From: Mobula hypostoma
Taxonomy: Eukaryota
Direction: 5' to 3'
Assembly: GCF_963921235.1 (NCBI RefSeq)
Contig: NC_086106.1
Coordinates: forward strand, 25,668,001 to 25,732,000
Length of the DNA stretch: 64,000 nucleotides
Made by a program: the position numbers and the translations under genes. The stretch's first letter is position 1. Each line of letters opens with the position of its first letter. This document shows positions 1 to 64,000 of the stretch, in pieces. Below the pieces are notes generated by a model, which saw only the letters and a program-made list of their open reading frames with translations, was not told where the DNA came from and did no database searches.

Positions 1-1182
1 ACCGTAGCCTAAACCAGTTTAATCAGTTTGTGTGAGTAAACGGAGTGAGGCATGAAATCAGGCCGGCATTATTTAGAGCATAAGATGTGGGGTCAGCGAG
101 TAAACGTGGCTGTAGTGTTGTTCAGAGGTATGCTTTATTTGGTGTCGTGGTGAAGGTTGCACCTTGATATCGCCAGGGACCCTATTTCAGTCGAATACCG
201 AAGTTGTCTGTATCTCCTGACGTGCCCACGTGTTCCGTTTGCTCCGGAGTCCCGAAGGTAGTCGCACTGTTTGATAGCTCGTCACAAGCAGAAGAGAGAT
301 CTGGATGAAAACGCGGAAAAAATTGCTGATGGGAAAATAGACTGGATGATGTGGATAATGGAAACGTAAATGAGGATTGTTGAAAGAAATCGAGAAAAAT
401 ATTGCAAAGGATGTTTTCAATCTGTGCAACCTTTCGGCAGTAAACCTGGCGTAATCTCCGCTCCCTCTCTCATCAGACAGAAGACACAGAAGCCTGAACT
501 GAAAGAAATTTAAGCAGCCTAAAAAATACCTTCTATCGTGGTGGCATAACACTATAGAACGGCGCGATATGATGAAGTTTTGATATTCACTCCAGTCTCC
601 TTTGCTATGACTTTATGCCTTATAGTCTCACTGCACTACATACCTTTTAAAGTAAATTTTAAGCCTAATCCTTTGACTGCTTTATTTGGTAGTATTGGAG
701 AAAAGTATATTATTTTGGAGCGATCTGATTTGCACATTTTGGGTTTTATGTCTCTTATGTCCAGAAGGACGCTTTTGCTGAAATTGAAAGATGTGGCCCA
801 TCCGATTCATGCCCAAAGGTTACGAGATTTGATGTCATGTTTAAATTTAGAGAAGATTGGATGTTCAATTATTGAATCTAATCAATACTTTCAAAGGTTT
901 TAGGGACCTTTTCTGAATTATTTTCAAAACTTTTGATTTGTTGTTAAAACACAGATGATGACGAACAATCTTTTTCTCTTTTTTTTCTACTAATGAGCTT
1001 CGGTCTTGGTAGTGGGTTAGATTTTTTTAATAAAGTAAAATTATTATCTTTCAATGTTACGAACTAATTGACATCGACAAAGTAGTTTTTATATGCGATT
1101 TTGCTTAATGTACTGACTTATGTATTTTTTCTGTACTCTGTAATCTTATATATAAATTAATAAACATATTGGAAAGGAAAAT

Positions 1183-4100
1183 GATCTTGGCGATCGGAGT
1201 GATGCCTTACAGCGGACTGAAAAGCTTGAGCATAGAGATATTAAGGAAGCCGATGTTGTGAAGCTTTTGGAAAGCATCAATTTGGATCAGTCACCAAGAC
1301 TGGACGAGATGTACGCCAGGCTACTATGAGAGATGAGCGAGGAGATTGCTGAGCCTCTGGCGATGACTTTTGTATCATCAATGGGGACAGGAGACGTTCC
1401 GAAGAATTGGGGGATGCGGATGTTGTTCCATTATTAAAGAAAGAGAGTAGAGATAGCCCAGGAAACGATAGACAAGTGAGTCTTACCTCAGTGGTCGGTA
1501 AGTTGATGGAGAAGATCCTGAGAGGCAGGATTTATGAACATTTCGAGGGGCATAATATGATTATGAATAGTCAGCATAGCTTTGTGAAAGGCAGGGCGCC
1601 CCTTACAAGCCTAACTGAATTTTTTGAAGATGTAACTAAACACATGGATGAAGTTAAAACAGTAGATGTAGTGTATATGGATTTCAGCAAGGCAATTGAC
1701 AAGGCACTCCATGCAAGACTTATTGAGAAAGTAAGGAGGCATGGGATCCAAGGGTACCTTGCTTTGTGGATCCAGAACTACCTTGGCCACAGACGGCGAA
1801 GAGTGGTTGTAGACGGGTCATATTCTGCATGGAGGTCGGTCACCAGTTTTGTGCCTCAGGGATATGTTCTGGGCCCCTGCTCTTCGTGATTTTTATAAAT
1901 AACCTGGATGAAGAATTGGAGGGATGGGTTAGTAAATTTGCTGATGACAAAACGGTCGGGAGTGTTGTGGATAGTGTGGAGTGGTGTCAAAAGTTACAGC
2001 GGGACATTGATCGGATGCAAAAGTGGACTGAGTCGTGGTAGATGGAGATCAACCAAGACAAATGTGAAGTGGTTCATTTTATTTGTCAAATAGGTTGGCA
2101 AAATATAGTATTAATGGTAAGACTGTTGACAGTGTGGAGGATCAGAAGGATCTAGGGGACCTAGTCCATAGGACACTCAAATCTGCAGCGCAGGTTGACT
2201 CTGTGGTTAATCAAGCATATGGTGCATTGGCCTTCATCAAACGTGGGACGAAGGTTTGGAGCCGAGAGGTAATGTTGCAGCTATATAGGACACTGGTCAG
2301 ACCCCACTTCGTTTTCTGTGGTCAGTTGGGAGGATGCAGAAACCATAGAAAGTGTGCAGACGAATTTACAAGGATATTGCCTGCATTCGGGAGAATGTGT
2401 TATGACAATAAGTTGATTGAACGCAGCCTAGTTTCCTTGGAGCGAAGGAGGATGAGAGGTGACCTAATCGAGGTGTATAAAATGATGAGAAGTATTAATC
2501 GTGCGTATAGTCAGAGGCTTTTTCCAGGGCTGTAATAGCTAGCTCAAGATGGGACAGTTTTAAGGTGCTTGGAAGTAGGTACAGAGGAGATCACAAGATC
2601 ATAAGACAAAGGAGCAGATGTAGGCGATTCGGCCCATGGAGTCTGTTCCGCCAGTACACCATGAGCTAAACTATTCTCCATTCTAGTTCCAGTTTCCGGC
2701 TTTTTCTCCACATCCCTTGATAACCTGACTCACTAGATACGTATCAATTTCCTCCTTAACACCCTCAAGGATTGGGCCTGCACAGCTGTATGTTGCGACG
2801 AATTCCATAAATCCATGACCCTCTGGCTAAAAAAAAAAAGATCTCCTTATCTCTGTTTTAAATGGCTACACTCTAATTCTAAGACGGTGGCCTCTTGTCA
2901 TGGATTCATCCACCAATGGAAACAGCCTTTCCGCATCTACTCTGTCCAACCCTTACAACATTCGATAGTTTCTATGAGATCTCCTCTCATTCTTCCATAC
3001 TCTAATGAATGCGGTCCAAGAGCAGACAAACGCTCCTCATATGTTAGCCTCTGCATTCCAGGAATCATCCTCGTAAATCTTCTCGGAACTCTCTCCAACA
3101 TTAGTACATCCTTTCTAAGAAAGGGGGCCCAAAACTGCATAAAGCATCCCAAATGAGGTTTCACCAATCCCCATACAGCCTCATCAACACCTCTGTACTC
3201 TTATACACTATTCCTCTTGAAATGAGTGCCAACATAGCATTTGCTTTCCTTACTGCCGATCAAACCTGGTGGTTAACCTTTAGAGTATCCTGCACGAGGA
3301 ACCCCAAGTCCCTTTGCATTTCCGATTTTTGAGTTTTCTCCCCATCTAAATAATAATCTGCCCGATTATTTCTTCTTCCAAAATGTACAGCCGTCCATTT
3401 TTCAGCATTGTATCTCATCTGCCGTTTCTTTTTGCCCACTCTCCTAAACTGACCAAGTCTCTCCGCAACCATTCTGTTAATTCAACACTTCCTGCTCCTC
3501 CACCTATCGTGGTGTTATCCACCAAACTATTTAATCCATGATCTAAATCATCGATATACACTGTAAAAAGAAGCGGCCCTAACACCGACCCCTGCGGGAC
3601 AACACTAGTAACCGGCAACCAATCAGAATAGGATCCCTTTATTCCCACCTTTTGGTTTCTGCTTATCAGCTAATGCTCCATCCATTCGAATATCCTTCCT
3701 GTAATTTCATGGCTTCTCATCTTATTAAGCAGCCTCTTATATGGCAACTTATCGAAGGCTTTTTGAAAATCCAAGTACACAACATCCACAGCCTCTCCCT
3801 TGTCAATCTTATTTGAGATTACCTCAAAAAAATTCCAATAGGTTGGTAAGGCAGGATCTTTCCTTCATGAAACCATGCTGGCTTGGGCCTATCTTGTCAT
3901 GCACCTCGAGTTATTTCATAACCTCGTCCCTGATGATCGACTCCAATAAATATCCAACTACCGATGTCAGACTAATGGGTCTGTAATATTCTTCTTGCTG
4001 CTTCCCTCCTTTCTTAAACAGCGAAACTACATTTGCGACCTTCCAGCCCTCCGGACCCATACCAGAGTCTATTGATTCCTAGAAGATCATTTCCAATGCC

Positions 4101-5130
4101 TCCACTATCTCTAAAGCCACCTCCATCAGACCCCGTGGGTGCACCTCATCCGGTCCGGGAGAGTTATCTATGCTTAGCCCATTTATCTTCCCAAGCTCTT
4201 CCTCGCTAGTAATTTTGACTGTACCTAATTCTATTCCCTGAGACCTCTGGCTATCAGGTACGTTGCTAATGTCTTCCACTGTAGAGACTGATGCAAAATA
4301 CTCATTTAGTTCCTCTGCCATCTCTTTATTACCGATTATAATTTCTCCAGCATCATTTTCAATCTGTCCTATATCTAACCGTGTCACTCTTTTAGTCTTC
4401 ATATATTTAAAAAAAACTTATTTCCCTTTTTTATGTTAATTGCCAACTTCCTTTCATAATTCATCTTTTCTTTCCTAATGTCTTTATTAGTTTCCTTCTG
4501 TAAGTTTTTAAAAGTCGTCTAGTCCTCAGTTTTCCCACTAATTTTTATTTCCTTGTACGCTGTCTCTTTTGCTTCTATTTTAGCCTTAACCTCTTTCGTA
4601 GCCACATTTGTGCCATTTTTTTCCATTCATGATTTTATTTTTTCTTAGAATATATTTTTCCTGCACTTTCCTTATTTCTTGTAGAAATTTCATCGAATTC
4701 TGCTCTACCGTCCCTCCATCTAGCTTAGTTCTCCAATCGACTTGGGGCAGTTCCTCTCTCATACCACTGTAATTTCCTTTGTTCCACTGAAATGTCGATA
4801 CACCTGATACCAGCTTCTCCTTTCCAAATTTGAAACTAAACTCAATCACATTATGATCACGACTTCCAAGTGGTTCCGCTACCTCCAGCTCTCTAATCGC
4901 CTCAGGTTCATTACATAGCACGCAATCCAAAACAGCCGATTCCCTGATGTCAGGGGTAGGTTATTTTTTTTACGATGAGAGTGGTGAGTGCGTGGAATGG
5001 GCTACCGGCGAACGACGTGAAGGCAGATACGATAGGGTCTTTTAAGAGACGCCTGGACAGGTACATGGAGCTCAGAAAAAAACAGAGAGAGATAGGTAAC
5101 CGTAGGTAATTTCTAAGTTAAGTACCTGTT
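1183..5130 (+). mobile_element. Decayed CR1/HER1-type LINE (RT and 3' end), interrupted by a nested minus-strand CR1
   Basis: RT fragments (VPLLKK...SLTSVVGK, YMDFSKA, SKFADD, LERRRMRGDLIEVYK). The host sequence agaggagat|gtcaggggtagg resumes at ~4947. Confidence 0.88.
2592..4945 (-). mobile_element. Decayed CR1 LINE nested in the plus-strand CR1
   Basis: Minus-strand RT and endonuclease-distal fragments ([12 protein letters not shown]); 3' microsatellite tail at ~2592-2610. Confidence 0.88.
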
Positions 5131-5678
5131 CGGCACAGGTTGTGTAACTTAGGGAAATCATCCTATATTTCAGTGACATCCCCTTCGGTATACATAGTAA
5201 GTGCGAAGAAAACCCATTTCCCTCCGTTCTCTGATTTTCTTTATTGAATCAATGTCAACAGATTCTACTTGAGCATTCGCCTTGATCTGCAGCATTTACT
5301 GTACCATCCCATTCAATGTTTTGTATCTCCAAGTTCGTCGATACGCTCACTATTGCTCCCTCAAGAATAGCTGATAAACTTGTAAGAGACAACGTTGAAC
5401 AAAGTTGACAGCCGTGGTATGGCATTCCAATCCAAAGAGGGTATTTAGATACCGGAGATATACGAAAAATGCATTCTAATGCTTTCATTTGAGTTGAATG
5501 CAGGAACTGTTCTCAAGCTTGACCGCTTTTGCGACTGAGTCGACTACGTAATCTTACCGATGTATGTGCCCGCCCCTTGCAGTTGACTAGCAAAACACGC
5601 CCTCCACTGATATTTCTTGCATCACACAGAACTGTTTTAATTTTTTCTTCGCACCCGAGGCCTCCCTGCCAGATCATG

Positions 5679-6059
5679 TTTTCCCATAGCCCAGAGGAAC
5701 GTAAGGGTACAACAAAGAGCTCAAAGTTATTCAAGTGAGCAGTTTTACTGCCTGTCAGCGAAGCGGCGGTAAATCTAACTGGGAATTTTGGAGGGCGCCT
5801 CAAAATTTTCCTGGGTTATATATCTTCACAATTTTTTTTAGAGCTTTTGAAAAATAGCGCTAGAGCTTTGTTCGGTCCTTCAGATAAAAAAGGTAATTGA
5901 AGAGCACCCTACATCACTGTTTTTTTTTCACTCAACAAGGGGTAGAATATTGAAAGATCCCTGGCTTGAAAAATCTCACTAAAAATCAGTTGGACGCCAT
6001 TTCCCAGAGACTCACCAGGCAAACAGCCAATAATGCAATAAAGAACAGAAGGATAGCGT
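5679..6059 (-). pseudogene. Decayed TCR V pseudogene
   Basis: Leader (ACG for ATG) with GTGAGT donor at 6010-6015; PKFPVRFTAASLTGSKTAHLNNFE...FLWAMG; RSS-like CATGATC/23/AGAAAAAAT at 5640-5678. Confidence 0.68.
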
Positions 6060-6872
6060 ATGGTGCCGTACTTCTGACTCTGTCGAAAGGCAGTCTAGAT
6101 CTAAGTAATTACTATTAATTGACAGATATGGTAAAATGAATTAACATCAGCGGCACACTTATTTTTTAAGACAGCAGGCCTTATCGTACTGATGATATAC
6201 CTGATCAAGTTGTCTACAGACGCCATATTTTTTTTTATTGCTCGTACACTTTACCATGTATTATCTTATTGTTTTACCTTGTACTATATCGACAAACCGG
6301 ACAATCGATTGATCTGTATCAATAGGAATTAAAGCAATCTTTTTACTGTTCAGCAGCAGATGTGACAATGATAAACGAATTGCACTTCTAATTGGTGAGT
6401 GAATGTCCCATACAGGTAAATAGATTCCACATGGGTCTTCGCTATGATCATAAACGTATCGAATGTCACCTCATCCAATTTTGTCTAAGGATATAAGATC
6501 TCTGTATCTACAGATTTCCCCACCCCCACTCCACCATCCTCACTGTAATACCTCAAGGATGAAGCATGAATCTGTCATTGACGATTTCGAAGAACGTTAG
6601 CTACCTTGATATGGCATTCCAGGCTAAAGAGTTTTGGAAGATGGATATCCCTGAAACTAATTGAAAAATAAGTAATTTTATTACGCGTTGTATTCCATAA
6701 TTGGAGCGTCTTTTGCTAGTGCGATTCGCTCAAATAATTCGAGCACACGACACAACCGACTTTGGAGTGCGGTCCTTCCAATTTCACAGCAAAGCAAGTG
6801 CTCTAGTGAGAACTCATTGCATCATCGACGACAGAGTTTTGTGCAGACCCGTTGTCTACCTGCTACAGCCTG

Positions 6873-7267
6873 GTCCCTGTGGCACAGGGAAACACGGTGA
6901 CCTCTGAAACAAAAGCCCGAGAGATATTCAAAATGGGCCACCGTACTACCTTTCTGCAAAACAGCCGTAACCCACAACGGTCCTTCTGGAGAAGTGTCCA
7001 GCTTGCCTGAGCTGTATTGCTCAAGTAAGAATTTTTTCAGATAGCGCTCGATGCTGGCTGCAGCAATAGCTTGGGTGTAATTACGGTTCCTTCTTCCCTC
7101 GGTCGTTAATTCGGGAGGGTCCGGCATCACTGATTTTTTTCCTTATTTCCTTGGAATTAAAGACGGAATGTTTGAACATTCTTGGCCCCTATTGACACAC
7201 GGAACAGTAGCTGTCCGACTGTTACCAGGTAACAAGGTCGAAACATAATGGAGCAAAAATAATGCAT
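6873..7267 (-). pseudogene. Decayed TCR V pseudogene
   Basis: KKSVMPDPPELT...YSSGKLDTSPEGPLWVTAVLQKGSTVAHFE..ISRAFVSEVTVFPCATG; degenerate RSS CAGGCTG/23/ACAAAACTC at 6834-6872; leader-like exon near 7226-7267. Confidence 0.7.
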
Positions 7268-8110
7268 GACTTTGGGCTTCTGGCTCGATCGAAAGGCAGA
7301 TTAGTTCTTAACAATTACAATCAATTCATATTTACAAGAGGGAGAGATGATGATCAACGGCACTCTTGACTTTGTTTATGTTCGGGCAAATTGCCCTACT
7401 GTAAGGTTCGCTGGGGAAAAGAGGGCCCAACCTTTCTGAGCACCAATCAGAATCTATTTTATCTTTCAGTTTTTAACACATTGTGTTTTCGTTCTCTAAA
7501 AAAAAACACTTGTAAGAGAATGGTGGAAACTGCACTTGACTTTCGAGTCACGTGCTTTCAAGCGGTTGCATGTTCCCCTTCGGGAAGCAATGGGGTTGCC
7601 GGTTGGGTGGAGAACATCAAGTCTTTGCTGATGCAGTCTGCCAGATGTGTAGAGAAGTAGGCCAAAGCACAGAAACAGGTTGCAATGATGTGTCTTCAGT
7701 TGCATGATGGATAGCATAGCATAGCGGTTAGTTGGGATGCTGTTAAATATCGGAACTTCGGAGTTCAGAGTTCAATTTCACCGTTTGCAAGGTGTCTTAA
7801 CGTACATCGGATGTAATGATTGCCTTTTCTAGCACTTCGGTTTCTTGCCACTGAACATGTCATAGTCCCTTCTGGCAATCCCCCACCTTGCCATTTATCC
7901 CAGCAATTGGGCCGCAATCACCTCAATTTACAATCATTCCCAGGTTCCACTAACTACACACGTTAGCTTCCCATCAGAAACTGCAGGATAAAGACCCTGT
8001 GATCACCACAAGGTGCTGCCAGTTCGTTGGTCGACTCGTGTATGAGTAACCTCGTTCCATGGTTCTGAGGACTATCAGTTCTAAGTTGAGCATCGTTCCT
8101 GAATTCTCTA

Positions 8111-11100
8111 TTTTACGTGCCCCGTAACTGGGTTGCCAAACCAGCAGAAATGGATCACTCAGTTGGAGTCTGGATTACCAGAACTAAGAAAGTTTTATTA
8201 AAGAAACAAGCAACACAGTAATCGAAAGGATAATAAATGCAACAGTTCAGCAATGATAAACACACATGTGCACAGAATTAAGATAACAGCATCAATCAAG
8301 CTCTATCGTTGTCTCGGGATAAATGACCAATTTCAAAGTGACACAAAGTTCAGGCCAATTTAGTAGTTCAGTTCGCAGTAATCGTTGCCATGGCGATGGA
8401 CAACGTGGGGGGTGGAGAGAGAGAGAGAACGGGAACGACTGATCATTCAGAAACGGCTTCCACTCACAGACCGGCGATAATTGCTCACAAGCAGCTTCCG
8501 GGCAGGTCCTTGGTGATGTCACCTGAGGTCACCGACCGTGACCCCTCCTCCAGATGCGGTCGATCCTCTGCAGTGAACCCGGCACCCAAGCAAAGGCGGA
8601 CACACACCGGGTTCCCGCTGATGGTACCTTTCCACCCTGGCCGTTGTCTAATACTTCCCACCGACTCGTGAGAGGCGCACCGCTTCCAGGGTCTCGTTAC
8701 CTCGTGTGTCGTGTCTCCTGCCTCAGCGAACCTGTCCCTTTTTATCCCCCTGCTGGGGCATCGCCTGTCCGCCACTTCAAACAGTTCAGGATTCAAAGGG
8801 GGAGCCGCTCCAGACAGCTCTCTCTCCCGTCGCTTCATTACACATCTCCAGATGCTGTTTCATTGTGTTCCTTATCTCTCTCTTGAAGACAGGTGGCAGA
8901 CCAACTGCGGATCACACAGGACAGCTAACATCTTATCTATGTGTATTATCGTCACACTTCCCCCCTTTAAGGACTTTTACCGGGAGGTAAAAATTACAAA
9001 CATGAATACATTATTTGATACACGGACAAATATACATCTTTATCAGCCATTTGGCTAACACAGCGAGTTTGAAGTTGTCAACACCTTGACAGGCAGTCAT
9101 CGCATTTTCTGTTCCTTTTACATGTGTTATTAATAATCCCTTAGACCAGGCTCCAACTCAGCAAACTTCATAGTGGCCAAATACACTGATAAATTTCGAT
9201 CAATTTAACCTCCCATTTGGTTTTGTCCCGGACTACAATAACAAGGGTCGTCCCATTCCGACTCAATTTTCTCTCGCAAGGGCTTAGTAGGAGGGGGAGG
9301 GGTAGTGACCGCAGAGTTATTGCAAAACTTCCTACAGTACCCCACCTTGTCTAACAGCCTTCTGAGGGCTCCCTTGTCTGTCGGGGTTGGGTGGTCAGCG
9401 ATAGCCTGCACTGCAGCTTGCATCGCTGCCAGCTGCCCCTGTGTCACCACAATACCCAGGTAAGTGACCCTCGTGTGGCCGAATTCATTTTCCTCAAGGT
9501 TCACTATCAAGCTGGCTTCAGACAGCCGTATTAAATTGCCAATACACACCTCTGTGTTCATCAGCCCTTTAGCACTGAATTATTCATTATATATGGCTGT
9601 TGTTTGCTAGGCTGACCTATTGTAACCGACATCACCCAACGTCCCAGGTCTTTGCATCGCCTCGGGACAATCAAGCACAGGGGTGCGAGTCGTTTAATTA
9701 CTTCTGCTAAAGATTCGCTTTGTTCGGGGATTAAGGGAGAGACCTTATCAGTAGACCTGGCCAAAACAATAGCCTTCTCCCATCTGATCGATCCCATACT
9801 AATCTTTTCAAAATGTTTTTTTCCTCTTATCAGGGGGCCCCTAGCTTATTTGATTTCCACGCTAACCCCGACTGGGTATGTTAACATATCAAAAGCCGGT
9901 GACCGTCTCAGTTCGCGTCGGTCATGATCAATAACATTCTTCCCCCTGGGCAGCCGGTAAATCTCTTTCATGATTCCACCATTTGTTTCCTCCAGCACCG
10001 CAAAATGTCCACCGGGGGGTTCCTCGTGGGTCATGTTAAAAACCTCATCCCCATAACTCTTTTGCACCACCCCCCACTCCTCATCTACGGGTACTGTACT
10101 TGATTTCCCTTTTTTCCTTAACACTTCCTCCTCCACACAATAGCCTACTAGTTCCCTTCTTAAAGCTGTGTCAGAGAGAGCTGTCTCTGCCGAAAGCATC
10201 AGCCCCTCGTCTCGCTCCTGCGTCTGCACAAATTATTTTCTGGCTACTTCTACGTCTGTCCCAGCTCCCTCACTGCCTCTGGTCTCACTACACTCTTTCT
10301 TTTCATTTTCTACCCTCTTCTCGTACAAGGTTGGCAGAAACATTTCAGCTAAATTCACTACCGCGGTCCCGTGATGAATGTGTGAGTCCATGGGCGGGGC
10401 CTCAATGCTGGCAGCCTGACCTGTCAATCTCACGACTGGGAACACGATTCCCCCGGCGATGTCATTACCGAGCAAGACTTCCACACCTTTCATCGGTAAT
10501 TCGGACCTCACCCCGATCGTGACTAGTCCAGAGATCAGGTTGCTTTGTAAGTGTATCTGGTGCAAAGGGACTGACTCTGTCCCTTCCCCAACACCTTTGA
10601 CCTCTACCTCCCCAGTCTGGGTCTCTGAGCTAAACTCTAATACACTCTTCAGTATTAGTGACTGATACGCTCCCGTGTCTCTCCAGATCTGCACTGGAAC
10701 TGGTTTTAACCCCTCCTTCACTGACACCAATCCGGCCGAGATAAACCTCTCGCGCCCTTCCTGAACTTTTTCAGACCTGTCCTTCCCTAGCGGTTCGCTT
10801 AACAGCTCGATACAGCCATTCAAAGTCGCTGTTTTTCCTTTTCCCGTCTCCTTCTTTGGGGCAAAGCACCTGGACGCAAAGTGTCCGGCTTTCCCACAAT
10901 TATAACAGACGACCCCAGGAGACTTCCTACCAGACTGCTCCCGGTCTACCTTATCCTTTTCACTAGTCCCCGGCTTACTTTCTGACTTTTCCGGCGGACT
11001 CTCCCCGCCGTCCTGACTACCCTTCTGGTAGCTTTTACTCGGGGCAAACTTCATTTTATGCGTCAACGCATACTCATCTGCTAACTTTGCAGTTGCGGCT

Positions 11101-12997
11101 AACGTGGCTGCCTCTTTCTCATCGAGGTAGGGTCTCATACAGTCAGGGACACTACCATTAAACTGCTCAATCAGGATCAGTTGTAGCAGTCTGTCATAAA
11201 CCCCCTCTACCCCCTTCGAGGCGCACCAACGCTCACAATATGTCTGCATCTCACGGGCAAACTCCAAATACGTGCGGTCCCACTGCTTCCGCGCATTCCG
11301 GAACCTCTGCCGGTATGCCTCCGGGACCAACTCATAAATCCTGAGGATGGCCTCTTTTACCACCTCATACCTCTGGGCATCTTCCGCGGACAGAACGGAG
11401 TAAGCTTCTTGGGCTTTCCCTTTCAGTACACTCTGAAGTAAGACAACCCACTTATCCCTCGGCAAGTCCTGACTTATAGCCACTTTTTCGAAGTGGAGAA
11501 AGTACCGATCCACGTCGATATCGTCAAATGGGGGAACCAGCCTAACCTCCTGGGTCGCCCGGAACCCTCCACCTTGGTTCGGCACGAGCCCCTGCTCGGC
11601 CCTTATCTTTAACTTCTCCAGCTCAAATTTCCTTTCTCTCTCCCATTGCCTCTCTATCTCCTCTCTCTCCAACTACTCTCTCTCTCTTTCTCTTCTCTGT
11701 CCAACTCTCTCTCTCTCTCTTGCCTTTCTAACTGTCTCTCCTTCTCCCGCCTTTCTAACTGCTTCTCTTCGTGTTCTAACTGCTGTGCCCGGAACTCGTG
11801 CTCGAATCTCAGTTTTTCAAGCTGTACCTGTACCGCGTCTCCAGCAGGTTTTTCAATAGACACCACCTCCAGCTCGCCTTGGGGAAACACACCCTTAGAT
11901 ACATAGTGCTCTACGATAGCCCTGTGTATCTCTTCTCTCCTCATTGTCGACTTCACCTTAGCAAGATTCAACCGTTTGGCCACAGCTACTAATTCCGATT
12001 CACTGGCATCCTCTAATGCCTCCAAGGTCGGCGCCTTTATAAATTCCTCAGCCTCCATTTCTGCTGTTTGTCTTTTCTTTCTTTCGGGAATTTTAACCAA
12101 ATCAATTTACTCCGTCCCAAATTTAGCGTTCAAAATCGCGGACGAGAACCCCACGTATGTTACGTACCCCGTAACTGGGTTGCCAAACCAGCAGAAATGG
12201 ATCACTCAGTTGGAGTCTGGATTACTAGAACTAAGAAAGTTTTACTAAAGAAACAAGCAACACACTAATGGAAAGGATAATAAATGCAACAGTTCAGCAA
12301 TGATAAACACACATGTGCACAGAATTAAGATAACAGCATCAATCAAGCTCTATCGTTGTCTAGGGATAAATGACCAATTTCAAAGTGACACAAAGTTCAG
12401 TCCAATTTAGTAGTTCAGTTCGCAGTAATCTTTGCCATGGCGATGGACAACGTGGGTGGAGAGAGAGAGAACGGGAACGACTGATCATTCAGTAACGACT
12501 TCCACTCACAGACCGGCGATAATTGCTCACAAGCAGCTTTCGGGCAGGTCCTTGGTGATGTCACCTGAGGACACCGACTGTGACCCCTCCTCCAGATGCG
12601 GTCGATCCTCTGCAGTGAACCCGGCACCGAAGCAAGGGCGGACACACACCGGGTTCCCGCTAATCGTACCTTTCCACCCTGTGCGTTTCCAGTACTGGCC
12701 ACCGACTCGTGAGAGGCGCACCGCTTCCAGGGTCACGTTACCTCGGGTGTCGTGTCTCCAGCCTTAGCGAACCTGTCGCTTTTTATCCCCCTGCTGGGGC
12801 ATCGCCTGTCCGCCACTTCAAACAGTTCAGGGTTCAAAGGGGGAGCCACTCCAGACAGCGCTCTCTCCCGTCCCTTCATTACACATCTCCAGATGCTGTT
12901 TCATTGTGTTCCTTATCTCTCTCTTGAAGACAGGTGGCAGACCAACTGCTGATCACACGGGACAGCTAACATCGTATCTATGTGTATTCTCGTCACA
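8111..12997 (-). mobile_element. Ty3/Gypsy Gmr1-like LTR retrotransposon, pol largely deleted; LTRs 12158-12997 and 8111-8956
   Basis: ~840-bp direct repeats; 4-bp TSD TCTA on both sides; tRNA-Pro-like PBS (TGGGGTTCTCGTCC) below 12158; polypurine tract AAAGGGGGAAG next to 8957; gag-pro ORF and RT/RNaseH remnants. Confidence 0.92.
10233..11672 (-). CDS. gag: Gag-protease ORF of the Gmr1-like element (479 aa; SCAN-like capsid region, CCHC knuckle, protease); N-terminal part in ORF 11654-12100
   Basis: YFLHFEKVA...LKGKAQEAYS...YELVPEAYRQRFR capsid/SCAN-like region; CYNCGKAGHFASRC zinc knuckle; WRDTGAYQSLI protease motif. Confidence 0.85.
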   Translation of the reverse strand: MEREEIERQWERERKFELEKLKIRAEQGLVPNQGGGFRATQEVRLVPPFDDIDVDRYFLHFEKVAISQDLPRDKWVVLLQSVLKGKAQEAYSVLSAEDAQRYEVVKEAILRIYELVPEAYRQRFRNARKQWDRTYLEFAREMQTYCERWCASKGVEGVYDRLLQLILIEQFNGSVPDCMRPYLDEKEAATLAATAKLADEYALTHKMKFAPSKSYQKGSQDGGESPPEKSESKPGTSEKDKVDREQSGRKSPGVVCYNCGKAGHFASRCFAPKKETGKGKTATLNGCIELLSEPLGKDRSEKVQEGRERFISAGLVSVKEGLKPVPVQIWRDTGAYQSLILKSVLEFSSETQTGEVEVKGVGEGTESVPLHQIHLQSNLISGLVTIGVRSELPMKGVEVLLGNDIAGGIVFPVVRLTGQAASIEAPPMDSHIHHGTAVVNLAEMFLPTLYEKRVENEKKECSETRGSEGAGTDVEVARK

Positions 12998-13480
12998 TCT
13001 ACTAAAACCAAGACTCCGGCTAAAGACTCTGTTGGACACCGATTCCACGCTCGCTACTACAGTCATGCCTCCGACTAGGCCGCTGCGCCCGTGTTCAGCA
13101 TTTGGTTGCGTTCCGCCGCCACGTCCTGGTTATGTTATTTAGTTGTTGTAAGTTCTTCTAAGAATCAGTTAGAGTTAATTGTGGGTTTACTGGTCTTGCT
13201 ACATCGGCGCGAGTTGAAGCATCTTAAAGCCTTATTCCACGTTGCATCGCGAAGAAAAGCAGTACATAATACCTCAATATCGCGAAAAAAGAATTCAAAG
13301 TTCCCATTCGGCTTCGCCTTCAAACCGGTGTAAGAGGTTTCTTCTTTTATGGTACTGTGAATGCTCATAAAATGACTTCTTTGTTATGTTAGGATATAAT
13401 TGGCTTTTCTTTAATCATAACTGCGATGTAAGCGGCTTTCTCTCTCTCTGCTTGTTTGGGTTATATTATTGATAAGTTAG

Positions 13481-15738
13481 ATGAACCCAGCGGACACCTA
13501 TCCCGTATATCAGGCCCTGGCCAGCCAGAGCTACTTATTGGGTACCAACGAGCATATACTTCGGCAGATCACGGAAAACCTTCGGACGCTATACACGAAT
13601 GTACGGAAGATCAGTGAAAAAGTGGACCTTGTCTCCGCTTCTTCATCTCCGTCCCCTCCGAGAACACCGGCTACCAAAAACGCACCGCTCTGCATGGCTC
13701 CGCTCCTGGCATGAGCAACACCACCCCATCGAGAGCCGTATGTACCCAAGCCTGAACCCTACGCTGAGGATCTAGGTAGGTAGCGGGCCTTCCTGTTACA
13801 ATGCTCCCTAGTCCTTGAGCTGCAGCCACGTACCTACACTTCTGATAAATCAAAGATTGCGTACATCATGGGGCTGCTACGAGGGGATGCCTTGAATTGG
13901 GCAACCGCGATATGGGATAACTGACTACTCCTCATACCCCTCCTTTGTCGCTGAAATGAGGAAAGTCTTTGAACAATCCATTCGCGGTGAGGACGCCGCG
14001 AAACGGTTGCTTACTCTACATCACGCTTCGCGAAGTGTGGTCAGGTATTCCACTAAGTTCCGGACCTTAGCCGCAGACTCCGAGTGGAATGACGAGGCCC
14101 TACGAGAGGTGTTTCGACAGAGCCTGTCGGACAAGATCAAGGATGAGTTGGCCGCGAAGGACGACACGGAATGTCTTGACTCTCTGATCTCGCTAACCAT
14201 TAGATTACATTATCGACTTCCGGAGCGTCAGAGAGAGAGAACCTTTCGCCCCGCTCCTCGGGGAAGCCCACAGTCCACCTTACAAGTCTCAGCCAGCCCC
14301 CTCTTCCCCAGCCGCTCGCAGTGTGGCTACTGCTTCGACCGTCCCACCCCCCTGGAGAAGGAACCGATGCAGCTTGGACGGACCCGTCTCTCCCCGGCCG
14401 AACGAATTTGGAGGTGGATAGCTCGGGATTGCTACTATTGTGGCCAGCCAGAACATTTCCGGGATACCTGCCCACAGCGGCCAAAAGGGAGGGGTCACCG
14501 CTGATAAAGAGAGCTCTGGTGAGCCGAATGATACTCACTTCAGCACCCCAGACTGGGATGCAGATCCCGGCAACCGTGAATTACCAACAACAGTCCCTGT
14601 CCCTATCCGCTTTGGTAGATTCCGGTGCTGACGGTAATCTGATGAACGATGAGATAGCCACCCAGGAAGGGTACGTCGCGTGCCGCTAAACAGCCCCCGG
14701 AACCAGGGGCCGTATACGGAAAACTGCTGGTTCTGGTGATCCATTGTACGCCGCCCCTGACCTTGATGCTATACGGCAGCCATCGGGAGGAGGTACGAGT
14801 CAGTCTCATTCATTCAGCTCAAGCCCCGGTAGTTCTAGGGTCTCCATGGCTGACCGAACCCAATCCCCATATCGGCTGGTCTACCGGGAGGATAGCCGAA
14901 TGGAGCCCGGCTTGCCATGCCAACAGTCTGCGGTCAGCCCCATCTCCGAGAGAGCTACCGCGACCCCGCCTGTTTTCCAACCCCTCGATTTGTCCCGCAT
15001 TCCACAGAGAACCATGACTTGGGACAGGTAATCAGTAAACAACGGACCCTTTCCCTGCCTCCGCACCGCCCATTTGATGGTGCCATCGATCTTCTCCCTG
15101 GGGCCCCGTTACTCACCTTTTTAACCTATCCCGACCGGAGAGAGAGGCAATGGAAAAATACATTAGCGAGGTTCGCGGCGGGCACTACTAGATGTGCGCT
15201 GTCGGGGCAAGGGGTCTCCAATACCTGGTGGACTGGGAAGGGTACCGTCCAGTAGAGCGTTCCTGGGGACCGTCTCCTTCATCCTAGACCCTTCTTTCAT
15301 CCAGGACTTTCATCGGGACCATCCAGACAGGCCTGGAGGAACGCCTAGAGGTTCCTGTTGAAGGGGGGTGGTGTGCTTGGATGGTCCCTTCTAGCAATTC
15401 CCCACCTAGCAATTTATCCCAGCAATTGGGCATCAATCACCTCATTTCATTTCCAATCATTCCCAGGTTCCACTGACTACACACACCTGCTTCCCATCAG
15501 AAACTGCAGGATCAAGACCCTGTGATCGCAACAAGAAGCTGCCGGTTCGTTGGTTGACTGAAGTAGGACGACCAGTTCTCGGTCTAGCATCGTTCCTCAA
15601 TTCTCTACTAAAACCAAGACTCCATGTAAAGACTCTTTTGGACACCAATTCAACGCTCGCTACGACCATAACGTCTCCCGACTAGGCCTCCGCGCCTGTG
15701 TTCAGCACTTGGGTTCATTCCACCGCCACGTCCAAGGT
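13481..15738 (+). mobile_element. Internal region (gag, protease, chromodomain remnant) plus 3' LTR of a Sushi-like chromovirus, decayed
   Basis: Retrotrans_gag-like FRTLAADSEWNDEAL, CYYCGQPEHFRDTCP knuckle, LVDSGADGNL protease, [18 protein letters not shown] chromodomain, PPT GAAGGGGGG at ~15360, LTR 15372-15738. Confidence 0.85.
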
Positions 15739-15935
15739 ATGTTATTTAGTTGTTGTAAGTTGTTCTAAGAATAAGCTAGCGTTAATTGTGGGTTGACAGG
15801 TCTTGCTATATCGGCTCGGGTTGAAGCATCTTAAAGCCATACTCCACGTTGCACCACGAAGAAAATCAGTACATAATACCTAAATACCACAAAAATGGAA
15901 TTCAAAGTTCCCATTCGGCTACACCTTCAAACCAG

Positions 15936-16566
15936 TGTAAGGGGTTTCTTCATTTATGTTACTGGGAAGGCTCATAAAATGGCTTCTTTGATACGTTAGA
16001 ATATAAATGGCTTTTCCCTAATCATAACTGTGATGTAAGGAGTCGTTTCTCTCTCTGATTGTTTGAGTCATATTATAAGAGGACCAACGAAACACTGAGT
16101 GTCCTTGTTATTCTTTTTCTGGGTGACATTCTGTCTCTTATGGCTGGGAACGGTGTGGTTTGGCGGGCTTTCGGGAGGAGACCCGAAGAGGAACGACGTG
16201 CTGGATGCTCTCTGGTCGACCACCGAGGTTGGTCCCGAGCGGCGAGTTGAGGGGTTCGGAGGAGATCGCGTGGCGGAAATAGAACCCCGTTAATTGAGCT
16301 CCAACGGTTGTGCACGAAGTGGTTGAACTCTGGTAAGTCTGGTGCCTTTTACTTTCCCTTTTATATTGCATCTCTGTTTAGTACATAGTTCCAGTAAGAT
16401 TTATGAAGTGTAATCTGTAAATCGTACGTTGTGTGCTGGCTGATAGTTGATGTCTGAGTTTGTACCAGGTGGCATTACACAGCTACGACGCAACCGTGAG
16501 ACACGGTTTGGCAGGCGAACGGGGATTCCCCAGAATAAGCACGAGCTGATAGACCTGAGCGTTACA
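15936..16566. mobile_element. Solo LTR (third LTR family)
   Basis: TGTAAG...GTTACA termini; homologous to 44377-45388 and 52979-53604; a truncated copy starts at ~13326. Confidence 0.7.
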
Positions 16567-16760
16567 CCAAAAACAGTTTTTAAGTCTTGAGAACATTGTG
16601 CCACTGAGTATTTCACGTTGATGTCGAGTATGTGACAGTCAGTGATTGTTGGGTACCTCGCCCTTCCAGTTTTGCAGCAAATGGCAGACTCTGATGAGCG
16701 CCGAAAACATCCGTCCCATATGCTCTTTGTCCAGGCCAACTGTCTCACTGCACCACTGTG

Positions 16761-17205
16761 GGCTGCATCGCACAAAGAGGAACCCCACAGTCAGACACAA
16801 AAGCTCCAGAGATATTCAAATGAGCTGTCTTGTTGCCTTGCCACAAATCAGCGACAAAACCGACCGAACATTCTGGAGGCTAGTACAGATCTCCTGAGCT
16901 ATATAATTTTAAACAAGTATTTTGGATCTTCCACACTATGCTGAAAGTATCAGAAAATTGTAAACAACAGGAATTCTGCAGATGCTGGAAATTCAAGCAA
17001 CACACATCAAAGTTGCTGGTGAACGCAGCAGGCCAAGCAGCATCTATAGGAAGAGGCGCAGTCGACGTTTCAGGCCGAGACCTTCGTCAGAAAATTGTAA
17101 AGTCGCTGTTAGAAGTACAGTTCAGTGTTATGGCTAATGCTTCGAGCATTAATTCAGAAGGGTCGTTTCTTTAAGAGAAAAACATGCGTAATCATCCCTG
17201 TCTTA
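16761..17205 (-). pseudogene. TCR V pseudogene interrupted by a short Penelope-like insertion
   Basis: DPSELMLEALAITLNCTSNSDFTIF*YFQHSVEDPKYL...GNKTAHLNISGAFVSDCGVPLCAMQ; perfect heptamer CACAGTG/23/ACAAAGAGC at 16722-16760. Confidence 0.82.
16965..17087 (-). mobile_element. Short Penelope-like terminal fragment with 14-bp TSD
   Basis: cagaaaattgtaaa duplicated at 16951-16964 and 17088-17101; sequence matches the end of the PLE at ~63190-63280. Confidence 0.75.
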
Positions 17206-18250
17206 CAATAGAAAGACGGTGTATGATTGTCAATCACAGAGGCTCACCGTTCATCACAGCCAATATAATGAGTAAAGAACGGAGGGGACGCATAGTGCTG
17301 GCACAGTCGATCGATCAGCAGCGAAATGTTAGAGTGAGAATCGATCAGTGGTATCCTTCTCTGTGGATAAGACCTGGGGTGTTTCCCTGCTAGACTATTG
17401 GATGATACAGCGGAATGGGGCAATTTAGGCAGAAATCGGCATCAGCCTTCGGTCTTTTCCCCCTTGATAATTTTACCGCTCCACAAGTCATTGAAGTCAT
17501 CAGAGAATTTGACAACTCTCGCTGCCCGAACCTCTCTATACAACCTATATGTCCTTCTTTCTGCAGTTCTCTCAAAAACTGTTCGTGTTTTTTCCACTCA
17601 TGCTCACTGATCAGTTGCGTTCGTTGCGTCATCGAGACATTGAGTCTCCAATTAGTAAAGGGTCTGATTCAGATTCGCTCCCTAAAATTTTCTCCTATTT
17701 ATTCGGCACGAACTTTCACTCAATATGTTCTTCCTTCTCCCTCTTCGTCTCCCTCATCTACCCTCCAACCTGACTCTCGTCATCTTCTCCGGATCCATTT
17801 CTTGGTCGTTCAGTGCCTGATCTCTCTGCCTCTCTGCTTTCTGCCTCAGCTCGCTGTTTATCCATTCCATCCCTTTTCGTCTTTGTGAACTAGGACAAAG
17901 ACAGTTGTCGTGACCAAATTGAGTGGATACCCCTCTTTGTGCGATTTACCGATATGTCCAAAGGTATTTTGTGTTCTATATTTCATTCGAGAGCGATTGT
18001 TGGAAGAAGAGCCAATTACTGCCTCTGGAGGTCTGGTGCATGAGTGACGTGGCCAAGTGATGAAGATGGTCTAAAGTTCCATTGCCTCTCCACGCATACT
18101 TTTTTTCTGAATCCAAAGAAAGGAAATTTATACCTGAAATATTAGTCAGTGTTGAGAAAAGGTGAAATAGGGCCAGATGACTAGACATACTCAACTCGTC
18201 TAAAAAGGTCTGAGGAGACAGAAAGTTCAGGCTTTTCATCAGCACCATCA

Positions 18251-20770
18251 GATCATAAGACCATAAGACAAAGGAGCAGAGGTCGGTCAGTCGGCCCATC
18301 GAGTCTGCTTCGCCACTTTATCATGTGCTGATCCATTCTCCCATTTAGTCCCAGTGCCCCGCCTTCTCACCATAACCTTTGATGCCCTGGCTACTCAGAT
18401 GCCTATCAATTTCTGCCTTAAATACACCCAATGACTTGACCTCCACTGCCGCCCGTTGTAACGAATTCCACTGATTCACCACCCTCTGGCTAAAATAAAA
18501 TATTTGCATCTCTGTTCTGGATGGGCGCCCTCCAATCCTTAAGTCATGCCCTCTCGTACTAGACTCCCAAACCAAGGGAAACAACTTTGCCATATCCAAT
18601 CTGTCCATGCCTTTCAACATTAGAAATGTTTCTATGAGGTCCCCCCTCATTCTTCTAAACTCCAAGGGGTACAGTCCAAAAGCGGTCAAATGTTCCTCAC
18701 ATGTTAACCCTCTCATTCCCAGAATCATTCTAGTGAATCTTCTCTGAACCCTCTCCTACCTCAGCATATCCTTTCTTAAATAAGGAGCCCAAAACTGCAC
18801 ACAGTACTCCAAATGAGATCACGCTAGTGCCTTATAGGGCCTCAACATTGCATCCCTGCACCTATGCTCTATTCCTCTAGAAATGAATGCCAATATTGCA
18901 TTCGTCGTCTTCACCAACGACTCAACCTGGAGGTGAACATTAAGGGTATCCTGCACGAGGACTCCCAAGTCCCAGTGCATCTCAGAACATTGAATTTTCT
19001 CCCCATTTAAATAATAGTCTGCCCGTTTATTTCCTCTACTAATGTGCATGACCATACACTTTCCAACATTGTATTTCAGTTTCCATTTCTTTGCCTATTC
19101 TCCCAGTCTGTCCAAGTCTCTCTGCAGACTCTGTGATTCCTCAGCACTACCGGCCCCTCCACCTATGTTAGTATCATAAACAAACTTAGCCACAAAGCCA
19201 TCTATTCCATAATCCAAACCGGTGATGTAGAACGTGAAAAGAAGCGGTCCCAACAGAGACCCTTGTGGAACACCACTGGTATTCGGCAGTCAACCATGAA
19301 TGGGATGCCTTTATTCCCACTCTTTCTTTCCTGCCAATCAGCAACGATTTATCCACGTATGTAACGTTCCCGTAATTTCATGGGCTCTTATCTTGATTAG
19401 CAGCCACATGTGTGGCACGTTGTTAAAGGACTTCTGAAAATCCAAATACACAACATCCACTACATCTCCCTTGTCTGGCCTACTTGTAATTTCCTCAAAA
19501 AATTGCAATAGGTTTGTCAGGCAGGATTCTCCTTTAAGGAAACCATGCTGAGTTCTACCTTTCTTGTCATATGCCTCCAGGTACTCCGTAACCTTATCCT
19601 TGACAATTGACTCCAATAACTTCCCAACCACGGATGTCAATCTAACAGGTCAATAATTTCCTTTCTCTTCCTTGCCCCCTTCTTAAATAGCGGAGTGACA
19701 TTTGCAATCTTCCAGTCCTCCGGAACCATGGCAGAATCCACTGAGTTTTGAAAGGTCATTACTAATGCCTCCGCAATCACCAGAGCTACTTCCTTCACAA
19801 CACGAGGGTGCATTCCATCTAGTCCGGGAGATTTATCTACCCTGAGGCTATTCAGCTTCCTGAGTACTTTCTCCGTCGTAATTGTCACTACGCACACTTC
19901 TCTTCTCTGACACCATAGAGTGTCCGGTATACTGCTGATGTCTTCCTCAGTGAAGACTGATGCACAATACTCGTTCAGTTCCTCCACCTTCTCCTTATCT
20001 CCCATTACAATTTCTCCAGCATCATTTTCTATCGGTCCTATATGCACTCTCACCTGTCTTTTACTCTTTATATACTTGAAAACGCGTTTAGTATCCTCTT
20101 TGATATTATTTGCTAGCTTCCTTTCATAGTTCATCTTTCCCCTCTTAATGACCTTCTCAGTTTCCTTTTGTAAGCTTTTAAAAACTTCCCCATCCTCTAT
20201 CTTCCAAGAAGCTTTTGCTTCCTTGTGTGCCCTCTCCTTTTCTTTTACTTTGGCTTTGACCTCTCTTGTTAGCCACTATTGCATCTTTTTCCCAATAGAA
20301 AATGTCTCCTTTTTTGGAATATATAGATCCTGCACCTTCCACACTTCTCGCATAAACTCCAGCCACTGCTTCCCGCTAGTGTCCCTTTCCAGTCAACGTT
20401 GGCCAGTTCTTCTCTCATGCCACTGTATATTCCTTTACTCCAGTGAAATACTGATACATCTAATTTCGGCTTCCCTTTCTTAAATTTCACAGTGAACTCC
20501 ATCATGTTCTGGTCACTGACTCCGAAGGGTTTCTTCACATAACTCTCTCTAATCATCTCTGGTTCATTACACAACACCTAATCCATTACAGCCAATCCTC
20601 TAGAGGGCTCAACAGCAAACTGTTCTAAAGAGCCTTCTCGTAGAAATTCTACAAATCCTCACTTAATAGACAATAGACAATCTCTCTTAAGATCCAGTGC
20701 CGAGCTGATTTTCCCAGTCCACTCGCATGTTAAAATCCCCCACAATTATCATAACACTGCCCTTCTGACA
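18251..20770 (-). mobile_element. Decayed CR1 LINE
   Basis: RT fragments and cataagac-type tail; same subfamily as 2592-4945 and 60721-62150. Confidence 0.88.
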
Positions 20771-20836
20771 ATCTTTTTTTTTCTATTTCCTGTTGCGCGC
20801 CCTCCTGATTGGCCGCAAAAAGGCGCCCTCCAGTGA

Positions 20837-21210
20837 AGTCGAAAAGTTGAAGTGCCGAAAGTTCTTTTTTTCACTCTTTCCCACTCACAATAACTTATTG
20901 CCTGTTCTCCATCTTCCTCTGTTGCTCCCCTCCCACTTTCTTTCTTTCAAGGCCTTCTGTCCCATGATAGTCCCCCTTCTCCAACCTTGTATATTTTTGC
21001 CATTCAATTTCCCAGCTCTTGGCTTCATTCCTCCACCTCCTGTCTTCTCCTATCATTCCAGGTCTCCCCCTCCCAATTTCAAATCTGTTACTATCTCTTT
21101 TTTGTCCGATAGTCCTGACCAAAGGTCTCGAACCGAGACGTTGACTGTACTTCTTCCAATGGATGCTCCCTGGCCTACTGAGTTCCACCAGCAATTTGTG
21201 TGTTGGTCTC
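20837..21210 (+). mobile_element. Penelope-like 3' fragment inserted between the A1 RSS and its CTCF-like motif
   Basis: Matches 62880-63280; agtga repeated at both edges. Confidence 0.65.
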
Positions 21211-21239
21211 AAGTGAGAGCATTTGTATCACACATGGCC

Positions 21240-21278
21240 AGTTTTTGTCAGGACCCGCCGTCTCCATACAACAATGTG
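21240..21278 (-). other. 23-RSS of V A1
   Basis: CACATTG, 23-nt spacer TTGTATGGAGACGGCGGGTCCTG, ACAAAAACT. Confidence 0.9.
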
Positions 21279-21708
21279 GTATCATTAGACAGAGATACAT
21301 GCCAGAGTCCGACACAAGAGCCTGAAGGATATCCAGTTGTGCCGTCTTGCTGCTTTTCTGCAAACTACCGGTAAATCTCAAAAGGCAATCTGGAGCCGCT
21401 GTATTCCACCTGTGCTATATACCTTCAGCAGTTAATCCGGAGGCTCTCCACTATGTTGATTGTACCAAATGATATCAGCACCAGCATAGGTGTATTTGCA
21501 CTTCAGTGTTATGGTCTGTCTTTCCTCTGCTGTTATGTCGGGAAGATCCTGCGTCACTGAATCTTTCCCACTCGTTCCTGCAAAAGAAGGACAGAATACG
21601 TCAACATCGTGGTTTGTATTCAACGCAGGGGAAATTCTCCATCCACTTTTGCAGAGACTCACTGGGCAGCACAGCCAATGCAATCAGCAATGAACAGAGG
21701 GAAATCAT
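21279..21708 (-). pseudogene. TCR V pseudogene, family A (A1): leader 21663-21708, V exon 21279-21577
   Basis: Leader MISLCSLLIALAVLP, then KDSVTQDLPDITAEERQTITLKCKYTYAGADIIWYNQHSGEPPD*. In-frame TAA plus a later -1 frameshift; ends YLCLMI at an intact RSS. Confidence 0.9.
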
Positions 21709-21849
21709 GGTTCTTAATTTGTGGATGGATGGAACTGCTGATTTTTTTTCCACAGAAGCTAATTATCATTTAACGGATATTGTGGCGTGAAATCATTTCA
21801 CGGATATCTTTCACTTCGTGTAAGAGCTGGGAGTGCGGGGTTATCAGTT

Positions 21850-21900
21850 AAAAGATTCGTTGACACAAAGAACTGCGCCTTTCTGAGCACCAATCAGAAA
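21850..21900 (-). promoter_or_regulatory. Conserved V promoter block with CCAAT element, ~180 bp upstream of the A1 ATG
   Basis: tgacacaaagaac...ctgagcaccaatcagaa recurs upstream of V leaders at 7436, 38135, 41728, 49894 and 55826. Confidence 0.55.
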
Positions 21901-22509
21901 CTGCTTTGTTTCCATTCACCATTCTGCCTGCTTTTCCGCTCCTTCAGTGCTCCGCGTTCCTCCCCCCCCCTCTCTCTCTCTCTCTGTCTTTCTCACTGTG
22001 CCCTACTGCCTCTGTTCCCATGTACTCTGCGTAATCACTGCACGTTCACATACTTATCAACATGTAACCTAACACAATTAAGACTTTTTCCACATGGTCG
22101 CTTTTACAAAATCGGCAGTATTCCACGGGAAGTAGTTTGTTTGTTTATTTATTTATTTATTTGTATACTTAATTGATCGGAGCTATATCCCACAATAGAA
22201 ATTTAAGTCAATGTTTATCAATATTTCGCCAATAAATGACAGCAAGAATTCATCTAGTTATTGCCTTTTTTTTTTGCTGTTGGGAAGCCAATCTTCTATC
22301 CAGGCCTATGTACTCCTGACAGTACATTCTGTGTAGCCAGTATTCCCTTCATTAAAAGGAAAAACAACTCACATCGGTATTCTCCTTGTTACTTGTAATT
22401 TCATCAAAATATCGTACTCTCGCATTGGCCAATTCCACCCTTAGGTCAACGCGTTGCTTGTCCACTCTATCTATGCCTCGACATAGTATAGACAGCTATT
22501 AAGTAACCC

Positions 22510-22790
22510 CTCATCTTCCTTCGTTCGAAAAACAATGTCCCTTGTTTGCGGAAACTGAAATGACCAGTGGAATATATAGACACGCGGATGTGGAACTCAA
22601 GTTCAGCAGTATGATTCGGCTTCATTTAATCGTCGAGGCACAGAGCTCGATCTTTCCCACACCATTCTACAAATGAAGGACAAAATGACTGAACATCAAG
22701 TGCTCTCATTGCACCTGCGAGACACCCACTGACTATCGGCGTAAAGATTCGCCGAGCATCATAGACCACATAGTCAGTAAGGAGCATAGT
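22510..22790 (-). pseudogene. Truncated V relic, family D (copy 1): leader donor, intron and FR1, cut by an old CR1 fragment
   Basis: gatctttcccacaccattctacaaatgaaggacaaaat resembles the family A exon start/intron (aatctttcccactcgctcctgcaataaaggacagaat); downstream it reads into the CR1 RT C-terminal motif RRKMRGYLIAVY. Confidence 0.5.
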
Positions 22791-23740
22791 AGCACATGGT
22801 GTCTGCGTTCACGCGCGAACTAGACAGATGACATCCAAGAAGCTAATACAACCGCTTTGCGAGAATGATGTAAGATACGCCACACTCATCACTTTCCTTA
22901 AAACGCACATAAATTGCTCTGCTAAATGGGCGTTAAACCGGGGAAGTCAGAGCCCAGACTTTTGAGCACCGATCTGAATTGAAATACTACACTCTCTGCT
23001 TAGTTGTCATGCACTCTAATTATATTGTATTTGACAATATCACCCCTCTCTTCTTCATTCTACTTTAATTAACACTTCATTTATAGCAAAGCATCTCCAT
23101 CTTTGTTCCCTCTTTCGTTACTTTCCTATATTTCCGTCGTTGTATCTGTCAATTACACTCTGACTGTCTTTGTATTCCAGTTTGCAATTATTGTAAATCA
23201 TCAATGCAGCTTTAAAGTCGTTGTGGGAACGTTCATTAATCCAATGCCAGCTCACTCGGTTTTAATTTTCCATTCGAAAAATAAATATCGATTTATATCC
23301 ACTTTTAGGAAGTTAATGCCAATAGACTTCACCTGAAATTTATCTTCTTCAGAGCATTTAGTGATACACCTTTTTTGTCCGATGCTGTTTAGACAGAGAG
23401 AACCTCAGTATCTCCAATTTGCACTAATCTTCACCATTGAGGGGTGATGAAAAATGAAGTCCAGCAAAATCTTAACCAGAAGGTAATGTTGTCGGCAACA
23501 GAGAGGCATGGACATCGAGATATGGTGGAAATTTATCGGAAAGCTGCCACAGTATCCCGAGATAAGTTAAATTCAAGAAGTGTTCCACAAGTCTGGGAGC
23601 ATTTTGCTGCTGAATGCAACGTTTCAGTCGACCACGTGATCCTCATGCTTTGTGATACTGCTGTACCAGTTTTCCAGCAAAAGGCGCTCTCTAGTGATCA
23701 CGCATCGCTGGATTTTGTCCAGACCCGCTGTTCCCTGCAA

Positions 23741-26700
23741 TAGAAACATAGAAACATAGAAAATAGGTGCAGGAGTAGGCCATTCGGGCCTTCGACCCTG
23801 CACCGCCATTTATTATGATCACGGCTGATCATCCAACTCAGAACCCAGCCTTCCCTCCATACCCCCTGACCCCTGTAGCCACAAGGGCCATATCTAACTT
23901 CCTCTTAAACACAGCCAATGAACCGGCCTCAACAGTTTGCTGTGGCAGAGAATTCCACAGATTCACCACTCTCTGTGTGAAGAAGTTTTTCCTAATCTCG
24001 GTCCTAAAAGGCTTCCCCTCTATCCTCAAACTGTGACCCCTCGTTCTGGACCTCCCCAACATCGGGAACAATCTTCCCGCATCTAGCCTGTCCAATCCCT
24101 TTAGGATCTTATACGTTTCAATCAGATCCCCCCTCAATCTTCTAAATTCCAACGAGTACAAGCCCAGTTCATCCAGTCTTTCTTCATATGAAAGACCTGC
24201 CATCCCAGGAATCAATCTGGTGAACCTTCTTTGTACTCCCTCTATGGCAAAGATGTCTTTCCTCAGATTAGGGGACCAAAACTGCACACAATACTCCAGG
24301 TGTGGTCTCACCAAGGCCTTGTACAACTGCAGTAGTACCTCCCTGCTCCTGTACTCGAATCCTCTCGCTATAAATGCCAGCATACCGTTCGCCTTTTTCA
24401 CCGCCTGCTGTACCTGCATGCCCACTTTCAATGACTGGTGTATAATGACACCCAGGTCTCGTTGCACCTCCCCTTTTCCTAATCGGCCACCATTCAGATA
24501 ATAATCTGTTTTCCTATTTTTGCCACCAAAGTGGATAACTTCACATTTATCCACATTAAATTGCATCTGCCATGAGTTTGCCCACTCACCCAACCTATCC
24601 AAGTCACCCTGCATCCTCTTAGCATCCTCCTCACTGCTAACACTGCCACCCAGCTTCGTGTCATCCGCAAACTTGGAGATGCTGCATTTAATTCCCTCAT
24701 CCAAGTCATTAATATATATTGTAAACAACTGGGGTCCCAGCACTGAGCTTGCGGTACCCCACTAGTCACCGCCTGCCATTCTGAAAAGGTCCCGTTTATT
24801 CCCACTCTTTGCTTCCTGTCTGCTAACCAATTCTCCACCCACACCAATACCTTACCCCCAATACCGTGTGCTTTAAGTTTGCACACTAATCTCCTGTGTG
24901 GGACCTTGTCAAAAGCCTTTTGAAAATCCAAATATACCACATCCACTGGTTCTCCCCTATCCACTCTACTAGTTACATCCTCAAAAAATTCTATGAGATT
25001 CGTCAGACATGATTTTCCTTTCACAAATCCATGCTGACTTTGTCCGATCATTTCACCGCTTTCTAAATGTGCTGTTATCACATCCTTGATAACTGACTCC
25101 AGCAGTTTCCCCACCACCGACGTTAGGCTAACCGGCCTATAATTCCCCGGTTTCTCTCTCCCTCCTTTTTTAAAAAGTGGGGTTACATTAGCCACCCTCC
25201 AATCCTCAGGAACTAGTCCAGAATCTAACGAGTTTTGAAAAATTATCACTAATGCATCCACTATTTCTTGGGCTACTTCCTTAAGCACTCTGGGATGCAG
25301 ACCATCTGGCCCTGGGGATTTATCTGCCTTCCATCCCTTCAATTTACCTAACACCACTTCCCTACTAACATGTATTTCACTCAGTTCCTCCATCTCACTG
25401 GACCCTCTGTCCCTTACTATTTCTGGAAGATTATTTATGTCCTCCTTAGTGAAGACAGAACCAAAGTAATTATTCAATTGGTCTGCCATGTCCTTGCTCC
25501 CCATAATCAATTCACCTGTTTCTGTCTGCAGGGGATCTACATTTGTCTTTATCAGTCTTTTCCTTTTTACATATCTATAAAAGCTTTTACAGTCCGTTTT
25601 TATGTTCTCTGCCAGTTTTCTCTCATAATCTTTTTTCCCCTTCCTAATTAAGCCCTTTGTCCTCCTCTGCTGAACTCTGAATTTCTCCCAGTCCTCAGGT
25701 GAGCCACTTTCTCTGGCTAATTTGTATGCTACTTCTTTGGAATTGATACTATCCCTAATTTCTCTTGTCAGCCACGGGTGCACTACCTTCCTTGATTTAT
25801 TCTTTTGCCAAACTGGGATGAACAATTGTTGTAGTTCATCCATGCAACCTTTAAATGCCTGCCATTGCATATCCACCGTTAATCCTTTAAGTGTCATTTG
25901 CCAGTCTATCTTAGCTAATTCACGACTCATACCTTCAAAGTTACCCCTCTAAGTTCAGAACCTTTGTTTCTGAATTAACTATGTCACTCTCCATCTTAAT
26001 GAAGAATTCCACCATATTATGGTCACTCTTACCCAAGGGGCCTCTCACGACAAGATCGCTAATTAACCCTTCCTCATTGCTCAAAACCCAGTCCAGAATA
26101 GCCTGCTCTCTAGTCGGTTCCTCGACATGTTGGTTCAAAAAACCATCCCGCATACATTCCAAGAAATCCTCTTCCTCAGCACCTTTACCAATTTGGTTCA
26201 CCAGTCTACATGTAGATTGAAGTCACCCATTATAACTGCTGTTCCTTTATTGCACACATTTCTAATTTCCTGTTTAATACCATCTCCGACCTCACTACTA
26301 CTGTTAGGTGGCCTGTACACAACTCCCACCAGCGTCTTCTGCTCCTTAGTGTTACGCAGCTCTACCCATATCGATTCCACATCTTCCCGGCTTATGTCCT
26401 TCCTTTCTATTGCGTTAATCTCTTTTTTAACCAGCAACGCCACCCCACCTCCCCTTCCTTCATGTCTATCCCTCCTGAATATTGAATATCCCTGAATGTT
26501 GAGCTCCCATCCCTGGTCACCCTGGAGCCATGTCTCTGTGTTCCCAACTATATCATAATCATTAATAACAATCTGCACTTTCAATTCATCCACCTTATTA
26601 CGAATGCTCCTTGCATTGACACATAAAGCCTTCAGGCGCTCTTTTACAACTCTCTTAGCCCTTTTTAATGCTTGCCCTGGATTTGTCGGCCTGCCACTTT

Positions 26701-27225
26701 TACTTTTCCCCTTTGTACTTTTTGCTTCTACGCTCACTTTACACCCCTCTGTCTCTCTGCACTGGTTCCCATCCCTCTGTTGTGAACTAACCTCCTCACA
26801 CCTAGCCTCTTTAATTTGATTCCCACCCCCCAACCATTCTAGTTTAAAGTCACCTCAGTAGCCCGTGCTAATCTCCCTGCCAGGATATTGGTCCCCCTAG
26901 GATTTAAGTGTAACCCGTCCTTTTTGTACAGGTCACGCCTGCACCAATAGAGGTCCCAATGATCCAAAAACTTGAATCCCTGCCCCCTGCTCCAATCCCT
27001 CAGCCATGCATTTATCCTCCACCTCATCGCATTCCTACTCTCACTGTCGTGTGGCACAGGCAGTAATCCCGAGATTACTACCTTTGCGGTCCTTTTTTTC
27101 AACTCCCTTCCTAGCTCCCTATATTCTTCTTTCAGGACCTCATCCCTTTTCCTACCTATGTCATTGGTACCTATATGTACCAGGACCTCTGGCTCCTCAC
27201 CCTCCCACTTCAGGATATCTTGGAC
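23741..27225 (-). mobile_element. Young 5'-truncated CR1 LINE, 3.5 kb: ORF1 esterase C-terminus, ORF2 APE endonuclease and RT with few frameshifts
   Basis: ORF1 VLVHIGTNDIG...DGLHLN (SGNH-type); APE LCVNARSIRNK...GDFN; RT VYLDFQKAFD, FADDTKL; (CTATGTTT)n tail at 23741. Confidence 0.95.
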
Positions 27226-27638
27226 AGGTGTCCATTGCACAGCCGTACACGCCAGAGTCAGGGACAATAATTCCAGAGATATGTAAATGATCTGACTCTG
27301 ATTTGTGCATATCAGCTGTAAATCTCCCTGGACATTCTGAGGCCGCTCCAGTTTTCCTGAGCCATATACCTGAAGCAGTTGTTTAGGAGATTTTTGCGAC
27401 GCTACGTGTATCAAATGTGTTTGTATCAGTTCGTGTATAACTGCATTTCAGTGCTAAGATCTTACTTTCGCCAGCCGTTAATTTAGGAGCATCCTAATTC
27501 ACTGAATTGGACTCTCTTTTTCCTGCAATAAAAGGCAGAATGCAGAAACATACCTGACTTGCACTGAACTAATGTGGCACTCGCTGGTCATGTGTGCAGG
27601 ACGACGAATGTAATCAGTAAGAAACATAGGGAAATATA
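27226..27638 (-). pseudogene. TCR V pseudogene, family B (B1); RSS split by CR1 insertion
   Basis: V-like exon (acceptor at 27523-27525) ...KQLLQVYGSGKL... ending, in a second frame, DSGVYGCAMDT. The RSS spacer and nonamer (ACAAAATCC) sit 3.5 kb away at 23710-23740. Confidence 0.8.
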
Positions 27639-28129
27639 CTCTCAGCCTCGATAGGACGGCAAATTACTTCCTAGAATTTCTCACCAGAACAGATATTGTT
27701 AAGTGAGGTCGATTCAAAAGTGCGCTGTACGATGACCTGCTCAACGATTGGTCGATAAAACAGAACCGCGGCTATGTAAGCACGAATCAGAATCCGCTTC
27801 GTTGAATCCCCATTTTCCCTTTTCCCACACTATAAATCTCTATCACCCCCACTTTCCCTGTCCCCGCTCTCCCTCTCTCTCCACCTATTTATCTGTCTTT
27901 CTGTCTTGCTCTCCGTCTACCTTTCTCACTTTCGTGCTTTCTCCCTACTTTTTTTCGCTCTCTCACTCCGAATATCGATTTCTATTTGTCAATTTATCTA
28001 CCTTTTTGAACGCTCTATCAACTCACTCTCGCTTTCTTTGCCATTCATCCCTTGCACTCTCCTTTCTCACACCATGTCTGCCCATGGTAGTCATCATATC
28101 AGCAAGTAGTCCAAAAAGACGTCCGCAAA

Positions 28130-28232
28130 ATTATCACACACAGAATGCTGGTGGAACGGAGCAGGCCAGGCGGAATCTATAGGAAAAAAGTACGGTCGAC
28201 GTTTCGGGCCGATACTCTTCGGCAGGACTAAC
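28130..28232 (-). mobile_element. Short Penelope-like terminal fragment
   Basis: cacacagaatgctggtggaacggagcaggccagg...gtcgacgtttcgggccga, similar to 16965-17087. Confidence 0.6.
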
Positions 28233-28419
28233 AGAGTGCTAAAAACTGCACTTGAAACTCGAGGTATGAGCTTTCAACGTTGCATGTTCTCCTTTTGGAG
28301 ACAATGGAGTTGCCGGTGGGAGTAGAGAACATCGACTATATCTGATGCTGTCTGCCAGATGTGAAGACGGAGTCCAAACCACAGAGAGTGATTTCCGTGA
28401 TGTCTTCAGTTGCATGATG

Positions 28420-28690
28420 AATAGCATAGCGGTTTGCGCGACACTGTTAAAACTCGGATCTTCGGAGTTCAATGTTCACGTCTGGCGTTTGCAAGGCGTC
28501 TGGACGTACAATGGTTGCAATCATTGTTGATTGTTTTCTTCTTCTCCAAGTCCTTGAGTTTCCTCCCACAGTGCAAGTTAGGTTATTTGGTCATTGTAAG
28601 TTGACCGATGAATAGTTGGTATTAAATATGGGTTGTCAGGGTTTGCTACCGCGGTGCGAGTTAAAGGCATACTCTGTGCCGTATCGCGAA
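28420..28690 (+). mobile_element. tRNA-derived SINE (HE1-like), decayed; uninterrupted paralog of 7720-7857 + 13130-13260
   Basis: gcatagcggtt...ggagttcaat...ttcctcccacag...gttaggt..attggtcattgtaagttg body; further SINE-like copies near 34360-34560 and 63370-63600. Confidence 0.55.
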
Positions 28691-29979
28691 GAAAACAAGT
28701 AAATGAATATCCAAATATCGCGAAAATGTAATGTACAGTTCCCATTCGGGTACGTCTTCAAACGAAGAAGTGATGTTCAGTCTTGAAAACATATTGTCAC
28801 TGAGTGTTTCACTCTTATATCTAGTAGTTGTGTAACACCGGGGGTGTTTCCCTGGTTAAAGGATTCGTTGACACAAAGAACGGAGACTTTCTGAGCTCAA
28901 TCAGAATACGCTTTGTTTCCATTCGTCATTCTGTCCGTTTTTCCGTTTTTTCAAGGTCCCGCGTCCCGTTCCCCCAATCTCTCTCTCACTCTCTCTTCCT
29001 TAGTGTGCCCTTCTGCTTCCGCCACGTGTTCTCTGCAAACTCACAGCATATTCACATAGTTCTCGATGTGTAACCTAAAACAATTCAGACTCGATCTAAT
29101 GCCAGATTACATCCAAAAAGTTAATACCACAGATTTGCGAGAATGATGTGAGATACGCTTCACCGTTCACTTCTTGTAAACCTGCTTAAATTTCTCTGCT
29201 AATTGAAAGTGGAACCGGGCAATTATGAGCAGAGCCTATTTAGCCACCGATCTGAATGAAAACGCTACGTCTCCGTTTATTAATCATTCTCTCTAATATT
29301 ATTCGATTTGTCTTTCTCAGCCGTCCCTTCTTCGTTCTACTTCAATTGACCGTTCCTTTCTAGCAAAGCATCTTCTTCTTGTTCTCTCTTTCGTTACTCT
29401 GCGATTATTCTTCGCGGTGTCTCTCAATCGTTCTGTGTCTGCCTCTCTGTTTCAATCTGCAATTTTTCTAATTCTTCAATTTCACTAGTTGTCGGAACAT
29501 CTTTTATTCCATTGCCAGTCCACTCGGTATTCATTTTCAATCCTAAAAATAAACATCCATTTAACTCCACTTTTTAGGAATGTAATGCCAATGGACTCCG
29601 CCTAAAACGTTTCTTAATCAGAAGCATATAGCGTGATAGCTAATTCGATGCTATCTAATCATATACATCCTCATTCATCTTCATTGTTAATTCCCCGGAG
29701 TGATGAAATTGATATCCAGCAAAAAAAAAATAACCACACGATATTGTTATAAGCATGAGAGAGAGACATGGACACCGAGATATACTTGACATGAATATAC
29801 CTGGGGAAAGCTGAATTCAAGACGTGTTCCACAAGATCGGGGGCATTTTGCTGCTGAATGCAGCGTTTTATGTCGACCACGTGATCCTCATGCATTGCGC
29901 GTAGAGCTCTTCCAGGTTACCAGCAACAGTCGCCCTCTACTGATCACACAAGACTGAATTTTGTCCTCACTGCAATAAT

Positions 29980-30410
29980 TCATGGTGTATTGCACAGTGG
30001 TATACGCCAGAGTCAGAGACAACACCTCCGGAGATATTTAAACGAGCTGACTCTGCGTTTGTGCATATCAGCTGTAAACCTCGCTGGACATTTTGGAGGC
30101 CGTTCCAGTTCTCCTGAGCCACATACCTTCAGCAGTTTTATTGGAGGTTTTCCGTCATGCTGAGTGTATCAAAATGTTTTCATTAGTTCGAGTGGATTTG
30201 CAGTTCAGTGTTATGATCTGACATTGGTCAACCAGTAATTTAGGAACATCCAGGATCACTGAATTGTTCCCCCTCGTTCCTACAATGAAGGACAAAATGC
30301 AGAAATATCCCTGACTTGCACTGAACTCACGTCGCACTCGCTGGTCATTTGTGCAGCGACTTACCTGTCAGGATGGCGAATGCAAACAATAAGAAACAGA
30401 GGGAAAACAT
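29980..30410 (-). pseudogene. TCR V pseudogene, family B (B2): leader 30365-30410
   Basis: Leader MFSLCFLLFAFAILT(G) with GTAAGT donor; GTRGNNSVILDVPKLLVDQCQIITLNCKST..., frameshift at the Trp; ends SDSGVYHCAIH. RSS spacer shortened by deletion. Confidence 0.82.
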
Positions 30411-31145
30411 ACTGTTTAGCTTCAGCCTCGACAAGACGTCAAATTTCTTCCGTGAAGTTATTACCATGGCAGTTATTCGAGAGTAAAATTGTATCAAAAG
30501 TAGATTTCATGGTGCCGTGCACAATAATTGGTAGATAAAGGAGTACCGAGGGTATATGAGCACGAGACAGAATCCGCTGTCATTGAATTCCCCATTTTGG
30601 ACTTTTCTCTCTGTCTCTCTGTCTCTCTGTCTCTCTCTGTCCTCTATGACTCTCATTTTCTCTCCTCTCTCTCCACTCCTTTTCTCTCTCCAACTATTTA
30701 TATATTTCTCACTTTCTCGCTCTTTATATTCTTTTCTCTTTCTCACTCTCTTTCTGTTGCTCTCCGGCCGAACATTGATTTCTATTTTTCAATTGTTCTG
30801 CCTCCCTTGTTCGTCCTATCAACACCCTCGCTGTCTTTGACATTCTGCCGCTGCTCTCTCCCATCTCACATCATGTCACTCCATGCGAAACAACGTATTA
30901 CTCAGTCATCCGCAACATTATGACTTTTTGTTGTTCATGTTAACTAATTTATCATCACCCTTTAAAAATTTTGTCGAAATACCATTTAATCGTTCAGCAT
31001 CCCGCTGGATAATCCTTGTACATAGCACACCAAATATGTACTCCCTTGGACCACCTGGGATTAGATGTTGAAGGGATACAGAAGGCACCTGTTAGAGCAA
31101 GTAAACACTGCCAATACTCAGGTGTCAGGATCCTGTATCGCTGTG

Positions 31146-31420
31146 GAACTTTGAGTGATGAACTGCGCAAAGCTATTTGGTGGAGTCCGGCACAATGCCT
31201 CCGAACATAATTAAGGGGAACAACTGCCATTTTTGTTCCGAGACCCGAAATACTGACCGGACTGTCTTCGCGTACAACAATATCTCCATCATGAATATTT
31301 TCGTTGGTTTTCCAGAATATTGAAAGCACAACAAATAGGCTCTGCCAGGTACCAATTAGCTGCTGCTCAGTGACACAGTAGCCCCTGCCACGGTCATAAA
31401 ATTCCTCCTTTTGGGGTTTA
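31146..31420 (-). pseudogene. Highly decayed V-like segment, family C (C1)
   Basis: After a CAG acceptor: DFINPKRRNFMTVAGATVSLSSS*LVPGRAYLLCFQYSGKP...IVPDSTK*LCAVHHS. TCR V-like FR1, FR2 and FR3 pattern with the first Cys and the Trp mutated. Confidence 0.55.
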
Positions 31421-32521
31421 TAAAATCTGCCCTACTCTTCCTTGGAGCTAGCCACAAATGTATGAGGGGCGCCAGAATGCAGTGAACCTACAGGAGATGC
31501 TCCGACCGATTATACAGATTCAGTACATGCTCTGACCGATTGTATAAAAGTAATGGATACAAGAAATTTAGTACGTGGATGTAGTGGGAATATGGTACAT
31601 TGAATAAAGTAAACAGAGGATGATTTGAAGATGTTCCTCCGATAAAAGTATTTCAAGTGAGGACAAGCAACACCTTCTGGGAGACTCGGCGCTTTCGTTT
31701 CGAAGCACATGTGGCTATTATTTCTTAGTACATTATAGCAACCATAAGAATAGACTGGAGTTAATTGACTCCCCCTACCACCACCACCATCCACACCTCG
31801 CTCTCGATCTCGCCCACTCTCTTCGCCCTCATTCCCTTCGCTGTCGTTTTCTCTCCCTTTTTGTCTTTCTCCCTCAGTCTGGTCTCTCTGTCTCTGTCTC
31901 AATCCATCGCTTTTGCCTTCGCCTCCCTCCGTCATCCTCCTATTCGTCACCTGCTGTTTCTCACTGTCACTGTGAGAGTTAAAGGAGGAGTTAAATTACT
32001 GTTACACTCGATATCTGTATTCTCTATCACGCTAAACATTCGCAGGTTCTGTCGCGTTATCTAAATCCTCAGTATAAACAATAAGTAGCTGTTGCAACCA
32101 CCTTAATATGAGTGCCAAGCTACTTGCAATTCTGTGTCATTCAGAAGACCCCTGATTTCTGCACTTTGTGTGTTCCTTTTTCAGGCATTATCCAGTTTAA
32201 ATATATCCCGCTAATACTCCATGCTCATTATGTCTCACTGCTGACACTCGAATCAAGTGGCCAAAGGCAATGTCAAGTAAGGTTGTCAACATTGGTATGC
32301 CGTTGCAGCAAAACGAACATGCGAGAAAGCACACTGCGGTATCCGGAAAAATGCGTTTTGAAATTCCAGTTTAAAAGCGCATTGTAGTCAAGACCTGTTC
32401 CATTAGATTCGACTACTTGCATTGCTGATTGTAGCGCGCTTAAGTAGGACAGATTAGCATGGCTGCTTTCCAGGTGCCACCTTCCAGTTTCTCGGAAAGA
32501 AAGCGCCCTCCTGTGAGAGAT

Positions 32522-33640
32522 TTTAGCATCATCATCATCATCATCAAGTGCCATGCTCATTTTGAGCTTTGACTGCTATGGCCCACATGCTCCTGCTTCG
32601 GGCCAAGTGCATCAATTCATTGATATTCATTACCAGTTCTCTGGCTGCTCTATCCATCATCGTTTGTCTTTGTTTCCTTTTGCTTTCTTCCCTTCAATGT
32701 TTCCCATAATTACCGTGCATTCTAACTCCTCTTTCATAATCAAATGTCCAATGAAGTTTCTTGAGTTCGCGCAACGGAAGGCAATAGCAAACCACCGTTG
32801 CTAGATACTAGGTTTCCAAGAATCTATTTGCTAAGAAACCCACGTCCAAACTCGCAAAACGTTTAGCACAACAGCAGCGTCAAGACGATCTTCAAGACAA
32901 TTCTGAAGATGTTTCGCTCTGTAGGGTTAACTCTGGGCAGCAGGGGTTCCCGACCGTCATCAAACTCCAGCTCATAAAAATCAGGTAACACAAAAGAAAA
33001 TTATTGCCACTTGGAACGTAAGAACACTACATCAAGCAGGAAGATTGGGCAATGTGATAAATGAAATAGAAAGACCAAAAATTACCATCATGGAAATTAG
33101 CGGATTTGGCTGGACAGGTGCTGGAGCATATCAGCATAGAAATAAATTACTCCTTTGTTCTTGTGGAATATTCCATACTAATTGAGTAGGATTTTTTATG
33201 GGTGATAACATGGCAAAAAGAGTTTTAGGACATTGGGTGATATCAGAAAGAGTGCTTATTGTTAGATTCGGAGGACAACCATTTGATTTAACAGATATAC
33301 AGGTATATGCACCAACAACAGATGGAACGAATGAGGGTATAGTTAATTTCTATGAAGAGCTTGAACAAGCAAAGAATGGAAGCAAATCTCAAGATATTGT
33401 TACTGTCATGGGAGATCGAAATGCTGAAATAGGACAAGGTGCTGATGGAGATACCATAGGAAAATTTGGTCGAGCGGAAAGAAATGAAAGAGGCGAGAAA
33501 TGGGTGGAACGGTGCTAGATGAATAATCAGGTCATTATGAATACCTACTTTAAAAACCATCCAAGACCCCTGTGGACCTGGAAAAGTCCAAGTGATAGCA
33601 CCAGAAATCAAATTGACTTTTTTTTGCATTATACAGGACA
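32522..33640. mobile_element. RTE-clade LINE fragments: minus-strand 3' end with (CAT)n tail at 32522-32800, plus-strand APE fragment ~32900-33640
   Basis: ORF 33198-33518 ISERVLIVRF...IQVYAPTTDG...FYEELEQ...GKFG...NERGE is an RTE-type endonuclease. Confidence 0.75.
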
Positions 33641-34699
33641 GTTTTATACAGATGCAGATACATGAAAGAGCTCAACACAAAAGCTTCATGGATATGTAAT
33701 TTAGCTGTCTAGATACCTTTCTACAAACGTGTGGTAATGCTAAAGACTAACTATGACATCAAGATAGCGACTACTATCTCCTCTATCGCGATATCAGTCT
33801 CTCCCTTGTTAATGTGAAATAGAGAGAATATCTGTGGGACGACGAAATGTTGGAGTACATAGCTACTTTTCGTTGTATTGTAGACCAATCCTCTCCTTGT
33901 GTCTTTGCGGTTGCTTCGACGGTAGTTAGTGGTAGAAATGCTGATGTTTTATGCGGGAATGAGTGGTAGAGGTAGAAGTGGGTTAGGTTACTGCTGCTTG
34001 CCGCTGATTGTGCGAGGGAGGCGGCAGCAGGACGTTCAGGTTCTTAACTTATTTTTCTGACATTGATGCTTTGGGTTTCTGTTCTGTTTTAAGGATGTAT
34101 GTGGAGACTACAATTTTCAGGTTGTGCATTGTGTACATTCACTGATATTAAACGCAACCATTCATGAATGCTGCACATTCTTTTTGCTGTACCCTGGTAC
34201 ATCTGACAGCAACAACATATATATAATAAACATAAACCAGTTTGAGTTAAATGTAAGTGTCTACAAAGTGAAAGGATGTATCGGCCTCTCCTTCATTAGT
34301 TCATGGAATATCGGCTGAGCAGGAACGTGGAGATGGTGGTGGACTACAGAGTGCCTATCGTGGCACCCTCACGGTATCGTGTGTCATGTCACCAGGGATC
34401 CGGTTCAACTCCTATATTTGATGCCTTCAGCAGATATTTATGTGCTTAGTTTCCACGTTGCCCATGTTGCCATGTTTTCCGATGCATGCTAAACACGATC
34501 TAGATAGCATGTGCTCGTCATGAGAGAATCACTGAGGGTACATGTTACGAGTAACGTGCGAAAATTCGACAGACAAATGAATTGATGATAAGACCATAAC
34601 ACATAGGAACTGAATTAAGCCATTTAGCCTTTCGTGTCTGCTCCACCATTTCGGCCTAGACAGTGTGCTAATGGAATTATTCCATACAGGATATATATA

Positions 34700-36306
34700 C
34701 AGTGGCATGCAAAATTTTGGGCACCCAGGTCAAAATTTCTGTTACTGTGAGTCGCTGAGCAGGTAAAAGATGCCCCTGATTCTAAAAGGCAGGAAGTTAA
34801 AGATGACATATTTCTTTAATATTTTAAGCAAGGTTATTTTTTTTAATTTCCATCTTCTACAGTTTCAAAATAACTAAAACAGGAAAACGGCCGGAAGCAA
34901 AACTGTGGGCACCCTGCATGGTCAGTACTTAATAATACCCCTCTTTGGCAAGTATCACAGCTTGTAAACGCTTTTTGTAGACAGCGAAGAGTCTTTCAAT
35001 TCTTGTTTGGTGGATTTTCGCCTAATCCTTCCTTGCAAAAGGCTTCTAGTTCTGTAAGATTGTTGGGTCGTCTTGCATGCAGTACTCTTTCGTGATCTAT
35101 CCACAGATTTTCGAAAATGTTCGGGCCGGGCGACTGTGAGGGCTATGGCAAAACTTCAGCTTCTGCCTCTTGAGGTAGTCCATTGTGGATTTTGAGGTGT
35201 GTTTAGTATCATTATGGTGTTTTGGAAACCATCCTCTTTTTATCTTCAATTATTTTTGCAGACGGTGTGATGTTTGCTTCCAGAATTTGCTGGTAGTTAA
35301 TTGAACTAATTCTTACCGCTACCAGTGAAATTTACGCTGTGCCACTGGCTGCAACACAAGCCCAAAGCATGATCGATCCAACCTCGTGCTTAAGAGTTAC
35401 AGAGGTGTATTTTTTTCATGAAACTCTGCACCTTTTTTTTCAAACATACGGCCAAAAAGTTCTATTTTAACTTCATCAGTCCAGAGGGCTTGTTTCCAAA
35501 ATGCATCAGGCTTGTATAGATGTTCCTTTGCAAACGTCTGACGCTGTATTTTGCGGTGAGGACGGAGGAAAGGTTTTCTTCTAACGACTCTTCCATGAAG
35601 GGCATATTTGTGCAGGTGTCACAGCAGAGCAGTGCACCACCACTCAAGTGTCTGCTAAATCTTCCCGAAGGTCTATTGCAGTCAAACTGGGGTTTTGATT
35701 TACCTTTCTAGCAACCCTAGGAGCAGTTCCCTCGGAAAGTTTTCTTGAACTTCCACACCTCAACTTGAACTCCACCGTTCCAGTTAACTACCATTTCTTA
35801 ATTACATTACGAACTAAGTAAACTGCTACCTAAAAACGCTTTATTATCTTCTTATAGCCTTCTCCTGCTTTGTGGGCAGCATTTATTTTAATTTTCAGTG
35901 TGCGAGGCAGCTGCTGAGAGGAGCCCATTGCTGCTGATTGTTGGGACAAGGTTTGAGGAGTCAAGGTATTTATAGAGCTATGAAATTTCCATCACCTGGC
36001 CTTTCCTAACGATGATTGTGAACAAGACATAACCCTAACAAGCTAATTAAGGTCTGACACCTTGGTAAAAGTTGCCTGAGATCTCAAATCCCTTGGGGTG
36101 CCCAAACTTTTGCATTGTGCTCCAATCTTCTTCTCACTCTTAAATTGTACAAAACAAAAATAATACGCTAATTTTGCTTAAATATTGAAAAGAATGTTTC
36201 ATCTTTAAATTTATGAGTCATGGAGCTCAGTTCATCTTCTATTCACTTAACAATTAACAGTAACAGAAATTTTGGCCAGGGGTGCCCAAACTTTTGCATG
36301 CCAAAG
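34700..36306 (-). mobile_element. Tc1/mariner DNA transposon, decayed transposase
   Basis: TA-flanked TIRs CAGTGGCATGCAAAATTTTGGGCACCC...AAAATTTCTGTTACTG and reverse complement at ~36256-36306; 1.6 kb; transposase remnants on the minus strand. Confidence 0.85.
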
Positions 36307-37453
36307 TAATTAAAATGAGAGTCTCAAAAAGTCGAAATATACCTTTGGAAACAGATGCTATCAGTTTGTGCTCCTTTGACAGTAACCGGACGTTCTCTCA
36401 CTTTGTTTCTTCCATCGGTGGGAAGACACAAAGGTCTAAAAGCACGTTCTAATCTGCAAGACAATAGATTATACCCTTCTGTAAGAGTATCGAACTGTAG
36501 CTTGAAATTGAATCTTAATTCCATCTACCTCGGTATGACCTTGTTCTTTATCTCCGGCTTGAGCTGCATCTTGTACGTCTGTCACTTTATTTTTTGCTTA
36601 CTATTTGTGTTTTACTTTGTACTACCTCGATAAGCAGTGCATTGAATTTATCTGTAAAAACCGAATCAATGCAGTCATGCCACAATAATAAACAAATTCC
36701 GTTCCGAATTTCGATATGTCGCAAATGAAAGACGTGGGGATAACATGGGATCTGTTAAATCCGGTTGGCAAACCATATTATACAAGATATCACTCATTTG
36801 TGATCCCATTCCCTCTCTCCCCCTCTGGCTCTTTTTTATACTAAAAATGCCGTCATTATGAATCTCGATTTAGTATGCAGTCCCATACAACGATATTAAT
36901 CATAAATATACTTTAAACATTGAAGCTACTACTCACAGATCTGGAATGCAACGACCAAAGTAAAATCTGCATTCTCTATCACGTTAAACATCGACAGGTT
37001 CAGTCGTATTATCTAAATACTCAGCATAAATCATAAGTATCTGTTGCAATATCTTGAGTTTCAGTAGCATGCCACTTGCGATTCCTTTTCAATTCGAAAA
37101 CCAGCAATTTCCCCATCCTCTGGGATTTTTTAGTCAGCCATTATGCAATTTAAACATATACAGTTTTAACGCCGTGTAAATTATTTCTCCTTGCAGACAC
37201 AAGAACAGAGTGGCCAAAGACAACGTCAGTCAAGGCTGGCAATCATGAGCTGCCTTTCCCATAAAAGAATGTCTGTGAATACACATTGCGTTTTCCCGGA
37301 AATGCAATGTAAATTTCCAGTTTGGGCACGCCTTGTAATTAGCAACGTTTCCTTTAGCTTCGGCACCTTCTGCTGCTGATGGCAACGCCCTTAATTAGAG
37401 CACGTGGCTATAGTTGATTTCTGGGTACGCCCCTTTCAGATTCTCTGCAAAAA

Positions 37454-37468
37454 GGCGCCCTCCAGTGA
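37454..37468 (-). promoter_or_regulatory. Candidate CTCF-binding element 23 bp beyond the A2 RSS nonamer
   Basis: Minus strand TCACTGGAGGGCGCC vs CTCF core CCAC[C/T]AG[A/G]GGGCGC. Confidence 0.6.
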
Positions 37469-37491
37469 GAGTTTTTGCATCACACATGATC

Positions 37492-37530
37492 AGTTTTTGT
37501 CAGAACCCGCCGTCCCCATACAACAGTGTG
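37492..37530 (-). other. 23-RSS of V A2
   Basis: Minus strand: heptamer CACACTG, 23-nt spacer TTGTATGGGGACGGCGGGTTCTG, nonamer ACAAAAACT. Confidence 0.92.
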
Positions 37531-37963
37531 GTACTCATTGCACAGAAATACATGCCAGTGTCCGACACAAGAGCTTCAGTGATATTTAATTGAGCCATCT
37601 TGCTGCCTTTATGCAAAGCAGCGTTTAATTTCACTGGGCAATCTGGATGACGATCCATTCCTCCTGTGCTATATAATTTCAGCAAGTACTTTGGAGGTCC
37701 GCCACTATGTTGAATGTACCAAAAGATATTTGCGTCAGCGTAAGTGTAATTACAGTTCAGTGTTATGGTCTGTCCTTCCTTAGCCGTTAGGTCGGAAGGA
37801 TCCTGCGTCACTGAATCTTTCCCACTCGTTCCTGCAAAAAAAAGACACATTACGTCAACATTGCTAGCGTGCATTCAACGCGAGGGAAATTCACTGACCT
37901 ACTTCTGAGTGACTCACCAGGCAGCACAGCCAATGTAATCAGTAATGAACAGAGGGAAATCAT
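37531..37963 (-). CDS. TCR alpha/delta-type V gene segment (family A, copy A2), apparently functional: leader exon 37918-37963, intron 37832-37917, V exon 37531-37831
   Basis: 46-nt leader MISLCSLLITLAVLP(G) with GTGAGT donor and CAG acceptor. Open V exon GTSGKDSVTQDPSDLTAKEGQTITLNCNYTYADANIFWYIQHSGGPPKYLLKLYSTGGMDRHPDCPVKLNAALHKGSKMAQLNITEALVSDTGMYFCAMS with canonical Cys, Trp (WYxQ) and YxC, followed directly by a 23-RSS. Alpha/delta assignment is inferred from motif style and the absence of interspersed D/J. Confidence 0.88.
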
Positions 37964-38689
37964 GGTGTCCAATATCTGGCTGGGTTGAGCAGCAGATTGC
38001 TTCTGGGCAGGTATCACTTAACGGATATTGTGGTGTGAGATCGTTTAAGCGATACATTTCACTTTGTATAAATCCAGGGGGCGTTTCCCTGGTTAAAGGA
38101 TTGGCTGACAGAAAGAACCGAGCCTTTCAGATCGCCAATCCGAATCTGCTTTGTTTCCATTCGTCATTCTGCCTACTTCTCCGCTCTTTCAATGTCCCGA
38201 GTTCATCCCCCCACCCCCGCTGCATATTCACATATTTATCAATGTGTAATCCAATACAATTAAGACTTTTGACGTGTTCGCTTTTTTTTTCAAAACCGAC
38301 TGTATCTCGCTGGAAGTAGTTGATCTATTTGTTTATTTATTTATTTTGTTAGTTAGTTATTTGAAGATATATCCAGCAGAAGGCCCTTAAGAAAATATGT
38401 TTCAATCTTCCAGTATTGAAATAGTTATTCAAATGTCAGCAAGTTTTATTCCCCAACCTTTATTTGCTGTTAGGGAGCCAATCTCCTATCGACGCCAATA
38501 AACTCCTAACAGCACACTCTGTGTAGCGACCACTTTCTTCTTTAAATAACTCACATGTGGCATTCCCCTTGTAATTTCCTCCAATCGTCCTATAATATCG
38601 TCCTCTAATATGTGCCATTTCTATCCTTAGGTCAAAGTGTTAGTTGTCCACGTTACCTATGCGGGTGTGTAAGTGAAATTTAGCATTAC

Positions 38690-38830
38690 GATTCATTAAC
38701 TTTTAATTGTCGATGAGAAAAGATAAATCTTTCCCACACGATTCTATGACAAGACAAAATGATGAAGATCCAGTGCTCGCATTGCACCTGCGAGACACCC
38801 ACTGACAATCTGTGCAAATATTCGCTGGAC
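38690..38830 (-). pseudogene. Family D V relic, copy 2 (partial)
   Basis: Paralogous to 22620-22760 (aaatctttcccacacgattctatgacaagacaaaat...gagacacccactgac). Confidence 0.45.
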
Positions 38831-39895
38831 AGCAAAGCCCATGATATCATTAAGGATCTGGAACCCCATGAATTCTGCATTCTGGCGCGATTTACAGCCA
38901 GATTATACACAATCAGCTAATATCACAGGCTTGCGAGAATGATGTCAGATACGCTGCATCCTTTACTTCGTGTAATACCGGCGTAAATTGCTCTGCTAAA
39001 TGGGAGCTGAACCGGGTAAATCAGAGCTAAGACTATTTAGCCAGCGATCTAAACGGAACTGCTATACTCTGTTTCTTAATCATTTACTCTAGTTGTATTC
39101 TATTTGTCGAACTCACTCCTCCCTCCTTCGGTCTACTTTGAATGACACTTCATTTCCTGCAATGGTTCTCCTATTTTATTCGCTCTATCGGATTTTTCCT
39201 AAATTTCCGTCGCTCTGTTACTCAATCGTTCTCTGTCTGCCTCTGTATTCAAACCTACTCAATTTCTGTCTACTCCAAAACCCCACAGTCCATCTCTTAT
39301 TCTCTCTCTCTCTTTCTCTCTCTCTCTCTCATTCTCTCTTCACTTCCCTGTAATCACTGCTTGCATAGGCAGCCACCACAATTCAATTTGCAATTTATTT
39401 TCTCAGTCATCATTGTGGATTTTAACTAGCTGGGGGAACATTCTTTAACCCATCGCCAGTTCACTCGGTATTCATTGTGAATCCAAAAAAATACCATCCA
39501 TTACTCTCCACTTTTAGCAAGCTAACGGCAATAGACTCTACTTGAAATTTATCTTCATCAGAATCGTTTAGCATGACTGCTAATCCGATGCTATCTATTC
39601 ACATACACACTCGGTATCTCCACATTGAACTCATCTTCACTGTTAACCTTTCAAGGGGGCGAAAAATGATTTCCAGCCAAAGGTTGACCACAAGATATTG
39701 TTACAGACAACAGAAAAAGACATGGACACCAAGATATCGTAGAAATGTTTCGGAAAGCTGCCACAATATCATCGCTAAAGCTGAGTTCCAGAAGCGTTCC
39801 TAAGTATTTGGAGATTTTGCTGCTGACTGCAGCATTTCAAGTTGACCAAGTGATGCTCATGGTTTGTGCATAGGCTGTGCTAGTTTCCCAGCAAA

Positions 39896-39910
39896 AGCGC
39901 CCTCTAGTGA
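39896..39910 (-). promoter_or_regulatory. Candidate CTCF-binding element next to the B3 RSS
   Basis: Minus strand TCACTAGAGGGCGCT. Confidence 0.62.
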
Positions 39911-39962
39911 TCAAGCAAGGCTGGATTTTGCCGGCCCCACTATCTCTCTCTACAATACTGAA

Positions 39963-40386
39963 GAGGTCGTTGCACAGTGGCATACGTCAAAGTCTCGGAC
40001 AAGAACTCTAAGATATTTAAATGAGCTGACTCTGCCTTTGTGCATATCAGCTGTAAACTCCGCCGAAAATTCTGCAGACCGCTCCAGTTTTCGGAGCCAT
40101 ATACTTTCAGCAGTTATTTTTCGAGATTTCCCGCGATGCTGCGTGTATCAAAAATGTTTGGATTAGTTAGTGGGTAATTTCAGTTCAGTGTTATGGGCTG
40201 ACTTTCATTATCTGCTAATTTAGGAGCATCCTAGATCAGCGAATCTTTCCCCCTCGTTCCTCGATAAAGGACAGAATACAGTAATATTCCTGATTTGCAC
40301 TAAACTCACGTGGCACTCCCTGGTCATATGCGCAGCGTCTTACCTTCAGGATGACGACTGTAATGAATAAGAAACAGGAAACACAT
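39963..40386 (-). pseudogene. TCR V pseudogene, family B (B3)
   Basis: KDSLI*DAPKLADNESQPITLN*NY... with multiple stops; degenerate RSS TTCAGTA/24 nt/GCAAAATCC at 39923-39962. Confidence 0.78.
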
Positions 40387-41138
40387 ACTTCTGGCTTCAG
40401 TCTCGATTGGACAGCATATAACTTCGAAGAAGTTATCACTATGACAGATATTGGAGAGTAGACTTCTCGGTGCCCTGCTCAACGATTGATAGATAAAACG
40501 GAACCGAGGCTATTTCAACATGAATGGGAATCAGATTTCTTTGAACTCCCCCCTCTGCCTTTTTCCCCACGCTATAAATTTTTCTCTCACTCTGTCTCTC
40601 TGTCTGTCTCTCTCTTTCTCTCTCTCTCCCTCCTCTCTCTCCACTCCCTATCTCTCCATCTGTCTATTTTATTTATGTTTCTCTCTTTTAGCACTATCTC
40701 TCCGTCTCTCTTACTCACTCTCTTGCTGTCTCCCTACTTTCTTCTCTCCTTCGCTCTCCCTCCAAACAGTCATTTCTATGTATCTACCACTTGTGTTCGC
40801 TCTACGAAATCACTCTCGCTTTCTTTGGCAATCTGGCCCTGCTCACTCCCTTCTCACCTAACTCACTCATGCTAAACAACGTATTACTGAGTCATCCGCA
40901 ACATTATGACTCCCGCAGCTCCTGTTATCTATTATCATTAGCCTTTTAAGTTATTGACGAAACACCTTTCAATCTATCAGCATCGCACTGGATATTCCTT
41001 GTCAATAGTATACCAAATATTTATTCCCTGATATTTTTCCATATGTAAGTCAATCGCCTATCCATGGCAATAGATTCGAGTGCAACATTATTTTTGCAGT
41101 TGTTTTCTGCCTTACATCAGAATGGCTCCTTTCTCAGA

Positions 41139-41560
41139 ATGTACAGAGTTACCTGCCAGAGTCCGAAACAGGAGCTTCACGGATATTCAACTGAGCCATC
41201 TTGCTGACTTTCTGAAAAACTAGCGGTAAACCTCAATGGGTAATCTGGGTGCCGATGCATTCTTCCAGTGCTAGATACCTTGAGTAAATAATCTAGAGGT
41301 TCTCCACTATGTTGGATGTACCAAAAGAGATCTGGATCATAGTCAGTGTAATTGCAGTTCAGTGTTATGTTCTGTCCTTCCTTGGCCGTTAAGTCGGGAG
41401 GATCCTGCGTCATTGAATCTTTCCCACTCGCTCCTGCAATAAAGGACAGAATACAGCAACAGCGCCAGCTTGTATTGAAGGCCGGGGAAATTGGCTGGCA
41501 CGTTCGCAGACACTCACCGGGTGGCACAGAATGCAATCAGTAATAAACGGGGAAAATCAC
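41139..41560 (-). pseudogene. TCR V pseudogene, family A (A3), RSS lost
   Basis: Leader starts GTG instead of ATG. KDSMTQDPPDLTAKEGQNITLNCNYTDYDPDLFWYIQHSGEPLDYLLKVSSTGRMHRHPDYPLRFTASF then +1 frameshift and TAA before the second Cys. Homology ends a few nt after TGT; no heptamer or nonamer follows. Confidence 0.88.
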
Positions 41561-41806
41561 GGTGTCTAATTTCTGGCTGAATCAAACAGCAGGTTCCTTC
41601 CAGGATGTAATTATCACTCAATGGGTATTGCGGTGCGAGGTATTTCCAGCGATAACTTTCACTTTGTGCAAGAGCGGCGGGCCTTTTCCTGGTTAAAGCA
41701 CTGGCTGACACAATGAACCGCGAATTTCTGAGCACCATTCAGAATCTGTTTTCCTTCCATACGTCATACTGCCTGTTTCTCCACTCTTTCAATGTCCCGC
41801 GTTCCT

Positions 41807-41832
41807 ATCTCTCTCTCTCTCTCACACACACA

Positions 41833-41888
<56 letters not shown>
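41807..41888 (+). repeat. (CT)n/(CA)n microsatellite upstream of the A3 promoter
   Basis: Direct reading; a (TCTA)n tract also lies at ~42027-42062. Confidence 0.95.
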
Positions 41889-41891
<3 letters not shown>

Positions 41892-42028
41892 AGTCTGACC
41901 AACTGCCTTTATTACCCTGTTCTCTACATAATCACAACATATTCAAAACTTTATCAATGTGTAATCATGTCCAATTTTTCACATTGTCGCTTCTTCGACA
42001 TGGACAGTATCCCGCTGGAAGTAGTCTG

Positions 42029-42062
<34 letters not shown>

Positions 42063-42129
42063 GTTAGTTTAGGAGTGAATTGCAAGATGTAAGAGTACAG
42101 CAAGAGGATAAGACGTGAAAGAATAGGAC

Positions 42130-44110
42130 CTATCTAGTGTGACAGTGCAAAAGTGGTATGGAACCGGAGGGAATAGCAGAGGTACTTAATGAATGATTTA
42201 CTTCAGTATTCGCTATGGAAAAGGATCTTGGTGAATGTAGTGATGCCTTGCAGTGGACTGAAAAGCTTGAGCATGTAGATATTAAGAAGGCGGATGTGCT
42301 GTAGCTTCTGGAAAGCATCACGTTGGATAAATTTCCGGGAACGGACGAGATGTACCCCGGGCTACTGTGGGAGGAGATTGCATAGGACACTCAAAGCAGC
42401 TGCGCAGGTTGAAGCTGTGCTTAAGAAGGCAAACGGTGTATCGGCCTTCATCAATCGTGGAACTGAATTTAGGAGCCGAGCGGTAATGTTGCAGCTATAT
42501 GGGACCCTAGTCAGACCCCACTTAGAGTTCTGTGCTCAGTTCAGTTCGCCTCACTACAGGAAGGATGTTGAAACCATAGAAAGAGTGCAGGGGAGATTTA
42601 CAAGGAAGTGGACTGGATTGGGGAGCATGCCTTATGAAAACAGGTTGAGTGCACTCGGCCTTTTCTCCTGGGTGCGAAGGAGGATGACAGGTGCCCCGAT
42701 AGTGGTATTTATCGGCCTGTGATATTGACGTCAGTGCAGGGTAAATTGAAGGCAAGTATTCTAAGAGATGGTATATATAATTATCTGGATAGCCAGGTTT
42801 CTGATCAGGAGCAATTAAAATGCATTTGTGCATGGAAGGTCACGTTTGTCAACACTTATTGAATTTTTTTAAGAGGTTCCTAGGAAAGTTGACGAGGGTA
42901 AAGCGGTAGACGTTGTCTGTATGGACTTCAGTAAGGCCTTTGACAAGGTTCCACACGGAAGCTTAGTTAGGAAGGTTCAGTCGTTAGGTATTAATATTAT
43001 AGTTGAAAAAATGGATTCAGCAGTGGCTGGATGGGAGACGCCAGAGAGTAGTGGTGGATAACGGTTTGTCAGATTGGAGGCCAGTGACTAGTGGTGTGCC
43101 TCAGGGATCTGTACTGGGTCCAATGTTGTATGTCATATATATTAATGATATGGATAATGGGGTGGTAAATTGGATTAGTAAGTATGTAGATCATACGAAG
43201 ATAGGTGGAGTTGTGGATAATGAAGTAAGTTTTCTAAGTTTGCAAAGAGATTTAGGCCAGTTAAAGAGTGAACTGAAGGACAGCAGAAGGAGTTTAATGC
43301 TGATAAATGTGAGGTGGTACATTTTGGTAGGACTAATCAAAATAGGGCATACATGGTAAATGGAAGCGCATTGAAGAATGCAGTAGAACAGATGGATCTA
43401 AGAATAATGGTGCATAGTTCACTGAAGGTGCAATCCCATGTGTATAGGGTAGTGAAGAAACTTTTGGTTTGCTGGCCTTTAGAAGTCAAAGCATTGAGTA
43501 TAAGAGTTGGGATGTTATGTTGAAATTGTACAAGGCATTGGTAGAATTAAATTTGGAGTATTGTGTACAGCATTGGTCGCCGAATTATAGGAAAGATGTC
43601 AACAAAATAGAGAAAATACAGAGAACATTTACTAGAATGATACCTACGTTTCATCTCCTAAGTTACAGGGAAAGGTTGTACAAGTCGGGTCATTATTCTT
43701 TGGAGCGTAGAAGGTTGAGTGGAGTCTTGATAGAGGTATTTAAAATTATGAGGGGGGTTAGATAGTGTTGACTTGTTAGGCTTTTTCCATTGAGAGTGTG
43801 GGAAATTCAAACAAGAGGACATAAGTAGAGAGTTAAATGGCAAAAGATTCGGAGTAAAATGAGGGGTAACCTCTTTACTCAGAGAGTGGTAGCTCTGTGG
43901 AACGAGGTTCCAGCAGAAGTGGTTGAGGCAGGTTCGATGTTGTCATTTAAATTTAAATTGGACAGCTATATGGACTGGAAAGGAATGGAGGGTTATGGGC
44001 TGAGTGCAGGTCGGTAGAATTAGGTGAAAGTGAGAGTTCAGCACGGATTAGAAGGGCCAAGAGGGCCTGTTTCCGTTCTATAATTGTTACATAGTTATAC
44101 GGTTATATGG
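42130..44110 (+). mobile_element. Composite decayed CR1 fragments in permuted order
   Basis: Pre-RT piece fused to a 3' RT piece, followed by a second RT core and 3' tail; duplicated at 50091-51950. Confidence 0.8.
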
Positions 44111-44376
44111 TGATTTGGAAATATATCCCACAATAGTCCCTTTCGTCAACATTTTTTTTTATTCTTCCAGCATTGAGCTAGTTATTGAATGTCAGCAAGT
44201 GTTCATCCAGTTATTCCCTAATCTGTGTTTGCTGTTGGGGTGCCAAGCTGCTATCCACGTCAATAGACTCCTGAAAGCACATTCTGTGTAGCCAGCACTC
44301 TCTGACTTTAAAAATATACTTACATCGGCATGCCCCTTGTAATTACTCCCAATCGCATTAAAATGTCGTAATCTCA

Positions 44377-45388
44377 TGTAAGGCTTCTTTGTTATGTTAA
44401 TAGAATTTAGAACATAGAATAGTATAGCACAGTACAGGTCCTTCGGCCCACAATGTTGTGCCGACCCTCATACCTGCCTCCCATATAAGCCCCCAACTGA
44501 AATTCCTCCATATACTTGTCTAGTACTCTCGTAAACTTCACTCGTGTATCTGCCTCCGCCACTGACTCAGGCAGTCCATTCCACGCACCAACCACTGTCT
44601 GAGTAAAAAGCCTTCCTCTAATATCCCCCTTGAACTTCCCACCCCTTACATTATAGCCATGTCCTCTTCTATTGAGCAGTGGTGCCCGAGGGAAGAGGCG
44701 CTGGCTATCCACTCTATCTATTCCTCTTATAATCTTGTACACCTCTATCATGTCTCCTCTCATCCTCCTTCTCTCCAAAGAGTAAAGCTCTAGCTCCCTT
44801 AATCTCTGATCAAATTTAAAGTTGCTGCGTATGCGAATTAAAATGGCTTCCATGTTATGTTAAATGCTGAGAAAGTCTCTCGTTAGCACTTGGTTGGGTT
44901 ATGATAGATAGCAGATGTACTATGAGCCAATGGGTGTCCATGTTATTCTTTCTTGGATGGATATGCCGTATCATATGGCTGGGAACCAGGGGCTATTGGC
45001 TGGGAGTTGGAGGAGAGACCATGAGGACGACGGACGTGCGGGAAATCTCAGGTTGATCACATTGGTAGTCCCGAGCTGCGAGTCGAAGGGGTCAGAGTTG
45101 CCCCGAAGATGTCCCCGAGCTCCAACGTGTACCCGAAGAAATTGAACTTTGATAAGTCTGGCGCCTTTTCCATTTCTTTTTTTTTTATTGAACTTCTATT
45201 AATCTCATATACCTATTATTATCTATAAAGTGTAATTGGTAAAACGTACGTTGTGTGCTGGCTGATGATTGGTGTTTGAAGCTGAATCAGATGACAGTTG
45301 TACAGCAACCAACATAATCGGGAAACAAGGTGGGCGGCAGACGGGGATTCCCCGGGATAAATGCGAGCCAATATAGCTGAGCGTTACA
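44377..45388. mobile_element. Solo LTR containing a nested ~410-bp minus-strand CR1 3' fragment (~44401-44813)
   Basis: TGTAAG...GTTACA; empty site gtaatctcgcattagcc at ~56485; CR1 RT tail ORF 44407-44853. Confidence 0.72.
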
Positions 45389-45489
45389 CTTGCATTAGTC
45401 TTTTCCACCGTAATGGTCAAAGGGCTGAGTGTCCTCTCTATCTATGCCTCTTCACAGTTATTAAGTTATTAAGTTACCCCACATTTTCC

Positions 45490-45720
45490 TTCGTTCCAAA
45501 AATAAACGTCCTTGCTCGCAGAAACTGAAATGACCTGTGGAATTTCCAGGCACTTGCGGATGTGTAATTGAGTTGAACATTATGACCTGACTTCCTTTAA
45601 TCGTCGATGCAGAGAGCTAGATCTTTCCCACGCGCTTCTACATATGAAAGACAAAATGACTGAACATGAAGTGCTCCCATCGCACCTTCGAGACACCCAC
45701 TGACTATTTGCGAAAAGATT
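45490..45720 (-). pseudogene. Family D V relic, copy 3
   Basis: Paralogous to 22510-22750. Confidence 0.5.
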
Positions 45721-46728
45721 CGCCAGGCAGCAAAGATAATATAATTGGTAAGGATCAAGGACGTACACAATGCCTGCTTTCACGCGCGGTCTTAAGCCTG
45801 CTAACAAGAAGTTAATACCACAGATTTGCGACAACGATGTCAGATACGCTACACCCTTCGCTTCGTGCAAAACCTGCATAATTTGCTCTGCTAACTCAGA
45901 GTTGAACCGTGGAAATCAGAGCTGAGCCTATTTAACCACGGAGGTGAATGGAACTACTACACTCTGTTTATTTATCATACACTCTAACTATATTCTATTT
46001 TCCAATCTCACCCTTCCCTTCATCGTTCTATTTTAAGTAACTCTTTATTTCTTGCAATGCACCTCCTACTTTGTTTTCCATTTTGTTGCTGTCCAGTATT
46101 TCCTTCGCTATGTCACTCAATGGCTCTCTGTCTGCCTCTGTATTCCAATCTGCAATTTTAGTGATTCATCAATGTAGTTTTAAACTCGTTGTAGGAACAT
46201 CCTTTGTTCCAACGCCACTGCATTCGTATTAATTTTCAATCCGTAAAATAAACATCCTTTCCTCTGCACTTTCAGGAAGCTAATGTCAGTGGACCCCACC
46301 TGAAATGTATCTTCATCAGAAGCTTTGAGTGTGGCAGCATGTCCAATGCTGTCTAGTCATTTACAAACTCAATATATTTAGGTTGCACTCATCTTCACCG
46401 TTAACCCCTCAATATCGTGAAAACTGAAGTCCAGCAAAAAAAAAGAAGTAACCATAAGATATTCTTATAGGCAACAGAGAGACATGGACGCCACCATACA
46501 GTAGAAATACTTCGGAAAGCCGCCAGAATATACCCAGGTTAAGCTAAATTCAAGATGTTTCCACAAGTTTGGACGCATTGTGCTGCTAAAAACAGCATTT
46601 CAAATCGACCACCGTGATGCTCATATTTTCTGCGTACAGCTGTTTCCTGTTCCCCAGAAAAAGGCGCACTCTATTGATCACGTAACGCTGGATTTTGTGC
46701 AGACCCGCTGCTTCCCTGCAACACCGAG

Positions 46729-48719
46729 CTGTCCTTTACACAGAGGTGCTGTATACACCAGAGTCCAGGGACAAGAATTCCAGAGATACTTGAATGAGCC
46801 GACTCTGCGTCTGTGCGTAAAAGCTGTCAGCTGTCAAGCCTATGGAATTAAGGGAAACAAGTAGTGAGATCATGGAAACTGTACTGATCGAAAAGGAGGA
46901 GGTCCTTGCTGTCTTGAGGAAAATTAAAGTGGATAAATCCCCGGGACCTGGCAGGGTGCTCCCTCAGACCTCGAAGGAGACTAGTGTTAAAATTGCAGGG
47001 GCCCTGGCAGAAATATTTAAAGTGCCGCTGTGTACAGGTGAGGTGCCGGAGGACTGGAGAGAGGCTAATGTCGTTCCGTTGTTTAAAAAAAGCATCGAAA
47101 AGTAATCCGGGGAATTATAGGCCAGTAAGTTTAACGTAGTTAGTAGGTAAGTTATTGGAGGGAGTATTAAGAAACAGAATCTACACCCACTTGGATAGAC
47201 AGGGACTTATTAAGGAGAGTCAACATGGCTTTGTGCGTGGTAGGTCATGTTTGACGAATCTATTGGAGTTTTTCGAGGAGGTTACCAGGAAAGTGGATGA
47301 AGGGAAGGCAGTGGATATTGTTTACATGGACTTCAGTAAGGCCTTTGACAAGGTCCCGCATGGGAGGTTAGTTAGGAAAATTCAGTCGCTAGGTATACAT
47401 GGAGAGGTGGTAAATTGGATTAGACATTGGCTCAATGGAAGAAGCCAAAGAGTGGTAGTAGAGAATTGCTTCTCCGAGTGAAGGCCTATGACTAGTGGTG
47501 CGCCACAGGGATCAGTGCTGGGTCCATTGTTATTTGTCATCTATATCAATGATCTGAATGATAATGTGGTAAATTGGGTCAGCAAATTTGCTGATGGTAC
47601 AAAGATTGGAGGTGTAGTAGCCAGTGAGGAAGGTTTTCAGAGCCTGCAGCGGGACTTGGACCAGCTGGGAAAATGGGCGGAAAAATGGCAGATGGAGTTT
47701 AATACTGACAAGTGTGAGGTATTGCATGTTGGAAGGACAAACCAATGTAGAATATACAGGGTTAATGGTAAGGCACTGAGGAGTGCAGTGGAACAGAGGG
47801 ATCTGGGAATACAGATACAAAATTCCCTAAAAGTGGCGTCACAGGTAGATAAGGTCGTAAAGAGAGCTTTTGGTACATTGGCCTTTATTAATCAAAGTAT
47901 TGAGTATAAGAGCTAGAAAGTTAAGATGAGGTTGTATAAGGCATTGGTGAGGCCGAATCTGCAGTGTTGTGTTTAGTTTTGGTCACCAGCTTACAGGAAG
48001 GATATAAATAAGTTTGAAAGAGTGCAGAGAAGGTTTACAAGGATGTTGCCGGGACTTGAGAAACACAGTTACACAGAAAGGTTGAATAGGTTGGGACTTT
48101 ATTCCCTGGAGCGTAGAAGAATGAGGGGACATTTGATAGAGGTATATAAAATTATGATGGGTATTGATAGAGTGAATGCAAGCAGGCTTTTTCCACTGAG
48201 GCAAGGGCGGGGGGGGGGGGGGAACCGGAGGAGATGTGTTAAGGGTGGGGGGGGGAGTTTAAAGGGAACATTAACATTCTTCACACAGAGAGTGGTGGGA
48301 GTATGGAATGAGCTGCGAGACAGGGTGGTAAATTCGGGTTCTTTTTTAACATTTAAGAATAAATTGGACAGATACATGGATGGGATGTGTATGGAAGGAT
48401 ATGGTCCGTGTGCAGGTCAGTGAGATTAGGCAGAAAATGGTTCGGCACGGCCAAGAAGGGCCAAAAGGCCAGTTTCTGTGCTGTAGTTTTTCTATGGTTT
48501 TGTCGTTCTACTTTCTATGGTTCTAAACTCGCTGGACATTCTGTGGCAGCTCCGATTTTCCTCATAGCTTCAGCAGTTTTTAGGAGATTCTCTGCGATGC
48601 TGATTGTATCAGATATGTTTGTCGTAGTTCGTGTGTAGCTGTATTTCAGTGTTATCATCTGCCTTTCGTCAGCCGATAATATAGGAGCATCCTGATCATA
48701 GAATTGTACTTTCTCGTTC
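46729..48719 (-). pseudogene. TCR V pseudogene, family B (B4), exon split by a 1.7-kb CR1, leader deleted
   Basis: 3' part 46729-~46833 and 5' part ~48533-48719 rejoin as ...tcagctgt|aaactcgctgg..., as in B2. RSS CTCGGTG/23/ACAAAATCC at 46690-46728. Confidence 0.8.
46834..48532 (+). mobile_element. 5'-truncated CR1 LINE inserted in the V B4 exon
   Basis: RT ORFs 46842-48423 (YMDFSKAFD, FADGTKIG); ttctatgg-type tail. Confidence 0.9.
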
Positions 48720-49219
48720 CTGCAATAAAGGACAGATAATCCGACAGATAATCTGTCGGATTATCTAAATACTCAGGGTAAAGCATGCGCAGCTGTTGTA
48801 TCTTCCATAATTTCAGTGGGTTGTTAATTTCTGGCTCTCGTTAACATGCCACTTGCAATTCTTCGTCATTCTGAAAAGCACCAATTTTGCCACCCTCTGT
48901 TTTCCATTGAGATCTTTATATATGTCCACGTTCCACTCCGTCCATTTTATTTTTCTTTGCAAACAAACGAACAAAGTGGCCAAAGAGAATGTCAGTCAAG
49001 GCGGTCCAGCGCTATATACCCTTACAGCAGAAGAAGATGGGCGAATGCACATTGCGTTATTCAGGAAAAGATTTGCAAATTTCCATTTCGGTTGCGCCCA
49101 GTAAGCAGAAACTGTTCCTTCAGCTTCGGCGCCTTGTGCTGCTGCTTACAGAGCTCTTCCGCAGGGCACGTGACCAAGGATGATTTCTAGGAGCACCCCT
49201 TCCAGATTCGCCGCCAAAA

Positions 49220-49234
49220 GGCGCCCTCCTGTGA
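49220..49234 (-). promoter_or_regulatory. Candidate CTCF-binding element 24 bp beyond the A4 RSS nonamer
   Basis: Minus strand TCACAGGAGGGCGCC. Confidence 0.55.
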
Positions 49235-49258
49235 GAGCTGTTTGCATCTAACAGGGCT

Positions 49259-49297
49259 AACTTTTGTCCGGATCCTCCGTCTGCATACAACAGTGTG
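49259..49297 (-). other. 23-RSS of V A4
   Basis: CACACTG, 23-nt spacer, nonamer ACAAAAGTT on the minus strand. Confidence 0.9.
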
Positions 49298-49717
49298 GTA
49301 CTCATTGCACAGAGATACCTGCCAGAGTCCGACACCAGAGCTTCACTAATGTTCAATTGAGCCGTCTTGCTGTCTTTCCGAAAAGTAGCGGTAAACCGAT
49401 TCATTCGATTCATTACTTTAGTGCTAGATACCATCAGCAAATAATTTGGATGTTCTCCACTATGTTGAATGTACCAAAAGATATCTGGATCATAGTAAGT
49501 GTAATTACAGTTCAGTGTGATGTTCTGTACTTCCTTGGCCGTTAAGTCGGGAGGATCCTGCGTCACTGAATCTTTCCCACTCGCTCCTGCAATAAAGGAC
49601 AGAATACATCAACAACGCCGGCTTGTATTGAACGCCGGGGAAATTCGCTGGCCACATTCACAGACACTCACCGGGTAGCACAGACAATGCAATCATTAAT
49701 AAACAGGGGGAAATCAT
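49298..49717 (-). CDS. TCR alpha/delta-type V gene segment (family A, copy A4), open frame, potentially functional: leader 49672-49717, V exon 49298-49586
   Basis: Leader MISPCLLMIALSVLP(G) with GTGAGT/CAG splice sites. V exon GASGKDSVTQDPPDLTAKEVQNITLNCNYTYYDPDIFWYIQHSGEHPNYLLMVSSTKVMNRMNRFTATFRKDSKTAQLNISEALVSDSGRYLCAMS is 12 nt shorter than A2, in frame. Confidence 0.85.
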
Positions 49718-49943
49718 GGTGTCTAATTTCTGGCTGAATCGAACAGCAGGTTCCTTTCAGGACGTAATTATCACTCAATAGATATTGTGGTGTGAAGTTT
49801 TTTTCAGCGATAACTTTCACTTTGTGCAAGAGCGGCGGGACTTTTCCTGGTTGAAGGATTGGCTGACACGATGAACCGCGAATTTTTTTAGCACCAATCA
49901 GAATCTGTTTTCCTTCTATACGTCATACTGCCTGTTTCTCCAA

Positions 49944-50090
49944 NNNNNNNNNNNNNNNNNNNNNNNNNNNNNNNNNNNNNNNNNNNNNNNNNNNNNNNNN
50001 NNNNNNNNNNNNNNNNNNNNNNNNNNNNNNNNNNNNNNNNNNNNNNNNNNNNNNNNNNNNNNNNNNNNNNNNNNNNNNNNNNNNNNNNNN
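49944..50090. other. Assembly gap (147 N)
   Basis: Run of N. Confidence 1.
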
Positions 50091-51950
50091 AGTGTGACAG
50101 TGCAAAAGTGTGTATGGAACCGGAGGAAATATGAGAGGTATTTGATGAATACGTTACTTCAGTATTCACTATAGAAAAGTATATTGGTGAATGCAGTGAT
50201 GACTTGCAGTGTACTGAAAAGCTTGAGCATGTAGATATTAAGAAAGCGGATATGCTGGAGCTTTTGAAAAGCATCAAGTTGGATAGGTTTCCGGGACCGG
50301 ACGAGATGTACCCCAAACTACAATGGGGGAGATTGCTTTGGACACTCAAAGCAGCTGAGCAGGTTCACTCTGTAGATAAGAAGGCATACGGTGTATTGGC
50401 ATTCATCAATCGTGGAACTGAATTTAGGAGCTGAGATGTAATGTTGCAGCTAGATAGGACCCTTGTCAGACCCCACATGGCGTACTGTGCTCAGTTCTGA
50501 TCGATCACTACAGGAAGGATGTGGAAACCATAGAAAGGGTGCAGAGGAGATTTACAAAGGTGTGTTCTGGATTGGGGAGCATGCCTTATGAAAACGGGTT
50601 GAGTGAACTCGGCCTTTTCTCCTTGGAAGGACGGAGAATAACGTCAGTGGTGGGTAAATTGATGGAAAGTATTCTAAGTGATGGTATATATAATTATTTG
50701 GATAGTCATGTTTCTGATTAGGGACAGTCAACATGGATTTGTGCATGGAAGGTCACGTTTGACAAATCTTATTGAATTTTTTGAACAGTTTACTAGGAAG
50801 GTTGACGAGGGTAAAGCGGTGGACGTCGTCTGTATGGACTTCAATAAGGCCTTTGAATAGGTTCCGTGCGAAAGGTTAATTAAGAAGGTTCGGTCGTTAG
50901 GTATTAATATTGAAGTAGTAAAATAGATTCAGCAGTGGCGGGATGGGAGACGCCAGACAGTAGTAGTGGATAACAGTTTGTCAGATTGGAGGCCGGTGAC
51001 TACTGGTGTGCCTCAGGGATCTTTACTGCGTCCAGTGTTGTATGTCATATAGATTAATGATTTGGATAATAGGGTGGTAAATTGGATTAGTAAGTATGCA
51101 GATGATACCAGGATAGGTGGAGTTGTGGATAATGAGGTAGGTTTTCTAAGCTTGCAAAGAGATTTAGGCCAGTTAGAAGAATGTGCTGAAGGATGGCAAA
51201 TGTAGTTTAATGCTGATAAATATCAGGTGGTACCTATTGGTAGGACTACTCAAAGTAGGACATGCATGGAAAAATGGAAGGGCATTGAAGAATGCAGCAG
51301 AACAGAGCGATCAAGGAATAATGGTGCATAGTTCCCTGAAGGTGGAATCTCATGTGCATAGGGTGATGAAGAAAGCTTTTTGTGTGCTGGCCTTTATAAA
51401 TCAGAACATTGAGATGTAATGTTGAAATTGTACAAGGCATTGGAAAGGCCAAATTTGGAGTATTGTGTACAGTTCTGGTCAGCAAATTATAGGGAAGCTG
51501 TCAACAAAATAGAGAGAATACAGAGAATATTTACGAGAATGTTACCTGGGTTTCATCTCCTAAATTATAGAGAAAGGTTGAACAAGTTGGATCGTTATTC
51601 TTTGGAGCGTAGAAGGTTGAGGGGGGACTTAATAGAGGTATTTAAAATTATGAGGGGGATAGATAGAGTTGACATGGATAGGCTTTTTCCATTGAGAGTG
51701 TGGGAGATTCAAACAAGACGACGTGAGTTGAGAGTTATATGGCAAACATTTCGGGGTAACATGAGGGGGAACTTCTTTACTCAAAGAGTGGTAGCTGTGT
51801 GGAACGAAGTTCCAACAGAAGTGGTTGACACAGGTTCGATGTTGTCATTTAACGCTAGATTGGATAGATATATGGACAGAAAGGAATGGAGGATTATGGG
51901 CTAAGTGCAGGTCGGTGGGACGAGATGAGAGTAAGAGTCCGGCACGGAAT
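50091..51950 (+). mobile_element. Duplicate of the composite CR1 at 42130-44110
   Basis: Same internal fusion (ggagattgc..ggacactcaaagcagctg) and same order of modules. Confidence 0.8.
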
Positions 51951-52700
51951 AGAAACATAGAAACATAGAAAATAGGTGCAGGAGTAGGCCATTCGGCCCT
52001 TCGAGCCTGCACCGCCATTTATTATGATCATGGCTGATCATCCAACTCAGAACCCCACCCCAGCCTTCCCTCCATAGCCCCTGACCCCCGTAGCCACAAG
52101 GGCCATATCTAACTCCATATATAACCAACGAACTGGCCTCAACTATTTCCTGTGGCAGAGAATTCCACAGATTCACCACTCTCTGTGTGAAGAAGTTTTT
52201 CCTAATCTCGGTCCTAAAAGTCTTCCCCTCTATCCTCAAACTGTGGCCCCTCGTTCTGGACTTCCGCAACATCGGGAACAATCTTCCTGCATCTAGCCTG
52301 TCCAATCCATTTAGGATTTTATACATTTCAATCAGATCCCCCCTCAATCTTCTAAATTCTAACGAGTACAAGCTCAGTTCATCCAGGCTTTCTTCATATG
52401 AAAGTCCTGCCATCCCAGGAATCAATCTGGTGAACCTTCTTTGTACTCCCTCTATGGCAAGGATGTCTTTCCTCAGATTAGGGGACCAAAACTGCACACA
52501 ATACTCCAGGTGTGGTCTCACCAAGGCCTTGTACAACTGCAGTAGTACCTCCCTGCTCCTGTACTCGAATCCTCTCGCTATAAATGCCAGCATACCATTC
52601 GCCTTTTTCACCCCCTGCTGTACCTGCATGCCCACTTTCAATGACTGGTGTATAATGACACCCAGGTCTCGTTGCACCTCCCCTTTACCTAATCGGCCAC
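51950..52700 (-). mobile_element. Young 750-bp CR1 3' fragment, same family as 23741-27225
   Basis: Nearly identical to 23741-24490, including the tail. Confidence 0.92.
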
Positions 52701-52978
52701 CATGGTTATATGGTTATTTGGTGATATATCCCACAATAATCCCTTAGGGCAACATTTTTTAAATCTTCCAGCATTGAATTAGTTATTCAATGTCAGCAAG
52801 TGCACATCCAGTTATTCCCTAACCTTTGTTTGCTGATGGGGAGCCAATCTGCTATCCATGCCAATAGACTCCTGAAAGCACGTTCTGTGTAGCCAGCACT
52901 CTCTTACTTAAAAAAAAATACTCACATCGGCCTGCCGCTTGTAATTACTCCCAATCGCATTAAAATGTCGTAGTCTTG

Positions 52979-53604
52979 TGTAAAGGGTTTCTTCTTTGTT
53001 CTGTTAAAATTAAAATGTTTTCGTTGTTATGTTAATCTTTTTATATTGCTGCGTATGTGAATTAAAGTGGGTTCTATGTTATGTTAAATACTGAGAAAGT
53101 CTCTCGCTGGGACTTGGCTTGGGTTATAACAGATAGCAGATGTACTAGGAGCCAATGGGTGTCCGTGTTATTCTTTTTGGATAGATATGCCGTATCATAT
53201 GTCTGGAAACCAGGGGCTATTGGCGGGGAGTTAGAGGAGAGTCCGTGAGGACGCCGGACGTGCAGGAAAGTTCAGGTTGATCACACTGGTAGTCCCGAGC
53301 CGCGAGTCGATGTGGTCAGAGTGGTCCCGAAGAGGTCTGCGAGCTCCAACGTGGGCACGAAGATATTGAACTTTGGTAAGTCTGGATCATTTTCAAATCT
53401 TTTTTTTTTGTAATGAACTTCTTATAGACCTGGTAATATCTATAAAGTGTAATTGGTGAAATGTACATTGTGTGCTGGCTGATGATTGACATTAGAAGCT
53501 GAATAAGGCGGCGGTTGTACAGCAACGGACATAACCGGGAGACAAGTAGAGCGGCGGACGGGGTTTCTCATAGATAAATGCGAGCCAATATAGCTAGCGT
53601 TACA
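52979..53604. mobile_element. Solo LTR at the same cassette position as 44377
   Basis: TGTAAAG...GTTACA with identical flanks to the 44.4-kb copy. Confidence 0.72.
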
Positions 53605-53709
53605 CTCACATTAGCCATTTCCACCCTTAGGTCAATGGGCTGAGTGTACTCACTATCTATGCCTCTTATCATTTATTTAGTTCCTAAGTTACCCCTGATC
53701 TTCCTTCGT

Positions 53710-53945
53710 TTCCAAAAATAAAGGTCCTTGCTCGCAGAAACTGAAACGACGTTTGGAATATATAAACATTTGCGGATGTGTAACTGAAGTTGAGCATTAT
53801 GATGTGCCTTCCCTTAATCGTCGATGCAGAGAGCTAGATCTTTCCCAGGCGCTTCTACATATGACAGACAAAATGACTGAACATCAAGTGCTCCCATCGC
53901 ACCTTCGAGACACCCACTGACTATTTGCGAAAAGTTTCGCCAGGC
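53710..53945 (-). pseudogene. Family D V relic, copy 4
   Basis: One frame reads TIKGRHIIMLNFSYTSANVYIFQTSFQF, which matches V FR1/CDR1 (cf. EGQTITLNCNYTYADANIFWYIQ). Confidence 0.52.
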
Positions 53946-55301
53946 AGCAGAGACAGTATAATCAGTAAGCATCAAGGTCTGCTTTCACGCGCGAAATTAA
54001 GCCAGATAACAAAAAGTTAATACCACAGATTTAAGAAATGATCTGAGATACGGTACGCCCTTCACTTCGTGCAAAAACCTGTGTAATTTGCTCTGCTAAC
54101 TCGGAGTTCAACCGTGAAACTCAGAGCTAAGTTGATTTAACCACCGACGTGAATGGAACTACTACATTCTCTGTTTATTTATCATTTACTCTAACTATAT
54201 TCTATTTTCCAATCTCACCCTTACCTTCATTGTTCCATTTTATTTAACACTTCATTTCTTGCAATGCACCTCCTTCTTTGTTTTCCATTGTGTTATGTCC
54301 AATATTTCCTTCGCTATGTCAATCAATGGCTCTCTGTCTGCCTCTGTATTGCAATCTGCAATTTTAGTGAATCATCAATGTAGCGTTAAGCACGTTGTGG
54401 GAACATCCTTTAATCCAACGCCAGTGCACTACGTATTAATTTTCAATCCGTAAAATAATCATCTTTTTATCTGCACTTTTAGGAAGCTAATGTCAGTGGA
54501 ACCCATCTGAAATTTATCTTCAACAGAAGCATTTAGTGTGACAGCATGTCCAATGCTGTCTAGTCATATACAACCTCGGTATCTCTAGGTTGCACTCATC
54601 TTCACCGTTAACTCCTCAATATCGTGAAAAATGAAGTGCAGCAAAAAATTAACCACAAGATATTCTTATAGGCAACAGAGAGACATGGACACCACCATAT
54701 AGTAGAAATTCTTCTGAAACGCGCCAAAATATCACCAGGTAAAGCTAAATTCAAGATGTGTTCATCAAGTTTGGTCGCATTGTTCCCGCAATAAAGGACA
54801 GATAATCTGTCGGATTATCTAAATGCTCACTATAAATCATGAATACCTGATGTATCTTCCGTAATTTCAGTGGGTTGTTAATTTCTGGGTTTCGTTAGCA
54901 TGCCACTTTCAATTCTTTGTCATTCTGGAAAACACCCGTTTTGCCACCCTCTGTTTTCCGTTGACCACTTTAAATTTATCCCGGTGCCACTCCGTCCGTA
55001 TTATCTTTCTGTGCAAACAAACTAACGAAGTGGCCAAAGACAATGTCAGTCAAGGCTGTTCATCGTTTTATATACTTATAACAAAAGAAGATTGGCGAAT
55101 GCACATTGCTTTTTTTAGGAAATGAATTGCAAATTTCCAGTTCGGTTGCGCCTTGTAATCAGAAACTTTCCTCAGCTTCGGCGCCTTGTGCTGCTGCTTA
55201 CAGCGCTCTTCCGCAGGACACGTGACCACAGATGATTTCCGGGTGCACCCCTTCCAGATTCGCCGCGAACAGGCGCCCTCCTGTGAGAGTTTTGCTGTCT
55301 T

Positions 55302-55656
55302 CCGTCTTGCTGACCTTCTGAAAACTAGCGGTAAACCGATTCATTCGATTCATTACTGCAGCGCTAGATACCTTCAGCAAATACTTTGGAGGTTCTCCAC
55401 TATGTTGAATGTACCAAATATATTTGGATTATTGAAAGTGTAATTGCAGTTCATTGTTATGTTCTGTCCTTCACTGGCTGTGAAGTCGGGAGGATCCTGC
55501 GTCACTGAATCTTTCCCACTCGCTCCTGCAATAAAGTACAGAATACATTAACAACGTCGGCTTCAGTTGAACGGCGGGTAAATTCGCTGGCCACGTTCAC
55601 AGACACTCACCGGGTAGCACAGACAATGCAATCATCAATAAACAGAGGGAAATCAC
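55302..55656 (-). pseudogene. TCR V pseudogene, family A (A5), 3' end and RSS deleted
   Basis: GTG start, frameshift at the Trp codon, SAAVMNRMNRFTASFQKVSKT, then ~100 bp deletion relative to A4 removing YxC and the RSS. Confidence 0.85.
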
Positions 55657-55858
55657 GGTGTCTGGTTTCTGGCTGAATCGAGCGGCAGCTTCCTTTCAGG
55701 ACGTAAATATCACTCAATAGTTATTGTGGTGTGAGGTTTTTTTTCAGCGATACCTTTCAGCTTATGTAAGAGCGAGTGTGTTTTCCTGGTTAAAGGTTGG
55801 CTGCCGCAATGGACCAAAACTTTCTGAGCACCAATGAGAATCTGTTTTTTGTTCCATT

Positions 55859-56080
55859 NNNNNNNNNNNNNNNNNNNNNNNNNNNNNNNNNNNNNNNNNN
55901 NNNNNNNNNNNNNNNNNNNNNNNNNNNNNNNNNNNNNNNNNNNNNNNNNNNNNNNNNNNNNNNNNNNNNNNNNNNNNNNNNNNNNNNNNNNNNNNNNNNN
56001 NNNNNNNNNNNNNNNNNNNNNNNNNNNNNNNNNNNNNNNNNNNNNNNNNNNNNNNNNNNNNNNNNNNNNNNNNNNNNNNN
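55859..56080. other. Assembly gap (222 N)
   Basis: Run of N. Confidence 1.
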
Positions 56081-56574
56081 TGCCTTCGTTACTCTGTTCT
56101 ATGCGTAATCACAACATATTCAAAAAGTTATGAATGTGTAATCTTACATAATCAAGCATTTTTCACATGGTCGTTGCTTCGACATCGACAGTATCCCGCT
56201 AGAAGTAGTTCATTCATTTATTTATTTGTTTCTTTAGTTAATTATTTGGTGATATATCTCACAATAGTCCCTTAGGACAACATTTTTCAATCTTCCGGCA
56301 TTGAACCAGTTATTGAATGTCAGCAAGTGTTCGTCTAGACTTTGTTTGCTGTTGCGGAGCCAATATGCTGTCCCCGGCAATAGACTCCTGAAAACACACT
56401 GTGTGTAGCAGCAATCTCTTCGTTAAAAAAAAGTACACACATCGGAATGCCCCTTGTAATTACTTCCAATCACATTAAAATATCGTAATCTCGCATTAGC
56501 CATTTCCACCCTTAGGTCAAAGCGCCGATTATCCTCTCTATCTATGCCTCTTTACATATTATACACAGTTATTC

Positions 56575-56825
56575 AGTCACCCCTCGTCTTTCTTCTTTGC
56601 AGAAAGATCCTTGCTGGCAGAAATTGAAATGACCGGTGGAATATACAGGCACTTGCCGATGTGTAACTGAAGTTGAGCATTCCGATTCCCCTTTCTTTAA
56701 TTGTCGATGCAGAGAGCCAGATCTTTCCCACACGCTTCTACAGAAGAAGGACAAAATAACTGAACGTCAAGTGCTCCCAATGCACCTGCGAGAGACCCAC
56801 TGACTATTTGCGAAAAGATTCGCCA
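56575..56825 (-). pseudogene. Family D V relic, copy 5
   Basis: Paralogous to the other D relics. Confidence 0.5.
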
Positions 56826-56919
56826 GGCAGCGTAGACAGTATAATCAGTAAGGGTCAAGGACGCACGTGGTGTCTGCTTTCACTGCTATCTCTCTATCCA
56901 GCACGATCCCTGACCCTCC

Positions 56920-57570
56920 GAATTGTAGTTGTTGCCTCCTCTGTTTCTTACCATGATGTTATTCCATCCGTCATATTCGTTCTCTGGCTGCCTCTGCTCC
57001 TTTTCCCTTCGCGTTTTCCAGCTGTAAATAAATGTTGTAATGTCTATCTTCGCATGATGTGTCTAAAGAATTGTGATTGCTCTTTTCTGATTTTTTCGTT
57101 AAGTAATGTACATTTTGTTTTCGTTCCTGTAGAAATTCCTCGTTGGTTATTCTGTCCGTATATGATATGCACAGCATTCTTCTGAGGAACCACATCTCTG
57201 CTGCATTGATTCGTTTTTCGATTGCATTTGTGATGGTCCGTGACTCGCAGCCATACATCAATATAGGAAGAATGTAGCAGCTGAGAGTTCTAAGACGGAC
57301 GTCAATTGTTATTTTCTTGTTCGTTAGTATTTTTCTCATTTCTGTAAATGCTGTTCTTGTCATTGCTATTTTTATTTTTATGTCTGTTTCTCATTTGCCA
57401 TCAGATGTTACCCATGATCGAAGGCACTTGACATTGTGAATTTGGTTCAGGGTTTTATTTCCCAACACGATCCTATAGTTTGGTAAAACAGGTTTCTTTG
57501 ATATTACAATTACCCTAGTTTTCTTTTTGTTTAAGGTTAGTCCAAGTTTTTCGTTCTCTGTATTGATGGT
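56920..57570 (-). mobile_element. RTE-clade LINE 3' fragment
   Basis: RTAFTEMRKILTNKKITIDVRLRTLSCYILPILMYGCES...AAEMWFLRRML, an RTE RT C-terminus. Confidence 0.8.
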
Positions 57571-58239
57571 AGATCATTCACTCTAACTGTATTCTATTGG
57601 TCAATTTTACCCTTCCATTCTTCGTTCTACTTTAAATAACAGTTCATTTATTGCAATGATTCTCCTTCTTTGCTCCCTATTTTGTTACTGTCCTATATTT
57701 CCGTCGCTATGTTACTCAATGGCTCTCTGTCTGCCACTGTATTCCAATCTGCAATTTTAGTAAATCATCAATGTGGCTTTAAACTCGTTGTTGGAGCATC
57801 CTTTAATCCAACGCCAGTCCACTCAGTATTAATTTGCATCTATATATCTGAACTTTCTGGTACCTGATGTCAATAGACCCCACCTGACATTTTTCTTCAT
57901 CAGAAGAATTTACTGTGACAGCATGTCCAATGCTATCTAGTGATATACAACCTCAGTATCTTTCGCTTGCACTCAACGTTACTGTTAATCCCAAAAGGTA
58001 GTGAAAAATGTAGTCCAGCAAAAAAATAACCACAAGATTTTCTTATAGGCAACAGAGCGACATGGACACCACCATATAGTAGAAATGCTTTGGAAAGCCA
58101 CCATAATTTCACTCGGTAAATCTAAATTCAAGAAGTGTTCCACAAGTTTGGTCGAATTTTGTTGTTGAATGCGGCATTTCAAATCGACCACGTGATCTTC
58201 ATGCTTTCTGCGTACAGCTGTTCCAGTTCCGCAGCAAAA

Positions 58240-58254
58240 GGCGCCCTCTAGTGA
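58240..58254 (-). promoter_or_regulatory. Candidate CTCF-binding element 12 bp beyond the B5 RSS nonamer
   Basis: Minus strand TCACTAGAGGGCGCC, a near-consensus CTCF core. Confidence 0.65.
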
Positions 58255-58305
58255 TCACGCAACGCTAGACTTTGTACAGACCCGCTGTTTCCCTACAACA
58301 CTGAG

Positions 58306-58729
58306 GGGTCCTTTATACAGAGCTACTGTATACACTTGAGTCTGGGACAAGAATCCCAGAGATACTTAAATGAGCTGACTCTGTGTTTGTGCCTAACAGC
58401 TGTAACTCAGCCGGGCATTCTGTGGCCGCTCCAGTTTTCCTCAGCCATACAGCTTCAGCAATTTTTAGGAGATTCTCCGCGATCTTCAGTGTATCAAATA
58501 GGTTTGTCTTAGTTCGTGTGCAACTGCATTTCAGTGTTATTATCTGAATTTCGTCAGCCGTAAATTTAGGAGCATCCTCATCACAGAATGTACTTTCTCG
58601 TTCCTGCAATAAAGGGCAGAATCCAGTGACTTCCCTGAACTGCACTAAACTGTGTGCTCGCTGGTCATGTGTGCAGCGTCATACCCGTCAGTATGGCGAA
58701 TGAAACCTATAAGAAACTAAGGGACACAA
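58306..58729 (-). pseudogene. TCR V pseudogene, family B (B5)
   Basis: ORF ...DAPKFTADEIQIITLKCSCTRTK...SAHLSISGILVPDSSVYSSSV*; RSS CTCAGTG/23/ACAAAGTCT at 58267-58305; leader start codon mutated. Confidence 0.8.
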
Positions 58730-59499
58730 ACTCACTCGCTTCAGCCCCGATAGGATCGCAAATCACTGACAAGAATTTATCAACATGATAGATAACGGGG
58801 AGTAAAACGTATCAGAAGTAGACTGAATGGTGCAATGTTCAACAATTGCTGGATAATACCAGAACAAAGGTTACATAAACACTAATCAGAACCTAGTTAC
58901 GTTGAATCCCCCTTTTTGCCTTTTGCTACAATTTAAATCTCTCTCTCTCTCTCTCAGCCCCCACCTCTATTTCTTTCAACTTCTTCACCCCTCTCCCCAC
59001 TCTACCCACTCTACCTCTCTCCATCTATCTATTTACCTATCTTTCTCTCTATATCTCCGCCTCCCTCACTCTCTTGCTCTCTCCCTGCCTACTTCTTTCT
59101 CTCGTTCTCACTCCGCACATTGATTTCTATTTTTCTATTTATCTACATGTTTGAACGCTCTATCAACTCACTCTCGCTTCCTTTGCCATTCTGCCCCTGC
59201 TCTGTCCTTTTCCCACCATGTCACTCCATGCTAACCAGCGTATTCGCGACGATTCCTACGCGTCATCCGCAAAATTATGACTTTCCGCTTTTGCTGTTTT
59301 CTAACTTATCATTAGCCGTTTAAGTTATTGACGGAATACCTTTCTATTTTCCAGGATCCCGTTCAATAATTCCTGTCAATAGCACATCAAATATTTATTC
59401 CCATGGACGAGCTTGGACAGGATGTTTAGCTGACATGGAAGGCACCGGTTAGAGCAGACACAGGTTGCGAACACTGAGGTGTCCAGATCCTGTATCGCC

Positions 59500-59765
59500 G
59501 TGGAACGTTGAGTGTTGAACTGCGCAGAGCTTTTCAGTGAAGTCCGGCACGATGCCCACGAACTTATTTAAGTGGAACATCTTTGCCCAGAGACCCGAAA
59601 TATGACTGGACTGTCTTCGCGTAAAACAATAATTTTATCGATTTTCCACAATATAGAACGCACGGCAAATAGACTGTGCCAGATTCCAAGTAACTGCCGC
59701 TAATTGACAAGGTTTGCCCTTTTACGGTCATTAAATCTATCCTTTTGAGGTTCACAAAATCTGCC
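59500..59765 (-). pseudogene. Highly decayed V-like segment, family C (C2), paralog of C1
   Basis: DFVNLKRIDLMTVKGQTLSISGSYLESGTVYLPCVLYCGKS...IVPDFTEKLCAVQHS; flanks colinear with 30.9-31.7 kb. Confidence 0.55.
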
Positions 59766-60438
59766 TCACTCGTCCCTATATCAAACCCCGAAGGTGTGAG
59801 GGGCGCCTGAACGCAGTGACCTTAGAACGCTCTGACGGCTTCGCCAGATTCGCCAAACAGAGTAGTAAGTATAAAAAATATCATGGTAATTTGAATAAAA
59901 TAAACAGAGGAAGATTTGGAGATGTCACTCCGATAAAACAGAATTGATTCAAGTAATCACAACAAGAGACTTTCCGGGAGACTCGTCGCTTTCGTTTCGT
60001 CTTTCTGTTCTAAATTATTGGATTATAGCAATGATAGGGATATGACTGGCGTTAATTGCCTCCTCCTCTCTCTCCGTCTCTCTCTCTCAGTTTGTCTCTC
60101 TTTCTGTCTGTGCGTCTCCCTGTATCTTTCTCTCTCTTTCTCTCGCTCTCTCTCTCTCTCTGCCTCTCCGACTCTCTCTTCCAATGTTCCTGTGGGAGAG
60201 TTTGAAGCCGATCACCAATCGGGCATATTGGAATTAAAAGAATGCTTGATTTTAACATATAAACAACGACAGCTGTCTCCTCTCTCGCTTTCAAACAAGC
60301 CATATCAGACTCTCCCTTGTTAGTGTGAGAGACAGAATGCCTGTGGGACAAAGAAATGTTGCAGTAAACATCTTTTTCTTGTACTGGAGGGCAAGCCTCT
60401 CCTTATACCTTTGCATTTACTTCGACGGTGGTTGGTCA

Positions 60439-63285
60439 GACAGAAAGATCTAGAAAGGAGAGGGAGGTGTCGGAAATGGACCCTCTCGAGTCAGCTTATC
60501 TACTAATGTGTACTATAAGACCTCCCTACCTCCCTACCCTTTCTAGATCTTTCTGTCACTATCTCTGGAGACAGCCTATCTACTGATGTCTACTATAAGC
60601 CTACTGACTCTCACAGCTATCTGGACTGTTCCTCTTCTCACCCTGTCTCTTGCAAAAATGCCATCCCTCTCTCGCAATTCTTCCGTCTCCGCCGCATCTG
60701 CTCTCAGGATTAGGCTTTCCATAAGTCAAAGAACAGAAGTCGGCCATTCGGCCCATTGAGTCTGCTCCGCCATTTTATCGTGGGCTAATTCATTCTCCCA
60801 CTTAGTCCCACTCCCCCTCCTTCTCATCATAACCTTTGATGCCCTGGCTACTCAGATACCTATTAATTTCTGCTTTAAATACACCCAATGAGTTTGCCTC
60901 CACTGCTGCTCGTGGCAACACATTCCATAGATTCACCACCTCTGACTAAAAAGATTTCTTCGCATTTCTGTTCTGAATGGGCGCCCTTCAATCGTTAAGT
61001 CAGGCACTCTCGTACTAGACTCCCCCATCAAGGGGAACAACTTTGCCACATCCACTCTGTCCATGCCTTTCAACATTCGAAATGTTTCTATGAGGTCTCC
61101 CCTCATTATTCTCAACTACAAGCAATGCAATCCAAGAGCGGACAAACGTTCCTCATATGTTAACCCTCTCATTCCCGGAATCATTCTAGTGATTCTTCTC
61201 TGTACCCTCTCCAAAGTCAGCACATCCTTTCTTAAATAAGGAGACCTAAACTGCCCACAGTACTCCAAGTGAGGTCTCACCAGCGCCTTATAGAGCCTCA
61301 ACATCACATCCCTGCTCCTATACTCTATTCCTCTAGGAATGAATGCCAACATTGCATTGGCCTTCTCACTGCTGACTCAACCTGGAGGTTAACTTTAAGG
61401 GTATCCTGTACGAGGACTCCCAAGTTCCGTTGCATCTCAGAACTTTGAATTATTTCCCCATTTCAATAATAGCCTGCCCGTTTATTTTTTTTTCTGCCAA
61501 AGGGCAAAACCATACACTTTCCAACATTGTACTTCATTTGCCACTTCTCTGCCCATTCTCACGATCTACCCAAGTTTCCCTGCAGACTCTCCGTTTCCTC
61601 AGCACTACCGGCCCCTCCACCTATCTTCCTATCGTCGGAAGGTTAGCCACAAAGCCATCTATTCCATAATCCAAATCGTTGATGTACAACGTAAAAAGAA
61701 GCGGCCCCAACACGGACCCCTGTGGAACACCACTAGTAACTGGCAGCCAACCTGAATAGGATCCCTTTATTCCCACTCTCTGTTTCCTGTCAATCAGCCA
61801 ACGCTCTATCCACGTATGTAACTTTCCCGTAATTCCATGGGCTCTTATCTTGTTAAGTAGTCTCATGTGTGGCACCTTGTCAAAGGCCTTCTGAAAATTC
61901 AAATATACAACATCCACTGTATCTCCCTTGTCTAGCCTACTGGTAATTTCCTCAAAAAATTGTAATAGGTTTGTCAGGCAGGATTTTCCTTTAAGAAATC
62001 CATGCTGAGTTCTGCCTATCTTGTCATATGCCTCCAGGTACTCTGTAACCTCATCCTTGACAATCGACTCCAACAACTTCCCAACCAACGATGTCAAGCT
62101 AACAGGTCTATAATTTCCTTTTTGCTTCCTTGTCCCCTTCTTAAATAGCCAAAGGTACAAGGAAATTTCCATTCCAGGTCGACGGAGATGTCCTCATTTT
62201 TAAAGAAAGGGGCTTCCCTTCCTCCACCATCAACCCTGCTATCAAATGCATCTCCCCCATTTCACGCACATCTGCTCTCAGTCCTTCCTCCCGCCACCTC
62301 ACGAGGAACAGGGCTCCCTTTATCCTCACCTACACCCCACTGGCCTCCGGGTCCAACATATTATTCTCCGTAACTTCTGCCACTTTCAACTGGATCCCAC
62401 CACTAAGCCCACCTTTCCCTCCCCGCTTCTCTCTGCTTTCCGCAGGGATCGCTCCGCACTCGAATCCCTTGTCCATTCGACCACCCCGTCCCCCATCCCT
62501 CCCATCCGATCTCCCTCCTGGCACTTATCCTTGTAAGCAGAACAAGTGTTGCACATGCCCTTACACTTCCTCCCTTACCACCATTCAGGGCCCCAGACAG
62601 TCCTTCTAGGTGATATACAGCGTCCGGTGCTCCTGATGAGGCCTTCTATATATTGGCGAGACCCGACGTAGACTGGGAGATCGTTAAGCTCTGTCCGCCA
62701 GAGAAAGCAAGATCTCCCAGTGGCCACACATTTTAATTCCACGTCTCAATCCCATTCTGATATGTCTATCCACAGCCTCCTCTACTGTAAAGATGAAGCC
62801 ATACTCAGGTTGGAGGAAGAACACCTAGTATTCCGTCTGGGTAGCCTCCAACCTTATGGCATGAAAATTGACTTCTCAAACTTCCGCGATGCCCCACCTC
62901 CCCCTCGTACCCCATCCGTTATTTATTTATATACACACATTCTTTATCGCTCTTTCCTTTTTTCTGCCTCTGTCCCTCTCACTATACCTCTTACCCATTC
63001 TCTAGGTTCCCCCCCCCCGCCGCTTTTCTTTCTCCCTAGGCCTCCATTCCAATGATCCCCTCATATCCCTTTTGCCAATCAACTGTCCAGCTCTTGGCTC
63101 CATCCCTCCCTCTCCTGTCTTCTATTATTTTGGATCTCCCCCTCCCTCTCCCACTTCCAAATCTCTTACTAGCTCTTCTTTCCGTTAGTCCTGACGAAGG
63201 GACCCGGCCCGGAACGTTGACTGTACCTCTTCCTAGAGATGCCGCCTGGTCTGCTGCGTTCACCAGTACCTTTGATATGTGTTGA
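60439..63285 (+). mobile_element. Penelope-like element (RT thumb plus GIY-YIG remnant) with nested minus-strand CR1
   Basis: LPFLDLSV...YKPTDSHSYLD...SQFFRLRRICS at 60535-60710; HFNSTSQSHSDMSI...RLEEEHLVFRLGSLQP at 62720-62880; tttccat repeated around the nested CR1. Confidence 0.8.
60721..62150 (-). mobile_element. 5'-truncated CR1 LINE nested in the Penelope-like element
   Basis: RT ORFs 61621-62172, 61116-61352 and 60933-61115. Confidence 0.88.
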
Positions 63286-64000
63286 TATAATAAACGTAAA
63301 CCACTTTGGGGTAACCGTAAGCGTCTGTAAAGTGAAGGCATACATCAGGCTGTCTTTCATTAGTTCATAAAATATCCAGTGACTATCGCGGCACTGTGGC
63401 GATATCTGGTGTTATTTCACGAAGGATCAGGTTGTATTCCGACAATTTCGATGCTGTCAGCATATACTTCTCTGCTCAGTTTCCGCTTTTAGCGCGTTAC
63501 CATGTACTACCCTGCCCGCAAAAGATGTTTGGGTTGCATGTGCCCGTGATCGGTGGATCACTGAGTGTGTACGTTAAGAGGAATGTGCGACAATTGGGCC
63601 GATAAATCAGTTGACCAGAACACCTTAAGAATCGAGGAACTAAATTAGGCCACTTGACCTATCGAGTCTGCTCTACCATTTCAGAGGAGACAGTGTAGTA
63701 ATGGAGTTCTTCGACACAGTAAACATATAATTAATATAAGAAGTTCAAAAGGTCGAAATATACCTTTGGAAACAGAAGCTATCACTTTGTGCTCCCTCGG
63801 TAGTAAGCTGACGTTCCCTCTCTTTGTCTCTTCGATCGTGCTACTACTACGTCGAGTCAGGCTTAGAGTGCCGGCGTCGGGCACGATGACGGACTCCCCA
63901 CTTCTCCCTCTCCCTCATCAGTGTGTTCAGTTCATCTACATTAGCCGCGCCGCTGTCTTCTAGGAGCGTGTTGACCATAGTTTTGGGACGGCGTCTAGGG

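What the first reader, a model, noticed from the sequence alone, without database searches (positions are those of the whole stretch)
5596..58254. Co-oriented CTCF-like motif just beyond the RSS of nearly every V segment
Seen: a 15-mer, minus-strand TCACT[A/G]GAGGGCGCC, at 5596, 20822, 23683, 29929, 32502, 37454, 39896, 46663, 49220, 55272 and 58240. It lies 12-29 bp beyond the nonamer where the RSS region is undisrupted, in both family A and family B, and always points the same way as the V genes. Known: this closely resembles the CTCF core (CCACYAGRGGGCGC), and proximal mouse Igh VH genes use RSS-proximal CTCF-binding elements to be captured during cohesin loop extrusion. Inference: a cartilaginous-fish TCR V array may use the same RSS-adjacent CBE architecture, which would point to an early jawed-vertebrate origin of loop-extrusion-guided V selection. 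I am not aware of this being described for chondrichthyan TCR loci.
Basis: partly seen in the sequence, partly recalled or inferred. Interest (0 to 1): 0.85.

Follow-up and report, generated by a model that had tools for sequence, protein, structure and literature searches.

The report
CTCF-type site beside ray TCR V genes
A short DNA motif that looks like a binding site for the genome-looping protein CTCF sits just past the recombination signal of almost every T-cell-receptor V gene in this devil-ray array. It is kept far better than the DNA around it and recurs at the same spot in a skate, so it is probably a real looping element like those beside mouse antibody V genes, though nobody has shown binding.

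Summary
Eleven co-oriented copies of a TCACTRGAGGGCGCC-like 15-mer lie on the V-gene strand. Three are exact and eight have 1-3 mismatches. Where the RSS survives they start 12-28 bp past the 23-RSS nonamer.

The motif is not a duplication passenger. It is the best-conserved 15-column window between V families A and B (0.79 identity against a flank mean of 0.36). Its CpG is kept in 11/11 copies.

The same motif, position and orientation occur at 3/3 little-skate V genes and in one unidentified elasmobranch-like contig. There the substitutions fall on the degenerate positions of the CTCF core.

Family B, skate and that contig score p about 1e-6 to 2e-5 with a recalled MA0139.1 matrix. Family A, the only family with intact V genes, is weak (p about 1e-4).

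I found no such site at 7 bamboo-shark, 1 shark-like, 12 frog or 10 bony-fish-like V genes. An origin in early jawed vertebrates is therefore not supported; batoid conservation is.

Nine of the 11 sites flank pseudogenes or orphaned stumps, unlike mouse Igh. No occupancy data exist.

The scan noted this motif before in the same locus, 871 kb before and 128 kb beyond this window.

The parts
37454..37468 (-). Motif copy, family A (TCACTGGAGGGCGCC), 23 bp past the nonamer of an intact V
   Evidence: PWM 9.2, p 5.6e-5
37492..37530 (-). 23-RSS of intact V A37454 (CACACTG / 23 / ACAAAAACT)
37533..37832 (-). Intact TCR alpha/delta-type V exon (family A); leader exon further upstream
   Evidence: Pfam V-set; best PDB matches are TCR alpha chains
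49220..49234 (-). Motif copy, family A (TCACAGGAGGGCGCC), 24 bp past the nonamer of an intact V
   Evidence: PWM 7.6, p 1.1e-4
49300..49587 (-). Intact family-A V exon; leader and splice sites intact
58240..58254 (-). Motif copy, family B (TCACTAGAGGGCGCC), 12 bp past the nonamer remnant of a pseudogene V (58340-58579)
   Evidence: PWM 17.4, p 6.8e-7
39896..39910 (-). Motif copy, family B, beside pseudogene V 39965-40260 (Trp41 codon is a stop)
   Evidence: PWM 17.4, p 7e-7
29929..29943 (-). Motif copy, family B, beside pseudogene V 29988-30280
   Evidence: PWM 13.9
46663..46677 (-). Motif copy, family B (2 mismatches), beside a V exon split by an insertion of about 1.7 kb (5' part at 48614-48694)
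   Evidence: PWM 6.5
23683..23697 (-). Motif copy, family B. Its V (27233-27523) is separated from it by a CR1-type LINE (about 23710-27245)
   Evidence: PWM 11.0
20822..20836 (-). Motif copy, family A, now 375 bp from its RSS. An insertion (20837-21211) landed inside the ancestral motif, and its 5-bp target duplication TCACT (21212-21216 and 20832-20836) left a complete core on the far side
21283..21578 (-). Family-A pseudogene V (internal stop) with good 23-RSS at 21240-21278
32502..32516 (-). Orphan family-A motif copy. Homology to other A units starts 24 bp upstream, and no V exon is left
55272..55286 (-). Family-A motif copy beside a truncated V (55306-55526). A deletion of about 125 bp removed the end of FR3 and the RSS
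5596..5610 (-). Most degenerate copy (TCAGTGGAGGGCGTG), beside a V fragment at 5711-5803
   Evidence: PWM 2.4
16660..16760 (-). Canonical 23-RSS (16722-16760) of pseudogene V 16766-17008. At the homologous spot the motif has decayed (ATCAGAGTCTGCC)
37355..37410 (-). Example of the further conserved islands downstream of the motif: a CACGTG E-box at about +45 to +55 and TCAGCAGCA at about +85. The second island is also seen in one skate flank

Best explanation
The 15-mer is the core of a conserved CTCF-binding element (CBE). It is built into the 3' flank of each V unit of the devil-ray TCR alpha/delta V array, 12-28 bp beyond the 23-RSS nonamer. Its CCA...GCGC direction is the same as V transcription.

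Inferred mechanism:
1. CTCF binds with its N-terminal side facing downstream, the side on which the D/J/C recombination centre should lie.
2. It stalls cohesin that is reeling V-region chromatin past the recombination centre.
3. This holds the adjacent RSS near RAG and anchors loops that contract a very large locus.

This is how the RSS-associated CBEs of mouse proximal VH genes work.

The ancestral form was probably TCACTAGAGGGCGCC, which is identical in ray family B and in a skate V closest to ray family A. The ray family-A form (A to G at a key position) is a derived, predicted weaker version.

Shown here: sequence, position, orientation, constraint, and conservation between ray and skate. 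Inferred: CTCF occupancy, cohesin stalling, and any effect on V usage.
For: Sequence and placement
- Eleven copies, all on the V strand, against 0 to 1.45 expected by chance.
- The position relative to the nonamer is fixed within each family.

Match to the CTCF matrix
- With the CTCF matrix, family-B sites score 17.4, 17.4, 13.9 and 11.0 (p 7e-7 to 2.4e-5). They account for 3 of the 4 hits scoring 13 or more in the 64 kb.
- A frequency matrix built from the 14 V-linked sites correlates with the CTCF matrix column by column (mean r 0.60; 0 of 20000 column permutations reach it). The information content per position also correlates (rho 0.66).
- Against dinucleotide shuffles of the same 70-bp flanks, the strong sites are reached by 0-2 of 300 shuffles.

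Constraint
- The motif is the most conserved 15-column window in the A-versus-B flank alignment (0.79 against mean 0.36 and maximum 0.66) and within family A (0.88 against maximum 0.72).
- Its CpG is kept in 11/11 copies. No other CpG is kept in more than 5/11. The window's CpG observed/expected ratio is 0.66.
- The core survives intact beside pseudogenes, beside a deleted RSS, and after an insertion into it.

Other species
- Little skate (for identity) has it at 3/3 V genes, 24-31 bp past the nonamer, forward, scoring 16.9-17.4.
- An unidentified elasmobranch-like contig has TCAGCAGATGGCGCC 25 bp past the nonamer, scoring 18.3. It differs from the ray form only at the S, Y and K positions of the CTCF consensus.

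Literature
- Mouse proximal VH genes have CBEs just 3' of the RSS, and these drive their use (PMC10293834, PMC7930373, PMC5859386 Table 2).
- Skate TAD boundaries show the MA0139.1 motif with an orientation code (PMC10115646).
- The vertebrate CTCF motif is conserved back to lamprey (PMC5504073).
Against: - There are no binding, accessibility or contact data.
- The matrix was recalled from memory. Its consensus does agree with published strings.
- Family-A sites, beside the only two intact V genes, are weak (scores 7.5-9.2, p about 1e-4, one 2.4). They carry G where 93% of CTCF sites have A. All ray sites have T at the first C of CCA.
- Nine of the 11 sites flank pseudogenes or orphaned stumps. 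In mouse Igh, by contrast, pseudogenes lack the CBE (PMC7930373).
- Other islands downstream are also conserved (CACGTG, TCAGCAGCA), so the element may be larger than a CTCF site.
- The motif is absent at 7 bamboo-shark V genes and 1 shark-like V.
- The direction to the J/C region cannot be seen in this window.
Confidence: 0.6

Rival explanations
1. The motif is a neutral passenger. It was present in the 3' flank of an ancestral V unit and copied along with every V duplication, and it has no function of its own.
For: - The whole flank is paralogous over more than 250 bp.
- The array is a roughly 17-kb four-V cassette repeated about three times.
- Within family B the motif (0.86 identity) is matched or beaten by 13 of 333 other windows.
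- Most of the linked V genes are dead.
Against: - Paralogues are only 72-79% identical, yet the motif is the single best-kept window between families and within family A.
- Its CpG is the only one kept in all copies.
- It recurs at the same spot in skate and in a further contig whose flanks are largely not alignable.
- One pseudogene (V 16766) shows what decay looks like at this spot.
Confidence: 0.07
2. The motif is a conserved regulatory module for factors other than CTCF. It would be a V-downstream enhancer or promoter of about 100 bp for germline or antisense transcription, or for RSS accessibility. The G-rich 15-mer would be bound by another zinc-finger protein, working together with the nearby E-box and GGAA-type sites.
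For: - Further conserved islands lie downstream: CACGTG in 6/11 copies and TCAGCAGCA in 9-10/11 copies. The second island is shared with one skate flank.
- GGAA-containing stretches lie 13-30 bp after the core in ray, skate and the unidentified contig.
- The family-A core departs from CTCF at two strongly preferred positions, yet it is nearly invariant within the family.
Against: - Only the 15-mer is conserved in every lineage. The E-box is not found in skate.
- Changes between lineages stay within the CTCF-allowed alternatives.
- Partial resemblances to YY1, ZIC and E2F sites, judged from memory of their consensus sequences, do not hold across the copies.
Confidence: 0.2
3. The sites bind CTCF but serve general architecture or insulation. 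They would separate V units, block the spread of chromatin states, or form constitutive loop anchors, rather than presenting the V RSS to RAG.
For: - The sites are retained beside pseudogenes and orphaned stumps.
- The strongest sites belong to the dead family B.
- In mouse Tcra/Tcrd, most V-region CTCF sites lie upstream of promoters, not at the RSS, yet 129/144 point to J-C (PMC5859386).
- Frog and bony-fish-like V arrays have co-oriented strong motifs between V genes and none at the RSS.
Against: - A fixed placement 12-31 bp from the nonamer in three lineages is hard to explain if only spacing along the array mattered.
- In the one system tested, mouse Igh, exactly this placement controls V use (PMC10293834).
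Confidence: 0.13

Closest known systems
RSS-associated CTCF-binding elements of mouse Igh proximal VH genes (e.g. VH5-2/VH81X)
   Same: - A CTCF core lies just 3' of the V 23-RSS (within 100 bp).
- It has the same direction as the V gene, pointing towards the recombination centre.
- It is repeated at many V genes of an array (PMC10293834, PMC7930373, PMC5859386 Table 2).
   Different: - This is a TCR alpha/delta-type V array in a ray, not an antibody heavy-chain locus in a mammal.
- The sites are kept beside pseudogenes, whereas mouse pseudogenes lack them.
- The cores beside the intact V genes are the weakest.
- Occupancy and function are untested.
CTCF sites of the mouse Tcra/Tcrd V region
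   Same: The locus type is the same. There are many CTCF sites across the V array, and the great majority (129/144) point towards J-C (PMC5859386).
   Different: Mouse sites lie mostly upstream of V promoters or between genes, not next to the RSS. The frog and bony-fish-like loci fetched here look like the mouse in this respect. The ray and skate do not.
Vertebrate two-part CTCF site (15-bp core plus upstream motif bound by zinc fingers 9-11)
   Same: The core matches. A TGCA-containing stretch lies 11-12 bp upstream of the core in ray family A, one skate V and the unidentified contig. This is roughly where the upstream motif sits, with a short linker (PMC12885311, PMC5504073).
   Different: The upstream match is short, and its spacing implies a linker of about 3 bp rather than the usual 5 bp. 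Family B lacks about 11 bp there. I could not score it with a matrix.

Membership tests
RSS-associated CTCF-binding element (mouse Igh proximal VH type) | Sequence matches the CTCF core matrix at a usual threshold | tested here: inconclusive
   The matrix is MA0139.1 recalled from memory. Met for family B (17.4, 17.4, 13.9, 11.0; one copy 6.5), skate (16.9-17.4) and the unidentified contig (18.3). Borderline for family A (7.5-9.2, p about 1e-4; one copy 2.4).
RSS-associated CTCF-binding element (mouse Igh proximal VH type) | Lies within about 100 bp 3' of the V RSS | tested here: met
   12 bp in family B and 23-28 bp in family A where the RSS remains. Three copies have been displaced by an insertion or deletion. 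Skate 24-31 bp, unidentified contig 25 bp.
RSS-associated CTCF-binding element (mouse Igh proximal VH type) | Motif direction is the same as the V gene, pointing to the D/J/C recombination centre | tested here: inconclusive
   Co-orientation with V is 11/11 in the ray and also holds in skate and the contig. The position of J/C is outside the window. An earlier unchecked note places a TCR-delta D-J block 5.2 Mb towards lower coordinates, which would fit.
RSS-associated CTCF-binding element (mouse Igh proximal VH type) | Found at recombining V genes and lacking at pseudogenes | tested here: not met
   Only 2 of the 11 sites flank intact V genes. All family-B V genes are pseudogenes: the Trp41 stop was verified in two and inferred from translations in two more.
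RSS-associated CTCF-binding element (mouse Igh proximal VH type) | Bound by CTCF and cohesin in developing lymphocytes | not testable with these tools
   No ChIP, ATAC or Hi-C data are available here.
RSS-associated CTCF-binding element (mouse Igh proximal VH type) | Removing the site lowers contact with the recombination centre and use of that V | not testable with these tools
   Needs experiment or repertoire data.
Functional (selected) non-coding element | Evolves more slowly than the neighbouring flank among paralogues and between species | tested here: met
Two-part CTCF site (core plus upstream motif) | Upstream motif 2-7 bp 5' of the core | tested here: inconclusive
   A TGCA-containing stretch lies at -12/-11 in three lineages. 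The match is short, was not scored with a matrix, and is absent or shifted in family B.

The most novel reading that the evidence does not exclude
RSS-adjacent, J-ward-pointing CTCF sites are an old, selected feature of elasmobranch (at least batoid) TCR alpha/delta V arrays. They guide cohesin-driven RAG scanning across a multi-megabase locus. Either the 'V-RSS plus CBE' unit predates the split of the lineages and was lost or moved to promoters in bony vertebrates, or it arose independently twice: in batoid TCR and in mammalian Igh.
Probability: 0.3. Interest if true: 0.8.

Novelty: new member of a known kind. Interest (0 to 1): 0.58.

Why it matters
So far, loop extrusion has been tied to the choice of V gene by an RSS-adjacent CTCF site essentially only in mouse Igh. 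The same unit in TCR V arrays of rays and skates, kept for a time on the order of the ray-skate split, would show that this wiring is not a mammalian antibody-locus peculiarity. The little skate already has Hi-C and ATAC resources, so it would be a tractable non-mammalian system in which to test it. My library searches found no paper describing this for cartilaginous-fish antigen-receptor loci. The value is limited because everything here is sequence inference, and my small shark sample lacks the site.

Tried and rejected
- A word-index protein search with the ray V found nothing. With the skate and contig proteins it found nothing useful.
- Most top hits of the exhaustive protein search were bony-vertebrate multi-V gene models.
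- One hit, P0027 (assembly GCA_036365525.1, species not established here), had no DNA available. Two other look-ups were not on record.
- A metagenome scan with a 20-mer shared by skate and the contig gave one chance microbial hit.
- The organism of the Logan runs SRR17051962 and SRR17051963 could not be identified.
- A literature search for the IUPAC consensus string found nothing, so the matrix rests on my memory.
- Readings considered and rejected:
  - YY1 fits only the unidentified contig's ATGGCG.
  - E2F, Sp1/KLF and REST do not match.
  - A reverse-strand CTCF reading of the GGCGCC-TTTT flank scores only 9-10 and breaks the invariant G.
  - A transposable-element origin of the flank is unlikely, because the flank is V-linked in every copy and partly shared with skate.
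Full report
**What is there**

The window holds a minus-strand array of about 13 V remnants. Their products hit Pfam V-set, and their best solved relatives are TCR alpha chains. Earlier notes of this scan name the genome as the lesser devil ray; I did not test that.

Two V families alternate in a roughly 17-kb four-V cassette (B-A-A-B) that is repeated about three times.

Only two V genes look functional: family A at 37533-37832 and at 49300-49587. Both have an intact leader, intact splice sites and a good 23-RSS.

The family-B V genes are pseudogenes. Where family A reads TTTTGGTAC, two B copies read TTTTGATAC, a stop at the conserved Trp. Two more B copies give the matching shifted translation.

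The rest of the window is retroelement sequence.

**The observation**

The 15-mer occurs at all eleven stated places, always on the V strand. Three copies are exact and eight have 1-3 mismatches. Chance predicts 0 exact matches and 1.45 loose ones. The one extra loose match (18524) is in a LINE fragment.

The motif starts 12 bp after the nonamer in family B, 23-24 bp after it in family A, and about 28 bp after it at 5596.

Three family-A copies have lost their RSS neighbour:
- At 20822, a 375-bp insertion landed inside the ancestral motif. Its 5-bp target duplication (TCACT) left a whole core on the far side.
- At 32502, the V is gone.
- At 55272, a deletion of about 125 bp took the end of FR3 and the RSS.

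Two V remnants lack the motif. One (41143-41434) is truncated before the RSS. The other (16766-17008) has a canonical RSS but a decayed copy of the motif at the homologous spot.

The two assembly gaps lie more than 330 bp upstream of the nearest V exon and touch no motif or RSS. The second gap is flanked by sequence collinear with a paralogue.

**Is it more than a duplication passenger?**

Paralogous units are only 72-79% identical. In a gapped alignment of the eleven flanks (30 bp before the motif to 260 bp after it), I compared the motif with every other 15-column window.

| Comparison | Motif identity | Other windows |
|---|---|---|
| Family A versus family B | 0.79 | mean 0.36, maximum 0.66 |
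| Within family A | 0.88 | maximum 0.72 |
| Within family B | 0.86 | 13 of 333 windows equal or beat it |

The motif is therefore the best-kept window between families and within A. Within the less diverged family B it is good but not exceptional.

The motif's CpG is kept in 11/11 copies. No other CpG in the alignment is kept in more than 5/11. The window is CpG-depleted, with an observed/expected ratio of 0.66.

Two further islands are also conserved between families: CACGTG about 45-55 bp downstream and TCAGCAGCA about 85 bp downstream.

**Is it CTCF-like?**

I scored sites with the JASPAR MA0139.1 count matrix as I recall it. This is a caveat: the matrix did not come from a tool. Its consensus does agree with published strings.

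| Sites | Score | p |
|---|---|---|
| Family B, five copies | 17.4, 17.4, 13.9, 11.0, 6.5 | 7e-7 to 1.8e-4 |
| Family A, five copies | 7.5-9.2 | about 1e-4 |
| Family A, copy at 5596 | 2.4 | 7.9e-4 |

Three of the four hits scoring 13 or more in the 64 kb are these RSS-adjacent sites.

All ray copies have T at the first C of CCA. Family A also has G where 93% of CTCF sites have A.

A frequency matrix built from the 14 V-linked sites of three lineages correlates with the CTCF matrix column by column (mean r 0.60; 0 of 20000 column permutations reach it).

Against dinucleotide shuffles of the same 70-bp flanks, the strong sites are reached by 0-2 of 300 shuffles and the family-A sites by 2-10 of 300.

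**Other species**

The exhaustive protein search and contig look-ups gave the loci below. "Past nonamer" is the distance from the nonamer to the core.

| Source | V genes with the site | Details |
|---|---|---|
| Little skate (assembly identified through) | 3 of 3 | Forward site 24-31 bp past the nonamer, scores 16.9-17.4. One core is identical to ray family B, although its V is closest to ray family A (59% identity) |
| Unidentified elasmobranch-like contig (two Logan runs) | 1 of 1 | TCAGCAGATGGCGCC 25 bp past the nonamer, score 18.3. Differs from the ray form only at the S, Y and K positions of the consensus |
| Bamboo shark | 0 of 7 | Only two of the seven are close relatives of the ray V genes |
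| Shark-like metagenome contig | 0 of 1 | |
| Spadefoot toad (identified through) | 0 of 12 | |
| Two bony-fish-like loci | 0 of 10 | |

The toad and fish-like loci do carry strong co-oriented CTCF motifs between or upstream of V genes. That is the arrangement described for mouse Tcra/Tcrd (PMC5859386).

The skate result suggests that the ancestral form was TCACTAGAGGGCGCC and that the ray family-A form is derived.

In short, the RSS-adjacent placement is shared by ray and skate but not by the sharks and bony vertebrates I could sample. An earlier follow-up of this scan says sharks carry the site. I could not reproduce that, unless the unidentified contig is from a shark.

**Comparison with what is known**

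- In mouse Igh, dozens of proximal VH genes have a CBE just 3' of the RSS. Deleting the VH5-2 CBE lowers its use about 50-fold. VH-region CBEs are convergent to the downstream anchors. Pseudogenes in that region lack the CBE (PMC10293834, PMC7930373, PMC5859386).
- In mouse TCR alpha/delta, CTCF sites lie mainly upstream of V promoters, and 129/144 point to J-C (PMC5859386).
- Skate TAD boundaries show the MA0139.1 motif with an orientation code (PMC10115646).
- The two-part CTCF motif is conserved back to lamprey (PMC5504073).
- A TGCA-containing stretch lies 11-12 bp upstream of the core in ray family A, one skate V and the contig. It could be the upstream motif with a short linker (PMC12885311), but the evidence is thin.

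My library searches found no description of such sites in cartilaginous-fish antigen-receptor loci.

**Verdict**

The element is under constraint and is most likely a CTCF site built into the V unit, working like the mouse VH RSS-CBE.

Three points weaken the simple story:
- The intact V genes carry the weakest cores.
- Most sites flank dead V genes.
- The direction to J/C, and CTCF occupancy, are unknown here.

The claim of an origin in early jawed vertebrates is not supported by my sampling. Conservation within batoids is supported.

The scan noted this motif before in the same locus, 871 kb before and 128 kb beyond this window.

Noticed in passing
window 20837-21211: A 375-bp non-autonomous insertion sits inside the ancestral motif of V 21283-21578. 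It is flanked by a 5-bp direct repeat, TCACT, so the far side still reads as a complete core.
   Followed up: partly
window 23710-27245: A CR1-type LINE (endonuclease and reverse-transcriptase ORFs) separates family-B V 27233-27523 from its motif at 23683.
   Followed up: partly
window about 20800-58600: The V units form a four-V cassette (B-A-A-B) of about 17 kb, repeated about three times. Motif-to-motif distances of 16.2-18.3 kb recur.
   Followed up: partly
window 40153, 30174 and the other family-B V exons: Family-B V genes share a stop at the conserved Trp41 codon (TGG to TGA). This suggests a pseudogene that was already dead when the cassette was duplicated.
   Followed up: partly
window, about 45-55 bp and about 85 bp downstream of each motif (e.g. 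37355-37410): Two further islands are conserved between V families: CACGTG (6/11 exact) and TCAGCAGCA (9-10/11). The second is also present in one skate flank (L001, near 2230) and at 37361-37379 scores as a weak second CTCF-like site (10.8).
   Followed up: partly
window 16722-17008: A third type of V pseudogene has a canonical RSS (CACAGTG / 23 / ACAAAGAGC), but its motif has decayed at the homologous position.
   Followed up: partly
window 10233-11672 and 13956-14504: Retroelement gag-like ORFs in a G+C-rich stretch. One has a SCAN domain plus a zinc knuckle; the other has retrotransposon gag plus a zinc knuckle.
   Followed up: no
L009 8808 and 11122; L008 12790, 14028; L002 several: In the bony-fish-like and toad V arrays, strong CTCF motifs (scores 12-18) lie between or a few hundred bp upstream of V exons. 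They are on the same strand as the V genes, with none at the RSS.
   Followed up: partly
window 32517-32545: A (GAT)n microsatellite abuts the orphan motif at 32502, at the point where homology to the other family-A units begins.
   Followed up: no
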